A stretch of 62,752 nucleotides of DNA, the filler included, from Nemertoderma westbladi (Eukaryota; Animalia; Xenacoelomorpha): assembly GCA_032718475.1 (NCBI GenBank). It is 3 parts of 3 records of this genome, joined end to end, with 100 filler letters (N's around TTAATTAATTAA, not from the genome) between each part and the next. Parts side by side here need not be neighbours in the genome. Positions count along the whole stretch, not along the records: positions 1 to 17,750 come from JAUCBJ010000352.1; positions 17,851 to 47,897 come from JAUCBJ010002411.1; 1 more part is not named here. One strand, written 5' to 3'. The notes beneath the pieces were generated by a model. It did no database searches. It was not told the DNA's origin and saw only the letters and a list, made by a program, of their open reading frames with translations. Shown here piece after piece: positions 1-62,752 of this stretch (its first letter is position 1; each line of letters starts with the position of its first letter). A program made the position numbers and the translations under genes.

Positions 1-1104
1 CCCGAACCCCGAAGGGATCGGTCATCAGGAAAGCGGTACGGCTTGGCTAAGGGTCGGTCCAGTCGGTAGACCCGGTTGCGTGTCTGTCCCACCCTTCCCG
101 AACCCCGAAGGGATCGGTCATCAGGAAAGCGGTACGGCTTGGCTAGGGGTCTGTCGTGTCGGTGGACCCGTTTGCGTGTCCGTCCCACCCTTCCCGAACC
201 CCGAAGGGATCGGTCATCAGGAAAGCGGTACGGCTTGGCTAGGGGTCCGTCGGTTCATCGCAGGGACCCAACCACCTAGGCTTTCCGAGTCCTTATTCAG
301 GCTCGTAGTCGCTTCGGTAGCCGAGAAGCTGCTCTGAATAGTCGGTAGGCCAGTGGGGTCCGGTCCTTTGTCTTTCGACCCCATTGCGTGTCCGTCCCAC
401 CCTTCCCGAACCCCGAAGGGATCGGTCATCAGGAAAGCAGTACGGCTTGGCAAGGGGTCTGTCAGCCCGTCGTGAGCGCCAATGGTTGGTGGTTTTCCGA
501 GTCCTTATTCAGGCTCGTACTAACGCCGGTCGTGGAACCCACTCCAGGAAGGCAGTCCTCGTCGAACCCTTCCTCCGTTAGTCGGTCGACCCGTTGCAAG
601 TCCCTGGCGTATGTCGGCAGGCTTTCCGAGTCCTTATTCAGGCTCGTACTAACTGCCGGTGACCAGGGACCGCTAAAGGTCTGTCTGTCGGTTCCCGTCG
701 CAAATCCCTGACACAAGCAGCAGACTTTCCGAGTCCTTATTCAGGCTCGTAATAACTGCTGTTGGCCAGGGACCGCTAAGGGCAGTCCTTGTCCTTTAGA
801 CCTAGCGAGTTACCAAATCCACCTCTAAAGGCAGCAGGAAGTTGGCTAGGCCTAATAGTAATCAGGGAAACCTGAATACTGCTTAACTTTGCCTCCCACC
901 CCTAAATGGCCCTGGCCCTTAAATACATGAAATGAGTCCCGTACCCCGTAAGTCGCCCCAATATTCGCCCATAAATCGCCCCCAGTCCATTGAATGTGCC
1001 CAAATCCTATGTTCCCGCACCCAGTAGTGATATCGGAATATTCACTTAAAATAAATCCAAAAAATATTCAACTCGCGTTAAGAAAAGTTGAAATACCGCA
1101 AACA
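1..1104 (-). repeat. 3' LTR of element 1 (truncated by window start)
   Basis: Colinear with 12660-13742. Begins TGTTTG on the minus strand at 1104, directly after a purine tract. Confidence 0.92.
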
Positions 1105-1115
1105 GTCCCCCCCAA
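1105..1115 (-). promoter_or_regulatory. Polypurine tract (PPT) of element 1
   Basis: Minus strand reads TTGGGGGGGAC|TGTT immediately before the 3' LTR, the usual BEL/Pao arrangement. Confidence 0.8.
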
Positions 1116-1283
1116 TGACCTTCGTGAGGTCTATCGGTAGATCGAGTTTGCGTAGGTCATTTCCCATATAAAAAACCCAAATTTTAATATTGCATAGTCT
1201 TGATTAATTTGTCCTAGAGTTAGTTTATGTAAATATATAGAAATAAATGTTTGATGTAAATGTTCCTGGAATATCCTGGTCCT

Positions 1284-3890
1284 CTATTTCTTACTCTGAT
1301 ACGCCTTTCTCCTCTTCGCCCGTCGACTCTCGGCGATCGCCAGTGCTGGTAGGGGAGCATCAACATCCATCGTGAGTAACGTTTCAGCTTGTCTCCTGGC
1401 GGCTCTTCCTTTCGATGGTAGCGGGATCATATCCGTCCGTCTTTCCAACTCGGTATTGCGTGCCTCTAGGAACCACTTTCCGTCACTGAACTCTTCCATA
1501 TATGAATATAAACGCCTAAGGATCTCGAAGGGGCCGAATAATCCAGCGCTTAGTAATAGATCCACGTAATGGAATGGCAACGTCGCTGTCGTATGGAGGC
1601 GTTTCGGGAACGAAAAGTACCCGCACACCATCTCTTGTGCGATATTTCGAGCGCTTCTCCGCATTTTGGTCTTTACGTGGTTGTTTGCGTAGGTTTCGAA
1701 CATAACCTTATTTCCCATAGCGGTAACGTCCTTCATAGGACATTTTATATTACAGCGGGGGCTAGCGGAATGTCCACGGAAACCGCATGTTGTGCAGAGG
1801 TTGTAAAGGATAGGACAGACTGAAACATCGTGACCCGATGTCGCGCAATAGGGACAATAAAGTATCCCAAGGAGCTGGAGGCACGAATCGGTAACCCGAT
1901 TTCTTCTACCGCGTGGGCACTGCTCCGAACCGCAGTTTCCGCACACCTCCAGTTGCATCTCCCGGCCGACGAATATCGGAATCGGGATGCCGGCGTAATA
2001 CTCGAGTCGTCGGTTGCTTTTAGGAATATTCGCCGTGGCCGGTAGCCCGCGAAAAGCTGTGCTTTGGCGTAGTAGGTTCTCGTTTCGATAACCTTCTTTA
2101 TATCCTGCCGGACGCATCCCGGGTGACCGTTTCTGTCGGTGGATCCATTCGGTCTGCTCGGCATACCACCGGGTAAGTCGCATAGGATCTTGTGGAACGG
2201 AAGGGGTCGTTGCCACAGCTGGTCGGCGAAGAGGTGCCGGGGCGTTCGACGGAGGAATTCCGAGGAGATCTATGGGAGTAGGCGCAGTGCTGGGACCCTT
2301 TTCAACCTGTATCGCTGAGCGGGTCCGTTGGGTGCTGGTACTTGGGATCTCCGAAGACCAGTCTTCGCCCCCCGGGAACGGATATGGAGATAACCTCTGG
2401 CATATGTTGCCAAAGTCATTCAACGCGAAGGTAGTTACTAACTCCCTCGCGGGGCTACCGGAGCCAAGTGGGGTTGATACGCCTGCTTCCGTCGCAGGTT
2501 CGGCCGAGGCGACCCGTTTGGCGGCCGGTTCGTACGCGACTTCCGGATCGAGTTGTCGCTTTGGGGTGGACAGTAGAACACCTTCCTGTAACCATAATTC
2601 CTCCCCATCCGAAGAAATCAGAGGTTCCTCCGCACCTAGGAGATCGGTAATCGTAGGGATGTCGAACGGCCCATTCTCGTCCCAGGATGCGATGACGTTG
2701 AGCGTTTTCGTCTCTCCCGGTGAGATATTCTCTACCGCTTTGAACGCGTGGTCGATAATTTCGTTCCACTCATAGTCGATAAAGGATCTAGGGACCGCCG
2801 TAATGAGACTATCGAGAGTTTTACAGATGAACTTAGTGTGTAACTTAGTGTATGATTCCATTATGACGTAGATGTAGTTCCGTCGCTCCGGATTCTCCCA
2901 CTTGTGGTGGATCGTCCACTTTCTTTCAACGTCCTTCCAGCGACTCTCTCGCTCACTCTTTATTTCTAATTCCGGGTACCCACCATATATCTTATTATAA
3001 TCCTGGAATTTCTGGGGTTTAAAGTCTATACCGCCGTTTAGCACTGCGAGGTAGCCGATACCGGATTTCGTCCGTCTCACCTCTCGGAATCATCGCATGA
3101 ATTCGGCGGATCGTAACCAGGCTAATAGTGTTTGGGTGTCGACGCAATGACTAATGGCGTTGAGATCTTCTCGACAGTTTCTTCCGAAGGGAGCATTAGC
3201 GTAGTCGTTTCGGACATCCGCCTTTATATCCGACCCGATTTTAATGATGTCGAAGTCAAATAGGATCTGTTGGATCTCAGGTGGTAGTAGCCAGATCGCT
3301 CCGGCTGTCCGCACCTCCTGTTTGGATGTCGGAAATATTCGACATACCAACACCAAACCGTCTAGGGTTCCGAGGACGACGACCAAGGATCGACCATATT
3401 CCTTCGTCCCATACTTCTCCTGGTAGTCGTTGCGATTCTGGATAACTGATATACGTTCCTCTTGTAGCGTTGCCGTACATTCCGCTAGGTTTCCCCAGTG
3501 GGTGAGGTACGTACTCTTGTCGTCGACGAAACTTTGGCATCGTGCCAACGTAATCGCTTTCGAGGTGGGCGTCGCGTTTCCCTCGTTGTCGTATATCAAA
3601 CATCGGGATTTGTAGATGCTTTGCTGGAACATTTCCCAGAACGACAACTCATCTCCTCCGGTTGCCTTTGCATTCCGAGTTCTTTTCAGTCTCGTACTAA
3701 CATCGGTCAACCGGAGCTCTCGTAGATTACGGGAATCCGGTCCCTCTCGCCCGGAGAATTTAACGACTCGCACATTCTCATTTATCAGGGCGTTGCATTT
3801 TGTATCAAAGTTAGGGGATCCAGGTTGTGGATATTCCAGTAGATCTATTGTATTACGTAGTTCGCCGATAATTTGGCGATTTGGGTCCAT
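1284..3890 (-). pseudogene. Element 1 ORF3 copy B: DEDDy-like 3'-5' exonuclease + linker + triple Zn-knuckle-like domain (~868 codons, one in-frame TGA at 3090-3092)
   Basis: ORFs 3090..4067 and 1284..3080 are in the same frame; copy A has GGA where B has TGA. Motifs: LIYDNEG (3579-3590), LPPEIQQILFDFDIIKIGSDIKADV, VDTQ, SGIGYLA, YVIME, then CGNC..YCPYCATSGHDVSVC..CTTCGFRGH. Confidence 0.8.
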
Positions 3891-5502
3891 TTGGGTCGGT
3901 GCAGCGCTGGGACCCTTCTCGACCAGTATCGCTGAGCAGGTCCGTTGATTGCTGGTACTCGGAATCTCCGAAGACCAGTCTTCGCCGCCCGGGAAAGGAT
4001 ATGGGGATAACCTTTGGCATATATCGCCGAAGTCACTCAACGCGCAGGTGGTGATTAACTCCCTCACAGGGCTACCGGAGCCGCGTGGGGTGGAAGCACC
4101 TGCTTCCGTCTCAGGTACGGCCGAGGCAACCCGTTTGGCGGCCGGTTCGTATGCAGCTTCCGGCTCGAGTGGTCGCTTTGGGGTAGACAGTAGAACGCCC
4201 TCATGTAGCCATAGTTCTTCCCCTTCCCGAAGAAATCAGAGGCTCCTCCGCACCGAGAAGATCGGTAATCGTGGGGATGTCGTAAGGTCCGTTCTCGTCC
4301 CAGGAATCGATAACGGTGAGTGTTTTCGTCTCTCCCGGTGTAATTTTCTCGACCGCTTTGAACATGTGGTTTATAACCTCGTTCCAGTCGTAGTCGACAA
4401 AGGAAAGAGGAACCGCCGTAATGAGGTTATCGAGAGTTTTACATATGAACTTAGCGACGGTGTAGGACTCCATAATGACGTAGATGTAGTTCTGTCGATC
4501 CGGATTTTCCCACCTTTGGTGTATCGTCCACTTCCTGTCAATGTCCTTCCATCGACCCTCTCGCTCGCTCTTTATTTCCAATCCCGGGTATCCACCATAT
4601 ATCTTATTATAGTCCTGGAATTTCTGAGGTTTAAAGTCGATGCCGCCGTTTAGCACTGCGAGGTAGCCGATACCGGATTTCGTTTGTCTCACCTCGCGGA
4701 ATCCTCGCATGAATTCAGCGGATCGTAACCAGGCTAGTAATGTCTGGGTGTCGATGCAATGACTAATTGCATTGAGATCTCCTTTACGGTCTCTTCCTAA
4801 AGGAGCGTTCACGTAGTCATTCCGGACGTCCGCTTTTATATCCGACCCGATTTTAATGACGTCGAAGTCGAAGAGGGTCTTTTGGATTTCCAGAGGTAGC
4901 AACCAGATCGCTCCGGCTGCCTGCACTTCCTGTCTGGGTGTCGGGAATATTCAACACACCAATACCAAACCGTCCAGGGTTCCGAGGACGACGACCAAGG
5001 ATCGACCGTATTCTTTCGCCCCATACTTCTCCTGGTAGTCGTCGCGATTCTGGATAACGGATATCCGTTCCTCTCGTAGCGTCGCCGTACACTCCGCTAG
5101 GTTTCCCCAGTGGGCGAGGTACGTACTCCTGTCGTCGACGAAACTTTGACATCGCGCCAACGTCATCGCTTTCGAGGTGGGCGTCGCGTTTCCCTCGTTG
5201 TCGTATATCAAACATCGGGATCTGTAGATGCTTTGCCGAAACGTTTCCCAATACGACAATTCATCCCCTCCGGTAGCCTTTGCGTTTCAAGTTCTTTTCA
5301 GTCTCTTACTAGCATCGGCCAACCGGAGGGCTCGTAGATTCCAGGAATCCGGTCCCTCTCGCCCGCAGAATTTGACGTATCGCACATTCTCATTTATTAG
5401 GGTGTTCCAATCTGTATCAAAGTTAAGGGATCCAGGTTGTGGATATTCCAGTAGATCTATCGTATTACGTAATTCGCCGATAATTTGGCGATTTGGGTCC
5501 AT
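3891..5502 (-). pseudogene. Element 1 ORF3 copy A: diverged tandem duplicate of the exonuclease half (two TGA stops, one +1 frameshift near 4220)
   Basis: MDPNRQIIGELRNT start occurs at both 5502 and 3890 (offset 1612). ORFs 5287..5502, 4951..5259 and 4201..4926 are in one frame and match copy B. Confidence 0.85.
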
Positions 5503-6049
5503 ATTTACAATTATGTCCGTTGCAAAATTATATCAGTTAATTATTAAACCAGAAAGTCTGATTCTATAGTGATTGCAGAATAATTCAGTTTTATTTTTAA
5601 TTCAGTTCATTAAATAACATTGCTATATAGGCATCTACCATCTTATTGCTAATACATTCAGCATTTACAGTTACTATAGCTATACATTAATATCCAACCA
5701 GTTTTGACTTTTTATGTCCTCTTCTTTGTTCTAATTCTTTTCTTTTATATTTTATACTTTTTTTTGTCTTTTTTCATTTCTCATTATTATTTCATCACAT
5801 TTCATTTATTTCAACACATTTCATCATTTAGTTCCACCATTTCATCATTTATTTCACATTTCATTTATTTCCACATCATCATTGGGGTTATAGCCCCCCA
5901 GCTATCATCATTTGTTATAAGCGCAGCACCAGGGTGCGCATCATTTCATTTTCATCATCATACGCGTCATCATTCGGTTTATAGTAATGTCGTCTGTTTC
6001 TTTTCATCATTACCAACTATATTCAATCATCTTCTTTGGGAAATTTCCG

Positions 6050-6480
6050 TCGTGGAAGGGGTGTTATGTGGCAATCTGGGATCTACAGCTGGGCTAGTTA
6101 CACCGCCTACGCCCCAAACTGCACACGTAATGGACAATGAAGACGCTGGGAGTGAAGTCACGTGGATGCACCAGGGACCCACCAGAATAACACTCCCAAC
6201 AACATAAAGCTCAGTCGACGAAATCATATGGGATAGGGTTATACAACATTCTGGGATCTACAGCTGGACTAATTACACCGCCTACGCCCCAAAATCCACG
6301 CAACGGTCCCACCAGAATAACGCGACTGAGAAACATAAAACCCTCTATTGTCGAAGTCATGTGGATGCACCATGGACCCACCAGAATAACGGGATAGAGG
6401 GGGTGTTGCACGGCAATCCGGGATCTACAGCTGGATTAGTTACACCGCCTACGCCCCGAACTGCGCACGCAACGGACAAC
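6050..6480. repeat. ~170-bp imperfect tandem repeats in the pol-ORF3 spacer of element 1
   Basis: GGATCTACAGCTGG..TTACACCGCCTACGCCCC at ~6079, 6254 and 6421; CCCACCAGAATAAC at ~6178, 6308 and 6377. Confidence 0.85.
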
Positions 6481-6751
6481 ATAACATACTACAATGGATA
6501 CAATGAATTCCACTTCAAATCTTTACCATTACCAATAATCCAATGTCATTGGTCCCGATGACCAAAATCAGGGTAAACAATACATAAACGAACCCTGTGT
6601 CAGTCGAAACATCTGCAGGGTGACGCTGGACTCCACATAACACACGAGGAAACACAAATACCATTGCGTGGTTACAGTTGGTTTAAGGGGGGTCCATTTT
6701 CATTGTCAGTAAATCACAGTTTAAAGAGTTTGTCAACAGGATGAGAAGGGT

Positions 6752-7930
6752 TTAAACGGGTTTAGCATTGTCACCAATGTCCGCAGCAGGATCTGGAGTA
6801 GGGAACTTATCACCTCTCGTAGAGTCACCGCTGTCATTGCCTTCAAGAAGGCACAGCCTCTGGATAGGGCGTTGGTAGTGGCCCTTTGCCGTTCGTATCG
6901 TCACGGTCCTCGCAAGTCCATCTTTGCTCGGTTGTATTGCAACGACTCGCGCCACAGGCCAGTGGACGCAGTCTTTGAGGTCTTCTTTGACCAGCACCAT
7001 GTCGCCAACTTCGACATTCCTGTAGGTGTTGTTCCACTTCCTCCTGGTCCGGAGGGTTATGAGGTACTCCTGGGCCCAGATTCTCCACCAATGCGCTGCC
7101 AACGCTTGGGCCTTCTTCCAGTTAGTATGTCTCGCGATATCGTCGGGATCCGGAAACATCGTCTCTGGGAGAATATGGGTTTTGGGTCTTCCCAGTAGGT
7201 GGTTAGGCTCCAGGTCTGTGGGGTCGTCGCGGATAGGGACAATGGGCCGGTTGTTCAGGATAGCCGTGATCTCGCAGAATGTTGTGCGGAGGGTGTCGTT
7301 GGTTACCCGTGTGTCCCCTAATGCGACGCGCATGGATCGTTTTACCAAGTCGATGAGCTTCTCCCACACTCCGCTCGTATGGGGTGCTAAGGGTGTTTGG
7401 AAGTGCCACTGTATATGGTGTTCCCTCCAGACTTGGGATGCGGTGTCTTTGGTGAACCAACCCTCGATCGCCTCTCTAAGTTCTCTTTCTCCTCCCACAA
7501 AGTTTGTACCATTATCGGAGTACATATAACGACATGTTCCATTGTTTGCCACGAACCGAAGCAGGGCGTTGATAAATGCATGTTGCGTAAGGTTCACTAC
7601 GAGGTCTAGGTAGATCGCCCTAGACCTAAGGCAGGTAAAGATGGCTCCCCAGCATTTGATGTTGGATCGTCGCTCAATGACTGTGAATGGTCCGAAACAC
7701 TCTACTCTGGTTACATAGAACGGCGGGGAATCGGACTGCAGTCGTGTGGCTGGTAAATCGGCCATTCTTTGTGTGAGCGGTGGCGCTAGATATCTTCTGC
7801 AGGGAAAACAACGTTTTAACACTTTCCGGATCAGTGGCTGGATGTGGGTGATCCAACATCTTTGCCATATATTAGCCATAATCCAGTTCTGTCCTGCGTG
7901 ATGGTTTTCCTCGTGACACTGTTGGATTAA
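6752..7930 (-). pseudogene. BEL/Pao integrase (HHCC, DDE core, DUF5641-like C-terminus)
   Basis: CHEENHHAG...CFPC; VECFGP (first catalytic D replaced by E); YSDNGTNF; GVWEKLI; EYLITLRTRRKW..VGDMVLV..WPVARV..DGLAR. Confidence 0.93.
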
Positions 7931-8163
7931 TAGCTTGGCTAGTGTTGACGTTCCGGGCTGAAGCGCTGGGTATTAGACTTCGTATTAAACCGGGGCGTTT
8001 GCCATCCGGGTATTCAGTGGAATCAGTCCGTCTTCTCCCATCAATGGTCTCAATTGGTAGACTGGACTGTCTGGTTTTAAGGTCTTGCCCACTCGTCAGG
8101 GAAACTTACTTTCTGGACATATCTAATAATACATTTCTCCGCAATGATGCATTCTTGTATACT

Positions 8164-9758
8164 TCATCGAACTATCAGTTTGTTGTCTTTCCACCGCAGG
8201 AAGTTGCGAAGGGTTATGACGTGGAGGATGAGACGTCTCATTGAGGAGGTTCGCTCAATCAATAGTTGTAAAGACGCCGTTGGTTGCGTGATAGTCGCGA
8301 TATTATAGTGCCTGCCCGAGTCCTTTGCAGGCTCGGTCAGACAACTATAGATCTCCACTGTGGCGCTTCTATGGACTTTACGGATCTCCTTGTCGTCTTC
8401 AGAGTATTTTCCGCTATCTAGTTCGGGATTGAATCGGGTGCTCCAGGTTAATTGTGGCTGCTGTAGGAATTCCGGGCCTGTAAGCCAGAGTTTACTTTTA
8501 CTGAGTTGTCTTGGGGTGGCGCCTCTGCTCGATAAATCCGCTGGGTTTTCTTTCCCGTTTACATGGTGCCACTGTTCTCGGCGGTGCACTGTTTTATCTC
8601 AGTGGCTCGGTTCACTACAAACGTGGTGTGTCGCTGTGATGGTGAATGGAGGTCGGTCACCGAACAGTAACCTATGGAGTTTGCGTTCCCTTTGATCTGG
8701 CATTTAGGGAGATATGTATAGGTGTCGGTAGTCTCCTTTTTGATGCAGCAGAGTGTCCATCCCATGATTGTGCGTTCTGCATAAAAGCCATCGTCCGGCT
8801 TTACAGATCGGGCGAAGTCTCCGGTGGGTATGTGTAATTCTGATATGTCGAGTCTGATCAATAGGGTGATTCGGTTCACATCCAACGGTGGACATCGTAG
8901 GTCTACATCTTCCCGGTCTAGCTGTATGAGGGGTGCGTATTCAGCTGATTGTCGGAACTGCACTCGGAGATCGGTGTGTACCAAGGCGTTCTTGATCGTC
9001 AGCTTGTCCGTCTCGTAACCCTTCATAACTCCTTCCATCTTGAGTTGCACCTCCCCGGACTCTACTTCTCTATGGTCGGTGATAGTTTGTATGGGCCATT
9101 TGCAAGGTTCGTAGTCTAGGCCTAGTTGTTCGAGGAAATCCCGGTCGATGATGGTTCCGTCCGACCCGTTGTCAAGGAACGCGAGCGTTGTTAAAGATTT
9201 CCTGACCCCTTGAATTCTTACTGGGATCACTTTGGCAAAGACCATGTAACGGCAGTTTATAAGGTTGATCGTAGCCGAGATATTTGTCACATGTGATCCA
9301 TCGGTGGAGGTCTTAAACGGATTGGTTTCCCTCCATTGAATCGTCCGGGTACCTTTAGAGACGTGGTTCATTTCTCCACTTCGTTTGGCTTCGATCCAGA
9401 ACGGGAGGGTGGTAAAATCAAAGTTCGCAGGGATGTGGAGGAGTGTGTGATGACATATGTCATTACAGACCGCGCAGCACAATCTTTGCTCGCAATCCCA
9501 AACATAGTGACCTGTTCCGAGACACCGGAAGCATCCTCGGTGTTTCATTATTGCCTCGAAGCGTGGGACGAGTTCAGCAAACTGGAACTTTCTGCAGAAT
9601 TCCACCTTATGTTTCTCTCCGCAGAAAAAACATAGAAGGGAGGTTGCGGTGCCTTCCCTTTCGGGTGCCCAATTCGCTACATAACACGCCCATGCCTCGG
9701 CTGATGTCAGTTCCTCGTCGTTGGAATCCTCGGCCATGGTGATGGCCATCGTACTCAC
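8164..9758 (-). pseudogene. BEL/Pao Gag Zn knuckles + aspartic protease joined directly to the RNase H C-terminal end (RT deleted)
   Basis: CFFCGEKHKVEFC / CFRCLGTGHYVWDC / CAVCNDICHHTLLH, then LAFLDNGSDGT, then FVVNRATEI and WHHVNGKENPADLSSRG with no YxDD region between. Confidence 0.9.
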
Positions 9759-9812
9759 CGGAGGGGGGCGGAATCTCGGTTTCGGAGTGGGTGCCCTGCT
9801 CCTGGAGTTGTT

Positions 9813-11855
9813 CTATATTCCATCTAACTTGGAGAGACTTTGTTTAGAGAACATCGAGTCATTCATGGCTTCGGAGATATCATCTAGGAATGCCGACATT
9901 TCGAGGAAACTGGGATCTCGATCTGGGTGTCTGCGTTGGAGATCTATGCATTTATACGCCCACTTGCTTTGCAGCCATCCGGGGAACTTTCGGGCAATCT
10001 GTCGGAGGTTTAGAATGTTGTTTACTTGTTCCTCCTTATTTAATGGTTTTAGAGTGTAATAGGCATCTTTCATGGAATCCGAGAACTCTTGGATATTCTG
10101 TGGTTCCCCTAGGGATCCAGCGTCCTGTATCAGTTTCTCGAGAGTTTTATTAATTATAGTTCCGATATTTCCGTATCTTTTGTCTAGAGTTTTCCATGCA
10201 TCGTAGTAAGCTTCATGAGATCCTCCCTCAAAACATTTAATGATTCGACGTGGTTTGTCACCCAGGTATTGGGATAAATATACCAGTTTTTGTGCATCAG
10301 TTATATCCGTTGATCCGATCTGAGCGAAGAACCGTTTCTTAAATCCAAGGTAATTGACGGGGTCTCCCTCGAACTTGCGGATCTCCATCTTGGGCATAGC
10401 CAGGCGGTTTTCCAATGCTCGGATAATGCCGACGTCATCTGAACTGGAATGACTAGGAGGATTATAGTTATTAACACTCTCTCCCACGCAGGATGGGTCG
10501 ATGAGAGGTGGAGTTTTAATGATGACGCGGTTACGGATTTGTGGTGTGGATGTAAATGGAATGTTGGGTCGAGGGGTGGCGTCCCGTTCCGAGTCCTTTT
10601 CAGGCTCGTACTTGGGAACGCTCGGTACCGTGGGGTTGGATGGGAAATAAGGTTCCTCATTCTTAAGCGTAACCGGTGGGGGATGGAATACCAGTGCTTG
10701 TGCCGATAACGTAGACTGTATGGTTGGCGGGAACTCGGGTTTCGGAGGTTTCGCCGCCGAAGGCGTAAATGACTTCTCTAATTCCGGGACCGGGATTGGT
10801 TCATAGTTCTGTTCTATACCCCTTTCCCAGTCCTCATATAGTTGAAGATCCCGTTCTATGAGTGCGGCTTCGTATTCCGCGAGTTTCGCAATATCCGCAT
10901 TCTTTTTGTGGATGAGAATCGCTGGGGCCTCAGCATGTTGTTTACACATTTCTGCCTCTAGTTTACGTTGTTCGGCCTCTTGTTTGGCCTCTCATTCACG
11001 TTGTTCGGCCTGTTGTTCGGCCTCTCGTTTACATTGTTCGGCCTCTTGTTCGGCCTCTCGATCACGTTGTTCAGCCTCTCCTCTACGTTGCTCGGCCTGA
11101 TGTTCGGCGTCTCGTCTACGTTGTTCGGCCTGTTGTTCGGCCTCTCGTTAACGTTGTTCGGCCTGTTGTTCGGCCTCTCGTTTACGTTGTTCGGCCTGTT
11201 GTTTGGCCTCTCGTTTTTGCATTTCGGCTGCTAATACATCCTGTTCGATCTGCAGTTGAACATATTCGTCTTCCATTCGAGCTTTAAGGGCCAATGCCCT
11301 CTGTTCTCATAGCTGATCTCGGAGTAGCTGACCCCCTTGAGAACTGTGCGCTGAACCGGATATCTCGCTCCTAGTGCTGGAGTGCTGGTGCCTTGAGGAC
11401 CCCGTTCTCTTTCGATGAATTGCTGTCCTGGTGCTGGAGGTCTGTACCAATTCTGCGTCTGTTATTTCAGTTCACTTATAGTACTGTTCCTCGTAGCCTC
11501 TCATGAGGCTGAGGGTCCTCCGATGTTGTTTGCAAAACTCATCTAGATGTACAATGTGTTCTTCCAGTCTGGGGTAGTTTACCTGATCGGTGGCGGGGAT
11601 GAGTTCTTGATATGCCTGTATCATCCTCTCATATCGTTGTAAGATACTTCGGATATTCTGTAGCTGAGTCTGTATCTCGTTGAGGGGGGTTTCGACTCCC
11701 CTTAGTTGTTTCTCTATACGTTGATATGCTCGAGTGACTCCGCCTTTGAGAGCACCTAATCGACGGGTCATGTTCTTTACGTTCGGTACCTCGTCGATTT
11801 CCGAGTCTGTGTGGTGGTCCATCTCATCGGTGTCGGAGACGTTGTTCATTGTCAT
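9813..11855 (-). pseudogene. BEL/Pao gag of element 1 (stops/frameshift), with coiled-coil EAEQR repeat at ~10960-11230
   Basis: ORFs 11472..11855 and 9813..10949; MPKMEIRKFEGDPVNYLGF..QKLVYLSQYL..YYDAWKTLDKRYG; same frame as 8559..9758 across a TAG. Confidence 0.88.
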
Positions 11856-12043
11856 TCTAGCGCCTCGTTGATAGCTAGATATGCAATGTCGTAAAATAGT
11901 TCTTCGTAGGTCTCATATTCAGCCTGGACTACCCGAACGGTAATCCTGAATCGTCCAACGTTCGTTCCTTGTACTTCGACTTCGACGTGCCAGATTCCTG
12001 GCTCAACTTGGATTATATCAATGGGTGTGATCGATACTCCCAT
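11852..12043 (-). CDS. Small upstream ORF (63 aa) overlapping the gag start by ATGA
   Basis: ATG-initiated, protein-like composition; its TGA overlaps the gag ATG at 11852-11855. Confidence 0.35.
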   Translation of the reverse strand: MGVSITPIDIIQVEPGIWHVEVEVQGTNVGRFRITVRVVQAEYETYEELFYDIAYLAINEALE

Positions 12044-12563
12044 TCCCTGTTAACGACTCTCTATTTGTGATCTGCCGACTACGAGTTTATTAGTTCGAGT
12101 TTGTCGATTGATTAAACCACGGCTTTGTCTTAAATCAAATACCAGAGTTTCCGCGTAGTGGGTGCTGGGTAAGCACGTAGAGAGTTTGAAGAGTATTGTA
12201 GGATTCCCGACTTCCACCAGGTGAAGTTGGCCGCGTCTTATTCTCAATTCTGTTACCGTTATTCCCGACACCATGGGGGAAAACGCCGATGCTGGAGGCA
12301 GAACTTTTTGACCACGGAATTCCGGCCAGTCACCGGATATTGGTAGTGGAGAAGGAATACGTTCTTAAATGCAAGATTGCAGTTGAGAAAAGTTTCATTG
12401 GTTGGATATAGTCTTAAATGTAACTTCCCTACGGTTGAATCTTGTACAACATTGAATCCTGATTGAGAATAAGTTGGGCTTCCCCAAACCAATATACACT
12501 AAATATTCACAATAATATAACACGACAATATAAATCCCTACAATACATTATTTAATTACCCAC

Positions 12564-13742
12564 TGTTCGCTCAGATTCTAACCTAACTAATGTTCCCCAA
12601 TTTTCCCTCGGTCCTAGTCTCGGTACCGTAGTGTCGGTGTCGGTCGACCCTGTTGCGTGTCCGTCCCACCCTTTCAGGAAGCGGTACGGCTTGGCTAAGG
12701 GTCGGTCCAGTCGGTAGACCCGGTTGTGTGTCCGTCTCACCCTTCCCCAACCCCGAAGGGATCGGTCATCAGGAAAGTGGTACGGCTTGGCTAGGGGTCT
12801 GTCGTGTCGGTGGACCAGTTTGCGTGTCTGTCCCACCCTTCCCGAACCCCAAAGGGATCGGTCATCAGGAAAGCGGTACGGCTTGGCTAGGGGTCCGTCA
12901 GTTCATCGCAGGGACCCAACCACCTAGGCTTTTCGAGTCCTTATTCAGGCTCGTAGTTGCTTTGGTAGCCGAGAAGCTGCTCCGAACAGTCGGTAGGCCA
13001 GTGGGGTACGGTCCTTTGTCTTTCGACCCCGTTGCGTGTCCGTCCCACCCTTCCCAAACCCCGAAGGGATCGGTCATCAGGAAAGCGGCATGGCTTGGCA
13101 AAGGGTCTGTCAGCCCATCGTGAGCCCCAACGGTTGGTGGTTTTCCGAGTCCTTATTCAGGCTCGTACTAACGCCGGTCGTGGAACCCACTCCAGGAAGG
13201 CAGTCCTCGTCGAACCCTTCCTCCGTTAGTCGGTCGACCCATCGCAAGTCACTGGTGTATGTCGGCAGGCTTTCCGAGTCCTTATTCAGGCTCGTACTAA
13301 CTGCCACCGACCAGGGACCACTAAAGGTCTGTCTGTCGGTTCCCGTCGCAAATCCCTGACACAAGCAGCTGACTTTCCGAGTCCTTTTTCAGGCTCGTAA
13401 TAACTGCTGTTGGCCAGGAACCGCTAAGGGCAGTCCTTGTCCTTTAGACCTAGCGAGTTACCAAATACACCTCTACAGGCAGCAGGAAGTTGGCTAGGCC
13501 TAATAGTAATCAGGGAAACCTGAATACTGCTTAACTTTGCCTCCCACCCCTGGCCCTTAAATACATGAAATGAGTCCTGTACCCGGTATGTCGCCCCAAT
13601 ATTCGCCCATAAATCGCCCCCAGGCCATTGAATGTGCCCAAATCCTATGTTCCCGCACCCAGTAGTGATATCGGAATATTCTTTTAAAATAAATCCAAAA
13701 AATATTCAACTCGCGTTAAGAAAAGTTGAAATACCCCGAACA
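12564..13742 (-). repeat. 5' LTR of element 1 (~1.18 kb)
   Basis: Starts TGTTCG at 13742. Inner end inferred at CGAACA (12564), which gives a perfect 6-bp terminal inverted repeat. The inner boundary cannot be checked because the other LTR leaves the window. Confidence 0.8.
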
Positions 13743-13984
13743 AATTGTAAACTGAAGACTTCGGCACTAGTTTCCCTGCCAAGTTAATTAGAATAAATGG
13801 AGGGGTTTACAGAAGTTTGGGATCCCTGCTGGGAGTTGTGTTGCATCATGTATGTGGAGCGAGGTCGAAGTCCATGGCTGGATAAGGAGCAGGAACTCCT
13901 GCACCACCACTCTTCCGGAAATCAACTTTTGCCCTTCGGCTCTGCATTGTTCGTGCAGTGATGAATAAATCCTTCTTGCATGAC

Positions 13985-14232
13985 ATTGCTTTCGCCATGA
14001 GGACCAGCCAGTGCATAATCTTGTGATTTAGTGGCAACATGGAGTGAATAAGCATAGTAGACATGAGAACCCATGACTTCCTTGAGACACCTCTTAAGGG
14101 CACTCCGGCCTTGAAGATGCAGCTTCTCTAGCAAATGTTATGGGTGATAGGGAGTTGTGGCGATGCAATTTTATCGACAAGCCGGCACAGCATTCCTAAT
14201 ATATAATGCAGCTGCGATGCAGCATGCCAATA
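13985..14232 (+). mobile_element. 3' fragment of RTE-like LINE
   Basis: Matches 60262-60283 + 61854-62060 (GAGGACCAGCCAGTGCATAATCTTG...GATAGGGAGTTGTGGCG). Confidence 0.8.
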
Positions 14233-16134
14233 GTAGACGCATTTTTCCAAGTGACACTTTAGACAATATACAAAATACATTCTCTGTTATGCATCCGCCC
14301 TTGTATAATGATGTTTCACAGGAAATGCCTATAGCATCAGACTTCCAACGAAAGCAAAACAAAAGGAAAAGCCTATGCATTTAAATAGATGGAACTGAGG
14401 CTAAATATTTGATAGAACTATGTATGATAAGGCAAATTTTCCCCAGAATGAATTACATAACCTTGTAGATTGGTCATCATTGTATTGGAAATGAAAAAAT
14501 GGTCTATAGTAGAATTGGTTGGAAATGAAAAAATGATTTATAGTAGATATAAACAATTTTATATACAATGTGTGCATGTAGAATCTACAGCATACAAGTC
14601 AACAAGTCCCATAAACTTTGAAAATCGAAATATTACAGAAAGTCCTGGCAGCTACTGAACTGAACTCAATCATGAACTGAACTATATGAAAAAAAGTAAT
14701 TGTAATAAATAATTAATGTTAAGCATTAATATCTCCAACCAATATTTTATTACTAGTTGGGGTATAATTTTCAACTAAATGTTTGACATCAGAAATTATA
14801 TTCATTATTGGCCATAAGCTTCAGAGGCTATGGTTGCCATGGCCACTAACAATGCAGTATTCAGTAATATGTATGTATACACATAATTATATGTATATTT
14901 AATATTCAATATTCAATAATCCCTCTGATTAATAGGTTCATACTATAGTGTTCCAAGAAATCTATTATACAGGCAAGAAGCAAGAGCACTGCAACAAAAT
15001 CGTATTTGATCTTAATATAATATACTTTAATATATTCTTGGTCTATCAGCTCGAACATGTCGATTTGCACAATAACAGGTGTTCCAGGGTGATTATAAAG
15101 CATCTTATACATCAATCTGTAATTATTAGTACTTTTACTATTAGTTTGTTTTCCTGTACACGGGGGGGGGGGGAACTTCCTGTACTACGACGCCCATGCC
15201 TACATACACCCAGGTTAGTTAAGGATAGGGAACAGGTTACAGAAACAGAAGCAAGTCGTAGAAAACACAATTAAATTGAGAATCAATAGCTAGAGAATCA
15301 ACAGTCAGGTGTATAGGCCTACTGGCTTATAGTACACGTAGGTGTAGTGTAGCGTTTACCAACGTGTGAAAAGCAAAGGTTATAACTTCGGACACTGCTA
15401 ATTAAGAAATGACAATCAGAACATATGAGATAATTAACAGCTGTATTTTGATGAAATCCCAGGAATGTAAGAATATATAGAAACCGGGTAAAAGGTTCAG
15501 TGGTCACTGTGAAGTAAGATATGTACTTTAGAATCGTCTAAAGTCTAAAGAAAAGTCTAAAGTTCTTTGTACATTTGAAAATAATATAATAGCACTTAGA
15601 CTGATAAAAATAATAAGATACCGTAATATCTGCCAGAGTAAAAATTAATCTGAAAAAAGACCATAAAAAATACAGGTCTTTAAAATACTGTTTTAGACTT
15701 TCTCGCTTTACTTGGAAACTTTGGTGCTGAGAACACACGACTTTGTTACTGCCTAAAATATTGGTGGAAACATTACAGGCAGTTGCAAAAGCGGAAATAA
15801 GTGCAATACAATTATCGGAAAATACCGGGTAACCCGCCTAGGGAATAATGGCCTGCTAGTTATACTATAAACTCCTTGTATTATCCTAATCCTAGAGGAA
15901 TTGAGTATTGACAACTAAATCAAACTTGTGTGATAAGGGTGGGGCATATATATCGAAAGTACATTGACTGGCAATATCAAAACTATTTGTAACAAAACCA
16001 ATAATCAAAAAATTATTGCCAATAAATATTAACAATAAATTATCAATTGTACAGATAGTGTGACAAGTTTCTAGGGAGTGATAGTATATGTTTGAATCAT
16101 TCAATACCAATCGTCTACTGGTAAGAATGGAGCA

Positions 16135-16343
16135 GTTGTTTTCGGCGTAATGACCAGCTTGTGCACAATATTGCGCTTTGGCAGCACCGTGGAGAAAATA
16201 AGGATGGGGAGAGCCCATGACTTTCTTGAGATGCCTGTTAAAGGACACTGGCCTTGGAGATGCGGATAATCTCGCGAAAGTCATGGGAGTCATGGGGATA
16301 AGGAGTTGAGTTGTGGTGGAGCAACTTTGTTGATAAGCCAGGA
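16135..16343 (+). mobile_element. Second, more degraded 3' fragment of the same RTE-like LINE
   Basis: CCCATGACTTTCTTGAGA..TTAAAGGACACTGGCCTTG.AGATGCGGAT is shared with 61908-61960. Confidence 0.75.
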
Positions 16344-16349
16344 TTTTAA

Positions 16350-17750
16350 CCCTATTAAACCCGGGGGGGGGTCAATATGACCCCTTCCGTGGTTTTTTTA
16401 CTATAATTCTGAAACAAACGCAATGGGAATCTGAAATTTTACGACTTTTCCTAAAAATCTATTGTCTTCCTAGTAATGAAAACCGTTTTCAAAAATATTG
16501 GGTAGTTTTCGAGTTATAGCACCATTTTTGAACCCTACTTTTGGCACTTTTTTTGAGACGTTTTTTGAAAATTACAACTGTAACAATTGTAACAATTCTA
16601 TTTTTGATTTACACCGGTTTTTTGGTGTTCGCAATTGGATGGAATTCATATAAATTGATTTAGAAATTTCAAACTTGTTTTTTTCGGCGGGTGCCAAATT
16701 TTGGTGCCAGCACCAAATTTTGAAATATGTCAATTTTGTAAATTGATTGTTTGAAACTTGTTTTTTACGCAATTGGGGTTTTTTGGGGTTGTGGTTTCGA
16801 TGAAATATATACGAGTTGCACCAAGCGTATCAAACTTGTATTTTTCGGTGCTGTGTGCAAATTTTGGTGCTAGCACGAAATTTTGAAAATACATTCAATA
16901 GATAAAATTGCTTGTGACAATTGACAATTTATTTCTTGCATTTTAGAGGTTTATGGCTGTTCTGAATTCAATGGAATATATAATTATCGAACTAGACATC
17001 TCAAACTTGTATTTTTCGGAAGTGGGTGCAAAATGTGGTGCTAGCACCAAATTTTGAAAACCATCAAATATATCAATTGATTGTGTCACCTTGTTTCTTG
17101 CGTTTTACGGGTTTGTTAGGGTTCTGAATTCAATGGAATCAGTAAAAATTTCATAAGAGTTTTCAAACTTGTATTTTTCGTCGGTGGGTGAAAATTGTTG
17201 TGCCAGCACCAAATTTAGGAAAATGAGTAAATTGATCAGTAGATAGTATCATCTTGTTTCTTGCGTTATACGGGTTTATGGGGGTCCTGAATCCAATGGA
17301 ATCAATAAAAACAAAACGGCACTGGAGATCGCAAACTTGTACTTTTTGGTGATGGGTACGAAATTTGGTGCTAGCACCAAAATTTGCCAAATTACGCCGA
17401 AAAATACAAGTAGCAATGATCTGACATATTTGAAATGTATTCCATTAGAATCAGCGCCCTAGAAAACATGAAAATGTGAATTTATAGCATCGTATAAGTG
17501 AATTAAAAATTTTGTGTTCTAACTGAAAAGTGCTGGTTACTTGTTTTTTTCATTTTTTTCCTACGCAGAGAGGACTAAACAGCCATTTATGGTAATCATA
17601 TCATTTTTAAATATTTTCCAATGTGTTTTGCGCCCCAGAAAACCTGTATTGAAAAACAATTAGACGAAAAATGTAACTTTCAAATTTGTGAAAGTTGTGC
17701 ACTACTTGTAATTTTGGTGTTGCAATATTACCACCCCAGTACATTTTTTC
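16350..17750 (+). mobile_element. Putative non-autonomous TTAA-type (piggyBac-like) DNA element with internal ~165-bp tandem repeats; right end lost in gap
   Basis: TTAA|CCCTATTAAACCCGGGGGGGGTCAATATGACCCC start; AAACTTGT.TTTTT.GG..TGGTGC.AGCACCAAATTT unit at ~16671, 16832, 17003, 17165 and 17333. Confidence 0.5.
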
Positions 17751-17850
17751 NNNNNNNNNNNNNNNNNNNNNNNNNNNNNNNNNNNNNNNNNNNNTTAATT
17801 AATTAANNNNNNNNNNNNNNNNNNNNNNNNNNNNNNNNNNNNNNNNNNNN
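17751..17850. other. Assembly gap with TTAATTAATTAA linker
   Basis: 100-nt N run with a central all-frame-stop linker; the same structure occurs at 47898-47997. Confidence 0.97.
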
Positions 17851-18030
17851 ATTTCAACCAGTTACATCGCAGTTATTCTTCAATCTTAAAGTGATTTGTA
17901 TATTATATTTATCTAAAATTAAACTTGTACAAAATCCTAATCTTTTTTTTAAAACAATAATACAAAATGCTAATATTTTTTTAAAATAATTAATTCGTTA
18001 TGTTCTCGGGGGTTCCCTCTGCTCTGCCAG

Positions 18031-18062
<32 letters not shown>

Positions 18063-20747
18063 TTGTGTGCTAACACTTACACTTAAAAGTGTGCTTACAC
18101 CAGTCACTTAAACTCTATATAGAATTTGGGAGTACGACTACAGTCATATCCAACACATGTTCAGAGTTCAGTTAATGTCCTACCCACTGTACATTAATAG
18201 AGGTGTATAAGATATGCAATAACAAATTATACTTTGTTTCAGACATCTGATTAAGCATTAATTAGAGATAAATTAATTTGTTTTTAAACACAACGGCAAT
18301 ATATTGAACTATTCGGTAAAGTGGAAATTAAATATTTGCCAAAAATATAATCCCCACTTTTGGCACCCATTTTATCAACTGATTAATAACAATATTAAAA
18401 TGCAAGGGAAGGTCTCTGTTGTACTTCTAAATGGCAAATGATTACATTTTTATTAAATCTGTATGGGTGGTCGCTCCAACGATATATAGTCCTGGTCCAG
18501 GATTCCTGGTGACAGCACCAGCCACTGCTTAGGTTGTACCCAAGGAAATTGAAATGTCCCATATATTTGACACGGCTGATCAACCATACGTCCCGCCGTC
18601 GCTTTACAGTATATTAGCAATGGTTGTGCAATGCACTTAATATCGCGTACTTGTAAAGATAAGGCCCATTACATATTACACATACATACATGTAGGCCCT
18701 ACCAGACGCGTTCGTGCAGTCAATCATTAGTTTGTCAGCTGTCAAGGACAACCCCAAGTCAACATTACTGTGAAGCACTATCGTACTCGTGCGTGCTGAC
18801 CGAGTGATTTCTGTGTTTGCCGACATTTCAACATACAGTTAGTGTAGATCATGCACATGTATAAAAAGAATACGCCACATATAATGAACATTATTTTTGA
18901 GTCAAACGGCCTTTTTGGGAGAATACCCTACTGCAGTCAGGGCCGCACAAGGTTTCTGCATAAAATCTTTGCAGATATCAGAATGTAAAATCAGATATGG
19001 TACTGGTAGGTTAACATTATATAGTGTAGTAATTAATAACTAATTAAATTCGGATGATTCTAGGATAATGCCTATTAATATTAATGGGAAAATGGTGTTA
19101 AAAACTCTTATTATTAATGTTTATCATGTATTCTCACTTATTTTCAAATAAAGTTAAGTAAAGATATATCCGTATAGTCCTGATTTTTCGAGGTAAAATA
19201 CTGAATTGTTTTTTACTGAACGTTGTTGTTGTTTTACGGAACTGATTGTGAAATATTATGAGATTATACTAGCTAGTAATCGATTATACTACTAAAAAAT
19301 GCATATTTAAAGCGGTTTTACGCAAGGTGGAACTGCGTCGAAAGTAGCTAAACTTAATCTTCACGTTTTGTGTTGATTTTTAAGAGAATACGCCTACCGT
19401 AATGGATTTCAATTTCACTCCATAATGATTTCATTATGTCATTTTCTTTTTTCAATCTGTGTGGATTTGCCCAATAATCAAGTAGTACAAAGCTTTCGTA
19501 AGAATGCGAAATTAAAATGACTAAGGAAATTAAATTGAGATGCATTACTGTATGCGAAAATAAAGAATTTTCAAATTATTATTGCTTTGTAGCCTACTGT
19601 AGCCTAAGAGAGGCCAACAATGTTTAGATGATAACCTCTCGTTTTCTCCGTAAGGGGCTTCTTGAGTCGAAACTTCAAAGATGAAAGAAAGAAAGTCTGT
19701 AATAATAAATATGGAAACAAAACGACAGTGGGTGTGGTTGAGCATCGATTATTGATTTATCATTTTACTAAATTCTAAAGTACTGTACAGCAAAACTCTG
19801 CGCATGAAAGTAACTAATTTCTTTTACCCACCCTCAGCCAAAAGCTCGAATAAACCAGCTGATCCAGCCTATGAACCAGTTGATAAATACATGGATTCTG
19901 CCAATTTACCCGCCAATGAACCCGCCAATTTACCCAAGGAACTCATGGATCCAGTCGATAAACAAGAGGATGCGGTCAATGAACTCATTGACCCAGCCGA
20001 TAAACAGGCAGCAGTCCTCTGGCCTGGGAGAGCACGGGAATCCATACAGCTATGGCCTTAGGCCCGGGTGACGACAAACAACCACCAATGGATAATACTA
20101 GTGTAAATGTCCCAATACAGAATCCACCTTGTGATAACAAACAAAATAAATATTTTCATAATGAAATAAGTATTTTTCAAATACCAGTACATGTAATTTG
20201 GTATTAGTAGAGGATTTGCAAAACAATGAGTCCTGGAAACCACATGAACATAAGACAGAATCACAAAAATAACAGCACTAAATATAATCTAAAGAATAAT
20301 GGGGTAGCAGGGGCTATTTTTGAAACACATCAGACCAACTTTGTGGGGAGGGACCACTCTCAACTCAAACTTTCTGACATATGGGATAGGTCTCAGAACT
20401 CAGAAAGTGGAAATGGAAAACCTGGCGAAACATCAGCAGCCAACGAAGGAATTCATGTATACCCAGACGAGGATGTTGACATTAATGAAGTATCCTTAGT
20501 TAAGGCTGCAACTCGACAGTCAAAACCCTGGCAACTGTATGGTGGCCCATCGTTATCATAAAAATAAAACACATTTAATATTTTTATAGCACAAAAATAC
20601 ACGAAAAAAAATTAATATTTCTCTGCACTGCTGAAAAACATGTAAAAAAAACACAAAAAAAATACAGTACACAAAAAAATATGAAAATAAGGTACAGAAA
20701 AAAAATTGGCAAAGGAAAAAAATCGCGAGTAGTTTCGTTTGAAATGA

Positions 20748-20950
20748 AGTGAGTAGTTTAAAATGACTTGGTTTCCGTGTGGCCCATCGTTATCAATGAA
20801 ATTATGTGAGTAGTTTAAAATGACTTCATTCCACGTGGCCCATCGTTATCAATGAAATTATGTGAGTAGTTTAAAATGACTTCATTCCACGTGGCCCATT
20901 GTTATCAATCCCATAGAAATCCAATAGGACTGGCCCATTGTAATCAGTCA
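20748..20950. repeat. ~58-bp tandem repeat (3 copies) upstream of the integrase-like ORF
   Basis: GTGAGTAGTTTAAAATGACTT..GTGGCCCAT(C/T)GTTATCAAT repeated; GGCCCATCGTTATCA also at ~20544. Confidence 0.8.
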
Positions 20951-21379
20951 GACATCTGATAAAGGAACTATCGGCACAACTACTGTAGGCTATCGGTACC
21001 TACTGCTACTCGACTTTACTCGTAAAAGTATACCCGGTACCCGCTGTGCCTTGTCGTGCCTGTAAGTTTGCAGTTCTGTACCAATGCTGACTGTTAGTAG
21101 TTAATGCTTAGTGCTGTAGTGGGTACGGTACCGTTTACTGTATTGGTCAGTTGGTTTAAGATATTACAATTCTGCAAGCAATATCTGAATATGTACAGTA
21201 CACGGACTAAAGGTAGCATGTAGCAGGGTAGGCCTATATAGGCAGATAGGCTTAGGTCTTCTGTTAGTTTTTAATTAAAGTTATGCTTTAGACTCACCTA
21301 TCACATGCTCATCCTACCGGATTGGTAGGCCTATATGCTATAGGCCTAGTATAACAAAAGTATACTGGCAACTGGTATA

Positions 21380-22700
21380 ATGCAGAAGCAGAGTTGGAAA
21401 TGGCAGGATGATAAGAAACTGGAGGAATCACTTAACGACTATGTTTCAAAAAATTTCAAGCGCCGCGAAATTTTGTCATATGTGAGTTCTTCGTTCACAA
21501 ATTATTCCTGGAGTTTTGCTACACTTGATCGGCGATTACGTTATTTTAATATTAGTTACGTCAACAAAGATGACTGTACTGTTGATAAAGTTCGAAGAGC
21601 TGTAATTGAAGAACTGCAGGGACCTTCGGCCAACTTTGGTTATCGAGCGATGCATCAAGTCATCCGAGTAAAACACATCTTAGGGTCCCAAGAGCTTTGG
21701 TTGCTGATATGCTTAAGGATGTCGACCCCGTCGCTGTAGAAAACCGGCAACCACTTTACAAAGTTAAGAGGCCCAAAGTACATTTCACGTGTGCCGGCGC
21801 ATTCCACACTGTTTCAATTGACGGACACGATAAGCTGTGTGGATATCAAAACAGCACATTTCCACTTGGCATCTATGGAATATTGGACACGTTCTCGAGA
21901 AAGGTCCTGAATGTTATGGTAATATATTCTAACTCTAATCCTAATATTATTGGTCACGTCTATTATAAGCTGTTGAATGCATTAGCATATATGCCCTTAT
22001 ATATACGGTGTGATAAAGGCACGGAAACGACCAAGTTAACGTCATTGCATGCTGCCATGATATCCACCCAAGGCAGTGATATTTTCACTGATCCGTGTGA
22101 TTCCATTATTTATGGTCCCTCCACCACCAACAAAATAGAAAGGTGGTGGAGAGACTTGCATGAAAGACTGGTTCTGATCAAAGAAGGAGACAAGGACTGG
22201 AACTATTTAGGTTTAAAACAACCTGTCTCTACAACAATTGTAGACTCCTTTCTGTTGATACTTGCAATATCCACTCCATCAGTTTCCTGCATCGACACTG
22301 CACTGTACACTAAGATACACCAAACCAGGTTTGATCCAGCCGCGCAGCAATAAATTATATCACAGCAAGCTGCGACATAGACAGCCAGAGGTATATCTTT
22401 CTTCCTGATTGCAACGGATCACACTTTGTAATCCACATTGCCAACCCGAGAGAGTGCACAGTTCATACTATGTGTAGTCTTAATTGCACCACCCTACCAA
22501 ACAAGGTATCTAAGTGTATGTGTTTTCTGCTAAACATAATAGACAAGATTCGTGGAAAGCCTGACAGCGTCAGGAGTTGGATTGACTATTTGAATTGAAT
22601 ATATTGACGAATTGAATATACATCTACTTTCCCAGGACAGATAAATGGATACGATTGTGGGCCGTTTATTTGCTTATACGCCCTCGCCATTACAACTGGC
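21380..22700 (+). pseudogene. Degraded DDE integrase-like transposase followed by Ulp1/C48-like cysteine protease (DNA transposon remnant)
   Basis: GYRAMHQ; SIDGHDKL..GILDTFSRK; RCDKGTET; NKIERWWRDL; then STTIVDSFL, YIFLPDCNGSHFVI (~22392-22430) and PGQINGYDCGPFICLYA (~22632-22683). Confidence 0.75.
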
Positions 22701-23255
22701 AGTACCCTAAGTAACTATGGAGATCCCGGTTTGCACTAATGGAAAATTTGTAATCAGGAGATCAAATATAGTGTAAATGTGAGATTTCTATATTAATAGC
22801 TCGAACTCCACACTTTGTTATCAAAACTCGGAAAAAATGCGTGCGTGTTTAAAGATTTGGTGTGTAATAGGGTAATACTGGCCATATTTTGTTAATGAAA
22901 TACGAAAAGCCCCGATTTGTCATCATCCCCGGTTTGTACAAAAAATGGATCCCCGTTTTGTTAGTGGGATATGATTATATCGAACTCCCCGGTTTGGTTG
23001 AAAAATTTCATTTTTCAATCCATTGATCTAATATACTTTATAAAAAATAAATAATTGATTTTCCGCTTGTCTCGTGATCACTTATATCCCGAGAGAACGC
23101 AGAGAACGAGGTCAGTAATGTTTTGTATCTACAGTAGGCCTACTGTAGATGGTGCGGATACAGGGTATAATTCGAATGGACTCGATACATATTGTATATT
23201 GTATTTGATGAATCAAAAAGTTTCATTCTTGAGTGTAATTCTGCTTCAAATGTCA

Positions 23256-23358
23256 CCTTTCCTAACCTTTCCTAATCTTTCCTAACCTTTCCTAATCTTT
23301 CCTAACCTTTCCTAATCTTTCCTAACCTTTCCTAATCTTTCCTAACCTTGCCTATCTT
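23256..23358. repeat. 10/20-bp minisatellite (CCTAACCTTT/CCTAATCTTT alternating)
   Basis: About 9-10 visible 10-bp units. Confidence 0.95.
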
Positions 23359-23391
23359 AGAATTAAAAAGCTTGAGTTAATGCAATATAGT

Positions 23392-23643
23392 GTGGTACTT
23401 TTATTTAATTGTCAAGCAGTGAAGTAAAAACCTTACCGGTAGGTATGCAGTACAAATGAAACAGTAAAAAAGCAACTGACCTGTAGACGTTGCACGCAAT
23501 CAGTTATCAGCTGACAACTGTCAGCTGATCACTGATTGCATGCAACGTCTACAGGTCAGTTGCTTTTTTACTGTTTCATTTGTACTGCATACCTACCGGT
23601 AAGGTTTTTACTTCACTGCTTGACAATTAAATAAAAGTACCAC
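23392..23643. repeat. 252-bp near-perfect palindrome (foldback/MITE-like)
   Basis: 125-bp arms centred on CTGACA-AC-TGTCAG (23517-23518); two mismatches seen. Confidence 0.95.
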
Positions 23644-23895
23644 TATCTTGCCTATCTTCCTATGAACTGGCCGACAAACCGGGGCCCCGTCCAGATCCTC
23701 AATATAAGTAGGCTAATAAGATCCAATTGATCGGCGTTCTCGCATTCACAACCCAACCCCACTTTGTGAAAAACAATCTGGTTTAACACACACCGTCTGA
23801 TTGAACCAATGATAAAAATGTTTCTAAAACGAAATTCCCAGTTTGTGAAGATAAGTTGGTTACTATAATGTATGTACTGAAAGTTTGAAAGGAAA

Positions 23896-24015
23896 ACCGT
23901 GCTCTGTGTGTGTATCTCTCTCTGTCACGCACTTCTATATAAGAAGGCCGTGCTCTGTGTGTGTATCTCTCTCTGTCACGCACTTCTACAGACGAAGGCC
24001 GTGCTCTGTGTGTGT
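23896..24015 (+). repeat. Left remnant (~2.3 units) of the 51-bp satellite
   Basis: CCGTGCTCTGTGTGTGTATCTCTCTCTGTCACGCACTTCTA... same unit as 41799-44536. Confidence 0.95.
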
Positions 24016-24886
24016 ATTATGGGTCTTTGTTTACCTTTTTTCCTGATGCCAGAACATCGGCTGTGGAATTATTCTGTGTTTCAGACTTTAGCCAAACATT
24101 AGAACGGCTTTGATTATAGAAACGTATAAACTGTTATCATAGCACAGCACAGCATATCACATACCAAACTGGCATATCAGCCTGTCATATCTCATAAAAA
24201 CACCGCATTATTTTACTGCTATTTACTGTCGGTTATTAATTGTATCAGTTGATTGAATGTTGTTATATTTGGAGAATATCGATGAATAATCATAAAACCC
24301 CAATCTTCTTGATATACTAAAGGTTAGAGAGACCGGTTACATATAACAATTGCGACTGACATTATATTGGTTTTGGAGTGAATCTAATGCTATTTCATAG
24401 GTCCTACAGGTGTCGGTTGCTGTTCTCTTTATATGTGACTAAAATTAGTGAAGGTCGGCAGATCAGTGTGCAGCAGTGTGCGGTAGTGTGCATGAGTGTG
24501 ATAGATAACAAAGCATCTCCTAAAGAATGCGCTTTATACGTGAATCATTAGCCATCCCGTTGTGTCTAGTGTAAGTCATAACTCTGTTTACATATTTAGA
24601 GCGCCATGTCCTAAAGGAACTGTTAATATTTCCCGAAAGTGAATAATATTTGTCAGAGATTATATATTAGTGATCAATCGAATAGTAGAGTAGGCCTACA
24701 CCGCAATAAGGTCAGAGCTTCCGAATCCAGTCTCCCGGGTATATCCAGCGGGTGAATGGTCGCGCATAGGCTGGCTTCGGCTAATGTAGTGTACCAAATA
24801 CTTGTCATAGGCTAAAGTCGATTTATAACCTAAAAAGACACCTAAATTTGGCAGGTTAAACTGCTAAAGGTCTAAAAGCGCGAACA
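24016..24886 (+). repeat. 5' LTR of element 2 (5'-truncated by ~330 bp)
   Basis: Nearly identical to 40937-41798 (about 7 substitutions and one 9-bp indel by eye); ends CGCGAACA. Confidence 0.92.
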
Positions 24887-26708
24887 ATAACAGTTTATTA
24901 AGATCTTTATTGCGACGTAGGCAATAAAGACTAAAGTACCGGTCGACCGGTAACCAGTAGGCCTGACTGCCTAATCACCCAAACCGGTACTTACAGCAGT
25001 ACAGGTACTAGTATTATTCGATTTTGATAATTATATACCGGTAGGTCTTGATATTTAATCAGGGAGGGCCCGCCCTGGTTTTTATTGGGATTTTACTTAT
25101 TTCTGTCAGTTTTATTTATTTGTAAGTTAATATTGAGCAGAAGGCGTGTAAGCCCGCTCAACTAGTTAGGAACGTGGTGGGCTTCCAGTGCTGTAAGGTA
25201 AATCCCCCCCGAAAGAATAAGTCGTACTACTCGGTTAGAACGCATACTAACTAACCATTTCGGAGTCTGCATATACTGTAATTTATTTAGGCTTGATAGT
25301 AGTCTGCCAGCATTTGGCTTGTATTTTGTTTGTGTAGTCTGTACGGGTAGCATAATATTTATTATTCAGAGTTTATGCGATTATTCGCAACATTCATACC
25401 CCCAAGTTTATTCCTACAGTAATTGTGCTTGTTATACATACCGTTATAGTTAAACTAACCCCGGTACTACATCAGGGCTGCTCGGCGTAGGTAAAGACTG
25501 GAGATTTTATGCTTTGGTCACTCCGGCAGATACCGTGGTTCTTTTAGCTGTACAAGTATTTTTAACTACTGATTATTTGTTGTATAAGTACTTGTACCTA
25601 ATTTAGGGTTTAGTGTACAGTGCTTTCCGAAGGTAATTAGTGTGTAGGCAGTATATTTGTGTTGTAAAGTGGTTAATACGCACGTTGGCTATAGTAGGCC
25701 GCGGTAATTAACTTCTAGGTAGGAACACTCCGTGATACATAACGTAGTACTTATAGCGCTCCGGCTATAAGTCGTCAGACGGTGGTATTTTTCCTATCTG
25801 GACAACGCAGTATATTTACTACTGCTTTATTATTTTCAAATACCGTAGTATCCTGTCCGTTTGTAATAACCAGATATTCTAACCCCTTGTTAGGCTGGTT
25901 TGTAGATTTCTTGTAAAATTAACCCTAAAAATTCGTGCGTGTAATTTTTGTGTTTATTTAGAGATTGTAATCTCACCCCATATTTTACATAGGTTGTAGT
26001 AATAAGTAACTTAGGCAAAGTAGAATTATTTGTTTTAGTGTCCAACAAGTAGCACTTCACTGAGAGCGTACAGCTTCTGTGTAGTGACTCCCTCACCGAA
26101 ATAATAACATTTATTTCGAACATCGACAAAAACCCATTATACGGGTATATATATATTATAAATCAACTCAAACCGATTTATAAAACAGTAGGCCTGTCAT
26201 GCATCAATTAGGTCTTAATATCAGTTGGACTACTGCTTAAATAACAGTAACAAGTAAAGTAGAGTAACTAAGTAACCCTAAAAATTCAGAAATTCAATTA
26301 TTCTAAAATAATTGACATACCGGTATTTATAATAGGCCTATTATATTTATTTTTATTTTTATAAATTTGAGCTGAAATTATATACCGGTATTCTGTAATT
26401 AATTCTAGTCTATAATTATACTTATATACACTATAAGTGTAAGCTGTATACCGGTATTCACGATAGGCTTATTATATATTTCTATATATTTGTGCTGAAA
26501 TTATATACCGGTATTCTGTGACAAACCTAGTCTGTAATAATACTTATATACTATAAGTGTATACCGGTACTCTAATATTTTGTATATATATCACGTTACA
26601 TAGCGTAACGATATCGGTAATTAATTACTAGGCTAACAGTTGATACTGAATTATTATACTTGCTTTAACTGTAGTTCCGGCAGTAGGCATTCAACTGTAT
26701 AAACAAAC

Positions 26709-27098
26709 ATGTCTGACACAAAGCAAAACCTGTCAGACAGTCTCCTAGATACAACCATCTGTGACGCAGACAGGAGTATGGAACGTGTAAGACCGAAGTT
26801 CAACTCACCTCCTACTGTAAGAAAGATCATCCCTCCAGTAGTAGTATCAGACCCTAGGCTAGTCAAACATCGTAGGTCTATCATAGGCACTCGGGCTCAA
26901 GTCAAGCGGGACCAAGTAGCAGCTGTTAAACAGCTGCAACACTCGAGCCGAGAACTTAGTTTTCAGCAGCCCGATAGCTCCAGTAGTGCTGATACTGTAG
27001 AACTGACACCCGAGCGCGGAATGATGGAAAGATGGCAGATACGGTTTATTCGGATCCCCTTCTCATTCTTCCTGCATCCGTACTCACTAGGGTATTGA
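26709..27098 (+). CDS. Upstream ORF (129 aa) overlapping gag, or a frameshifted gag N-terminus
   Basis: ATG-initiated ORF right after the AT-rich leader; overlaps the gag ORF in a different frame. Confidence 0.35.
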   Translation: MSDTKQNLSDSLLDTTICDADRSMERVRPKFNSPPTVRKIIPPVVVSDPRLVKHRRSIIGTRAQVKRDQVAAVKQLQHSSRELSFQQPDSSSSADTVELTPERGMMERWQIRFIRIPFSFFLHPYSLGY

Positions 27099-30000
27099 TT
27101 GCGGTGGAAGAACACCAGATTGATTGGGCGAGAAGTATGCGATCGACCAAGGACAGTTATGCGGGATACGCAAGGGAGGAACTGAAGTCTATTGTCGAGT
27201 CGCAATGGAACTTCCCCGGACCCGGACTCCCGTTTGAAGCTGCCTGGGAAGACATACACAGGATGGGAGTAACGAAAGACACTAGGGATCCAGCTGTGTG
27301 GAAGGGGTCGGCAGCAGGATATGTACAGGGATTCTTCAGCTCTTTAGAGCGATTAGAAGAACAACTGTTTCGACAACCCCAAGGACCTCAAGAGCAGGGA
27401 GAGCTGCTTTATCAAGTTAGAGAAAGAATTCTAAGAATCAGACTAATCCTATTGGCCTTTGAGGAAGCTTCGAAAAGAAGACAAGACACGTCGTTGCAAG
27501 TTGCCGTAAAGACTTGGTTCCAGCGGGTGAGTCTCAAGGATCAAGGAGCGGCCCGGTGGAAATCTCAGCTGGCTGAGTGCTCAACCCATGGAGAATCAAC
27601 AGACGCTACCTTTTCCCAAGTGGAAAGTGAAGCGACAGCAGAGAAACCGCATAAGAGGGATGCTATTGACATCTATCTGTCAGACTATCAACGATTTCTA
27701 TGTGATGAAGAGTTGAGGAGAAGGCTAGCTGGACTTCGTCCGAATAGCGAAGGAACCAAGCTTGTGTTGGACGCAATCGATGCGGAAATGTTAGCTGCGA
27801 ACCAAGCTAAATTTGATGAAAGACTCCGCATCGCTAGGGTCCAAGAAGAACAAGTAAAGAGAAAACGTATAGAAGACAGAAAGACAGCAGCAGCGGCAGT
27901 GGCAGCGGCAGAAGCGGAAAGAAAAGCGGCAGAGGCGGAAAGAAAGATGGCAGTGGCAGAAGCGGAACGGAGAGCGTCTGAAGAGACCACCCAACTAGAG
28001 TTGGAAAATATTCAAGAGAATCAAGACTGCATAAATAAACAGTTAACAGGTAGTCAAATGCAGATGATGAGTCGATCTACTCCCAAGAGGCAGGGATATA
28101 CATCATCTGATGAAGGCGATACCACCGATCCTGAAGGCGGAGGAAATAGATCTCGTTTAAGCAGACGGAGAAGAATGCCTCACCGTCAGAAATTGCCTGA
28201 TTTGCCCCCAGCTGTTAGAAGGCGACTAGCTAACACTAACTTAGGTAGTACAGAACCCACAGGCCAAATTATTAAAATAGAAAGACTCCCTACTATAGTA
28301 GATGAGCCTGAAATAATTAGGCCTATTCTCGAAGCCACCCCTTCGGTGATAGAGACACCTGTACTCCCTGAAACTACCTCTAAATTCCCTCTGCACAGCA
28401 CTAAACTGCCTGTACCCAACAGAACCACCCCTGAAAATGTTCATATCCTGGACTCCGAGCGAAATATTAATGATTTGTCGCCCGTTGTCCCTCGTCCGCC
28501 CGCTACAACGTTGGCGCCTCCCGCTTCGACGGTCGAGTGGGTAGATGAGGGACGACGGGAGATGGGTCTCCTGCTCGGGCAGCTGAGGGAACACCATTCT
28601 TGCTCCTCTCAGCAGGTCCGGGAGATGGATGGGACTGTGCAGCAGTTAAAGGGAACAATCAGAGAGGGTAGGTTAGAGTTGCAAGAAGTGCAGCAGTGTA
28701 TCGCGTTAGAACGCGACAAATTAGTAAATATCCAAAAGGGTATACCACCACCCCCTGTAACAATGTGTCAACCTGTTAGGTCTGAAGTATTTCATGCGCA
28801 AGGTGTGGAGCCTACACGCATCTATACTGCTAGTGAAGTAGAAACTCCTATAGCAAACCCTATTAAGGGTAATTATAAACCTGTTGACAATGATATTCCA
28901 TATAGACCTGACCATAATCCGAGAAATTTATATACCGATAACTCGATATTAAATAACACGATGGCCCAAGAAAGTTTTACACGTCAAATGGCTAGAACCG
29001 AAGCCCGTCAAGCGGTAAAGGTGGGAGAGATCGTCAAGTTCAATGGAGATGAGATGAAATGGTTACCTTTTACTGAATATTATAAGGATAACATACAGAA
29101 CTCTGTGCTATCTAACGGAGAGAAGTTTAGATTCCTCATCGAGTGCTTGGAAGGATCTCCCAAGTTAATGGCGTTAAAGTTTATTGGACATCCAGATGGA
29201 TTAAGACAAGTTTGGGATACACTAAACATCAGGTATGGTAATAGGAATAACATAGCTAGATATTTGTATGCAAAATTGGTAGCGCCCCGAAAGTTCATTA
29301 GCAACGGGATTATAGAGTTTTCCGATGAGATTCAGGAGATCTGTAGACAATTAGATTGGCTAGGTAAGTCTCATGAATATCAGAGTTCTATGGTTATTGG
29401 AGCCGTGGCCTCTACTTTACCAAAGGGTGGAGTAGGTACACGCTGGGACAAGAAAGTCTTATATATGATGGAACAACAACGAAGAGACCCTACCATGGCT
29501 GATCTCATGTCATTCTTAGATGGAGAGGTGAAATTGCAGCTCCTAAAGCAGTCCAGAGAGAAGACACCGGAAAATAAGGTAAGTGAGAAACCCGTTTCTA
29601 GGAGAAAGGTAACACCAGTGTGTTATACAGACGACTGCGAAAGCCAGGCTTCTCAAGAAGAAGACAGCGGGAAAGACACTGAAAGATCTTACTATGTCAA
29701 TAAAGCTTCTAAAGACGTGAGTAAATTTAAGTCTCGAACCAATGACAGGAGAGAACAGGTAAGAAAAACTCCTCCTACGTCTCCTAAGAGAATTCATATA
29801 AGGAAGCCCGAGGAAAGAACTAGTGTGCACAACGTTACCCAAAGTAAGGTAAGTAACATTAAACCGAAATGTGCGCTGTGTGACGGGCCCCACCGATTGA
29901 GTGTGTGTGATGAATTTCTCAAGAAATCACTCAAGGATAGGCGTGAAGTCATGTAGGATAAGCGGTTGTGTGATAATTGCCTCAGACAAGGACACCAACG

Positions 30001-33000
30001 GCGAACCTGTTACTCCGACACAAGGTGTGCAAAATGCGGTGCGAAACATCATATCTTGTTGCACACTGAATTCGAAAGAAACAGCCCGAGTCAGGTAAGT
30101 GAGTTCGAACTACATGTCCAATTCAGTGATGTGAACGACACTGACCAAAGTTCTGAGATGGAAGGATTCTATACAGATGAATTCTCCGACAAAAACGAAT
30201 CCTGTTACCTAATAAATACCGCAGTGTATCGAGCACTTACGTATGAGAAGGAAACCGACAGGGAGCTTCTCCCCCCAACTGCTCCTGACCGACAACTATC
30301 TTGGAAAGCACCAACTTCCAATGTAGGAATCAGAGAATTTCCCGTAGTGCAGTTGAGAGTCCACGGGCCTAATCAGAGTTATATCGTAAACGCCCTCCTT
30401 GACTCCGGCAGCACAGGAACATTTATTGACAAAGAGCTAGCCGAGGACATCTTTGCTGGACAACCCAAGTTCCGAACTAAGTTAAACATGTCTGGAATTA
30501 TGCAGGTTTGGAAATCTACAGTAATCGCAGATTATTATGTAGGTGCGTTGTCCACTCCCCAGGATGAACTAGGAGAACACAGTATAAGGTCAGTAAAAAT
30601 GGTGGCGATAAAGAACTTCGCTACCAGCCAAGTGGAACCTTATAACTGGGATGAGGACGAGTTCACCCAGCAGCATAGGATACCTAGATTCAATACAGAC
30701 TATCCTGGAGTGCAAATACTTATCGGCCAAAATGCGCATGAGGCGCTTAAGACATTGGAGAAACGGCCTACTCGACCGCAACCACTACAAACCTATGCGG
30801 GAAGATGTTGGTACTTTACTGGCCCTTCCCGTAGAACCCTCATGGAAAGGTTACCACAAGAACAGGTATACCAGGTAAGTGAATGGGGAGAGGAGAACAG
30901 TGAGGTAGACAAACCAACTGAGGGAACACCATACTCCTCAGATAATGATGACATCCATCAGCTCTTTGACGAGGAGAAGACCATCGACCTCCTTACGGAA
31001 AACGAAACTTGGCAAAACCAAGTGAATCTATGTCATCTCATTCATCCAGATGAACAAGTGTATAACGACGAACTTAATGAAGTGATAGATCGCTATAACG
31101 CGAAAATTCGAGATGAACACGCCGTACGATTCTTTACTCAAGAGGCTGTAGAGCCCAATTCCTACGATAAGGCCCTATCGGTAGAAGAAGAAAAAGCCAA
31201 GCAGATCCAGGAGACAACTACACGTTTTCTCAAAGATCAAGGCAGATACGAAATTGGTCTGCCATTTAGAAAGCGAGAACCTAAATTCATAAACAACTGA
31301 CTCTTGGCGGAGAAAAGAATTGCGCAACTACATCGACGCCTTATGGCAAATACTTCTGCTAAGGAAATGTACAAGGCTCAATTGGAAAAATTTATTAGCA
31401 AGGGATATGCAGAACGAGTACCTGAAGGAACACCCACAACTGAGAGAACATACTATCTAACACATCATTACGTTCCCAAACCCCGTAAACCCAATGAAGT
31501 CCGGGTAGTATTGGACGACTCCGCCCTCTACATGGGCCAATCCCTTAATTCCGAGTTGTTGCCAGGACCCAACTTACTCCAATCCTTGTTGGGAATACTC
31601 CTAAGATTACGACAATATTTCATCGCTTTCGCCTCCGATATAGAAGGCATGTTCTTACAAGTTAAGGCGCTGGATAGGGATCGAGACAGCCTACGATTTC
31701 TGTGGTGGCCGGAAGGGGACCTCAACCAGAAACCGGTGGAGTACTGGATGACCATCTAGGCTTTTGGGATCATCTCAAGCCCTTCAAACGCCTGCTCAGT
31801 AGTGCGCACCACTGCTGATGACAACCGGGACGCCTTCTCTAAAGAGGTGATCGACAATATCAAACGGGATATATACATGGACGACAATTTAAAGTCCCTC
31901 CCATCGGTGGAAGAAGCCATTGATGTCGCCAAAGGAACGGTAGAGTGCTTAAAAAGAGGTGGATTTCGATTAACTAAATTCACCAGCAACTCCCGTGAGT
32001 TTCTGGAATCGATCCCGGTAGAAGATCGAGGAGCGAAAGATCTAGACCTAATCAAAGACGATCTTCCAGAAACCAAAACACTTGGTTTGAAATGGGACAC
32101 GGAGAGAGATATCCTGTTTTTCCAGCTAAAACAGCGAGATAATCCAGTTTGGACTAAACGGATTTGTCTAAGTATCCTGAGCACTTATTTCGATCCATTG
32201 GGATTTATTAGCCCAGTTATATTGATTGCTCGGAGTTTAGTACAACAAATGTGGCTTGAAAACCACTCATGGAACGATCCACTTAAGGGAGAACTATTAA
32301 AGAAGTGGATGAAATGGGAAGATTCTCTACCATCCATCGAGAACTTTATAATTTCCCGTTCATATTTTGGTCATGTTCTCCCTACGTATTCCTATCAACT
32401 CCATGTGTTTGGAGACGCCAGCGATATGGGAATAGGTATAGTAGCCTACCTGAGAGTTGAAACTCCGGATGGAATCAAAGTCGCCTTGGTTACCTCTAAG
32501 GCATTGATAAATAACAAGTTGAAAGTTCCTCGAGCGGAGTTAAAAGCGGCTCTATACGCTACAGCCATCGGCCGGAATGTCACAGAACAGATCGAATATC
32601 CACTGGAAAAAACAGTCTATTGGACCGATGCTTTACTCGTGTTGGAGTATATAACCAATGAAGTTTGTCAGTTCAGCGTCTTCGTTACCAACAGAGTAGC
32701 CATTACACTTAGTCGCACGAAGATAGATCAATGGAGACATTGCCCTGGGACGATTAATCCAGCAGACATCGCCTCCAGGGGAGCAACTCCGCAAGAACTG
32801 ATAGATACTCCAGACTGGTTAGGTGGACCCGACTTCCTAAGCAAAGAAGAGGATGAATGGCCTCCTCATCTTACTACGGCGGAGATTAGACAGGCCAAGG
32901 GAGCGGAGAAAGTCAAACCTAAAACTCGGGCGAGTAAATCGAAGTTATTCAAACCTGCGATAGATCTGTCTGTACTACACGTTTCCAGAGACGATGCTTT

Positions 33001-34761
33001 GGATCCACAATCCCCCGCCACAAATAAGTCTGTTGTGGAAATCAGAGAGAGAGATTGGAAATCTGGAACGCCAGACGTCTCGCAAGGACTCTCACCCCTC
33101 CTGCAGAGAGTGATACATCACTATAGTTCCTGGAATCGGCTCTGTAAGGCCGTTACATATTTAAAGCGATGTTTTCATCATCACTACTCCCGGACGAAGA
33201 CCACTTTGATACCGCTCCACTGACATCTGTGCAGGTCCATGTTGTTAAAGATCTTCCCAAATACAAGGTATCAGATAGGTTTCTGACGGAGAAGATCAGT
33301 TACCAGAAGCATGAAGAAACCAATAAGCAGATACTGAGACTCCTGCAATGCTATGAGGATTCCGATAAGTATTTCCTGTTGTTGAGAAATCCACAGATGC
33401 GCTTAAGGGATCGTTTCTCTAGCACAATGATAGATGGGTTAATACGTGTTGAAGGAAGACTAACTAATGCTCCATTATCCTTTGACAATAAGTTTCCCAT
33501 ACTCATTAGAAATCTTGAAATACAAATCAAGATGATTGTAGATGTTCACAGTAAACTTTATCATGCTGGTAGAGAACGAGTTCTTAGCGAAATTCGAACT
33601 CGCTATTATTTTTATAAACGCCGTAGAGCTCTGAACCAAGTTCTTAGGAACTGCATACCCTGTAGGAAAGCATTCAGTAGGCCTTTAACACAGCGAGAGG
33701 CAGAATTACCTAGGCAACGAGTAAGCTTCTATGAACCACCCTTTACCAATACCGGTGTGGATTTATTTGGCCCTATTGAAGTATATGGTGCTAGGACTAT
33801 AGTCAAGAGATGGTGTGTCATCTTTGTATGTATGACTTGTAGAAGAGCTATCCATCTCGATATGGTGAACGATTTGTCTACCAATAGCTTCCTATTGAGC
33901 TTACGCCGACAGATCGCTCGCTTTGGAACTAGTAACACGATGAGATCTGATAAGGGAACGAACTTCATTGGTGCCAACAATGAAATCAAAGCTTACGTCA
34001 AAGATTGGAACCATTGACAGGTGGACGATCAGCTAAGGGTAACAGCGTCTAGCTGGACCTTCAACGCCGCCGATGCCCCTTGGTGGGGAGGGAGTTGGGA
34101 GAGATTAATCAGGAGCGTGAAGACCGCATTTCACTTTATAGTGCCGTGCCGCGCGTATCTCACCGACGAACTTTTGCGGACGTTAATGGAGGAAATCGCC
34201 GCCTATCTCAACGAGAGACCGCTTATGCCAGTCTCATCGAGTCCCAATTCCCTGGAAGCGCTAACACCCGTGCACTTCCTACTGAAGAAACCTGTAGCCA
34301 TGCTCCCACGATCGGAAATCACGGACGGAGACGAATACTGCCGGCAAACTTGGCAACTTATGCAGTTGGTATCCCGTCGTTTCGCTGACCATTTCGAAAA
34401 ACATTATCTGCCCATGCTACAACTTCGAACTAAGTGGTTTACACAACAAGAAAACGTCAGCGCTGGAGACATGGTTCTTATTGTGGATTCAGATCTTCCA
34501 CGTAAGCGGTGGCAGACAGGTCGTATCATCGAGACTCATATCTCGGAGGATGGTTTGGTGCGATCGGTAGAACTCGTCGTCATGCGACGTAACTTTAAGA
34601 AACCGGGAATCATCTTTGAGACACAGCAACTCAATCGCCCAGTTGGTCGTTTATGTTTACTGGAAAGAGACAGAGAACTCTCCGGAAACTATGGAAGGCA
34701 AGATACTCTTCCCACGACCACCTCCCTAATCCCACAAACATCTAGGGACTCCCCAACGTAA
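27032..34761 (+). pseudogene. BEL/Pao gag-pol polyprotein (4 in-frame stops, 1 frameshift near 33180)
   Basis: KFNGDEMKW (DUF1759-like), CALCDGPHRLSVC/CDNCLRQGHQRRTC/CAKCGAKHHILLH, protease LLDSGS, RT PGPNL..DIEGMFLQV..YMDD, RNase H VFGDASD..PRAEL..WTD..NPADIASRG, integrase GVDLFGP/SDKGTNF/GSWERLI. Confidence 0.97.
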
Positions 34762-35312
34762 CAGCATCTGGAGTGGGTGTGTGACTCTATTATTTTATAT
34801 TTGCTCTTATTATTTTATATTTATGTATGTATTATTATGTAATTTTATTATAATCGTTTTCTTTAATTTTATTTAGTAGAATGTTATTTTAGCGATTATT
34901 TAGTAGATTAGTGCAATATATATTAGTGTTTATTACTTACTTACTTATATATTATATATTTAGTGCGACGGAGAGAAATAATTATTTTCTCTTTCCTTAC
35001 TGTCCGTACCATATTATAAATACGTGACTACAGTAAGATGAAATGTCCGTACTTATTAAAGTACAATAAAGCTCCTACTATATTTAAGTATTATTGGTAA
35101 GTAGAGTATTAGGAATGCAAAATTCAGATCCTCGTGTCTCGGCTAAACCAAGCTCTGGGTAGACCTTGGAAACGACTTGCCTCTTCTCACTGACATTGCT
35201 TCTTGCGATATTGCTCTCATACCGTATATTAAATAATACATATAGTAGCGTGATGTCCCTTTAACAGTAGCGTACAACGCAAATAAATCTGTTAAACCCT
35301 TTGACCATCTGT

Positions 35313-35600
35313 AATTCTAGTCGATTAAGATATCGTGGCACCCACCGATATACTTGAAAGACAAATTCTAGAATCAGTGGTTAACGTCCCCAGACATGTT
35401 CTGGAATTAACCGGTGCCCATCTCAAATATTAACTATTAATATTTATAAAATCTGTCAAACTTTAGATCCTTTAAAATTCTAGTCAATTAAGATATCGTA
35501 GCACTTACCGATACTCTTAAAAGGACAAATTTCCTAGAATTCAGGATCCTAGTCCCCAGACATGCTCTGGAATACAATTGTGTCTATTTAATATTAAGTA
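35313..35600 (+). repeat. Two ~163-bp imperfect repeats with hairpins in the pol-ORF3 spacer of element 2
   Basis: AATTCTAGTC.ATTAAGATATCGT.GCAC..ACCGATA...CTAGAAT...TCCCCAGACATG.TCTGGAAT at ~35313 and ~35477. Confidence 0.85.
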
Positions 35601-36397
35601 ATAAAATTTACGGGAATAAATTTAAATTCATATTTTAATGAATTTGATAAATTGTCATTTTTATACAATTTGCAACATTCCCAAAATTCCATTAATTAAT
35701 AGATCATGGGAGCGGAGATTCACCCTATTAAGTATATTAGTGTGCGAGAATCTCCAATATATAGTCAATAGCCGATAAAATTCATAAAATCATGTATAAA
35801 GAGGAGTATTGACAATTAAAGAATTACTGTTAAATAGCATCCCAGATCTGTATGCATGGGAATTACCCTAATTCTACCGCTGGCTTTCCATAATGTCACC
35901 ATAGCAACAACCACGTTAGAATTAGAAGCGAGTTAAAAGAACAATAGAAAGCTTGCCCCATTGAATAGCATAGAGAATAAATAGCACACTGTTAGTATCC
36001 AAGGATACAGAATAACAACGTGGCATTCTGGAAGGCACTTGACTAACGGACAAATGGCCCGAATGTGTACAATTTGTGACAGTTGTGTGGAATTTGTGCG
36101 TTTGTAGGTGAATGTTACTACTAAAGTGTGTTTACAGTAGCGAGTCGCAATTGTGAAAGTAGCCCTAACTCTCCAGTAAGAACCTGAAGTCAATCTAAGC
36201 CTTTGGGACGGACAGTGGAGTGACTTGTGCCGGTTATCGTTGTCGTTGTGTAGCTACTACGTTGGCGAAAAACACAGCGATGACGGTACATCGGCGCTGA
36301 GGATCTTGCACTGTCCGGGGGCCGAGAGGGATAGGCAGCGACGCCCGCTAGCCTAAATATAAACTCATTATAATATTAATAAACCCATATAGCAGTT

Positions 36398-39300
36398 ATG
36401 ACTGAGTTGATAGAAGATGATCTTGGTATCAGGGAGCGATATACTCTACCTTTACAAGCGTTTGTTGATAGCTTGATACGCGGCGACGCTAGTCCAACTA
36501 CTACGGAGGACGATGGTCGTTATATCAAACCGCCAATGTCCCAGAAGCAACTTACGCGTGAATTGGACTATCGAAAATTCACCGCTCGCTATACGCATCG
36601 TAATGGTACTATATGGACTTCTTAACTACTGGTCATCCTATCGATTTACACGATACGGACGATGTAGACACCGAAAGGGAAATGATTTTATTTAAATATC
36701 ATACCCAGCGGAGTCGGAACGATAAACCGAGAATAGAACACGAGAATTCTATTCGAAACCGACTCGAAAGAGAGGATGTTGAAGAGCCAGATAAACGCAG
36801 TAACTTCAACGATTATCTGGAATTCTTGAGAGAAACATATCTCAATATTGCCAGTCTCGACTTGCAGACTCGATATCCTCAAGGTATACATCATGACCCT
36901 ATGATAGAACTCAAACGGCTCTATTTCACTATGATGTATCTTACTGCCGATCGACCGCTACCTGTCGTCCCAGATAACTTCGAACAGATGGAGGAATATT
37001 GTAAAACTGGAGAGCGATCACCCGCGTTTCCCTTGCAAGATGTGCGTCTTTGGCTGTGACGAATGCCCTAGACCCAATCAGCAAACCGAAAGACATAAAC
37101 ATCCGCGGAGACGTTGCGCTAAACACAGTTTTACGCGATATACTTATGGGAGTTTCGAGCGAAACCTGTTCACTAGACTCAAACGATCCTTGAATAAACC
37201 AATGATCAGAGTTCCGGAATACTCGGTCAGACCTCCTCATTCTTTAGTGAGACCTCAAACGCTCGATCCTAATAGTATAACGGATCCCCCTGAACTGTAC
37301 TCGCTATTTAAAGATCTTGTGTTACCTGAACAATTAATCGGTGGCACTCCGGTAGTGGGCTCGCTAGATATTCGCCCATCCTATCTAGCCGGATTAGGAC
37401 ATGGTCATCTGATATCACCGTTTAACCCGTACAACCGTCCAGGTTTAACCCCGATACAACCCGTTACCGAAGTCGAAGAGAGCATTGCACGAAACGCGTT
37501 AGACGCTATTCGGCAGAAGATCGGAAAGTTTAGAGAAACGTAAGTTGCAGCAACAAGTCCAAGCGGTGAAGGAATTAGCTTTACCCCAGTTCGATCGAGA
37601 AATCCAGAATCTCGAGGAAGACATCGAACGTGGACGAACCTATTCTCTACAAGAGTTTTTAGACGATCGTTTACAACAACAAGCGGAGGAAAATCAGCTC
37701 GAGGAGAAACACATAGAAATGGATGAGAGAGAAGAAGCAGCTTTAGCCCGGCCAGAAGCTCAAATCCTTATGACTGATCTCTATTCCAAAACCATAGCTG
37801 ACGCTCCCATGTTGCAACACCTGCCAATTGAGGCCACTCGTGTCGACGGTATACTCGTTGAACCTCCGGACAATAGAGCGGATCTTGTCCATCGTATGGT
37901 ACACAAGGTCAACATACGCGCTAGACCTTTACCGAACTCGTTTTATGGGATCAAAGATCACCCTTATTATGTCAATCTAACTCAATATTACATGGTAAAA
38001 CCGGAAGATCCTACACATAGTTTGAGGTTTCTACCACTAATAAATCCTCTCGACCTTGTCGAACTCGAACAACTGCAGAAACATCTGGATCAGTTGGTGA
38101 AAGTAAACTCATTCCGAAAACCCTATAATGTTTCCCGAATAGAGAAAGATACAATACCTCCGTATAATCTTGATGGATTTATCAAAACTCGATTAGTCCA
38201 CTGGAATCTCGACGTGTTATTCGAGGAGGAAAGAATACCACGATATGGAGATGTAGAAACATATACCCCACAGTATTTGAGGTATAGAGATCTACCTAAT
38301 GCTAGCAAATGCGCCACCTTGTGGCATCCAGTGGGAATGACTCTAGAAAACGCCACTAAAGAGTGGAACGAGACTCTTAACGTTATCGAGATGTATGGAG
38401 TTGTCACTCACGATAACGAAGGTAGCGTTCCGGTTGGAGAACTGGGAACTCCGTGCATGATACATATATGAGGACTAGCTGGTTCTACCCACGTATTTAC
38501 TCGAGCGTGTTCCGATGTGATTGATTATTCTTTTGAGACCCTTACCGAGTTACAAAAGAAACTCCGACATGGACAATTCGAACTCGCGCAGCGTTACGTC
38601 ACTGACACTGAGCGCAAACCGGCCATGGGTATCGATGGATCAATGTTACCCCAGCCCATGCTCGAGATGTTGTTTAACGAAAGAATCCTTAAAATCGGCT
38701 CAGCTGTTTATGGAGATCTCCAAAACGACTTTCAGAACATGGAGAACATTCCATATCCTTTCGTCGATACTCAGCGGATTGCTCCCTGGACAGAAGGCCG
38801 AGGTTTCTTCCACACTATGTATGCCAATACACCCAGCAGCATTACTAAAGTACAACGAACCTCCATTGGACATCTTGCCTTTCAAGAATATGGATGGAAT
38901 TTCAAGGTTGGAAATCCTACCAACTACCAACAAGTATATGGAGATCATTATTCTCGATTATACTTTGACGGACCATTGACCGCACCGGGCGCCATGTATA
39001 GCTTTATGAGGTTTCCACTTCGTCCCTCCTTAGCTATATACACGATCTTTGAAAACGCCGCACTTGCCGGTTGGCTAGCCGATGTGTGCAGTCGTACTAT
39101 ACGCGCCCATCCCTTAATACTTGGAACCAAACTCGCCAAGTTAGATGAACACAATAAATTCATCCGTTTCGAATGTTTCAGGCGCTTCTAGACTCCGTTC
39201 CGTAACGTTGATAGTCAATTCAAGGACCGCGCTCTGACTAAGCTCAGCCTAAGAGACTCAGCAGCTGAGAAATTAGACAGCGCTGGATTCGCTATTTTCA

Positions 39301-40534
39301 AGGACGTTTGTATACAGAACTTACATTACTCTGTTATACAAAGACCTCGAATACCCACGGGTTATTCTATCGTGGAAGTTCAGACAATAGGTTCACTTGC
39401 GGAAACAGCCGCGCCTACCTCAGCTATGCAATTGGAAGACGAACCAGTTTAGAATCTGAGGAGATTCAGCCTACAGCGCCCCGGAGTAGCGATAACGATT
39501 ACGTCTTAGAATGGTATCAAGGTCCACAATGTCTCACCGCATACGATTATCGGCACGCCAACTATGTTTCTCGAAAACGTTGCCGATTATGTGCATTGAG
39601 AGATCATTTCACCCCCATGGACTCAGACGTACCCTGCTCCTATTTCCATGAGCAACCGGTGATGGAGATTTATTGTGCGTATTGCAGACTCAATAACTCA
39701 CACATTTTTGCAGTCTGCCCTCAATTTATGACTCAATGTCATCATTGTCAACTTAAAGGAAATGCCAGTTTTGATTGCCCTTTTAACCGCGATCTGGAAA
39801 GCGTAGATTAGATGATTACCCTGCGCTACATCCGAGCTTGGGAAGCGAATGCGGATTTACATTGTGAGTCACGCCATCGCTATTACCCTGGACGCGCCTA
39901 CGAAGGAGTTTACGCGTTCCATCCTTATCGATTCGAATCTGTTGAACAAAAATCACGCACACCGAGTGACGAACTAATGAAGCGTGTTGGTGAGTGTATT
40001 TCCACCAAATTTGTTCGTAAATATCTCAGGAATATCAATCCTAACGATATCCATTCATACCACTTGATCAATTTCATCCGTCAAGACCCGGAGTATGGTG
40101 ATCTGTTTATCAACTCGCATTCAGAGTTACAGGAAGTACATCGACGGCCCTATGAATATCAAGCCCGAGAACGCGAGTTGGAAAGAACCATTAAACCGAG
40201 GAAGTTTCTCACCACTCACGGTCGACCTACCACTATCGTTCAGATGACTCGTCAAGGACCTGTAGGAGCTGCTGTCCTAAAACGCGCTCTAAAAGCCGTT
40301 AGACCTCGCTCCTCTGAGGTTGATATCAATCAACCAGGTACCTCGACCGGCGGATACACTGACCGTAATCCTAAACCTTCTGATGCAATTGTATTGCACC
40401 CTTCACCCAGGAGTTATAGCCCTCCTAGTAAAGTGGCTCGCCCCAAAGAGAGAAGGACTCTTGCTAGCCTCAAAAAACTGCGTAAACGCCGTCCGCGCAA
40501 GAAAGAGTATTTAGAGTATTTAGAGACTGTTTAG
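36398..40534 (+). pseudogene. Element 2 ORF3 (~1370 codons reconstructed): unknown N-terminal region + DEDDy-like 3'-5' exonuclease + triple Zn-knuckle-like domain + basic tail
   Basis: Seven consecutive plus-strand ORF pieces tile 36398-40534. Motifs: VVTHDNEG (38412-38423), LPQPMLEMLFNERILKIGSAVYGDLQND, FVDTQ, SIGHLA, IYTIFE, then CRLC..H, YCAYCRLNNSHIFAVCP, CHHCQLKGN. Confidence 0.8.
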
Positions 40535-40595
40535 AGTATTTTAATATTTTAGAAACTGTGATTTTTTATATTTTATAGAATTAAATCCCATTTTC

Positions 40596-40604
40596 TGGGA
40601 GCGG
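40596..40604 (+). promoter_or_regulatory. PPT of element 2
   Basis: TGGGAGCGG immediately before TGTAAAGG. Confidence 0.6.
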
Positions 40605-41798
40605 TGTAAAGGCTTTTGCGGATCTAGCTAGTCATTTTTCCCGCAAAGTACTCTGTAGGTGTTTTAGCGGACATAAAAAGCCGTTTCCTTACTGTACCGG
40701 TGTTTTAGTGGACATAAAAAGCCATTTCTTCTGTATGTGTACTTTAGTGGACATAACTAGCGATTTTATGCCGCAATGCACCAAAATACTTAATACAGTA
40801 TAGTCAGATGACGACATCTCCCAGCTGATATGTCGACGTGTAGCTTTTGGCTTTCTTTGTTCAGGCTCACTCACTCGACCAATCAGAGCGATTTTCATTT
40901 TATTCGTACAGAGGCCTCCGGGAAATCGCGCAATGCATTATGGATCTTTGTTTACCTTTTTTCCTGATGCCAGAACATCGGCTGTGGAATTATTCTGTGT
41001 TTCAGACTTTAGCCAAACATTAGAACGGCTTTGATTATAGAAACGTATAAACTGTTATCATAGCACAGCACAGCATATCACATACCAAATTGGCATATCA
41101 GCCTGTCATATCTCATAAAAACACCGCATTATTTTACTGCTATTTACTGTCGGTTATTAATTGTATCAGTTGATTGAATGTTGTTATATTTGGAGAATAT
41201 CGATGAATAATCATAAAACCCCAATCTTCATGATATACTAAAGGTTAGAGAGACCGGTTACATATAACAATTGCGACTGACATTATATTGGTTTTGGAGT
41301 GAATCTAATGCTATTTCATAGGTCCTACAGGTGTCGGTTGCTGTTCTCTTTATATGTGACTAAAATTAGTGAAGGTCGGCAGATCAGTGTGCAGCAGTGT
41401 GCGGTAGTGTGCATGAGTGTGATAGATAACAAAGCATCTCCTAAAGAATGCGCTTTATACGTGAATCATTAGCCATCCCGTTGTGTCTAGTGTAAGTCAT
41501 AACTCTGTTTACATATTTAGAGCGCCACGTCCTAAAGGAACTGTTAATATTTCCCGAAAGTGAATAATATTTGTCAGAGATTATATATTAGTGATCAATC
41601 GAATAGTACAGTAGGCCTACACCGCAATAAGGTCAGAGCTTCCGAATCCAGTCTCCCGGGTATATCCAGCGGGTGAATGGTCGCGCATAGGCTGGCTTCG
41701 CCTAATGTAGTGTATCAAATACTTGTCATAGGCTAAAGTCGATTTATAACCTAAAAAGACACCTAAATTTGGCAGGTTAAACTGCTAAAGCGCGAACA
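40605..41798 (+). repeat. 3' LTR of element 2 (~1.19 kb, TGT...ACA)
   Basis: Start inferred from PPT+TGT; 40937-41798 matches the 5' LTR; ends ACA at the satellite junction. Confidence 0.85.
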
Positions 41799-44536
41799 GG
41801 CCGTGCTCTGTGTGTATATCTCTCTCTGTCACGCACTTCTATAGAAGAAGGCCGTGCTCTTTGTGTGTATCTCTCTCTGTCACGCCCTCCTATAGAAGAA
41901 GGCCGTGCTCTGTGTGTGTATCTCTCTCTGTCACGCCCTCCTATAGAAGAAGGCCGTGCTCTGTGTGTGTATCTCTCTCTGTCACGCCCTCCTATAGAAG
42001 AAGGCCGTGCTCTGTGTGTGTATCTCTCTCTGTCACGCACTTCTATAGAAGAAGGCCGTGCTCTGTGTGTGTATCTCTCTCTGTCACGCACTTCTATAGA
42101 AGAAGGCCGTGCTCTGTGTGTGTATCTCTCTCTGTCATGCCCTCCTATAGAAGAAGGCCGTGCTCTGTGTGTGTATCTCTCTCTGTCACGCCCTCCTATA
42201 GAAGAAGGCCGTTCTCTGTGTGTGTATCTCTCTCTGTCACGCACTTCTATAGAAGAAGGCCGTGCTCTGTGTGTATATCTCTCTATATCACTCACTTATA
42301 CAGAATAAGACATTGCTCTGTGTGTATATCTCTCTGTGTCACTCCCTTCTATAGAAGAAGGCCGTGCTCTGTGTGTATATCTCTCTCTGTCACGCACTTC
42401 TATAGAAGAAGGCCGTGCTCTGTGTGTGTATCTCTCTCTGTCACGCCCTCCTATAGAAGAAGGCCGTGCTCTGTGTGTGTATCTCTCTCTGTCACGCCCT
42501 CCTATAGAAGAAGGCCGTGCTCTGTGTGTGTATCTCTCTCTGTCACGCCCTCCTATAGAAGAAGGCCGTGCTCTGTGTGTGTATCTCTCTCTGTCACGCA
42601 CTTCTATAGAAGAAGGCCGTGCTCTGTGTGTGTATCTCTCTCTGTCACGCACTTATATAGAAGAAGGCCGTGCTCTGTGTGTGTATCTCTCTCTGTCACG
42701 CACTTCTATAGAAGAAGGCCGTGCTCTGTGTGTGTATCTCTCTCTGTCATGCCCTCCTATAGAAGAAGGCCGTGCTCTGTGTGTGTATCTCTCTCTGTCA
42801 CGCCCTCCTATAGAAGAAGGCCGTTCTCTGTGTGTGTATCTCTCTCTGTCACGCACTTCTATAGAAGAAGGCCGTGCTCTGTGTGTATATCTCTCTATAT
42901 CACTCACTTATACAGAATAAGACATTGCTCTGTGTGTATATCTCTCTGTGTCACTCCCTTCTATAGAAGAAGGCCGTGCTCTGTGTGTATATCTCTCTCT
43001 GCCACGCACTTCTATAGAAGAAGGCCGTGCTCTGTGTGTGTATCTCTCTCTGTCACGCCCTCCTATAGAAGAAGGCTGTGCTCTGTGTGTGTATCTCTCT
43101 CTGTCACGCCCTCCTATAGAAGAAGGCCGTTCTCTGTGTGTGTATCTCTCTCTGTCACGCCCTCCTATAGAAGAAGGCCGTGCTCTGTGTGTGTATCTCT
43201 CTCTGTCACGCACTTCTATAGAAGAAGGCCGTGCTCTGTGTGTGTATCTCTCTCTGTCACGCACTTCTATAGAAGAAGGCCGTGCTCTGTGTGTGTATCT
43301 CTCTCTGTCACGCCCTCCTATAGAAGAAGGCCGTGCTCTGTGTGTGTATCTCTCTCTGTCACGCACTTCTATAGAAGAAGGCCGTGCTCTGTGTTTGTAT
43401 CTCTCTCTGTCACGCACTTCTTTAGATGAAGACCGTGCTCTGTGTGTGTATCTCTCTGTGTCACTCACTTATACAGAATAAGACCTTGCTCTGTGTGTAT
43501 ATCTCTCTATATCACTTACTTATACAGAATAAGACATTGCTCTGTGTGTATATCTCTCTGTGTCACTCCCTTATATAGAAGAAGGCCGTGCTCTGTGTGT
43601 ATATCTCTCTGTGTCACTCACTTATACAGAATAAGACCTTGCTCTGTGTGTATATCTCTCTATATCACTCACTTATACAGAATAAGACATTGCTCTGTGT
43701 GTATATCTCTCTGTGTCACTCCCTTCTACATAAGAAGGCCGTGCTCTGTGTGTGTATCTCTCTCTGTCACGCACTTCTATAGAAGAAGGCCGTGCTCTGT
43801 GTGTGTATCTTTCTCGTCACGCACTTCTATAGAAGAAGGCCGTGCTCTGTGTGTGTACTTTCTCTGTCACGCACTTCTATAGAAGAAGGCCGTGCTCTGT
43901 GTGTATATCTCTCTCTGTCACGCACTTCTATAGAAGAAGGCCGTGCTCTGTGTGTGTATCTCTCTCTGTCACGCCCTCCTATAGAAGAAGGCCGTGCTCT
44001 GTGTGTGTATCTCTCTCTGTCACGCCCTCCTATAGAAGAAGGCCGTGCTCTGTGTGTGTATATCTCTGTGCCACTCCCTTCTACATAAGAAGGCCGTGCT
44101 CTGTGTGTATATCTCTCTCTGTCACGCACTTCTATAGAAGAAGGCCGTGCTCTGTGTGTGTATCTTTCTCTGTCACGCACTTCTATAGAAGAAGGCCGTG
44201 CTCTGTGTGTATATCTCTCTCTGTCACGCACTTCTATAGAAGAAGGCCGTGCTCTGTGTGTGTATCTCTCTCTGTCACGCCCTCCTATAGAAGAAGGCCG
44301 TGCTCTGTGTGTGTATCTCTCTCTGTCACGCCCTCCTAAAGAAGAAGGCCGTGCTCTGTGTGTGTATCTCTCTCTGTCACGCACTTATATAGAAGAAGGC
44401 CGTGCTCTGTGTGTGTATCTCTCTCTGTCACGCACTTCTATAGAAGAAGGCCGTGCTCTGTATGTGTATCTCTCTCTGTCACGCCCTCCTATAGAAGAAG
44501 GCCGTGCTCTGTGTGAGCATCTCTCTCTGTCACGCA
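41799..44536 (+). repeat. 51-bp satellite array (~54 units)
   Basis: Unit GGCCGTGCTCTGTGTGTGTATCTCTCTCTGTCACGC(A/C)CT(T/C)CTATAGAAGAA; 17-aa periodicity in the translated frames. Confidence 0.98.
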
Positions 44537-45329
44537 CAATAAATATAAAACTAGAAAGCCAGCAAGCTGGCTGGAAGGAGCCCGGGGGAAAAATCCTAGC
44601 CAAGACTATTACAAAGAACTATGTCAGTCAGCAGTAAGTAAACTAAAATTGTCTAAACTGCAAGGCGTGAGGCTAGCTGACTTTGTGGCTCGCCCCACAT
44701 AATAAAAAATGCAACTTAGCTACCACTAACAAAAATATAATATGAAGCAAATAATTTCATTATCAAGAACGTTTACAAGATATAAGATGCGATTACCGAA
44801 TATTTATAAAAAATGCCCATGATGCACAACCAGATAAATAACAACGAATAGAGCCAAATAACAAATTTAGTTTCCTTCTATAGGTATTACCCCGTCGTCA
44901 AGCGGAATATCTCTTCCCAGTGAATTCTATGTGAATATGTAATATAGGTACTCCTTAGGCGGTAGGCCAGAGCGGGCTCCTTAAATACATGCAACTACTG
45001 TATTATAGTGTAGGTCAACTATAAAACATTTTGCAATCCACAGTGAGTATCGACTGCAATAGGACACAACACACTGCTTTGTGTAACTAAAATTCATTCT
45101 CCTGATCCACCCCCTAACATAGCAGAGTGAGTAACCTTATTGTAGATATACCCTTAGGAAGCACTGGGAGAGCAATCAGCTTATGGGGTAATACATTAGA
45201 AACCAACAGCTTATGTGTGAGTAAACATTGCCTTTCCTTATAGCCTACTAGTAAAACTTGGCAACCAACACGTTTTTCTATGACTGTGTATAACATATTA
45301 AGCCATATTTCATCATGAACACCAGCTGT

Positions 45330-45618
45330 TATTTTACCATTGCTTTTAATTTCGCGACAAAACAATGTCAAAAAACTAAATATATCGAATACCACACATA
45401 GAATCGATCTGAAATTTTGTAACGCGATTATGAACCACCAAAGCAATGTACTTGCAAAATTTCATCAAAATCGCCAGGCAGGAAGTGCCTTAACCTAGAT
45501 AATTATCAGTCAGTATGTCAGTCAGTCAGTCAGTGTAATGTATCCTGAGATTTTTACAGAAAGTATCCCTGAGATTCTTACAGTAAGTATCCCGCTGTCA
45601 AGCGGGCTCCTAATTAGT
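45330..45618 (+). mobile_element. Possible non-autonomous Helentron/DINE-1-like element fragment
   Basis: AAATTTCATCAAAATCG, (GTCA)n microsatellite and a 3' GC hairpin CCCGC-TGTCAA-GCGGG before an AT tract. Confidence 0.35.
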
Positions 45619-46505
45619 AACATTTTATTAATTTTAAAAATTTATTATTAAAATAATTTAAAAAATATTAAAATAATAACATAAAATAATTTATCGTTAT
45701 AACTGTACAATGCATTTACCTATCGCTCTGTACCTACCAATTACATGATAATTATTTATACTGTAGTAATTATTATGATACTTAAAAATGGTAGCCTACT
45801 GTATTATTCTTGATAAACATTTTCCAAACAACCAAAACAAAATCTATTGAATTTAGTTCAGGGAAATGAGTTGAAGATTATAGAACATAAGGTATTCATT
45901 AACGCTGGCCTACTAAAAATTCCCTACTGTAATTTTGTCGTGGGTATATTGTGTGATACACTGTAAACTGCGTCTCTACTGTACCTACTTATATAAAAAT
46001 TGCACCTACATCAAAACACATGCATTGCATTGAACTGGAGCATGTAAGGCAATTTGACTTTGGTTTTAGGACTATTTACATGTAAGTAATTATTGTCCGA
46101 AATTGCTGTATTTATTTAACAATTAAGTCCATAAATAGTAGGCCTATACTGTATTGGTACTTGATGTAATGTATACCGGTAGTATTATTAGACTCCTAGG
46201 TCTGACCATCTGCTGAGCTATGGCCATCTGCGATCAAACAATACTGGAAGAACATGTACATTAGTACCGGTACTACCGCCTTTATTCGATTGATACAAGT
46301 CGCATAGCAAAGGCAATTAAACTGATAATAAAATTAATGTAGATACAAAATGAGATTTAATTCGGCCAAATTACTTGGGGTCCAATTAGATTATTACAGT
46401 CAGAACCGTAATAATAAATGCTACTGAGTTAGATTACAGTTTAACGATGATTAAATACAATCTATAAACAAATGCCTTTAACATGATTTCTTTGGCTTCA
46501 TCTAC

Positions 46506-47732
46506 CTACTTCTTTTTCTTTTTTCCTTTTTTACCTCCCGATTTCTTCCCTTTCTTTCCCTTTTTCCCCTTCTTTTTCTTCTTCCCAAAATCTCCCAACC
46601 CTTTAACAACCATCGTGCCTCTCCACCACGCTTGCAACTTCAACGATGCCGCTAACTCCATCTGTTCTTGCTCCACTCTCAAACGAACCTTTTCTTTCTC
46701 AGCTCGATCCGCCAAAACTACAACGTTATATTCCGCGTAATTCTTAGTCATTTCCTGTAGTTTGGCGAGGTCATCCGCCTTATCCGCTTTCAAATTATCT
46801 AATTCCCTCTGCTTGGCACTGACATCCGCGTCCAACTTCTGAGACCATTCATCCGCCTTAATCTCTAATTCAGAGACTTGAGTAGTTAGAAAGACCTCTA
46901 GATCCTCGTGAACCCTTGTTTCCTTGGCGATGGCGTTCACATTTCTCTCAATGTCCTGCTGTAAGTTGCGGATCTCCATTTGACACCTCTTCTGATTTTG
47001 CTGCACTCGTACATCCGCATCCTTCTTCACATACTTCGATTCCATGCTGGTTTTCGCTTTCATTTCTTGGAGTTGATCTTTAAGATGAGCTATCATCTCA
47101 TTTCTGTTCTGAAGTTCAGTCTCCTTTACTTTGTTTGACTCATGGAGTTGTTTCTGCAGTCGTCGGATTTTTCGTCTTCCTTCCTCCTCGTAGATTATAG
47201 CATCCCGTAGCTCCAATTTTGATTCCTTTTCAAATTGAACTGCATTCAATAGCTGATCAAAGGTAGAATTGTTAATAATTTCATGCAAAGTTGCTTCCAG
47301 GATTATCTCAATTTTATGCCTATCATGTTGCGTTTTTTGCATGATATCCCCCGAAAGCGGACTTTGAAGCATAGACTTTGCGAATGCAACATGATTTTTC
47401 TTTATGTCTGTTGTAACATTACTGATTTCTTTGGTATTTTGAGCTGCTTGCTGGGACTTTTGATGTCCACCTTCCAACTGCGCCCCATGCCTTTCATCCA
47501 CAAGAGCCTCGAACTTGCTCTCCAGGTTTCGTTGAGTGTCTACGATTGCCGATATCTCATTGGATGCCACAGCGTGGGATTCAGAGCGACCTTCAAGCGA
47601 TGAGGGTTGGATTCGACCCAATATGACTAACTGATCAACCGTATCACTCAGAACAGTACTAGCGTAAATGTTGTCCAAAGGACTCAATCTCAACGTATCC
47701 GGAATATCTGTTAGAGGTTTCTCACTCCCCAT
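46506..47732 (-). CDS. IQCG: Dynein regulatory complex protein 9 / IQ domain-containing protein G (408 aa, single exon)
   Basis: Long coiled coil with EMIAHLKDQLQEMKAKTSMESKYVKK, C-terminal IQ motif LKLQAWWRGTMV and Lys/Gly tail KKGKKGKKGKK, characteristic of DRC9/IQCG. Intact ATG-to-stop ORF. Confidence 0.85.
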   Translation of the reverse strand: MGSEKPLTDIPDTLRLSPLDNIYASTVLSDTVDQLVILGRIQPSSLEGRSESHAVASNEISAIVDTQRNLESKFEALVDERHGAQLEGGHQKSQQAAQNTKEISNVTTDIKKNHVAFAKSMLQSPLSGDIMQKTQHDRHKIEIILEATLHEIINNSTFDQLLNAVQFEKESKLELRDAIIYEEEGRRKIRRLQKQLHESNKVKETELQNRNEMIAHLKDQLQEMKAKTSMESKYVKKDADVRVQQNQKRCQMEIRNLQQDIERNVNAIAKETRVHEDLEVFLTTQVSELEIKADEWSQKLDADVSAKQRELDNLKADKADDLAKLQEMTKNYAEYNVVVLADRAEKEKVRLRVEQEQMELAASLKLQAWWRGTMVVKGLGDFGKKKKKGKKGKKGKKSGGKKGKKKKK

Positions 47733-47897
47733 AGTATTTAATGAAAACAGTTATTGTTTGTTTTATTGAATAATTATAATAAAATTACTATATTTATAGG
47801 CCACGAATCCCACAAGTCATATTTATCTTCAAATTTTCTTATAATATTAATATCTTACAATTATTAACGTTACACAATTGGATTCAATTAGTATTAA

Positions 47898-47997
47898 NNN
47901 NNNNNNNNNNNNNNNNNNNNNNNNNNNNNNNNNNNNNNNNNTTAATTAATTAANNNNNNNNNNNNNNNNNNNNNNNNNNNNNNNNNNNNNNNNNNNN
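47898..47997. other. Assembly gap with TTAATTAATTAA linker
   Basis: N run with central linker. Confidence 0.97.
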
Positions 47998-49069
47998 GAG
48001 TACGATGAAAATAATGTTCTACATTATTTACCATCCAATAAATAATTATAAAAATTCAGTTAAAACGTGCTCTGATCTATAAATATAACGCTGCCTGTAA
48101 CTATGGAAATATAAACATTTGTTTGATTTATAAATATTTATTTAATAAATTCTGCCTCTATTTTTTGACAACTTAACGAATTTATTCTATAATTGCATTA
48201 AAAAAGGGAGTGGCCATTTTTGGACTTGACTTACCGGATACACATTTTATGCACGTAAGGAGTTTGCATCCTGTGAATTTCTTGGGATTAAATACATGCT
48301 CCCATAAAATAATTTCTCTTTTAATAAGCAGCTAAAATATAATACTTAAAATTTCAAATTTCACCAAGGGAAATATTACATAATAATAATATAAGAAGGT
48401 TTCAGTTATAGTACTACTAAATTATCATAATATGTATTGACATATCTAAGCTATTTTAGCATTATTTTTGTGTTTCATGTTTTTGATCCCATAAATTAAT
48501 AGCATACATATATTAATAGGCATGTCCTAACCATAATGCGCGATAAAACACATTGTGCAAAACCGTACTTAGTGTCTACCCAAGTATCTGAAATTGAGTC
48601 ATGACTACATATCTCCCAAGGTATCAATAATTCAACCCACTTCACTACAACACAGCACCTGGATCTTCATTGTACATTGGGAATAATATTTATATATATA
48701 TCAACCAAACGGTCACCCAAGAGGTAGACCCAAAACTAAACAACAACGAACAACAAGTCTAGAAAATATTGTAAAGAAAATTGGAAACCCCAAGGGTAAA
48801 GGTGTGTAAACATCTAGGTCTCAGTACAATACTAGGTCTCATTCTTTAGGTCCCTCGTGCCGTCGTAGAATAATAGACACAGCCAGACACGGAACAGACA
48901 ACCACCAGCATGTCTCAATGAACAGGCCCCCATGACTCAACAAGGGAATTCGGTTAGACAACCGCCACACCCTCCCAACCCACCAGACCAGACTGCAGGT
49001 TAGGTAAACGAAACCGGAATGAAGACAAACCCAACTACAAACCTACTGTAAGCTGTTTTAGTAATCTAG

Positions 49070-52000
49070 TGTTTGGTATGTTAAATGTTGAAAGGTTAAC
49101 TTTGAAACTTACTGATCCAAATGTTTGCAACATATCAAACAATGTGACTTTTTTATCACAACCGAGACATGGCTGAGCCCTTTAAGTAAGTTAGTAGGTT
49201 ATCTATACGGGTACTCCACCATTTCAACCACTAGAAAAAGGAAACTTTACTTTATTTTACAAAGATATTTACGACGGCGCCGTCTCTCTATTTCAAGAAT
49301 TCGGAAATGATGACATGTTATGGGTTAAACTTAATAAAACAAAATTATTTTGTGCGCGGCCTACATACCACCACAAGGTAGCACTCAGTACTCTAACGAC
49401 CCGATTGCTATTTTTGATCTGATCGAAGAGGGTGTGGGGTGTGGATGCATATCAACGTTCTAATGATGTAATCATTTTTGGTTACTTATTCTAGAACATC
49501 ATCAGAACCAGATTATATTGAAATTGACGTAAGCGGGTCTATGTTGGACGACCTACTTCCCCCGGATTACTCTTTTGACGATGACATTCAACCGGATATG
49601 TGAGGGGAATGTAGTGTACTAAGATCCAATATGGATACTGTTATAAATCCCCATGGTAAAAGGTTACTAGAACTATGTAAGGCAACCGGCTTGCGTATAT
49701 TTAATGGAAGGGCAGGTGAGGATAAAGGGGTTGGAAAATTTACATATTATTCAACTGGAAAAAGGATCGGCAAATCCACCATTGAATATGTGGTTAGTAG
49801 TTTGGACATTATCCTGTGATGCAGCTCTTTTACAGTAAACGACCCAAATGAGTTTACCAAACACTGTGTTTTGAAAATGACTATGACAGGTAACACTATA
49901 TCGCAGCTGCAAACATCAGCCAGAACTAACCAGTCTGACACTCAAGGGACTATTATAAATATTAACAAAAAGTACTTCTGGAAAGAAAAATGTTCGTCCA
50001 ATTTTAAACAAGAATTAGCTTCACCTGAATTCCAGGCTAAGTTAGACGATGTGATTGATTTAGTTACGGTCGGCAAAATAGAGAAAAACGATATCGACTG
50101 TGCGGCAGAAAAATTATGTGATAGTTTATCAGGGATGGCTGACAAATATTTTGCGTCCGCTAACAAACTGAGCGCTACAATTGATTCATCTAGAGTATCT
50201 CACCCGTGGTACAATGACGATTGTCGAAATAACAGATGTCTATTTCAAACAGCCATGGCAAACTGGAAGCTCACTAGGAATGAGGAATCTCATAGGGCAA
50301 TGTGACGTAAGTAGCAGCAATACAAACAACTTTGAAGATGTGGGAATACCACCTAGAGTTAATATCAATGTACAAGAAAGTAAATCCATTCTAGAATCAT
50401 ATATATCCCAACCATTCACTGAAGAGGAAGTCAAATTAGCTATCCATAAACGAAAGCGGGGATAAGGCAACAGGTATAGACTTACTAATTAATGAATTCT
50501 TAATAGAAGGGGAAGGAAGAGAATGGGTAGAGCAGTTAACCCCCACCTAGACTGTATTATTCAATGCAGTGCTTTATGTATCATATTTTCCAGAGGCATG
50601 GGCGACCGCACTAATTAACCCGATATATAAGAACAAGGGAGACAGACTAGATTCGAGTAATTACCGAGGAATTTAGTTTCTGAGCTGTGTTGGTAAACTT
50701 TTCACAGGAATTATAAACGCAAGACTGACATGTTGGGCCGCTTGCACAATGCACAGGTGCTAGATTGGAAGCCCAAGGTGGGTTCAGAACAGGTTACAGA
50801 GCGACTGATCACATTCTTATTCTCCATGGTCTTATTTCCCACTTTACAAAACAATCTGGGAATAAATTATACTGCGCTTTCATTGACTTTCGTCGTGCGT
50901 TCGATAGCGTTAACCACAAGGCCATTTGGATAAAACTTGGTAGTTTAGGCTTTGGAGGAAAAATCTTCGGAATCGTAAAGAGCATTTACAGCGCAGCTAA
51001 GGCTCGGGTTAGGTGGAACAGTAATTATTACAATCAGTATAATACTTATAGAATCAGAATAATACTTGTAGGGGTAATGCAAGGGGATGCTTTATCCCCC
51101 CTTCTCTTCTCTCTATTCTTGAACGACTTGGAGGCGGAATTGGCAGCTGTTGGGTTTGAGGATCTACATGTAGGTCATCTACAGTTGTTCCTCCTATTAT
51201 ACGCTGATGACGTTATTCTCATGGCAAATAGCGCAACAAAACTGCAGACATCTTAGGACACATTGGGTTCATTTTGCGGATTACTGGTCTCTCGAGGTAA
51301 ATTTGGCAAAGACAAAGATTATAGTGTTTAGAAGTGGGGGCACCCTAAGTAATACAGATAAATGGTTCTATAAATCAAAGGTAGTCGAGGTGGTGGTTTC
51401 CCAATATACTTACTTGGGAATCGATTTTACCACCACAGGGAAATTCTCAACTGCCCAAAAGGTGCTTGCCGAAAAGGCGCAGAAAGCACTGTTTTCACTT
51501 TTTAGGCACTTTAACTGTTTCCCAAATGTTACATTCGAATTGTAATACAGACTATTCGAATGTTTAGTATTACCTATACTTATGTACGGATCAGAGGTGT
51601 GGGGCTTTCACATGGCACTGGCTGTCAAACGTGTCCATTTGGGATTCATTAAAAGGGTTTTAGGAATAAAGCGCAGTACATCAAATTTTATGGTATACGG
51701 GGAAAGTGGCGTGGTACCTTTAGCCTTGCGTCGAAAATTTTACGTTGTAAAATTTTGGATGCGCATAATATAGTTGCCAGATAACCGGTTACTAAAACAA
51801 ACGTACAATCTCCTCTATCAGGATGTACTGAACGACAACTCAGTGGTTAACTTGGTGTCACTTACCAGGGACCTCATAAACAGTCTGGGTTTATCCTGGG
51901 TGTGGCAAGACCAAGCAATAAATTCAGAAACACCAGTTTTTGTTGAAAGTAAAAAAAATTATCAAAGACCAATTTGTGCAAGGATGGTGGTGGTCAGCTC

Positions 52001-52412
52001 TGGCTGGATCTCCTATGGACAGTTATATAGCAAAAGGAGCTTTGAAACCGAACCGTATCTGGACAGCCTAAAGGACTCACCGCAACTCAGACACATTCTA
52101 GCTAAATTCCATTGTTCATCACACGACTTGCATATTGAGGCCGGGCGATGGCATCGGGTTCCGCGAACTGAAAGAATTTGCGAACTATGTAACCTGAACC
52201 AAATAGAAGACGAACTCCCTTTGTACTTGTTTGTACCAAATATTTAGAACTCCGTACCAAGTACATCGACAATTGGTACCATCAACGACCCAATCCCCAC
52301 AAATTCAAGCTTCTGCTATCAAATAATTCTCAGGCAATCACAAGGAAATTAGCACTATTCTTATTCTATGCGTTCAAAACTCGGTCAAAATTTATCATAG
52401 GTAATAATAATT
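49070..52412 (+). mobile_element. Degraded non-LTR retrotransposon (RTEX-like): APE endonuclease + RT + C-terminal Zn finger
   Basis: ITTETWL, NPHGKRLLELC..IFNGR..FTYYS; QGGFR, FIDFRRAFDSV, QGDALSPLLF, LLYADD; LHIEAGRW..RICELC..EDE; (TAA)n end; many stops and frameshifts. Confidence 0.88.
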
Positions 52413-52762
52413 AAGATAAAAACGAGATAAATATGATATGATGTACAAATGATAACAAAACATGTGAACATAAACAAATATGTAAACATAGCATAGTACT
52501 GCATAACAATAAACAGTAATCTAAATGGAACTGTGTAATAACCCCCTCCAATTGGCTTCTCGGTTGTTGTTGTTGCAGGTTATCTCCATCACTCTAGCCA
52601 TTCTCCAGTGCTGTTTATTAATACAGTATCTGTAGGTATATATTGTTTTACAGTATATGGCTTGTTAATCCATGTTGTAAAACATAAACACCATTACAGT
52701 ACGTTGTCACCGCCCCGTAAACCAGTTGTTTGTGTGGTTTACTAGATCTGTGGAACATGTCA

Positions 52763-53660
52763 TGTGGGGCGAGCCACGAAGTGAGCGAAGCCTTAGCATA
52801 TGGGTGCCATCGGCGAATTGTCTGTCGTCGTCGTCGTTGTCGTCTGTCGTCGTCGTCGTAAATTTTTGATCGCTAACAACTCGTTTATTCCTCGATGAAA
52901 TTAAACGAAACTTGGTACGTATGTAGTCCGTCAAAAGTTTAGAAAAAACTGAAGTTTGGTCAAAAACGAACGAACGCAACGAGGCACAAGAGGAGGACGA
53001 GTATTGTGTTGAAGACTTCTGACTAACGGCAGACAACTCGTTAATGGTGCCCCTATATGCTAAAGGCTTTGCTCACTTCGTGCTGCGCAAAGGCCCCACG
53101 AACGTGTATCATACTGTGCATAGTCGTTATTAATGGTGAAGTCAATATTGGTGACTATACTGTATAATTAACAATTTACCGGTATCTCCAACCATAATAC
53201 TTATATTGTGTTGCGTTGAAATAAATGGATAAATTATTATAAAAAGAAAAAATATATATTTGTATAATTTACTTCAACATAATATTCACAAAAGTACAAT
53301 TATTATTAATTGTACTTTACTACTACTACTGTACTTTACTTTACCTACTACAAGATGATAGTATGATAATAAACACTTAACCAGAAACTTTGAACGAGTG
53401 TTGGTGAGAAGGCATATTGAGTGTGTACATATATTTAAATTTAATTGTAACTCAAAAACAGAGAAAGATTTTTAATTTATGATGGATCGATGTACTGGAG
53501 CATCCTACGATATTTGTACGCGTTCGTGGGGCCTTCGCGCAGCACGAGAGCCTAAATTAGAAAGTACATTATATGACAGACGACGACGACGACGACAGAC
53601 AACTCGTTGATAGGTACCCATATGCTAAGGCTTCGCTCATTTCGTGGCTCGCCTCACATA
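52763..53660. repeat. Cluster of short inverted-orientation repeat fragments with (GTC)n microsatellite (MITE/Helentron-associated-like)
   Basis: 52763-52840 is the reverse complement of 53575-53658 and partly of 53030-53100; 53078-53104 is inverted at 53520-53547; a related bit lies at ~44680-44700. Confidence 0.6.
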
Positions 53661-54396
53661 GTAGATGGTAACCTAGTGTATTGGGGAGGCAGGTATTGTT
53701 CGCGTAAGCTACTGTATATCGGGCATTCGAGAAGGAAGTAGTACTCTGTTTCAATATGCCCCAGGTTGCATTTGCATACTGGACATAGCCGACATACGTG
53801 GGATATTGTACCAAAACTAGCTAATGTGCGTTTAAGAGCGGGGTAATTTTTAAGAACTATAACGTTCGGTTCAGTTCGAGTTCAGTATCCTTGACATATA
53901 AGTCGCCTTTTGGGGAATTATCTAGGGTTGATCACCAATTCTGGATAAACTGACTCTTTTGCTCGTTTGGTTGTTCCTGTTGCTTTTTAGCTAGGAACTC
54001 CTCCCATTTAGTACTGATTGCGCTTCCCAAGTCAAAGATAATCCCAAATTATTTAGAGTATCCCGAACCTTTGTCGCCCAATTTGTAACCCTTTGAGAAT
54101 CAAGTACTTCCACTGAGATGAGATATGTTATACCTATCTATAAGATGGCAAGAACAATAATCGTAACCAGAACTTTATAATCCCAATGGTTCGGTCAATT
54201 GCCAAAGGGAAGACACCGGTTTCTCCATAGACTATAAAATCTGGCGTTGAAGTTTTCACACCCAAAACATTTTTCAGAAGTTTTTCTGTGTCCCTCCCCT
54301 TTATAAGTCGCAATACTTCAGATCAATTCAGCAAAATAGGCCTAATCAATAAAGTGTTGGTAGATGTAATTTTAGGTCAAAACCTATTTTTGGGAA

Positions 54397-54860
54397 TCAG
54401 TTCATATAGCGACAGAGCGTGTAGTAAGCTGTGTTTGCCTTCTCAGTCAATATTTCTTGAGCCTTAGTAAATTTTCCAATTGAAGTAAAGATAATTCCAG
54501 GGTACGTGTAATAAGGTACAACGTAGCAGATAGAGTTTAAATAACCAACTACTAAACCAGCAATATCCTTACTCTGCTCAGCTTCTAAATCGTTTATGAA
54601 CAAAACGAATAGAAAAGGGCTAAGGCATTCACCCTGCCTGACTCCAACAAGACAGTTAAAGGAATCCGACAGATTGTCCCCCCAGACTTGTTTTGGCAGT
54701 GCCGTACATGCTTTTTATTATTTTATAAACTTTCCCTGAAATCCCCAATGCATGAAGTTTAAACCATAGAGCACTTCTGTCAATCATATCAAATGCCCTC
54801 TGCAGATCTATGAAGGCGCAATAAAACTTACAACCTTTGGATTTATTTAAGTACGTATTA
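54397..54860 (-). mobile_element. RT fragment of a second RTEX-like LINE
   Basis: Minus strand reads FYCAFIDLQRAFDMIDRSALWFKL...GVRQGECLSPFLFVLFINDLEAE...YTYPGIIFTSIGKF. Confidence 0.8.
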
Positions 54861-57800
54861 GTAATATGTTTTTTAACAGTATTACATCGATGGAACGAAG
54901 ATTTAATATTGGTGTGAACTTCTACATCTCTGACCAGCTAGCTAGCTATCTGCTGCCCACAATTCGAATGAAAATTGATGGCAAATACTAGATTAAGTTT
55001 GCCATTCCCATACCCAAGTATCCCAAATCTAATTACAGCAGAGCATTGTTAAAAAGTGACGGTATGAAAGATACGCTAAGACAACCTTACAGGGTGTTGC
55101 AGATTGGTAGATTGATAGTTGTTTAACTAAGGCTGGCAACTGCATTCAAAGAGCTATTGTTAAAATTGATTGCACGGTAATTGATGAATCCGTGAATTTC
55201 GTCATGTTGACTAATTAGCCTACTAGTTAGTGTTAATAAGCATATGGCCAACCTGACCGGAACTTTATTCATAGGGAAAATATGAGTTTATAGAGTTCAT
55301 CTTAAGAGCGAAGAATACATACATACATACTACATACTACATACAATACATACATATTATGCATATATACGATCACGCGAGCTCCTGTAAAAAGCCGCCT
55401 CAACTTACTTAAGCAGACATACTTGTCAGGTTCCATGATGTTGTTCTCAAGTCCAGACAGAGTACATGAGCAGGAATGTATACTTGAAGGAAAGTTATTG
55501 GGTGGCCACCACGTCTGTTAAAATTGAAGCAGATTGCCACAACCATCAGGCAAATCCTTCCAGTGATATCAATGACTGATTTGCATTAAGTAAGTTGTGT
55601 TGGAATTGTTGAGTAGAGCTGGGTTTTGGAAATGGGATATCAACAAAAATCTGACTAGTCCAATATTAATGAAACGAATTTTACCAACACTTAAAAAAAG
55701 TTTATTCGAAAATGATGTTCAATTTGGGAGTTAGTGTGGCGCAATCACTGCCTTACAGGTGAAATCCAAGAGAAGAGATAAGAATGGTATAAGGATGGTA
55801 GTAATTGAAATTACACTAAAGACATTCTACTATTACTTTGTCTTAAAAAAATGTCTCTGCAGTTGATATATCGATCGTCAGTTAATAGTACACATAATGC
55901 CTACAAAAAGTGACAGTCCAATCACATGTTGAGAGGCACCCATAGTGGAATATTAAATATTGTAGATATTTATTTATCTAATTAATATCCTCAAGAATAG
56001 GACTATGCGATTTTTAGTTGGAGTTATCCAAAGTGACAATAGTAATGAAATGTTGTGATCCTTCTTTCATTTAGAGTGAGAGGAAATACTGTGGAAACCC
56101 AGTCAAAAAGATTTAATATGATATTTTTTATTTCAATTTGAATTGGTTCCATTCATAACGAATTTTGACACTAATTAAATTTATTTATTTAGAATTTAAG
56201 CAGCGCAATGAGGCACATATCTGCAGGAAAAACCAAAATCGAATCAACACACGTAATATTGGTAATGCCATGGGTATAATTCCTTTTCCATGAACAACGT
56301 CATTACTCTCTCTATCTCAACCTAGTTGCTAGTTGTTTGAATGTTGTTGATGTTGATATCTATGTGAGACATGAAACTTATAATTTAATGTGTCATATTC
56401 AAAAACATAATTTACTAATGTCTCACTATGCTATGTCTGCATATTATGCTGCATGGATTCTAAGTTAAACATGTTTATTGTTTACAGTTAAACATCTCAG
56501 GGTTACATGTTTATTGTTAAACAGTTTTAGTTTATCCCATGAATTGCAGTAGCCTCTGGCCATGAGGAGAAATAATCCTAACTATGTCAACAAACAAATT
56601 AGCCTAGTTTTAGATTTTGGGAAGAGATTTTAGATTTTGCCCATACAGCACATCGTACTGGAAAAAAATACCCAAAGATATTCGTAATTCTGTATAATAA
56701 TATGTCAATAATCAATAAACAGAGACTGATTGATACCCAACTGGCATCATTGAGGATTTTGTGTAATTTCATTAAAAAACTTTACTGCCCCAAATGAACG
56801 AATTTGACATGAATCCGTTACAATTTTAACTTATTACAATACATCAAATACAATACATCAATAACATCATTTTTTATGAAAATTTTCAATTCCATACACA
56901 TCGTAGATATTTCTGCTATAAATAATTATTATAATTCAATTACTTTGTTATTATTATCAAATTATTTTGGCTGTAAATTGAATTAATTCATACACCCATC
57001 AGAACCATCCATTGTAAAAAAAAACATGAATGTTGACCAGGTATTTATCATTGATTGATATCGAGTAGTCAACAACGCAGCGGGGGATTCCACAAGCATC
57101 CCTCTCAACAAGTTTTAAAAATACATTCTAATTAACCAGTAAGGTTATAAGAGTTTGTAAGAATATAAGAGTTCTATTTATGTTTGATTACTAAATTGCA
57201 GGAATGCATATTAGCCATCTCAGCTCAGCAGTCATCATGACGTGTGTGTTACATATCGGCCTATCCATCGTCCATGTGCCCCTCCCATCCATACGGTACC
57301 TGGAAACAGGAGATCCCATAAACGATTACCTAAGGGACATTGCGAAAAAGAGAATAGGCAACTTGGGGAGAGGCGAGTACGAAGGTATTAAGTGGGTTTT
57401 ATTAGCGACTGGTCTGATATTAGAGAGAAACGCTGCAACTTATCCACTTTGAAATCCCTAAGTGGCGTAAAATAATGCGTTAGATCCGATGCTCACCACT
57501 CACGATCGCTTTCGGCATCATCCAACAGCCATGGCCAGCTGACCAGCACCACTATACTGCTTTCAACCAGAGGATAGACAGGCAGACAGCATTGCTTTAT
57601 GTTGCCATATTGTTGATGGGTGAATGTGGATCAGTTTGTCATCTGTCATTACGTTTTTCCTAAATAAAATTAGTTGAGCTGTTACTATTACCGGTACTTT
57701 ATCTGTATTATCTCATGGCATTCCGTCTCACTATTTTTCTTCAATCACTTGCAAATTAAGACAGAGAGGGTTAAAGCTATAAATATTATTATGTTGGTTC

Positions 57801-58256
57801 AGAACTGAGTCAGTGACAGTGCTATTGGGTGTAAGAATGGGACCTCTTGGTATAAGAGACAATTCCATGGTTTATACAGTAGGTAATTGTGGGTCCGAAC
57901 TGAACTGAAGACGTAATTACAAATAATTCCCCACAAATAAATAAAATTAGATTCGCCATTGTTCATAATTAGCACTTTAAAAGCTTTTACGGCTCTTGTT
58001 TTGTTATTTGTTATTTGATATTTTGGAGTGGTAACGCTTTAAAGTGATATTTTATGAATAATGACTTATAGTTATTTATTATATCACCGCCAGACCATTG
58101 AATTCGCAAAAATTCCTCTTTGTTTAAAATAAAAATATAATAAATCAAAACTAAAATTAAGGGGTCACGTTGTCCATTATATTACACCCAGGCCTGGGGC
58201 GACGCTGTCCATTATTCTATTACACCCAGGCGCGGATCACGCTGCATTTCTACCCA

Positions 58257-58410
58257 GTTGCCCAATGTGTCACTTGCCCAATAAAAATCAGACGAGTCAC
58301 CTTCCCAATAAAAAATAAAACTAAAAATGAGTCACTTGCCCAATAAAAATCAGACGAGTCACCTTCCCAATAAAAAATAAAACTAAAAATGAGTCACTTG
58401 CCCAATAAGT
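58257..58410. repeat. Short 62-bp tandem duplication with CCCAATAA subrepeats
   Basis: GTCACTTGCCCAATAAAAATCAGACGAGTCACCTTCCCAATAAAAAATAAAACTAAAAATGA present twice. Confidence 0.85.
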
Positions 58411-58694
58411 TGCTAAAAATTCCATGATTCTACAAAATTTATTTGACTCCCCAAACATACTTTATAACGTAATAACATTATGTCTCATATTGATATTTAA
58501 TGTTCTGGCATGGCAATGGATTCACTTCAATTATTTGTTTAGAATTTCGCACAAACAATCAGCTCGTTTTATATTTTAGCATGTACCACAAACTATACAT
58601 TCTACAAAATTCATTTCCGCTCTTCCAAACAATGAAGACATTTTACATGTTATCGTCGTTTCGCGGTTCCTTTCATACTTTAAGAGTTAAACAA

Positions 58695-58852
58695 AGCAAA
58701 AGCAAACAGTCGGCCGAGGCCGGAGGCGACCCGAAGCTCCCCGACCAATTTATCGACCCCAGTGGATGAAAGGCTGAGTGGACCCTGGCGGGGCTGAACC
58801 TACAACCACTAGATTGCAGGACCGGCGCTCAACCAACTGAGCTAACCCGCCA
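58695..58852 (-). mobile_element. tRNA-derived SINE with 14-bp TSD
   Basis: Minus strand GGCGGGTTAGCTCAGTTGGTTGAGCG (A box)...GGTTCAGCCC (B box), then CACTCAGCCTTTCATCC..GGTCGATAAA (Meta/Sauria-SINE-like core). TAAGAGTTAAACAA at 58681-58694 and 58853-58866. Confidence 0.85.
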
Positions 58853-59127
58853 TAAGAGTTAAACAAGGCAATCAAATAATATTGGAAATGCGGGGGGGGG
58901 GGGGGGGGGGGGTAGCGGGTGGAATATTTATTATTATATTATTATATATTATTCTATAAAATTTATCAAGCCCATTGTTGACAAAAGAATAACCCCCCCC
59001 CCCCCCCCCAACAACACTCACTGAACTTGCCCTTGGCGCCCCAACAATACCCTCTAGACTTGTAGCTCAAGAACCCCAGCATAATAATTAATTAGAAGAT
59101 GAACTGTTGTACTTGGTACTAAGAAGG

Positions 59128-62091
59128 TGTTGTACCAAGAAGGGCAACCTAACACTCTATGGTTCTTTTCGGGGAATCTCATTGATCTCGATTGCTGCAA
59201 AGCTATACAATAGAATTATATTAAATCGCATCAGGGATCCCATTGAGAGACTGCTCCGTGGAAATCAGAATGGGTTCCGTAAAGGTCGTGGGACCATGGA
59301 ACCCATTTTGGCACTTAGAAGGATAATTGAAGAGTTATCAAAAAAGAAAAACAGGCATCTGGCTGTTATCTTTGTTGACTTCTTTAAGGCCTTTTATTCA
59401 GTCTCCCGCTCACGTATGTTCAGCATACTTTCATTATATGGGATTTCTGATGAAATTATTGCAGCAATCAGATCAGTATACGATGGTTCGACAACATTTG
59501 TGTCTACTGTTGATGGTGACACAGAACCATTTGAAGTGTTATGGGGCGTCCTCCAGGGAGACACACTTGCACCATTCTTGCTACGCATGTCCTTAGATCA
59601 TCATAATGATGATGTGGTGATGATAACTCCACCTACTGGCTCCAGAAGTCGAGGAAATCCTGCCAAGTACCTAACTGATCTAGACTTTGTTGATGACTTA
59701 GGAGTACTCTCAGAATCATTAGAGGGAGCCCAACGGCTCCTCAGCTCATTAGAATATGCTGCTTCTAGTGTTGGTCTTTTTATTAACTCCAGAAAGACCA
59801 AAATTTTGACTGTTAACTTTGAAAGTCCTCAGCAAGTCTCTGATCGGATGAGCATAAGCTCAAAGGATGGTATGCTTGAGCATGTGGACGACTTCTGTTA
59901 CCTGGGATCATGGATCCGGAAGTCAGGTGAGGACCTTCGAATACGTAAGGGAAAGGCATGGGTAGCCTTGAATAGGCTTTTCAGGATTTGGAAGTCACCG
60001 AGAATTAATCGGAAACTTAAGGTCCGATTATTTAGAGCAGCAGTAGTTCCAGTACTCCTCTATGGGAGTCAATGCTGGGCTCTAATTTCTGAGGATACCA
60101 AATCTCTGGATGGCACATTCACAAGAATGCTACGCCGGGTTCATTGTGTCAAGTACAATGCACACATCTCCAACCAGACACTATATAACATTGGAGGTGT
60201 CTCATTGGTTCCCCCAAGCTTGACACTAGAACAAAATCGCCTCCGCTTTGCAGGACATTTCTTTCACCGTGAGGACCAGCCAGCAGTGCCGGTTTAACCT
60301 TAAGGCATATAAGGCACGTGCCTTAGGGCCAGACGAAAATACGGGCCATTTTTTCTCAGCGAGTCATTCCTGTAAAATTATTTTTATCTGAAAAGTCCAC
60401 ATTTTTTCTCACTAAAATTTCTAGAAAACAGAACAAAAGTGCATCTTTCGACAACTTCCTATCACTAGATTTGTGGTAGAAATTGCAAAATTGTATCTCA
60501 ATCGACCGACAGCTGCTTGTGTTATTAGTTCAAGACCTGATGGCAGGGAAATAATAAAACATGGGCAGTAAAACTTTAAAGTGCTAATTATGAACAATGG
60601 AGAATTTAATTTTATTTATTTGTGAGGAATTATTTGTACTTATGTACTTAAATTTTCTAGAACAACCAAATAATGACGTGGTGACATACTGGAAACACTG
60701 TACATAGTAAATGTATGGCGTGGAGATATGGTAGTGCGAAATTACTTTTTTTTTACCGGAAACGAGTTTTATAAATATAGGCCCTAATAGATAAAAAAAA
60801 AGGATAAATTAGTTGTAGATAAAATAGTTGTTGATAAAAAAAAACGTGTCAGAAATAACTTCTTGTCACTAATTTAATTTAACCGAAATTCAGATGTTCT
60901 GCCCTCGTTTATTGAATTTTGCATTCGATGGCATTTTAGGTGCCATTCCTGCAAAACCTAAAACTCTCGGACAGCATACAGTAATTGAATTTGGGTAAAT
61001 TAAAATTAGTGACAAAAAGTGCTAATTTCCGAGACTGTTCTCTTATTGAAGAACATTACTTTCTCAGCAAGTCCAAATATAAATTAGAAATATTATATCT
61101 TTGCACAAAGCCCACAATTTTGGTGTGTTATATTTCTCAGCAAGTCCAGTAAAGATAAGTACCCTGCGAAACCTACCCTACAGAATATAAATAACAAATT
61201 CCCACGATACAATCACAATTGCTAAATACAGTACCTACAGGGACCAGTCAGCTTTAAGGGGGCTCACTATTACCCCTACAGAAATAAAATTTTCGAAAAT
61301 TTACACAATTTATTTGCTGTTTGAAAGAAGGGCTTTCATAAAAGGTATATCGGTTTTCAACGTTGAATTATTTTTTGACCTTAAAACTGCTCTTTTCAAC
61401 AACATAATATATTGCTGATATTTATGCCTCTCTGTATAAAACAACCTTTTTTTTTGCTTGTCGATTTTGACTTTTTTCATCACTAAATTCCCTACTACTT
61501 TTTTATTTTTTACTCAATTTCCATTAAACATATACCAAAATGTTTAGCATCTTTAGGGCTACAATCGTGAATATCGGTTTGTAAAACATGGCCATTTGGA
61601 TCTTCTAGAACCGATTTTGTAACTGCTACACTTTGTCTATCACAAAATAGTACTTAGTAATTATTTGCACGCAGTCATCCAACGAAAATACTTTATATTT
61701 CCATTGCAACATTTTCACAATTTCAGTTGTTTTTAGCAGCTGTTTCTTTTGAAAGGATTTGCGGAAAAATAATATCAATTTTCGGGCCATTTTTGGAAAT
61801 TACTAAAATGTGCCTTAGGGCCACCAGAGGCTTAATCCGGCACTGCCAGCCAGTGCATAATCTTGTACTTTGGCAGCCTCCTGGAGTGAATAAGCATGGT
61901 GGACAGCCCATGACTTTCTTGAGACGCATCTTAAAGGACACTGGTCTTGAAGATGCGGATGATCTAGCAAATGTCATGGGTGATAGGGAGTTGTGGCGGC
62001 GCAATTTTGTGGACAAGCCGGCACAGCATTCTTAAAAAAGCAGCTGCAATGCAGCATGGCGATACTAGTAGTAGTAGTAGTAGTAGTAGTA
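59128..62091 (+). mobile_element. 5'-truncated RTE-like LINE (RT + C-terminus + (TAG)n tail), split by a DNA element
   Basis: FRGISLISIAAKLY, QNGFRKGRGT, QGDTLAPFL, DFVDD, YLGS; the frame resumes at 61854 (VLWQP..DRELWR); (TAG)n at 62066-62091. Confidence 0.92.
60284..61845. mobile_element. Non-autonomous hAT-type DNA transposon (1562 bp)
   Basis: TIRs CAGTGCCGG(T/A)TTAA (13/14 match); 8-bp TSD CCAGCCAG at 60276-60283 and 61846-61853; subterminal GTGCCTTAGGGCC at both ends; no transposase ORF. Confidence 0.92.
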
Positions 62092-62752
62092 CTTGGTTAC
62101 TGCTAGACAATTATAATTCTGTATCGGGATTATCTTTATATTAAACTAATTCTTATAAGGGATGTGTTTGTGTATAATATATTATATTATTACAAATTTC
62201 CAATTTTTTTCCAATTGTTCATAGATGGCGACATATTTGATTGAGTTTAACCTCCAACTGTGACATGCTAGACATTTCATTAGAGTACCAGGACTGGAGG
62301 AATTATTTCTGTGGTTGCATGATATAAGACAGCAAAGGAGCATCTGTCTAATAGGTTTATTTACTGTAGGGGCCTACTTAATATTATCTGACATCTTGTT
62401 GGCTAATATGGACGGGACGTGGATCCCAGAGTGATTGAAGTAAGTTGCAACATTGGGGTATTTCGTATTAGTTATTGTTTAATTTTGTTCCCTAGCAAAC
62501 AAACAGCTTCGATGACCATCTTAGATGAACAGCTTCGTGATGCGATAAGGTTTGGTGCAATATAGAAAGTTTTTAATCATAAATAAACAAGACTTAAGTT
62601 GGTTTTGGTTATATAAATTAGGGACGCTGTTATGTAAAAAGCATATAGCATATAGCGCGCTATTGGTGTGAAGAAATATTAATCAACCTGTACTCAGGAC
62701 TGATTATAGATAAGATAATATACTTATTCCAAAATTTCAACATTACATAACA

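Follow-up and report, generated by a model that had tools for sequence, protein, structure and literature searches.

Two divergent BEL/Pao retrotransposons of Nemertoderma westbladi with a third gene predicted to encode a DEDDy-like exonuclease and zinc knuckles

Two BEL/Pao elements with a homologous third gene

The window analysed here is a stretch of 62,752 nucleotides (filler included) from Nemertoderma westbladi (GCA_032718475.1), composed of three parts of three records joined end to end. It contains two LTR retrotransposons (Table 1), each with a flanking LTR pair and TG..CA termini, whose attribution to BEL/Pao in a preliminary description is borne out by Pfam domains and by comparison of gag, protease and integrase. 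Element 2, about 17.8 kb long, displays the order gag-PR-RT-RH-IN with Pao-type domains (DUF1759, E 4e-11; Peptidase_A17, E 2e-36; Integrase_H2C2, E 2e-7; DUF5641, E 2e-21), its RT being identified by reading the translation. Element 1 also carries Pao-type gag and pol domains, but RT and most of RNase H are deleted, and tblastn with the element 2 RT gave no match. The strong divergence reported for the two elements was found again: blastn aligns nothing between them, and gag, protease and integrase are 26%, 24% and 32-36% identical, respectively. The LTRs of element 2 are 0.9% apart and those of element 1 4.2% (45 mismatches in 1069; a self-match of 94.8% between 12674..13742 and 25-1104). 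The polypurine tract is clear in element 1 and short in element 2, and no target-site duplication is readable for either element, given satellite flanks and the window edge.

Table 1. Positions of the features of both elements along the window
Element	Feature	Position	Strand	Remarks
1	5' LTR	12674..13742	-	part matching 3' LTR; end candidates down to ~12251-12275
1	gag	9813..11912	-	DUF1759 E 8e-14; broken into frames
1	gag knuckles and protease to last RNase H motif, in frame	8559..9812	-	Asp_protease_2 E 5e-5; junction translation
1	RNase H C-terminus and integrase	6752..8598	-	Integrase_H2C2 E 1e-7, DUF5641 E 3e-29; tblastn
1	ORF3 tandem unit 1: exonuclease-like domain and linker	3895..5502	-	several stops, one frameshift
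1	ORF3 unit 1 site motifs	D/E 5205-5191; D 4854-4816; YxxxE 4485-4465	-	
1	ORF3 tandem unit 2: exonuclease-like domain (3593-2853) and linker	2278..3890	-	one stop, 3090-3092
1	ORF3 distal copy motifs	YDNEG 3593, GTLDG 3371, KIGSDIKADVRND 3242, DTQ 3140, GIGYLA 3062, IYVIMES 2873	-	
1	ORF3 C-terminus	1284..2277	-	three Cys/His knuckles (1943-1752), conserved aromatic block, basic tail
1	polypurine tract (1113-1105) and 3' LTR (from 1104)	1..1113	-	LTR cut by window start
2	5' LTR	24013..24886	+	without about the first 330 bp of 3' LTR; 8 mismatches/857 to 3' LTR
2	gag-pol: gag, protease, RT, RNase H region, integrase	26993..34761	+	several stops, one frameshift
2	ORF3 N-terminal part	36398..38303	+	~600 codons, several frames; start uncertain
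2	ORF3 exonuclease-like domain	38304..39119	+	one stop at 38469-38471
2	ORF3 candidate site residues	D 38412, E 38418, D 38715, Y 39039, E 39051	+	
2	ORF3 motifs	HDNEG 38409, KIGSAVYGDLQND 38691, VDTQ 38763, SIGHLA 38862, IYTIFEN 39036	+	
2	ORF3 C-terminus	39269..40534	+	three Cys/His knuckles (39581-39778), basic tail; stop 39809-39811
2	3' LTR	40605..41798	+	start inferred: purine run then TG; 40934-41790 matches 5' LTR

In both elements a third ORF (ORF3) lies behind pol, in the env position, after a spacer of 1.25 kb in element 1 and about 1.6-1.8 kb in element 2, as first described. The two ORFs are homologous (BLASTP E 4e-9, 27% identity over 111 aa), but the long sense ORF initially proposed is not a single open frame in either copy, both being interrupted by stops and frameshifts. 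All the motifs quoted for ORF3 were located where and in the order claimed. Alignment of the exonuclease-like parts scores 98 against a shuffle maximum of 59, and that of the knuckle parts 72 against 63; none of 1000 shuffles reaches either score. The ORF3 of element 1 contains a 1.61-kb in-frame tandem duplication (3895-5502 versus 2278-3890, 87.5% identical), so that the element devoid of RT retains ORF3 with its nuclease domain doubled.

ORF3 proteins are 870-1400 aa long. No Pfam family matches the N-terminal part in element 2, and three Cys/His knuckles followed by a basic tail lie behind the nuclease-like domain in both elements, in agreement with the zinc knuckles reported earlier. No envelope family was matched in Pfam and other libraries, and signal peptide, transmembrane anchor and fusion-protein homology are absent; hydropathy maxima are 0.4-1.2, except for one stretch of 2.1 that aligns with core strands of the nuclease fold. 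Together with its position, homology and selection, the lack of envelope features, the knuckles and the basic tail are directly observed properties of this third gene.

A profile search of 1.84 billion protein representatives returned a single further ORF3 homologue, P0003, the ORF of which is intact in contrast to the broken copies of the window. It matches the ORF3 C-terminus of element 1 with an E of 3e-12; its knuckles match HIV NC (E 1e-4), and the basic tail is common to all three proteins (8-12 K/R among the 30 C-terminal aa). No other relative emerged from word-based protein searches, each within a limited length range, and scanning metagenome, viral and prokaryote contigs for sequence patterns yielded no confirmed one. 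Likewise, tblastn against plasmids and phages gave nothing below E 6, PDB sequence searches no nuclease above threshold, and PHROGs one exonuclease family at E 0.29.

Substitution patterns indicate that ORF3 is under purifying selection, as expected of the selected module proposed earlier. Between the tandem units of element 1, dN/dS is 0.20 (dS 0.35, dN 0.07, 529 codons, p 2e-25). Within the element 2 family, third codon positions account for 19 of 22 segregating sites, compared with 4 of 18 sites private to single copies (p 7e-5), counts that come from the 40 of 173 variant sites listed; no indel in the exonuclease-like domain occurs among the variants listed.

Predicted exonuclease-type fold and candidate active site

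The exonuclease fold claimed for ORF3 finds its main support in profile comparisons. Aligned by hhalign with a reference set of 55 bacterial DEDDy domains (L127 being excluded as a partial match), the three ORF3 domains obtained 94.7% (E 6e-8, 100 columns, spanning ExoI to just past ExoII only), versus at most 1.5% for 100 column shuffles and 0.9% for the reversed control. Taken singly, the element 2 domain reached 77% and that of element 1 0.7%. An HMM of the same 55 domains gave 17.2 bits for element 2 and 17.3 bits for P0003, exceeding 900/900 shuffles and the other frames of the window (0/300 shuffles as high for element 2). Element 1 scored -0.2 bits, equalled or bettered by 7/300 shuffles; DEDDy profiles thus leave it unscored on its own, and its assignment is transitive via P0003 and element 2. 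By these comparisons, P0003 bridges ORF3 to the DEDDy nucleases.

Curated libraries were less generous. No Pfam or PDB sequence match to ORF3 exceeds threshold, yet the best matches below cut-off point the same way: RNase D TIGR01388 for the element 2 domain (E 0.007-0.008) and PF01612 for that of P0003 (E 0.05, below its curated cut-off). In Atlas the top three clusters for P0003 are all PF01612, the first combining PF01612 with zf-CCHC in Euglenozoa (0.86, a lead only) and the second being EXD1-like; the stop-free frame of element 2 reached 0.75 at best, which is uninformative.

The AlphaFold model of the P0003 domain (pLDDT 77, core >90) is compatible with the proposed fold, and its nearest solved structures are Nibbler EXO, EXD1, RNase D, Rrp6 and WRN (Z 14-15). 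As the 55 DEDDy sequences were supplied to the prediction, however, neither the model nor the fold searches are independent proof; from its single sequence the element 2 domain gave no usable model (pLDDT 34). Default MAFFT did not place the DNE motifs of the window on the reference DxE because of insertions of 45-75 aa. All in all, the ORF3 domain very probably adopts a DEDDy/RNase D-type fold, as predicted from sequence profiles. In a tree the three ORF3 domains group (99/98) on very long branches, and with bacterial references only it names no donor.

A chance motif match without any exonuclease, or a passive host fragment without function for the element, is very improbable. Every single curated-library match is below cut-off, only one homologue was found and both window copies are broken, as such a reading would have it. 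Against it stand the dN/dS of 0.20, the third-position bias and the lack of listed domain indels, four concordant profile lines (Atlas, RNase D, DEDDy HMM and hhalign), and the agreement of two elements devoid of DNA similarity in the slot and domain order of ORF3, by which it is already largely refuted.

The catalytic signature initially proposed is retained in its DxE, D and Y, but not in its last acid. In the hhalign alignment the ExoI motifs DVE, DNE and DNE of the three domains fall on the reference DxE, at the end of a strand (34-41) in the P0003 model. The ExoII Asp is present in 3/3 ORF3 domains and 55/55 references, and the ExoIII Tyr aligns with that of all 55. The last ExoIII acid is Glu in 3/3 ORF3 domains versus Asp in 55/55 references, both window elements having YxxxE instead of YxxxD, and ORF3 is accordingly classed as a DEDDy-like variant, not as a canonical member. 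In trypanosome RNase D (TbRND) this Asp position binds metal A (PMC7797062), so that Glu may reduce or abolish activity. Our literature search found neither Asp-to-Glu mutants at ExoIII nor a 'DEDE' form of DEDDy nucleases. A two-metal site built from D-x-E, D and Y-x3-E is predicted, and an active nuclease is reasonably likely.

A weak or dead enzyme would leave ORF3 as an RNA-binding adaptor acting in nuclear export, oocyte transport, particle assembly or sequestration of piRNA factors, a reading we consider rather unlikely. Egalitarian is an inactive RNA binder with the same fold. EXD1 is described as another in PMC5408684, and the fold matches include EXD1 and Egalitarian-RNA complexes, one with the I-factor localisation signal. 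The Asp-to-Glu exchange in all three domains and the large core insertions in both window proteins also favour an adaptor. However, the Tyr and the four acids persist in domains that share no more than 22-30% identity, as well as in each tandem unit of element 1, whereas binders of DEDDy fold usually lose site residues (discussed in PMC5408684). The 40 of 173 variant sites listed for the element 2 family do not touch any of the six candidate site codons, which argues weakly in the same direction.

Related systems

The novelty claimed for the module stands only in part. DEDDy ORF3s of LTR elements were published in 2017, in the Juno and Vesta retrotransposons (Ty3/gypsy-type) and Athena/Terminon retroelements of bdelloid rotifers (Rodriguez, Kenefick and Arkhipova 2017; PMC5408684). 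As in Juno/Vesta, a DEDDy-type gene occupies the ORF3/env slot without transmembrane or coiled-coil envelope features. In the text of that study, the gene is carried by the Juno and Vesta lineages as well as by Penelope-like elements, no BEL/Pao being named; the motif is given as DEED, versus D-E-D-E here; no C-terminal knuckle array is described, unlike in our ORF3; and evidence of selection, present here, was not found for the rotifer ORF3s (PMC5408684).

No report of a BEL/Pao exonuclease ORF, nor of a knuckle-bearing D-E-D-E nuclease ORF3, was found in the literature searched, with Repbase, Dfam, GyDB and subscription journals outside its scope; the main text of PMC3118150 does not contain 'nuclease', and PMC5348765 has nothing on exonucleases. 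A DEDDy nuclease in the ORF3 slot of LTR elements is thus known already, and the BEL/Pao carrier and the predicted knuckle-bearing D-E-D-E form appear unreported in that literature. Belpaoviridae measure 4.2-10 kb and some have an env-like third gene (PMC8742986). The present elements share their gag-PR-RT-RH-IN order, Pao-type domains, LTRs and third gene after pol, but this gene is not envelope-like, and element 2 is far longer and lacks a tRNA-type primer site.

Among cellular proteins, TbRND shows the same succession of a DEDD exonuclease domain and an RNA-binding CCHC knuckle array, a domain pair that trims guide RNAs (PMC7797062). The alignment-guided P0003 model matches its structure 7c42 with a Z of 14.4 over 207 residues. 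TbRND is mitochondrial, with four knuckles and a canonical D-E-D-D (PMC7797062), versus three knuckles and D-E-D-E in ORF3. Sequence searching gave no TbRND match at E up to 10, so ORF3 is likely of the same design and not an orthologue. The same predicted fold occurs in Nibbler/Mut-7, EXD1, EXD2/WRN-exo and Egalitarian of the PF01612 group (Z of the DEDDy-alignment-guided model: Nibbler EXO 15.3 and 14.8, EXD1 14.5, WRN 13.9, Egalitarian 13.1). All of these are host genes without a knuckle array, and at 12-20% identity to ORF3 no donor can be named.

Possible roles of ORF3

Our preferred reading, to which we assign a probability of about 0.4, is that ORF3 is a DEDDy 3'-5' exonuclease with knuckles that weakens host silencing by the trimming or destruction of small RNAs or antisense RNAs. 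ORF3 would be expressed from its own subgenomic RNA, as is usual for the env slot; the basic tail would bring the protein into the nucleus; and the knuckles, as in trypanosome RNase D, would hold single-stranded RNA and direct its 3' end into the site. The substrate, a piRNA, siRNA or antisense RNA, is proposed to be RNA because the knuckles are NC-like and because TbRND, with the same pair of domains, is a guide RNA trimming enzyme. A role apart from the element's own RT is suggested because element 1 keeps ORF3 despite RT loss, a retention that fits any trans- or RNA-level role. In a more specific version, which seems doubtful, an old BEL/Pao lineage would have a TbRND-like nuclease (D-E-D-E and three knuckles) of its own for degrading or mis-trimming piRNAs. 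Such an enzyme, encoded by the transposon, would suppress germline silencing in animals and be so useful that parasitic derivatives without RT keep and double it.

An active nuclease could instead serve replication by trimming 3' ends of the element's RNA, primer or cDNA, which is equally doubtful. The same fold evidence applies, the NC-like knuckles could package the protein, and 3'-end processing was proposed for the rotifer ORFs (PMC5408684). No TGG or other tRNA-type primer site follows the 5' LTR of element 2, and the 12 nt right after it pair perfectly with the LTR segment 24126-24137 (1/300 shuffles). Element 2 apparently self-primes; cutting the loop behind the 12-mer and 3'-5' trimming to the duplex would yield a primer end. 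Yet ORF3 is a separate gene, not fused to Pol, and element 1 offers primer candidates of both kinds, CA|TGG (12274) and, near 12251, a self-complement of 12 nt.

Accessory enzymes are rare in animal LTR elements, and the function of published DEDDy ORF3s is predicted only. The BEL/Pao ORF3 may stem from an independent capture of a DEDDy gene or belong to a pool of such genes that is wider than described. Should piRNAs be its target, animal transposons would have an enzyme of their own for counter-defence; should it trim primers, this would be relevant to the start of reverse transcription in BEL/Pao elements without a tRNA site. P0003, an intact natural homologue, is directly assayable.

Two BEL/Pao elements and their third gene

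The window contains two LTR retrotransposons, element 1 and element 2. In both, Pfam recognises the BEL/Pao-type domains DUF1759, aspartic protease, integrase zinc finger and DUF5641; Peptidase_A17 is also present in element 2. No blastn match was found between the two elements, which show 24-36% identity in gag, protease and integrase. Between the two LTRs there are 45 differences in 1069 sites in element 1 and 8 in 857 in element 2.

Each element carries a third gene, ORF3, on the sense strand; the non-coding spacer that separates it from pol measures 1.25 kb in element 1 and about 1.6-1.8 kb in element 2. The preliminary description reported a long ORF at this position; the third gene and its orientation stand, but stops and frameshifts interrupt both copies. 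The ORF3 motifs quoted there were all found, colinear in both elements, and the two proteins match with an E of 4e-9; scored separately, the nuclease-like part and the knuckle part are each equalled by 0 of 1000 shuffles. In element 1 a 1.61-kb unit stands twice in tandem, in frame; each unit contains the whole nuclease-like domain, and the knuckles occur once, after the second unit. Hydropathy revealed no envelope-type anchor in ORF3. The N-terminal part of ORF3 in element 2 has a Cys/His cluster (36935-37200, plus strand) with no family match.

Element 1 is devoid of RT: in the segment 8559-9812 (minus strand) its protease frame continues into the last RNase H motif, RT and most of RNase H being absent in frame. 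Contigs of the element 2 family skip about 1.78 kb (net 1758 nt) over the RT/RNase H domains in all four runs; the read joints run from 30944/30948 to 32724, and the end of the skip lies some 40 nt from the motif at which element 1 picks up again. The similarity of these two losses suggests that an RT-less gag-PR-IN-ORF3 derivative is recurrent in two distant families. DNA contigs of the element 2 family also skip about 1.7 kb over the integrase (joints 32911/32913 to 34621), one form having GT..AG ends, possibly as retroposed spliced RNA. A 51-bp satellite occupies 23897-24017 (2.4 copies) and 41798-44537 (53.8 copies) on either side of element 2, and roughly the first 330 bp are missing from the 5' LTR of that element; this arrangement may reflect an assembly error or a rearrangement. 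Element 1 has GC-rich tandem repeats, 96-bp and shorter, in its LTRs (1-782 and 12630-13430) and a 33-bp coding repeat in gag (10950-11216).

A probable DEDDy-like domain joined to zinc knuckles

The ORF3 product is most likely a DEDDy-like nuclease with zinc knuckles, carried by BEL/Pao elements. The window ORF3 sequences alone gave no curated hit above threshold, the best being RNase D for element 2 (E 0.007-0.008, below threshold). From 1.84 billion representatives, a profile search recovered a single protein, P0003 (648 aa, E 2e-10). It is an intact singleton from a 9.4-kb ENA contig and shares the layout of the window ORF3: nuclease-like domain, low-complexity linker, three knuckles, aromatic block and basic tail. 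Its knuckles and aromatic block match the C-terminus of element 1 (E 3e-12), and its match to that of element 2 is weak (E 0.015). The P0003 knuckles also match HIV nucleocapsid (E 1e-4), and the best Pfam domain match of P0003 is PF01612 (DNA_pol_A_exo1; E 0.05). Its nearest three Atlas clusters are all PF01612, the first combining PF01612 with CCHC (0.86), which serves as a lead only.

The reference set for the ORF3 tests comprised 55 bacterial DEDDy domains. Against their HMM, element 2 and P0003 reach 17 bits, higher than any of 900 shuffles and than all remaining frames of the window; element 1, taken singly, does not stand out. Profile-profile comparison of the three ORF3 domains with the references gave 94.7% (E 6e-8) over 100 columns, from the ExoI motif (D-x-E) to just past ExoII (D), versus at most 1.5% in 100 shuffles. 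These results and the Atlas lead support the previously proposed DEDDy-type exonuclease fold, curated library matches staying below threshold. In a joint alignment the ExoII Asp and ExoIII (Y-x3-D) Tyr match all 55 references, and all three ORF3 domains have Glu as their final acidic residue, so that ExoI, the ExoII Asp and this Glu make the site read D-E-D-E. In each window protein an insertion of 45-75 aa sits at a different place in the N-terminal half; these insertions account for the weakness of direct hits and for default MAFFT putting ExoI in the wrong position. A reference-guided AlphaFold model of the P0003 domain (pLDDT 77, pTM 0.75) matches Nibbler, NrnC-type diDNases, EXD1, RNase D, Rrp6 and WRN (Z 14-15), which indicates compatibility only, since the DEDDy references guided the model; an unguided fold of element 2 failed.

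A DEDDy ORF3 in LTR elements is not in itself a new idea: such genes occur in the bdelloid LTR elements Juno and Vesta and in Athena/Terminon elements, with a motif given as DEED, in contrast to the D-E-D-E seen here, and without tested function; the excerpts of that paper used here name no BEL/Pao carrier (PMC5408684). The Terminon case is repeated in PMC6431247, and the DnaQ-like domain has been described as an accessory domain well known from LTR elements (PMC6338049). The Belpaoviridae ICTV profile lists env-like third genes only and genomes of 4.2-10 kb (PMC8742986), whereas element 2 is larger and its third gene is non-envelope. The word 'nuclease' is absent from the main text of a BEL/Pao survey (PMC3118150), and no BEL/Pao exonuclease case was found in the literature searched, repeat databases lying outside that search. 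Judged by that literature, what is new here is the carrier superfamily, the domain pairing for a retroelement and the altered last catalytic residue.

Selection and family history

The tandem units of element 1 differ at 35 first, 40 second and 115 third codon positions. Over 529 codons, dS is 0.354 and dN 0.071; the resulting dN/dS of 0.20 (p 2e-25; 0.18 inside the nuclease-like domain) is well below 1, in line with the selection previously proposed, and rises to 1.3-1.5 in other frames. Since dS far exceeds the LTR divergence, the units diverged under selection before element 1 inserted. The joint between them falls directly at the start codon, which makes it likely that they arose by a template switch involving two members of the family.

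The family of element 2 is large: its contigs cover all 30 bins in all four runs, with 136,131 pieces in one run (X1), a depth that does not equal copy number. Among the 40 of 173 variants listed for the nuclease-like domain there are no indels; 22 segregate among copies (19 at third positions) and 18 occur in the window copy alone (4 at third positions; p 7e-5 versus segregating), including the internal stop of ORF3. From this bias and the private stop, the family keeps the ORF3 frame under selection while the window copy decays. The private differences stand at 2.3% (18 in 781 nt, 38340-39120), more than the 0.9% by which the LTRs of element 2 differ; the excess may come from descent from a donor that was already in decay, from conversion of the LTRs or from errors in the assembly.

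Possible action of the ORF3 product

ORF3 is a gene of its own that is under selection and not of the envelope type; its product combines a DnaQ-like domain with three knuckles and a basic tail. To judge from its residues, the domain is probably catalytic, since four acids and the Tyr are kept over 70-78% divergence, with the caveat of Glu at the last acidic position. This Glu and the insertions would also fit an RNA adaptor without catalytic activity, comparable to EXD1 or Egalitarian, which we consider a less likely alternative.

Host relatives of the DEDDy fold act on small-RNA 3' ends. By this analogy, and because the gene is separate from Pol and RT-less element 1 keeps and doubles the nuclease domain, an action on silencing RNAs is our favoured role, at a probability of roughly 40%. 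Mut-7 and EXD1 are named among such relatives (PMC5408684). In TbRND, the Trypanosoma brucei RNase D, RNA is bound by CCHC knuckles 5-9 nt from its 3' end and passed into a two-cation site (PMC7797062); knuckles and nuclease domain of ORF3 would, by analogy, form an RNA 3'-trimming enzyme.

Trimming of replication intermediates is a less likely role. Element 2 has a Tf1-like self-priming signature that fits it: no TGG primer site follows the 5' LTR, and the 12 nt after it (24887-24898) are the exact complement of LTR positions 24126-24137 (1 of 300 shuffles). Element 1 has both kinds of candidate among its possible 5' LTR ends (12251-12275, minus strand): one is followed by TGG, another by 12 nt complementary to a segment that lies 220 nt farther upstream (12462-12473).

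Among the remaining features of the window, the IQCG ORF is a host gene or a retrocopy, the integrase-core fragment is probably a DNA transposon remnant, and the hairpin and inverted-repeat pairs are likely small DNA transposons.

Features of the window, with positions along the whole stretch
Feature	Position	Strand	Remarks
Element 1	13742 to beyond window start	-	
Element 2	24013-41798	+	~17.8 kb; between 51-bp satellite copies
Dynein regulatory complex protein 9 / IQCG ORF	46506-47750	-	intronless, 414 codons, E 4e-66
Decayed non-LTR retrotransposon fragment	59092-60297	+	RVT_1, E 5e-23
Decayed non-LTR retrotransposon fragment	49820-52247	+	RVT_1, E 6e-19
Integrase-core fragment	21350-22353	+	Pfam rva_4, E 1e-6
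Near-perfect 125-nt hairpin	23392-23643		
Two inverted-repeat pairs	52762-53659; 57911-60645

Follow-up and report, generated by a model that had tools for sequence, protein, structure and literature searches.

Two BEL/Pao LTR retrotransposons of Nemertoderma westbladi each carry an extra open reading frame, ORF3, between pol and the 3' LTR, and its product is predicted to be an accessory protein that joins a 3'-5' exonuclease of the WRN/RNase D type to zinc knuckles. Judged from its sequence, the exonuclease domain departs from the DEDDy pattern at the fourth catalytic acid, which is Glu instead of Asp, and it is filed here as a DEDE variant and not as a canonical PF01612 member.

The window analyzed is a stretch of 62,752 nucleotides, filler included, joined from three parts of assembly GCA_032718475.1 (Table 1). 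The elements were assigned to BEL/Pao from their LTRs and their Pfam domains (DUF1759 for gag, Peptidase_A17/RNase H, integrase, and DUF5641 at the end of pol). DUF1759, the protease, Integrase_H2C2 and DUF5641 are found in both elements and Peptidase_A17 in element 2, and the two integrases are 32–38% identical. In element 1 the reverse transcriptase is absent: tblastn with pieces of the element-2 pol matches the RT/RNase H region over 45 residues only. Element 1 is a non-autonomous copy. Between 8164 and 9812, where the reverse transcriptase is deleted, its protease nearly abuts the RNase H tail.

ORF3 is laid out as an exonuclease-like domain, a linker and Cys/His knuckles. No membrane segment of the env type is found in it, the highest 19-residue hydropathy being 1.2 for element 2 and for the outside homologue P0004 described below, and 2.1 for element 1, where the peak falls on the predicted strand 2–3 hairpin. 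Element 1 contains the 5' half of ORF3 twice, in tandem. Since the two copies, which are under selection, diverge more from each other (87.5% identity, dS 0.35) than the LTRs do (94.8%), the sequences suggest that the pair likely goes back to two sub-lineages that recombination or template switching brought together, and not to duplication in place.

Table 1. Positions of the retroelement parts and of the ORF3 exonuclease motifs in the window
Feature	Position	Strand	Remarks
Element 1, 3' LTR	25..1104	-	94.8% identical to 12674-13742; might extend beyond the window start; internal tandem repeats
Element 1, purine tract just inside the 3' LTR	~1107-1114	-	LTR edge and G-run read
Element 1, ORF3 copy A	1284..3890	-	868 codons; exonuclease domain, linker, Cys/His knuckle domain; one premature stop
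Zinc-knuckle and C-terminal domain, copy A	1554..1952	-	tblastn with P0004 residues 498-608, E 2.4e-10
ExoIII YVIME, copy A	2856..2870	-	Glu codon GAA at 2856-2858; codons read directly
ExoII Asp, copy A	3216..3218	-	Codon reading; invariant column D130 in two alignments
ExoI D-N-E, copy A	3582..3590	-	GAC AAC GAG; rival acid-less placement ~50 codons downstream
Element 1, ORF3 copy B	3895..5502	-	Tandem 5' partial copy, 87.5% identical to 2278-3890
ExoIII YVIME, copy B	4468..4482	-	Glu codon GAG
ExoII Asp, copy B	4828..4830	-	Codon reading
ExoI D-N-E, copy B	5194..5202	-	GAC AAC GAG
Element 1, gag (DUF1759), protease, RNase H tail, integrase (Integrase_H2C2, DUF5641)	6752..11912	-	Pfam
Element 1, 5' LTR	12674..13742	-	94.8% identity to the 3' LTR
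Element 2, 5' LTR	24013..24679	+	99.25% identical to 40934-41600
Element 2, gag-pol, several pieces	26993..34761	+	DUF1759, protease, Peptidase_A17, Integrase_H2C2, DUF5641
Element 2, ORF3 region	36383..40534	+	Stops and frameshifts; exonuclease ~38367-39119, knuckles ~39668-39787
ExoI D-N-E, element 2	38412..38420	+	GAT AAC GAA
ExoII Asp, element 2	38715..38717	+	Codon reading
ExoIII YTIFE, element 2	39039..39053	+	Glu codon GAA; BLASTP with P0004, contig variants
Element 2, 3' LTR	40934..41600	+	99.25% identity to the 5' LTR

Several other features lie in the window. A tandem repeat of ~96 bases lies within the LTRs of element 1 (1-520, 12630-13170). Upstream of the element-2 exonuclease, ~600 codons of ORF3 (36383-38333) contain a Cys cluster, with no Pfam match and no counterpart in element 1. 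A nearly perfect palindrome, its 125-nt arms separated by a loop of 2 nt (23392-23643), is situated 370 bases upstream of element 2, and an array of more than 50 tandem 51-bp units (41667-44640) directly follows the 3' LTR of this element. Remnants of other mobile elements are a transposase with a broken integrase core (PF24764; 21350-22353) and two non-LTR reverse transcriptases (RVT_1; 50729-52247 and 59092-60297). An intron-less coiled-coil ORF of 414 codons (46506-47750) matches an IQ motif weakly (E 0.06) and ends in a Lys-rich tail; it presumably resembles IQCG/DRC9 and is perhaps a retrocopy. The filler between the joined parts (17751-17850 and 47898-47997) appears as two pairs of 44-base N runs with 12 bases between.

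The codons of the ExoI D-N-E, the ExoII Asp and the ExoIII YxxxE were read directly at all three sites, and they bear out the motif positions given in an earlier sequence-only reading of this DNA. That reading counted three exonuclease copies. All three are present, but those of element 1 belong to a single lineage, which brings the number of deep lineages in the window to two rather than three. Premature stops, read as X, interrupt copy A (3090-3092), copy B (4951-4953 and 5287-5289) and element 2 (38469-38471), so that protein is not expected from any of these copies. The exonuclease domains of elements 1 and 2 are homologous (BLASTP E 4e-10, identity 24–25%), and the ExoI acids, the ExoII Asp and the ExoIII Tyr are retained among family proteins that are 24–29% identical. 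The ExoII Asp is invariant in 60 of 60 alignment rows, with an hhalign E of 8.7e-4 across its region, and the ExoIII Tyr forms the invariant column Y229 in the alignment of the four family proteins. Four residues after this Tyr, all four have Glu, whereas all 31 of the bacterial PF01612 references aligned have Asp. In the second strand, P0004 and element 2 have His where the references have an invariant Gln. Ahead of ExoIII there is an insert with invariant F-K and Y-G (2980-3040, 38880-38945, and residues 184-200 of P0004). Both the insert, which is specific to the family, and the Gln to His change may have a role in substrate binding.

The ORF3 proteins of the window gave no exonuclease match in sequence searches of Pfam and the PDB, and their DEDDy identity therefore rests on a bridge protein, P0004. 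This unbroken protein of 648 residues, the sole member of its cluster, was the single match when 1.84 billion representatives were searched with a profile (E 9e-11). It matches element 2 (E 1e-14) and the two element-1 copies (E 9e-16 and 4e-12) over both domains. Against PF01612 it scores E 0.2 and 11.9 bits, under the Pfam cut-off of 23.6, and its ExoI-to-ExoII part aligns to 24 bacterial references in hhalign with an E of 5.6e-4. The knuckles of P0004 find a match in retroviral nucleocapsid (E 1e-4) and also resemble Air2. In the atlas, its features lie closest to a cluster with PF01612 and zf-CCHC (0.86, a lead only).

A profile of the 31 references gave element 2 and P0004 scores above those of 200 out of 200 shuffles, and the scores of the element-1 copies were reached by 7 and 18 of 200 shuffles. 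Comparison by hhalign with 17 WRN-like bacterial proteins gave no significant match (E 0.035 and 0.013). Word-based searches returned no homologue among 433 and 5905 candidates and only P0004 itself among 7692. No relative of ORF3 was found in two metagenome scans and one viral scan; tblastn against phage gave matches only at E values of at least 5, and the best atlas score for the element-2 ORF was 0.75, with nothing useful.

Structure prediction with AlphaFold2 on the three window domains gave no fold (pLDDT 31). Because automatic alignments were unstable, P0004 was folded with 56 bacterial rows trimmed ahead of the ExoIII region, and the first half of the model leans on these rows. The model has pLDDT values of 73–95 over residues 31–160 and 221–260 and is predicted to adopt an RNase H-like fold with a long C-terminal ExoIII helix. 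The helix (residues 224–251, pLDDT 73–82) bears Y229 and E233, and the ExoI D-x-E, which ranks first, is on the modelled strand 58–66. In element 2 the D-N-E is followed by the strand 2–3 block. A Foldseek search with the model found Egalitarian as the top match (E 2e-7), together with EXD2, trypanosome RNase D and EXD1, and VIA-align gave Z scores of 14.4 for NrnC, 14.3 for Nibbler, 13.1 for RNase D and 13.0 for WRN.

The match to WRN (2fbt) superimposes residues 27–248 of the model on residues 48–231 of the chain (175 aligned, rmsd 3.3). The offset at its end is 17, which, if the last helix is gapless, places Glu233 of P0004 on Asp216, a known catalytic residue of WRN. One Klenow row (1kfd) in VIA-align gives an offset that is off by one residue, when the fourth acid of Klenow is taken to be Asp501. 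Y229 is the best of 281 P0004 sites for an ExoIII block of 51 bacterial sequences, which were selected by that same motif, and the second best when the acid column is left out; the window sites are outside the top four for this block. With the ExoIII block of P0004, YVIME is the best of 384 sites in copy A. The P0004 motif W-x2-P-L-x3-Q-x2-Y-x3-E equals the WRN/MUT-7 pattern W..PL...Q..Y...D, as given in Fig. S1 of PMC3706591, except for the final acid. The ExoIII block, the helix and the WRN end offset agree in predicting the Glu at the place of the fourth acid. The sequence-only reading raised the case of a Glu lying away from the active site; in the model the P0004 Glu is found in the ExoIII helix.

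We lean, with moderate confidence, toward an ORF3 product that is an RNA-binding 3'-5' exonuclease, probably active, with a DEDE-type site that trims element RNA or host small RNAs. The fixed Glu would still hold the catalytic metal, a small shift of the helix would accommodate its longer side chain, and two-metal catalysis would survive. The likeness of the knuckles to those of retroviral nucleocapsid and Air2 points to RNA as the substrate, which the knuckles would hold. The target would be either the element's own transcript or host small silencing RNAs, with RNA 3' ends trimmed to the benefit of the element. Across ~75% divergence, the acids, the Tyr and a fourth carboxylate have been kept. 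In PhoExo I, as described in the available text of PMC4538837, the fourth acid is a Glu that binds metal A, and the E145Q mutation abolishes the 3'-5' exonuclease activity. This essential Glu indicates that a DEDE site is workable on an RNase H fold. The same source pairs PhoExo I with RNase HIII, in which Glu is also the fourth, metal-A-binding acid. The analogy to ORF3 is weakened in that these precedents are RNase H-type and not DEDDy enzymes: they fall outside the DnaQ/DEDDy family, have another order of acids and lack the ExoIII Tyr. The invariant Asp in 31 of 31 bacterial references also counts against an active DEDE site, as it indicates a position that is normally intolerant. An altered metal geometry or substrate, as the sequence-only reading suggested, is plausible.

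The strongest competing explanation, which we consider unlikely though to be taken seriously, is that the Glu distorts the metal A site, that catalysis is lost or unneeded, and that the domain and its knuckles grip RNA 3' ends. Such a pseudo-nuclease could serve in packaging or transport of element RNA or as a decoy for host silencing factors, in the way of Egalitarian, EXD1 and Exuperantia. Egalitarian and EXD1 are host genes with the same fold and with RNA-binding roles (PMC4712191; bioRxiv 10.1101/2025.08.03.668247; both as far as their available text goes). Egalitarian, the top Foldseek match, has Asp at all places and keeps all five residues, yet their mutation leaves RNA binding and function intact according to the bioRxiv text, so that conserved acids are no proof of a needed catalysis. 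Mouse EXD1, inactive according to the text of PMC4712191, has Glu at the fourth position; it has, however, also lost the Asp residues of ExoI and ExoII and reads SDLN or AELE, whereas the ORF3 family retains the Tyr along with three acids and a carboxylate in fourth position. The replacement of the invariant second-strand Gln by His in P0004 and element 2 would fit a loss of catalysis. In contrast, the VIA-align Z scores of NrnC, Nibbler, RNase D and WRN are level with or above those of Egalitarian and EXD1, and a fixed carboxylate is what selection for metal binding would leave. The pseudo-nuclease or decoy put forward in the sequence-only reading is less supported than an active enzyme, since DEDD pseudo-nucleases that are proven have lost their ExoI and ExoII acids and a Glu functions as the fourth acid in other nucleases with the RNase H fold. 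The invariant Asp of the references, Egalitarian and mouse EXD1 are our reasons for giving a pseudo-nuclease, and to a lesser degree a wrong register of the motifs, some weight.

A wrong register is improbable in our assessment. The ExoIII Tyr would then be that of the Tyr-Gly 30 residues upstream (Y199 in P0004), with the fourth acid missing and YxxxE structural, or the first strand of element 1 would be the acid-less one downstream of D-N-E. Several MAFFT runs do put the reference Tyr on Y199, and the register flips with the set of rows; in ungapped scoring with the P0004 ExoIII block, the element-2 YTIFE is just third of 267 sites. But Y199 is followed by Gly and Pro, no helix is modelled there (pLDDT below 50 for residues 201–217), the structural match to WRN extends to residue 248, and BLASTP pairs YTIFE with YIYCE of P0004. 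For the first strand, a helix-plus-strand profile gives the acid-less element-1 site the top rank in copy A and the second rank in copy B; against the bacterial profile this site and D-N-E score about equally. Against this placement, the ExoI block of P0004 has D-N-E as its best among 383 sites in copy A and, in element 2, as the second best among 266, and the element-2 ExoI block also ranks the copy A D-N-E first, with a score reached by 14 of 2000 shuffles. By sequence comparison, D-N-E is likely the ExoI motif of element 1 and is favored over the acid-less placement. Two successive helix-strand-hairpin-like units, the second without acids, are seen in the element-1 proteins (3330-3590 and 4940-5200), possibly the product of an old internal duplication.

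Three lines of sequence evidence indicate that the Glu is an inherited trait of the family, as the sequence-only reading proposed in calling it a lineage feature and not decay. The first is purifying selection: copies A and B, compared at 259 core codons, differ with dN 0.06 and dS 0.35 (dN/dS 0.17, bootstrap 0.10–0.29, Fisher p 2e-14), and the Glu codon differs only silently, GAA in copy A and GAG in copy B. The second comes from contigs of the element-2 family, whose sequences are plentiful in one organism's public DNA runs (5330 contigs on 1.6 kb in one run). The survey covers element 2 alone, and its main run may be the source of the window itself, so it is not fully independent. The stop of the window's element-2 copy is missing from nearly all of the contig depth. 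Over 39012-39086, 284 contigs from 4 of 7 runs gave four variants listed from 1%; GAG is the only one listed at the Glu codon, and the preceding codon has a variant that changes the amino acid. The missing Asp codon is weak evidence by itself, as it would need a transversion and only contigs at least 80% alike were counted. The third is P0004: the sequence-only reading proposed looking for Asp in intact relatives, and the lone one found reads YxxxE. That the Glu is a random change in dead copies is hardly credible: all three window copies have stops and element 1 has no reverse transcriptase, but the Glu is common to two lineages at 25% identity, is encoded by both GAA and GAG, and recurs in the element-2 family and in the unbroken P0004.

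Retroelements with a DEDDy ORF3 are already known from bdelloid rotifers, where the Juno and Vesta LTR retrotransposons and the Athena/Terminon elements carry them (PMC5408684). As far as the available text of that report describes them, the rotifer and BEL/Pao ORF3 are alike in being extra ORFs between pol and the 3' LTR that encode an RNase D-like exonuclease and no membrane segment. The hosts are gypsy-like and Penelope-like elements in rotifers, in contrast to BEL/Pao here, and the knuckle domain after the exonuclease in BEL/Pao ORF3 sets it apart from the rotifer ORF3 of that text. The same text states that 'DEDD is changed to DEED' and shows no activity. As written, the change to Glu is at the third acid in rotifers and at the fourth in BEL/Pao, although the remark may concern a change like the BEL/Pao one. 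No rotifer ORF3 was among the returns when the 1.84 billion representatives were searched. Some Dada transposons carry DEDDy domains with all four acids. The BEL/Pao host and the fourth-acid Glu were not found in the literature searched: the available texts, including PMC6431247, PMC8220671, PMC13524379, PMC12440569 and PMC6338049 and lying outside Repbase, subscription papers, figures and bioRxiv supplements, mention neither an exonuclease ORF of BEL/Pao nor a DEDDy enzyme that naturally has YxxxE.

Among cellular enzymes, WRN, EXD2, Nibbler/MUT-7, RNase D and NrnC have in common with ORF3 the predicted fold (Z 12–14), the ExoI D-x-E, the ExoII Asp and W..PL...Q..Y ahead of the last helix. 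ORF3 differs from the WRN/RNase D group in its fourth acid Glu, the His for the strand-2 Gln, the Tyr-Gly insert and a score below the Pfam cut-off. The architecture of exonuclease and CCHC knuckle is shared with Trypanosoma brucei RNase D (7c42-7c4c), which represents the closest atlas cluster and has the highest identity to P0004 among the structural matches (20–21%). This euglenozoan RNase D is a cellular gene and not part of a retroelement.

A bolder version, which we regard as speculative and rather improbable, is that an old BEL/Pao lineage captured an enzyme of the WRN/Nibbler type, rebuilt its metal site to DEDE, added nucleocapsid-like knuckles and degrades the 3' ends of host piRNA or siRNA. 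If true, ORF3 would give an animal retroelement an anti-piRNA factor that is an enzyme, and it would be the first DEDE-y exonuclease known from nature. The role of exonuclease ORFs on retrotransposons has been a question since the rotifer report, and the pattern now extends to BEL/Pao. The ORF3 family escapes Pfam, and an unbroken natural protein, P0004, is available. The replacement of Asp by Glu is itself conservative, and the family serves as a natural experiment on how strict the need of DEDDy enzymes for Asp as the fourth acid is.
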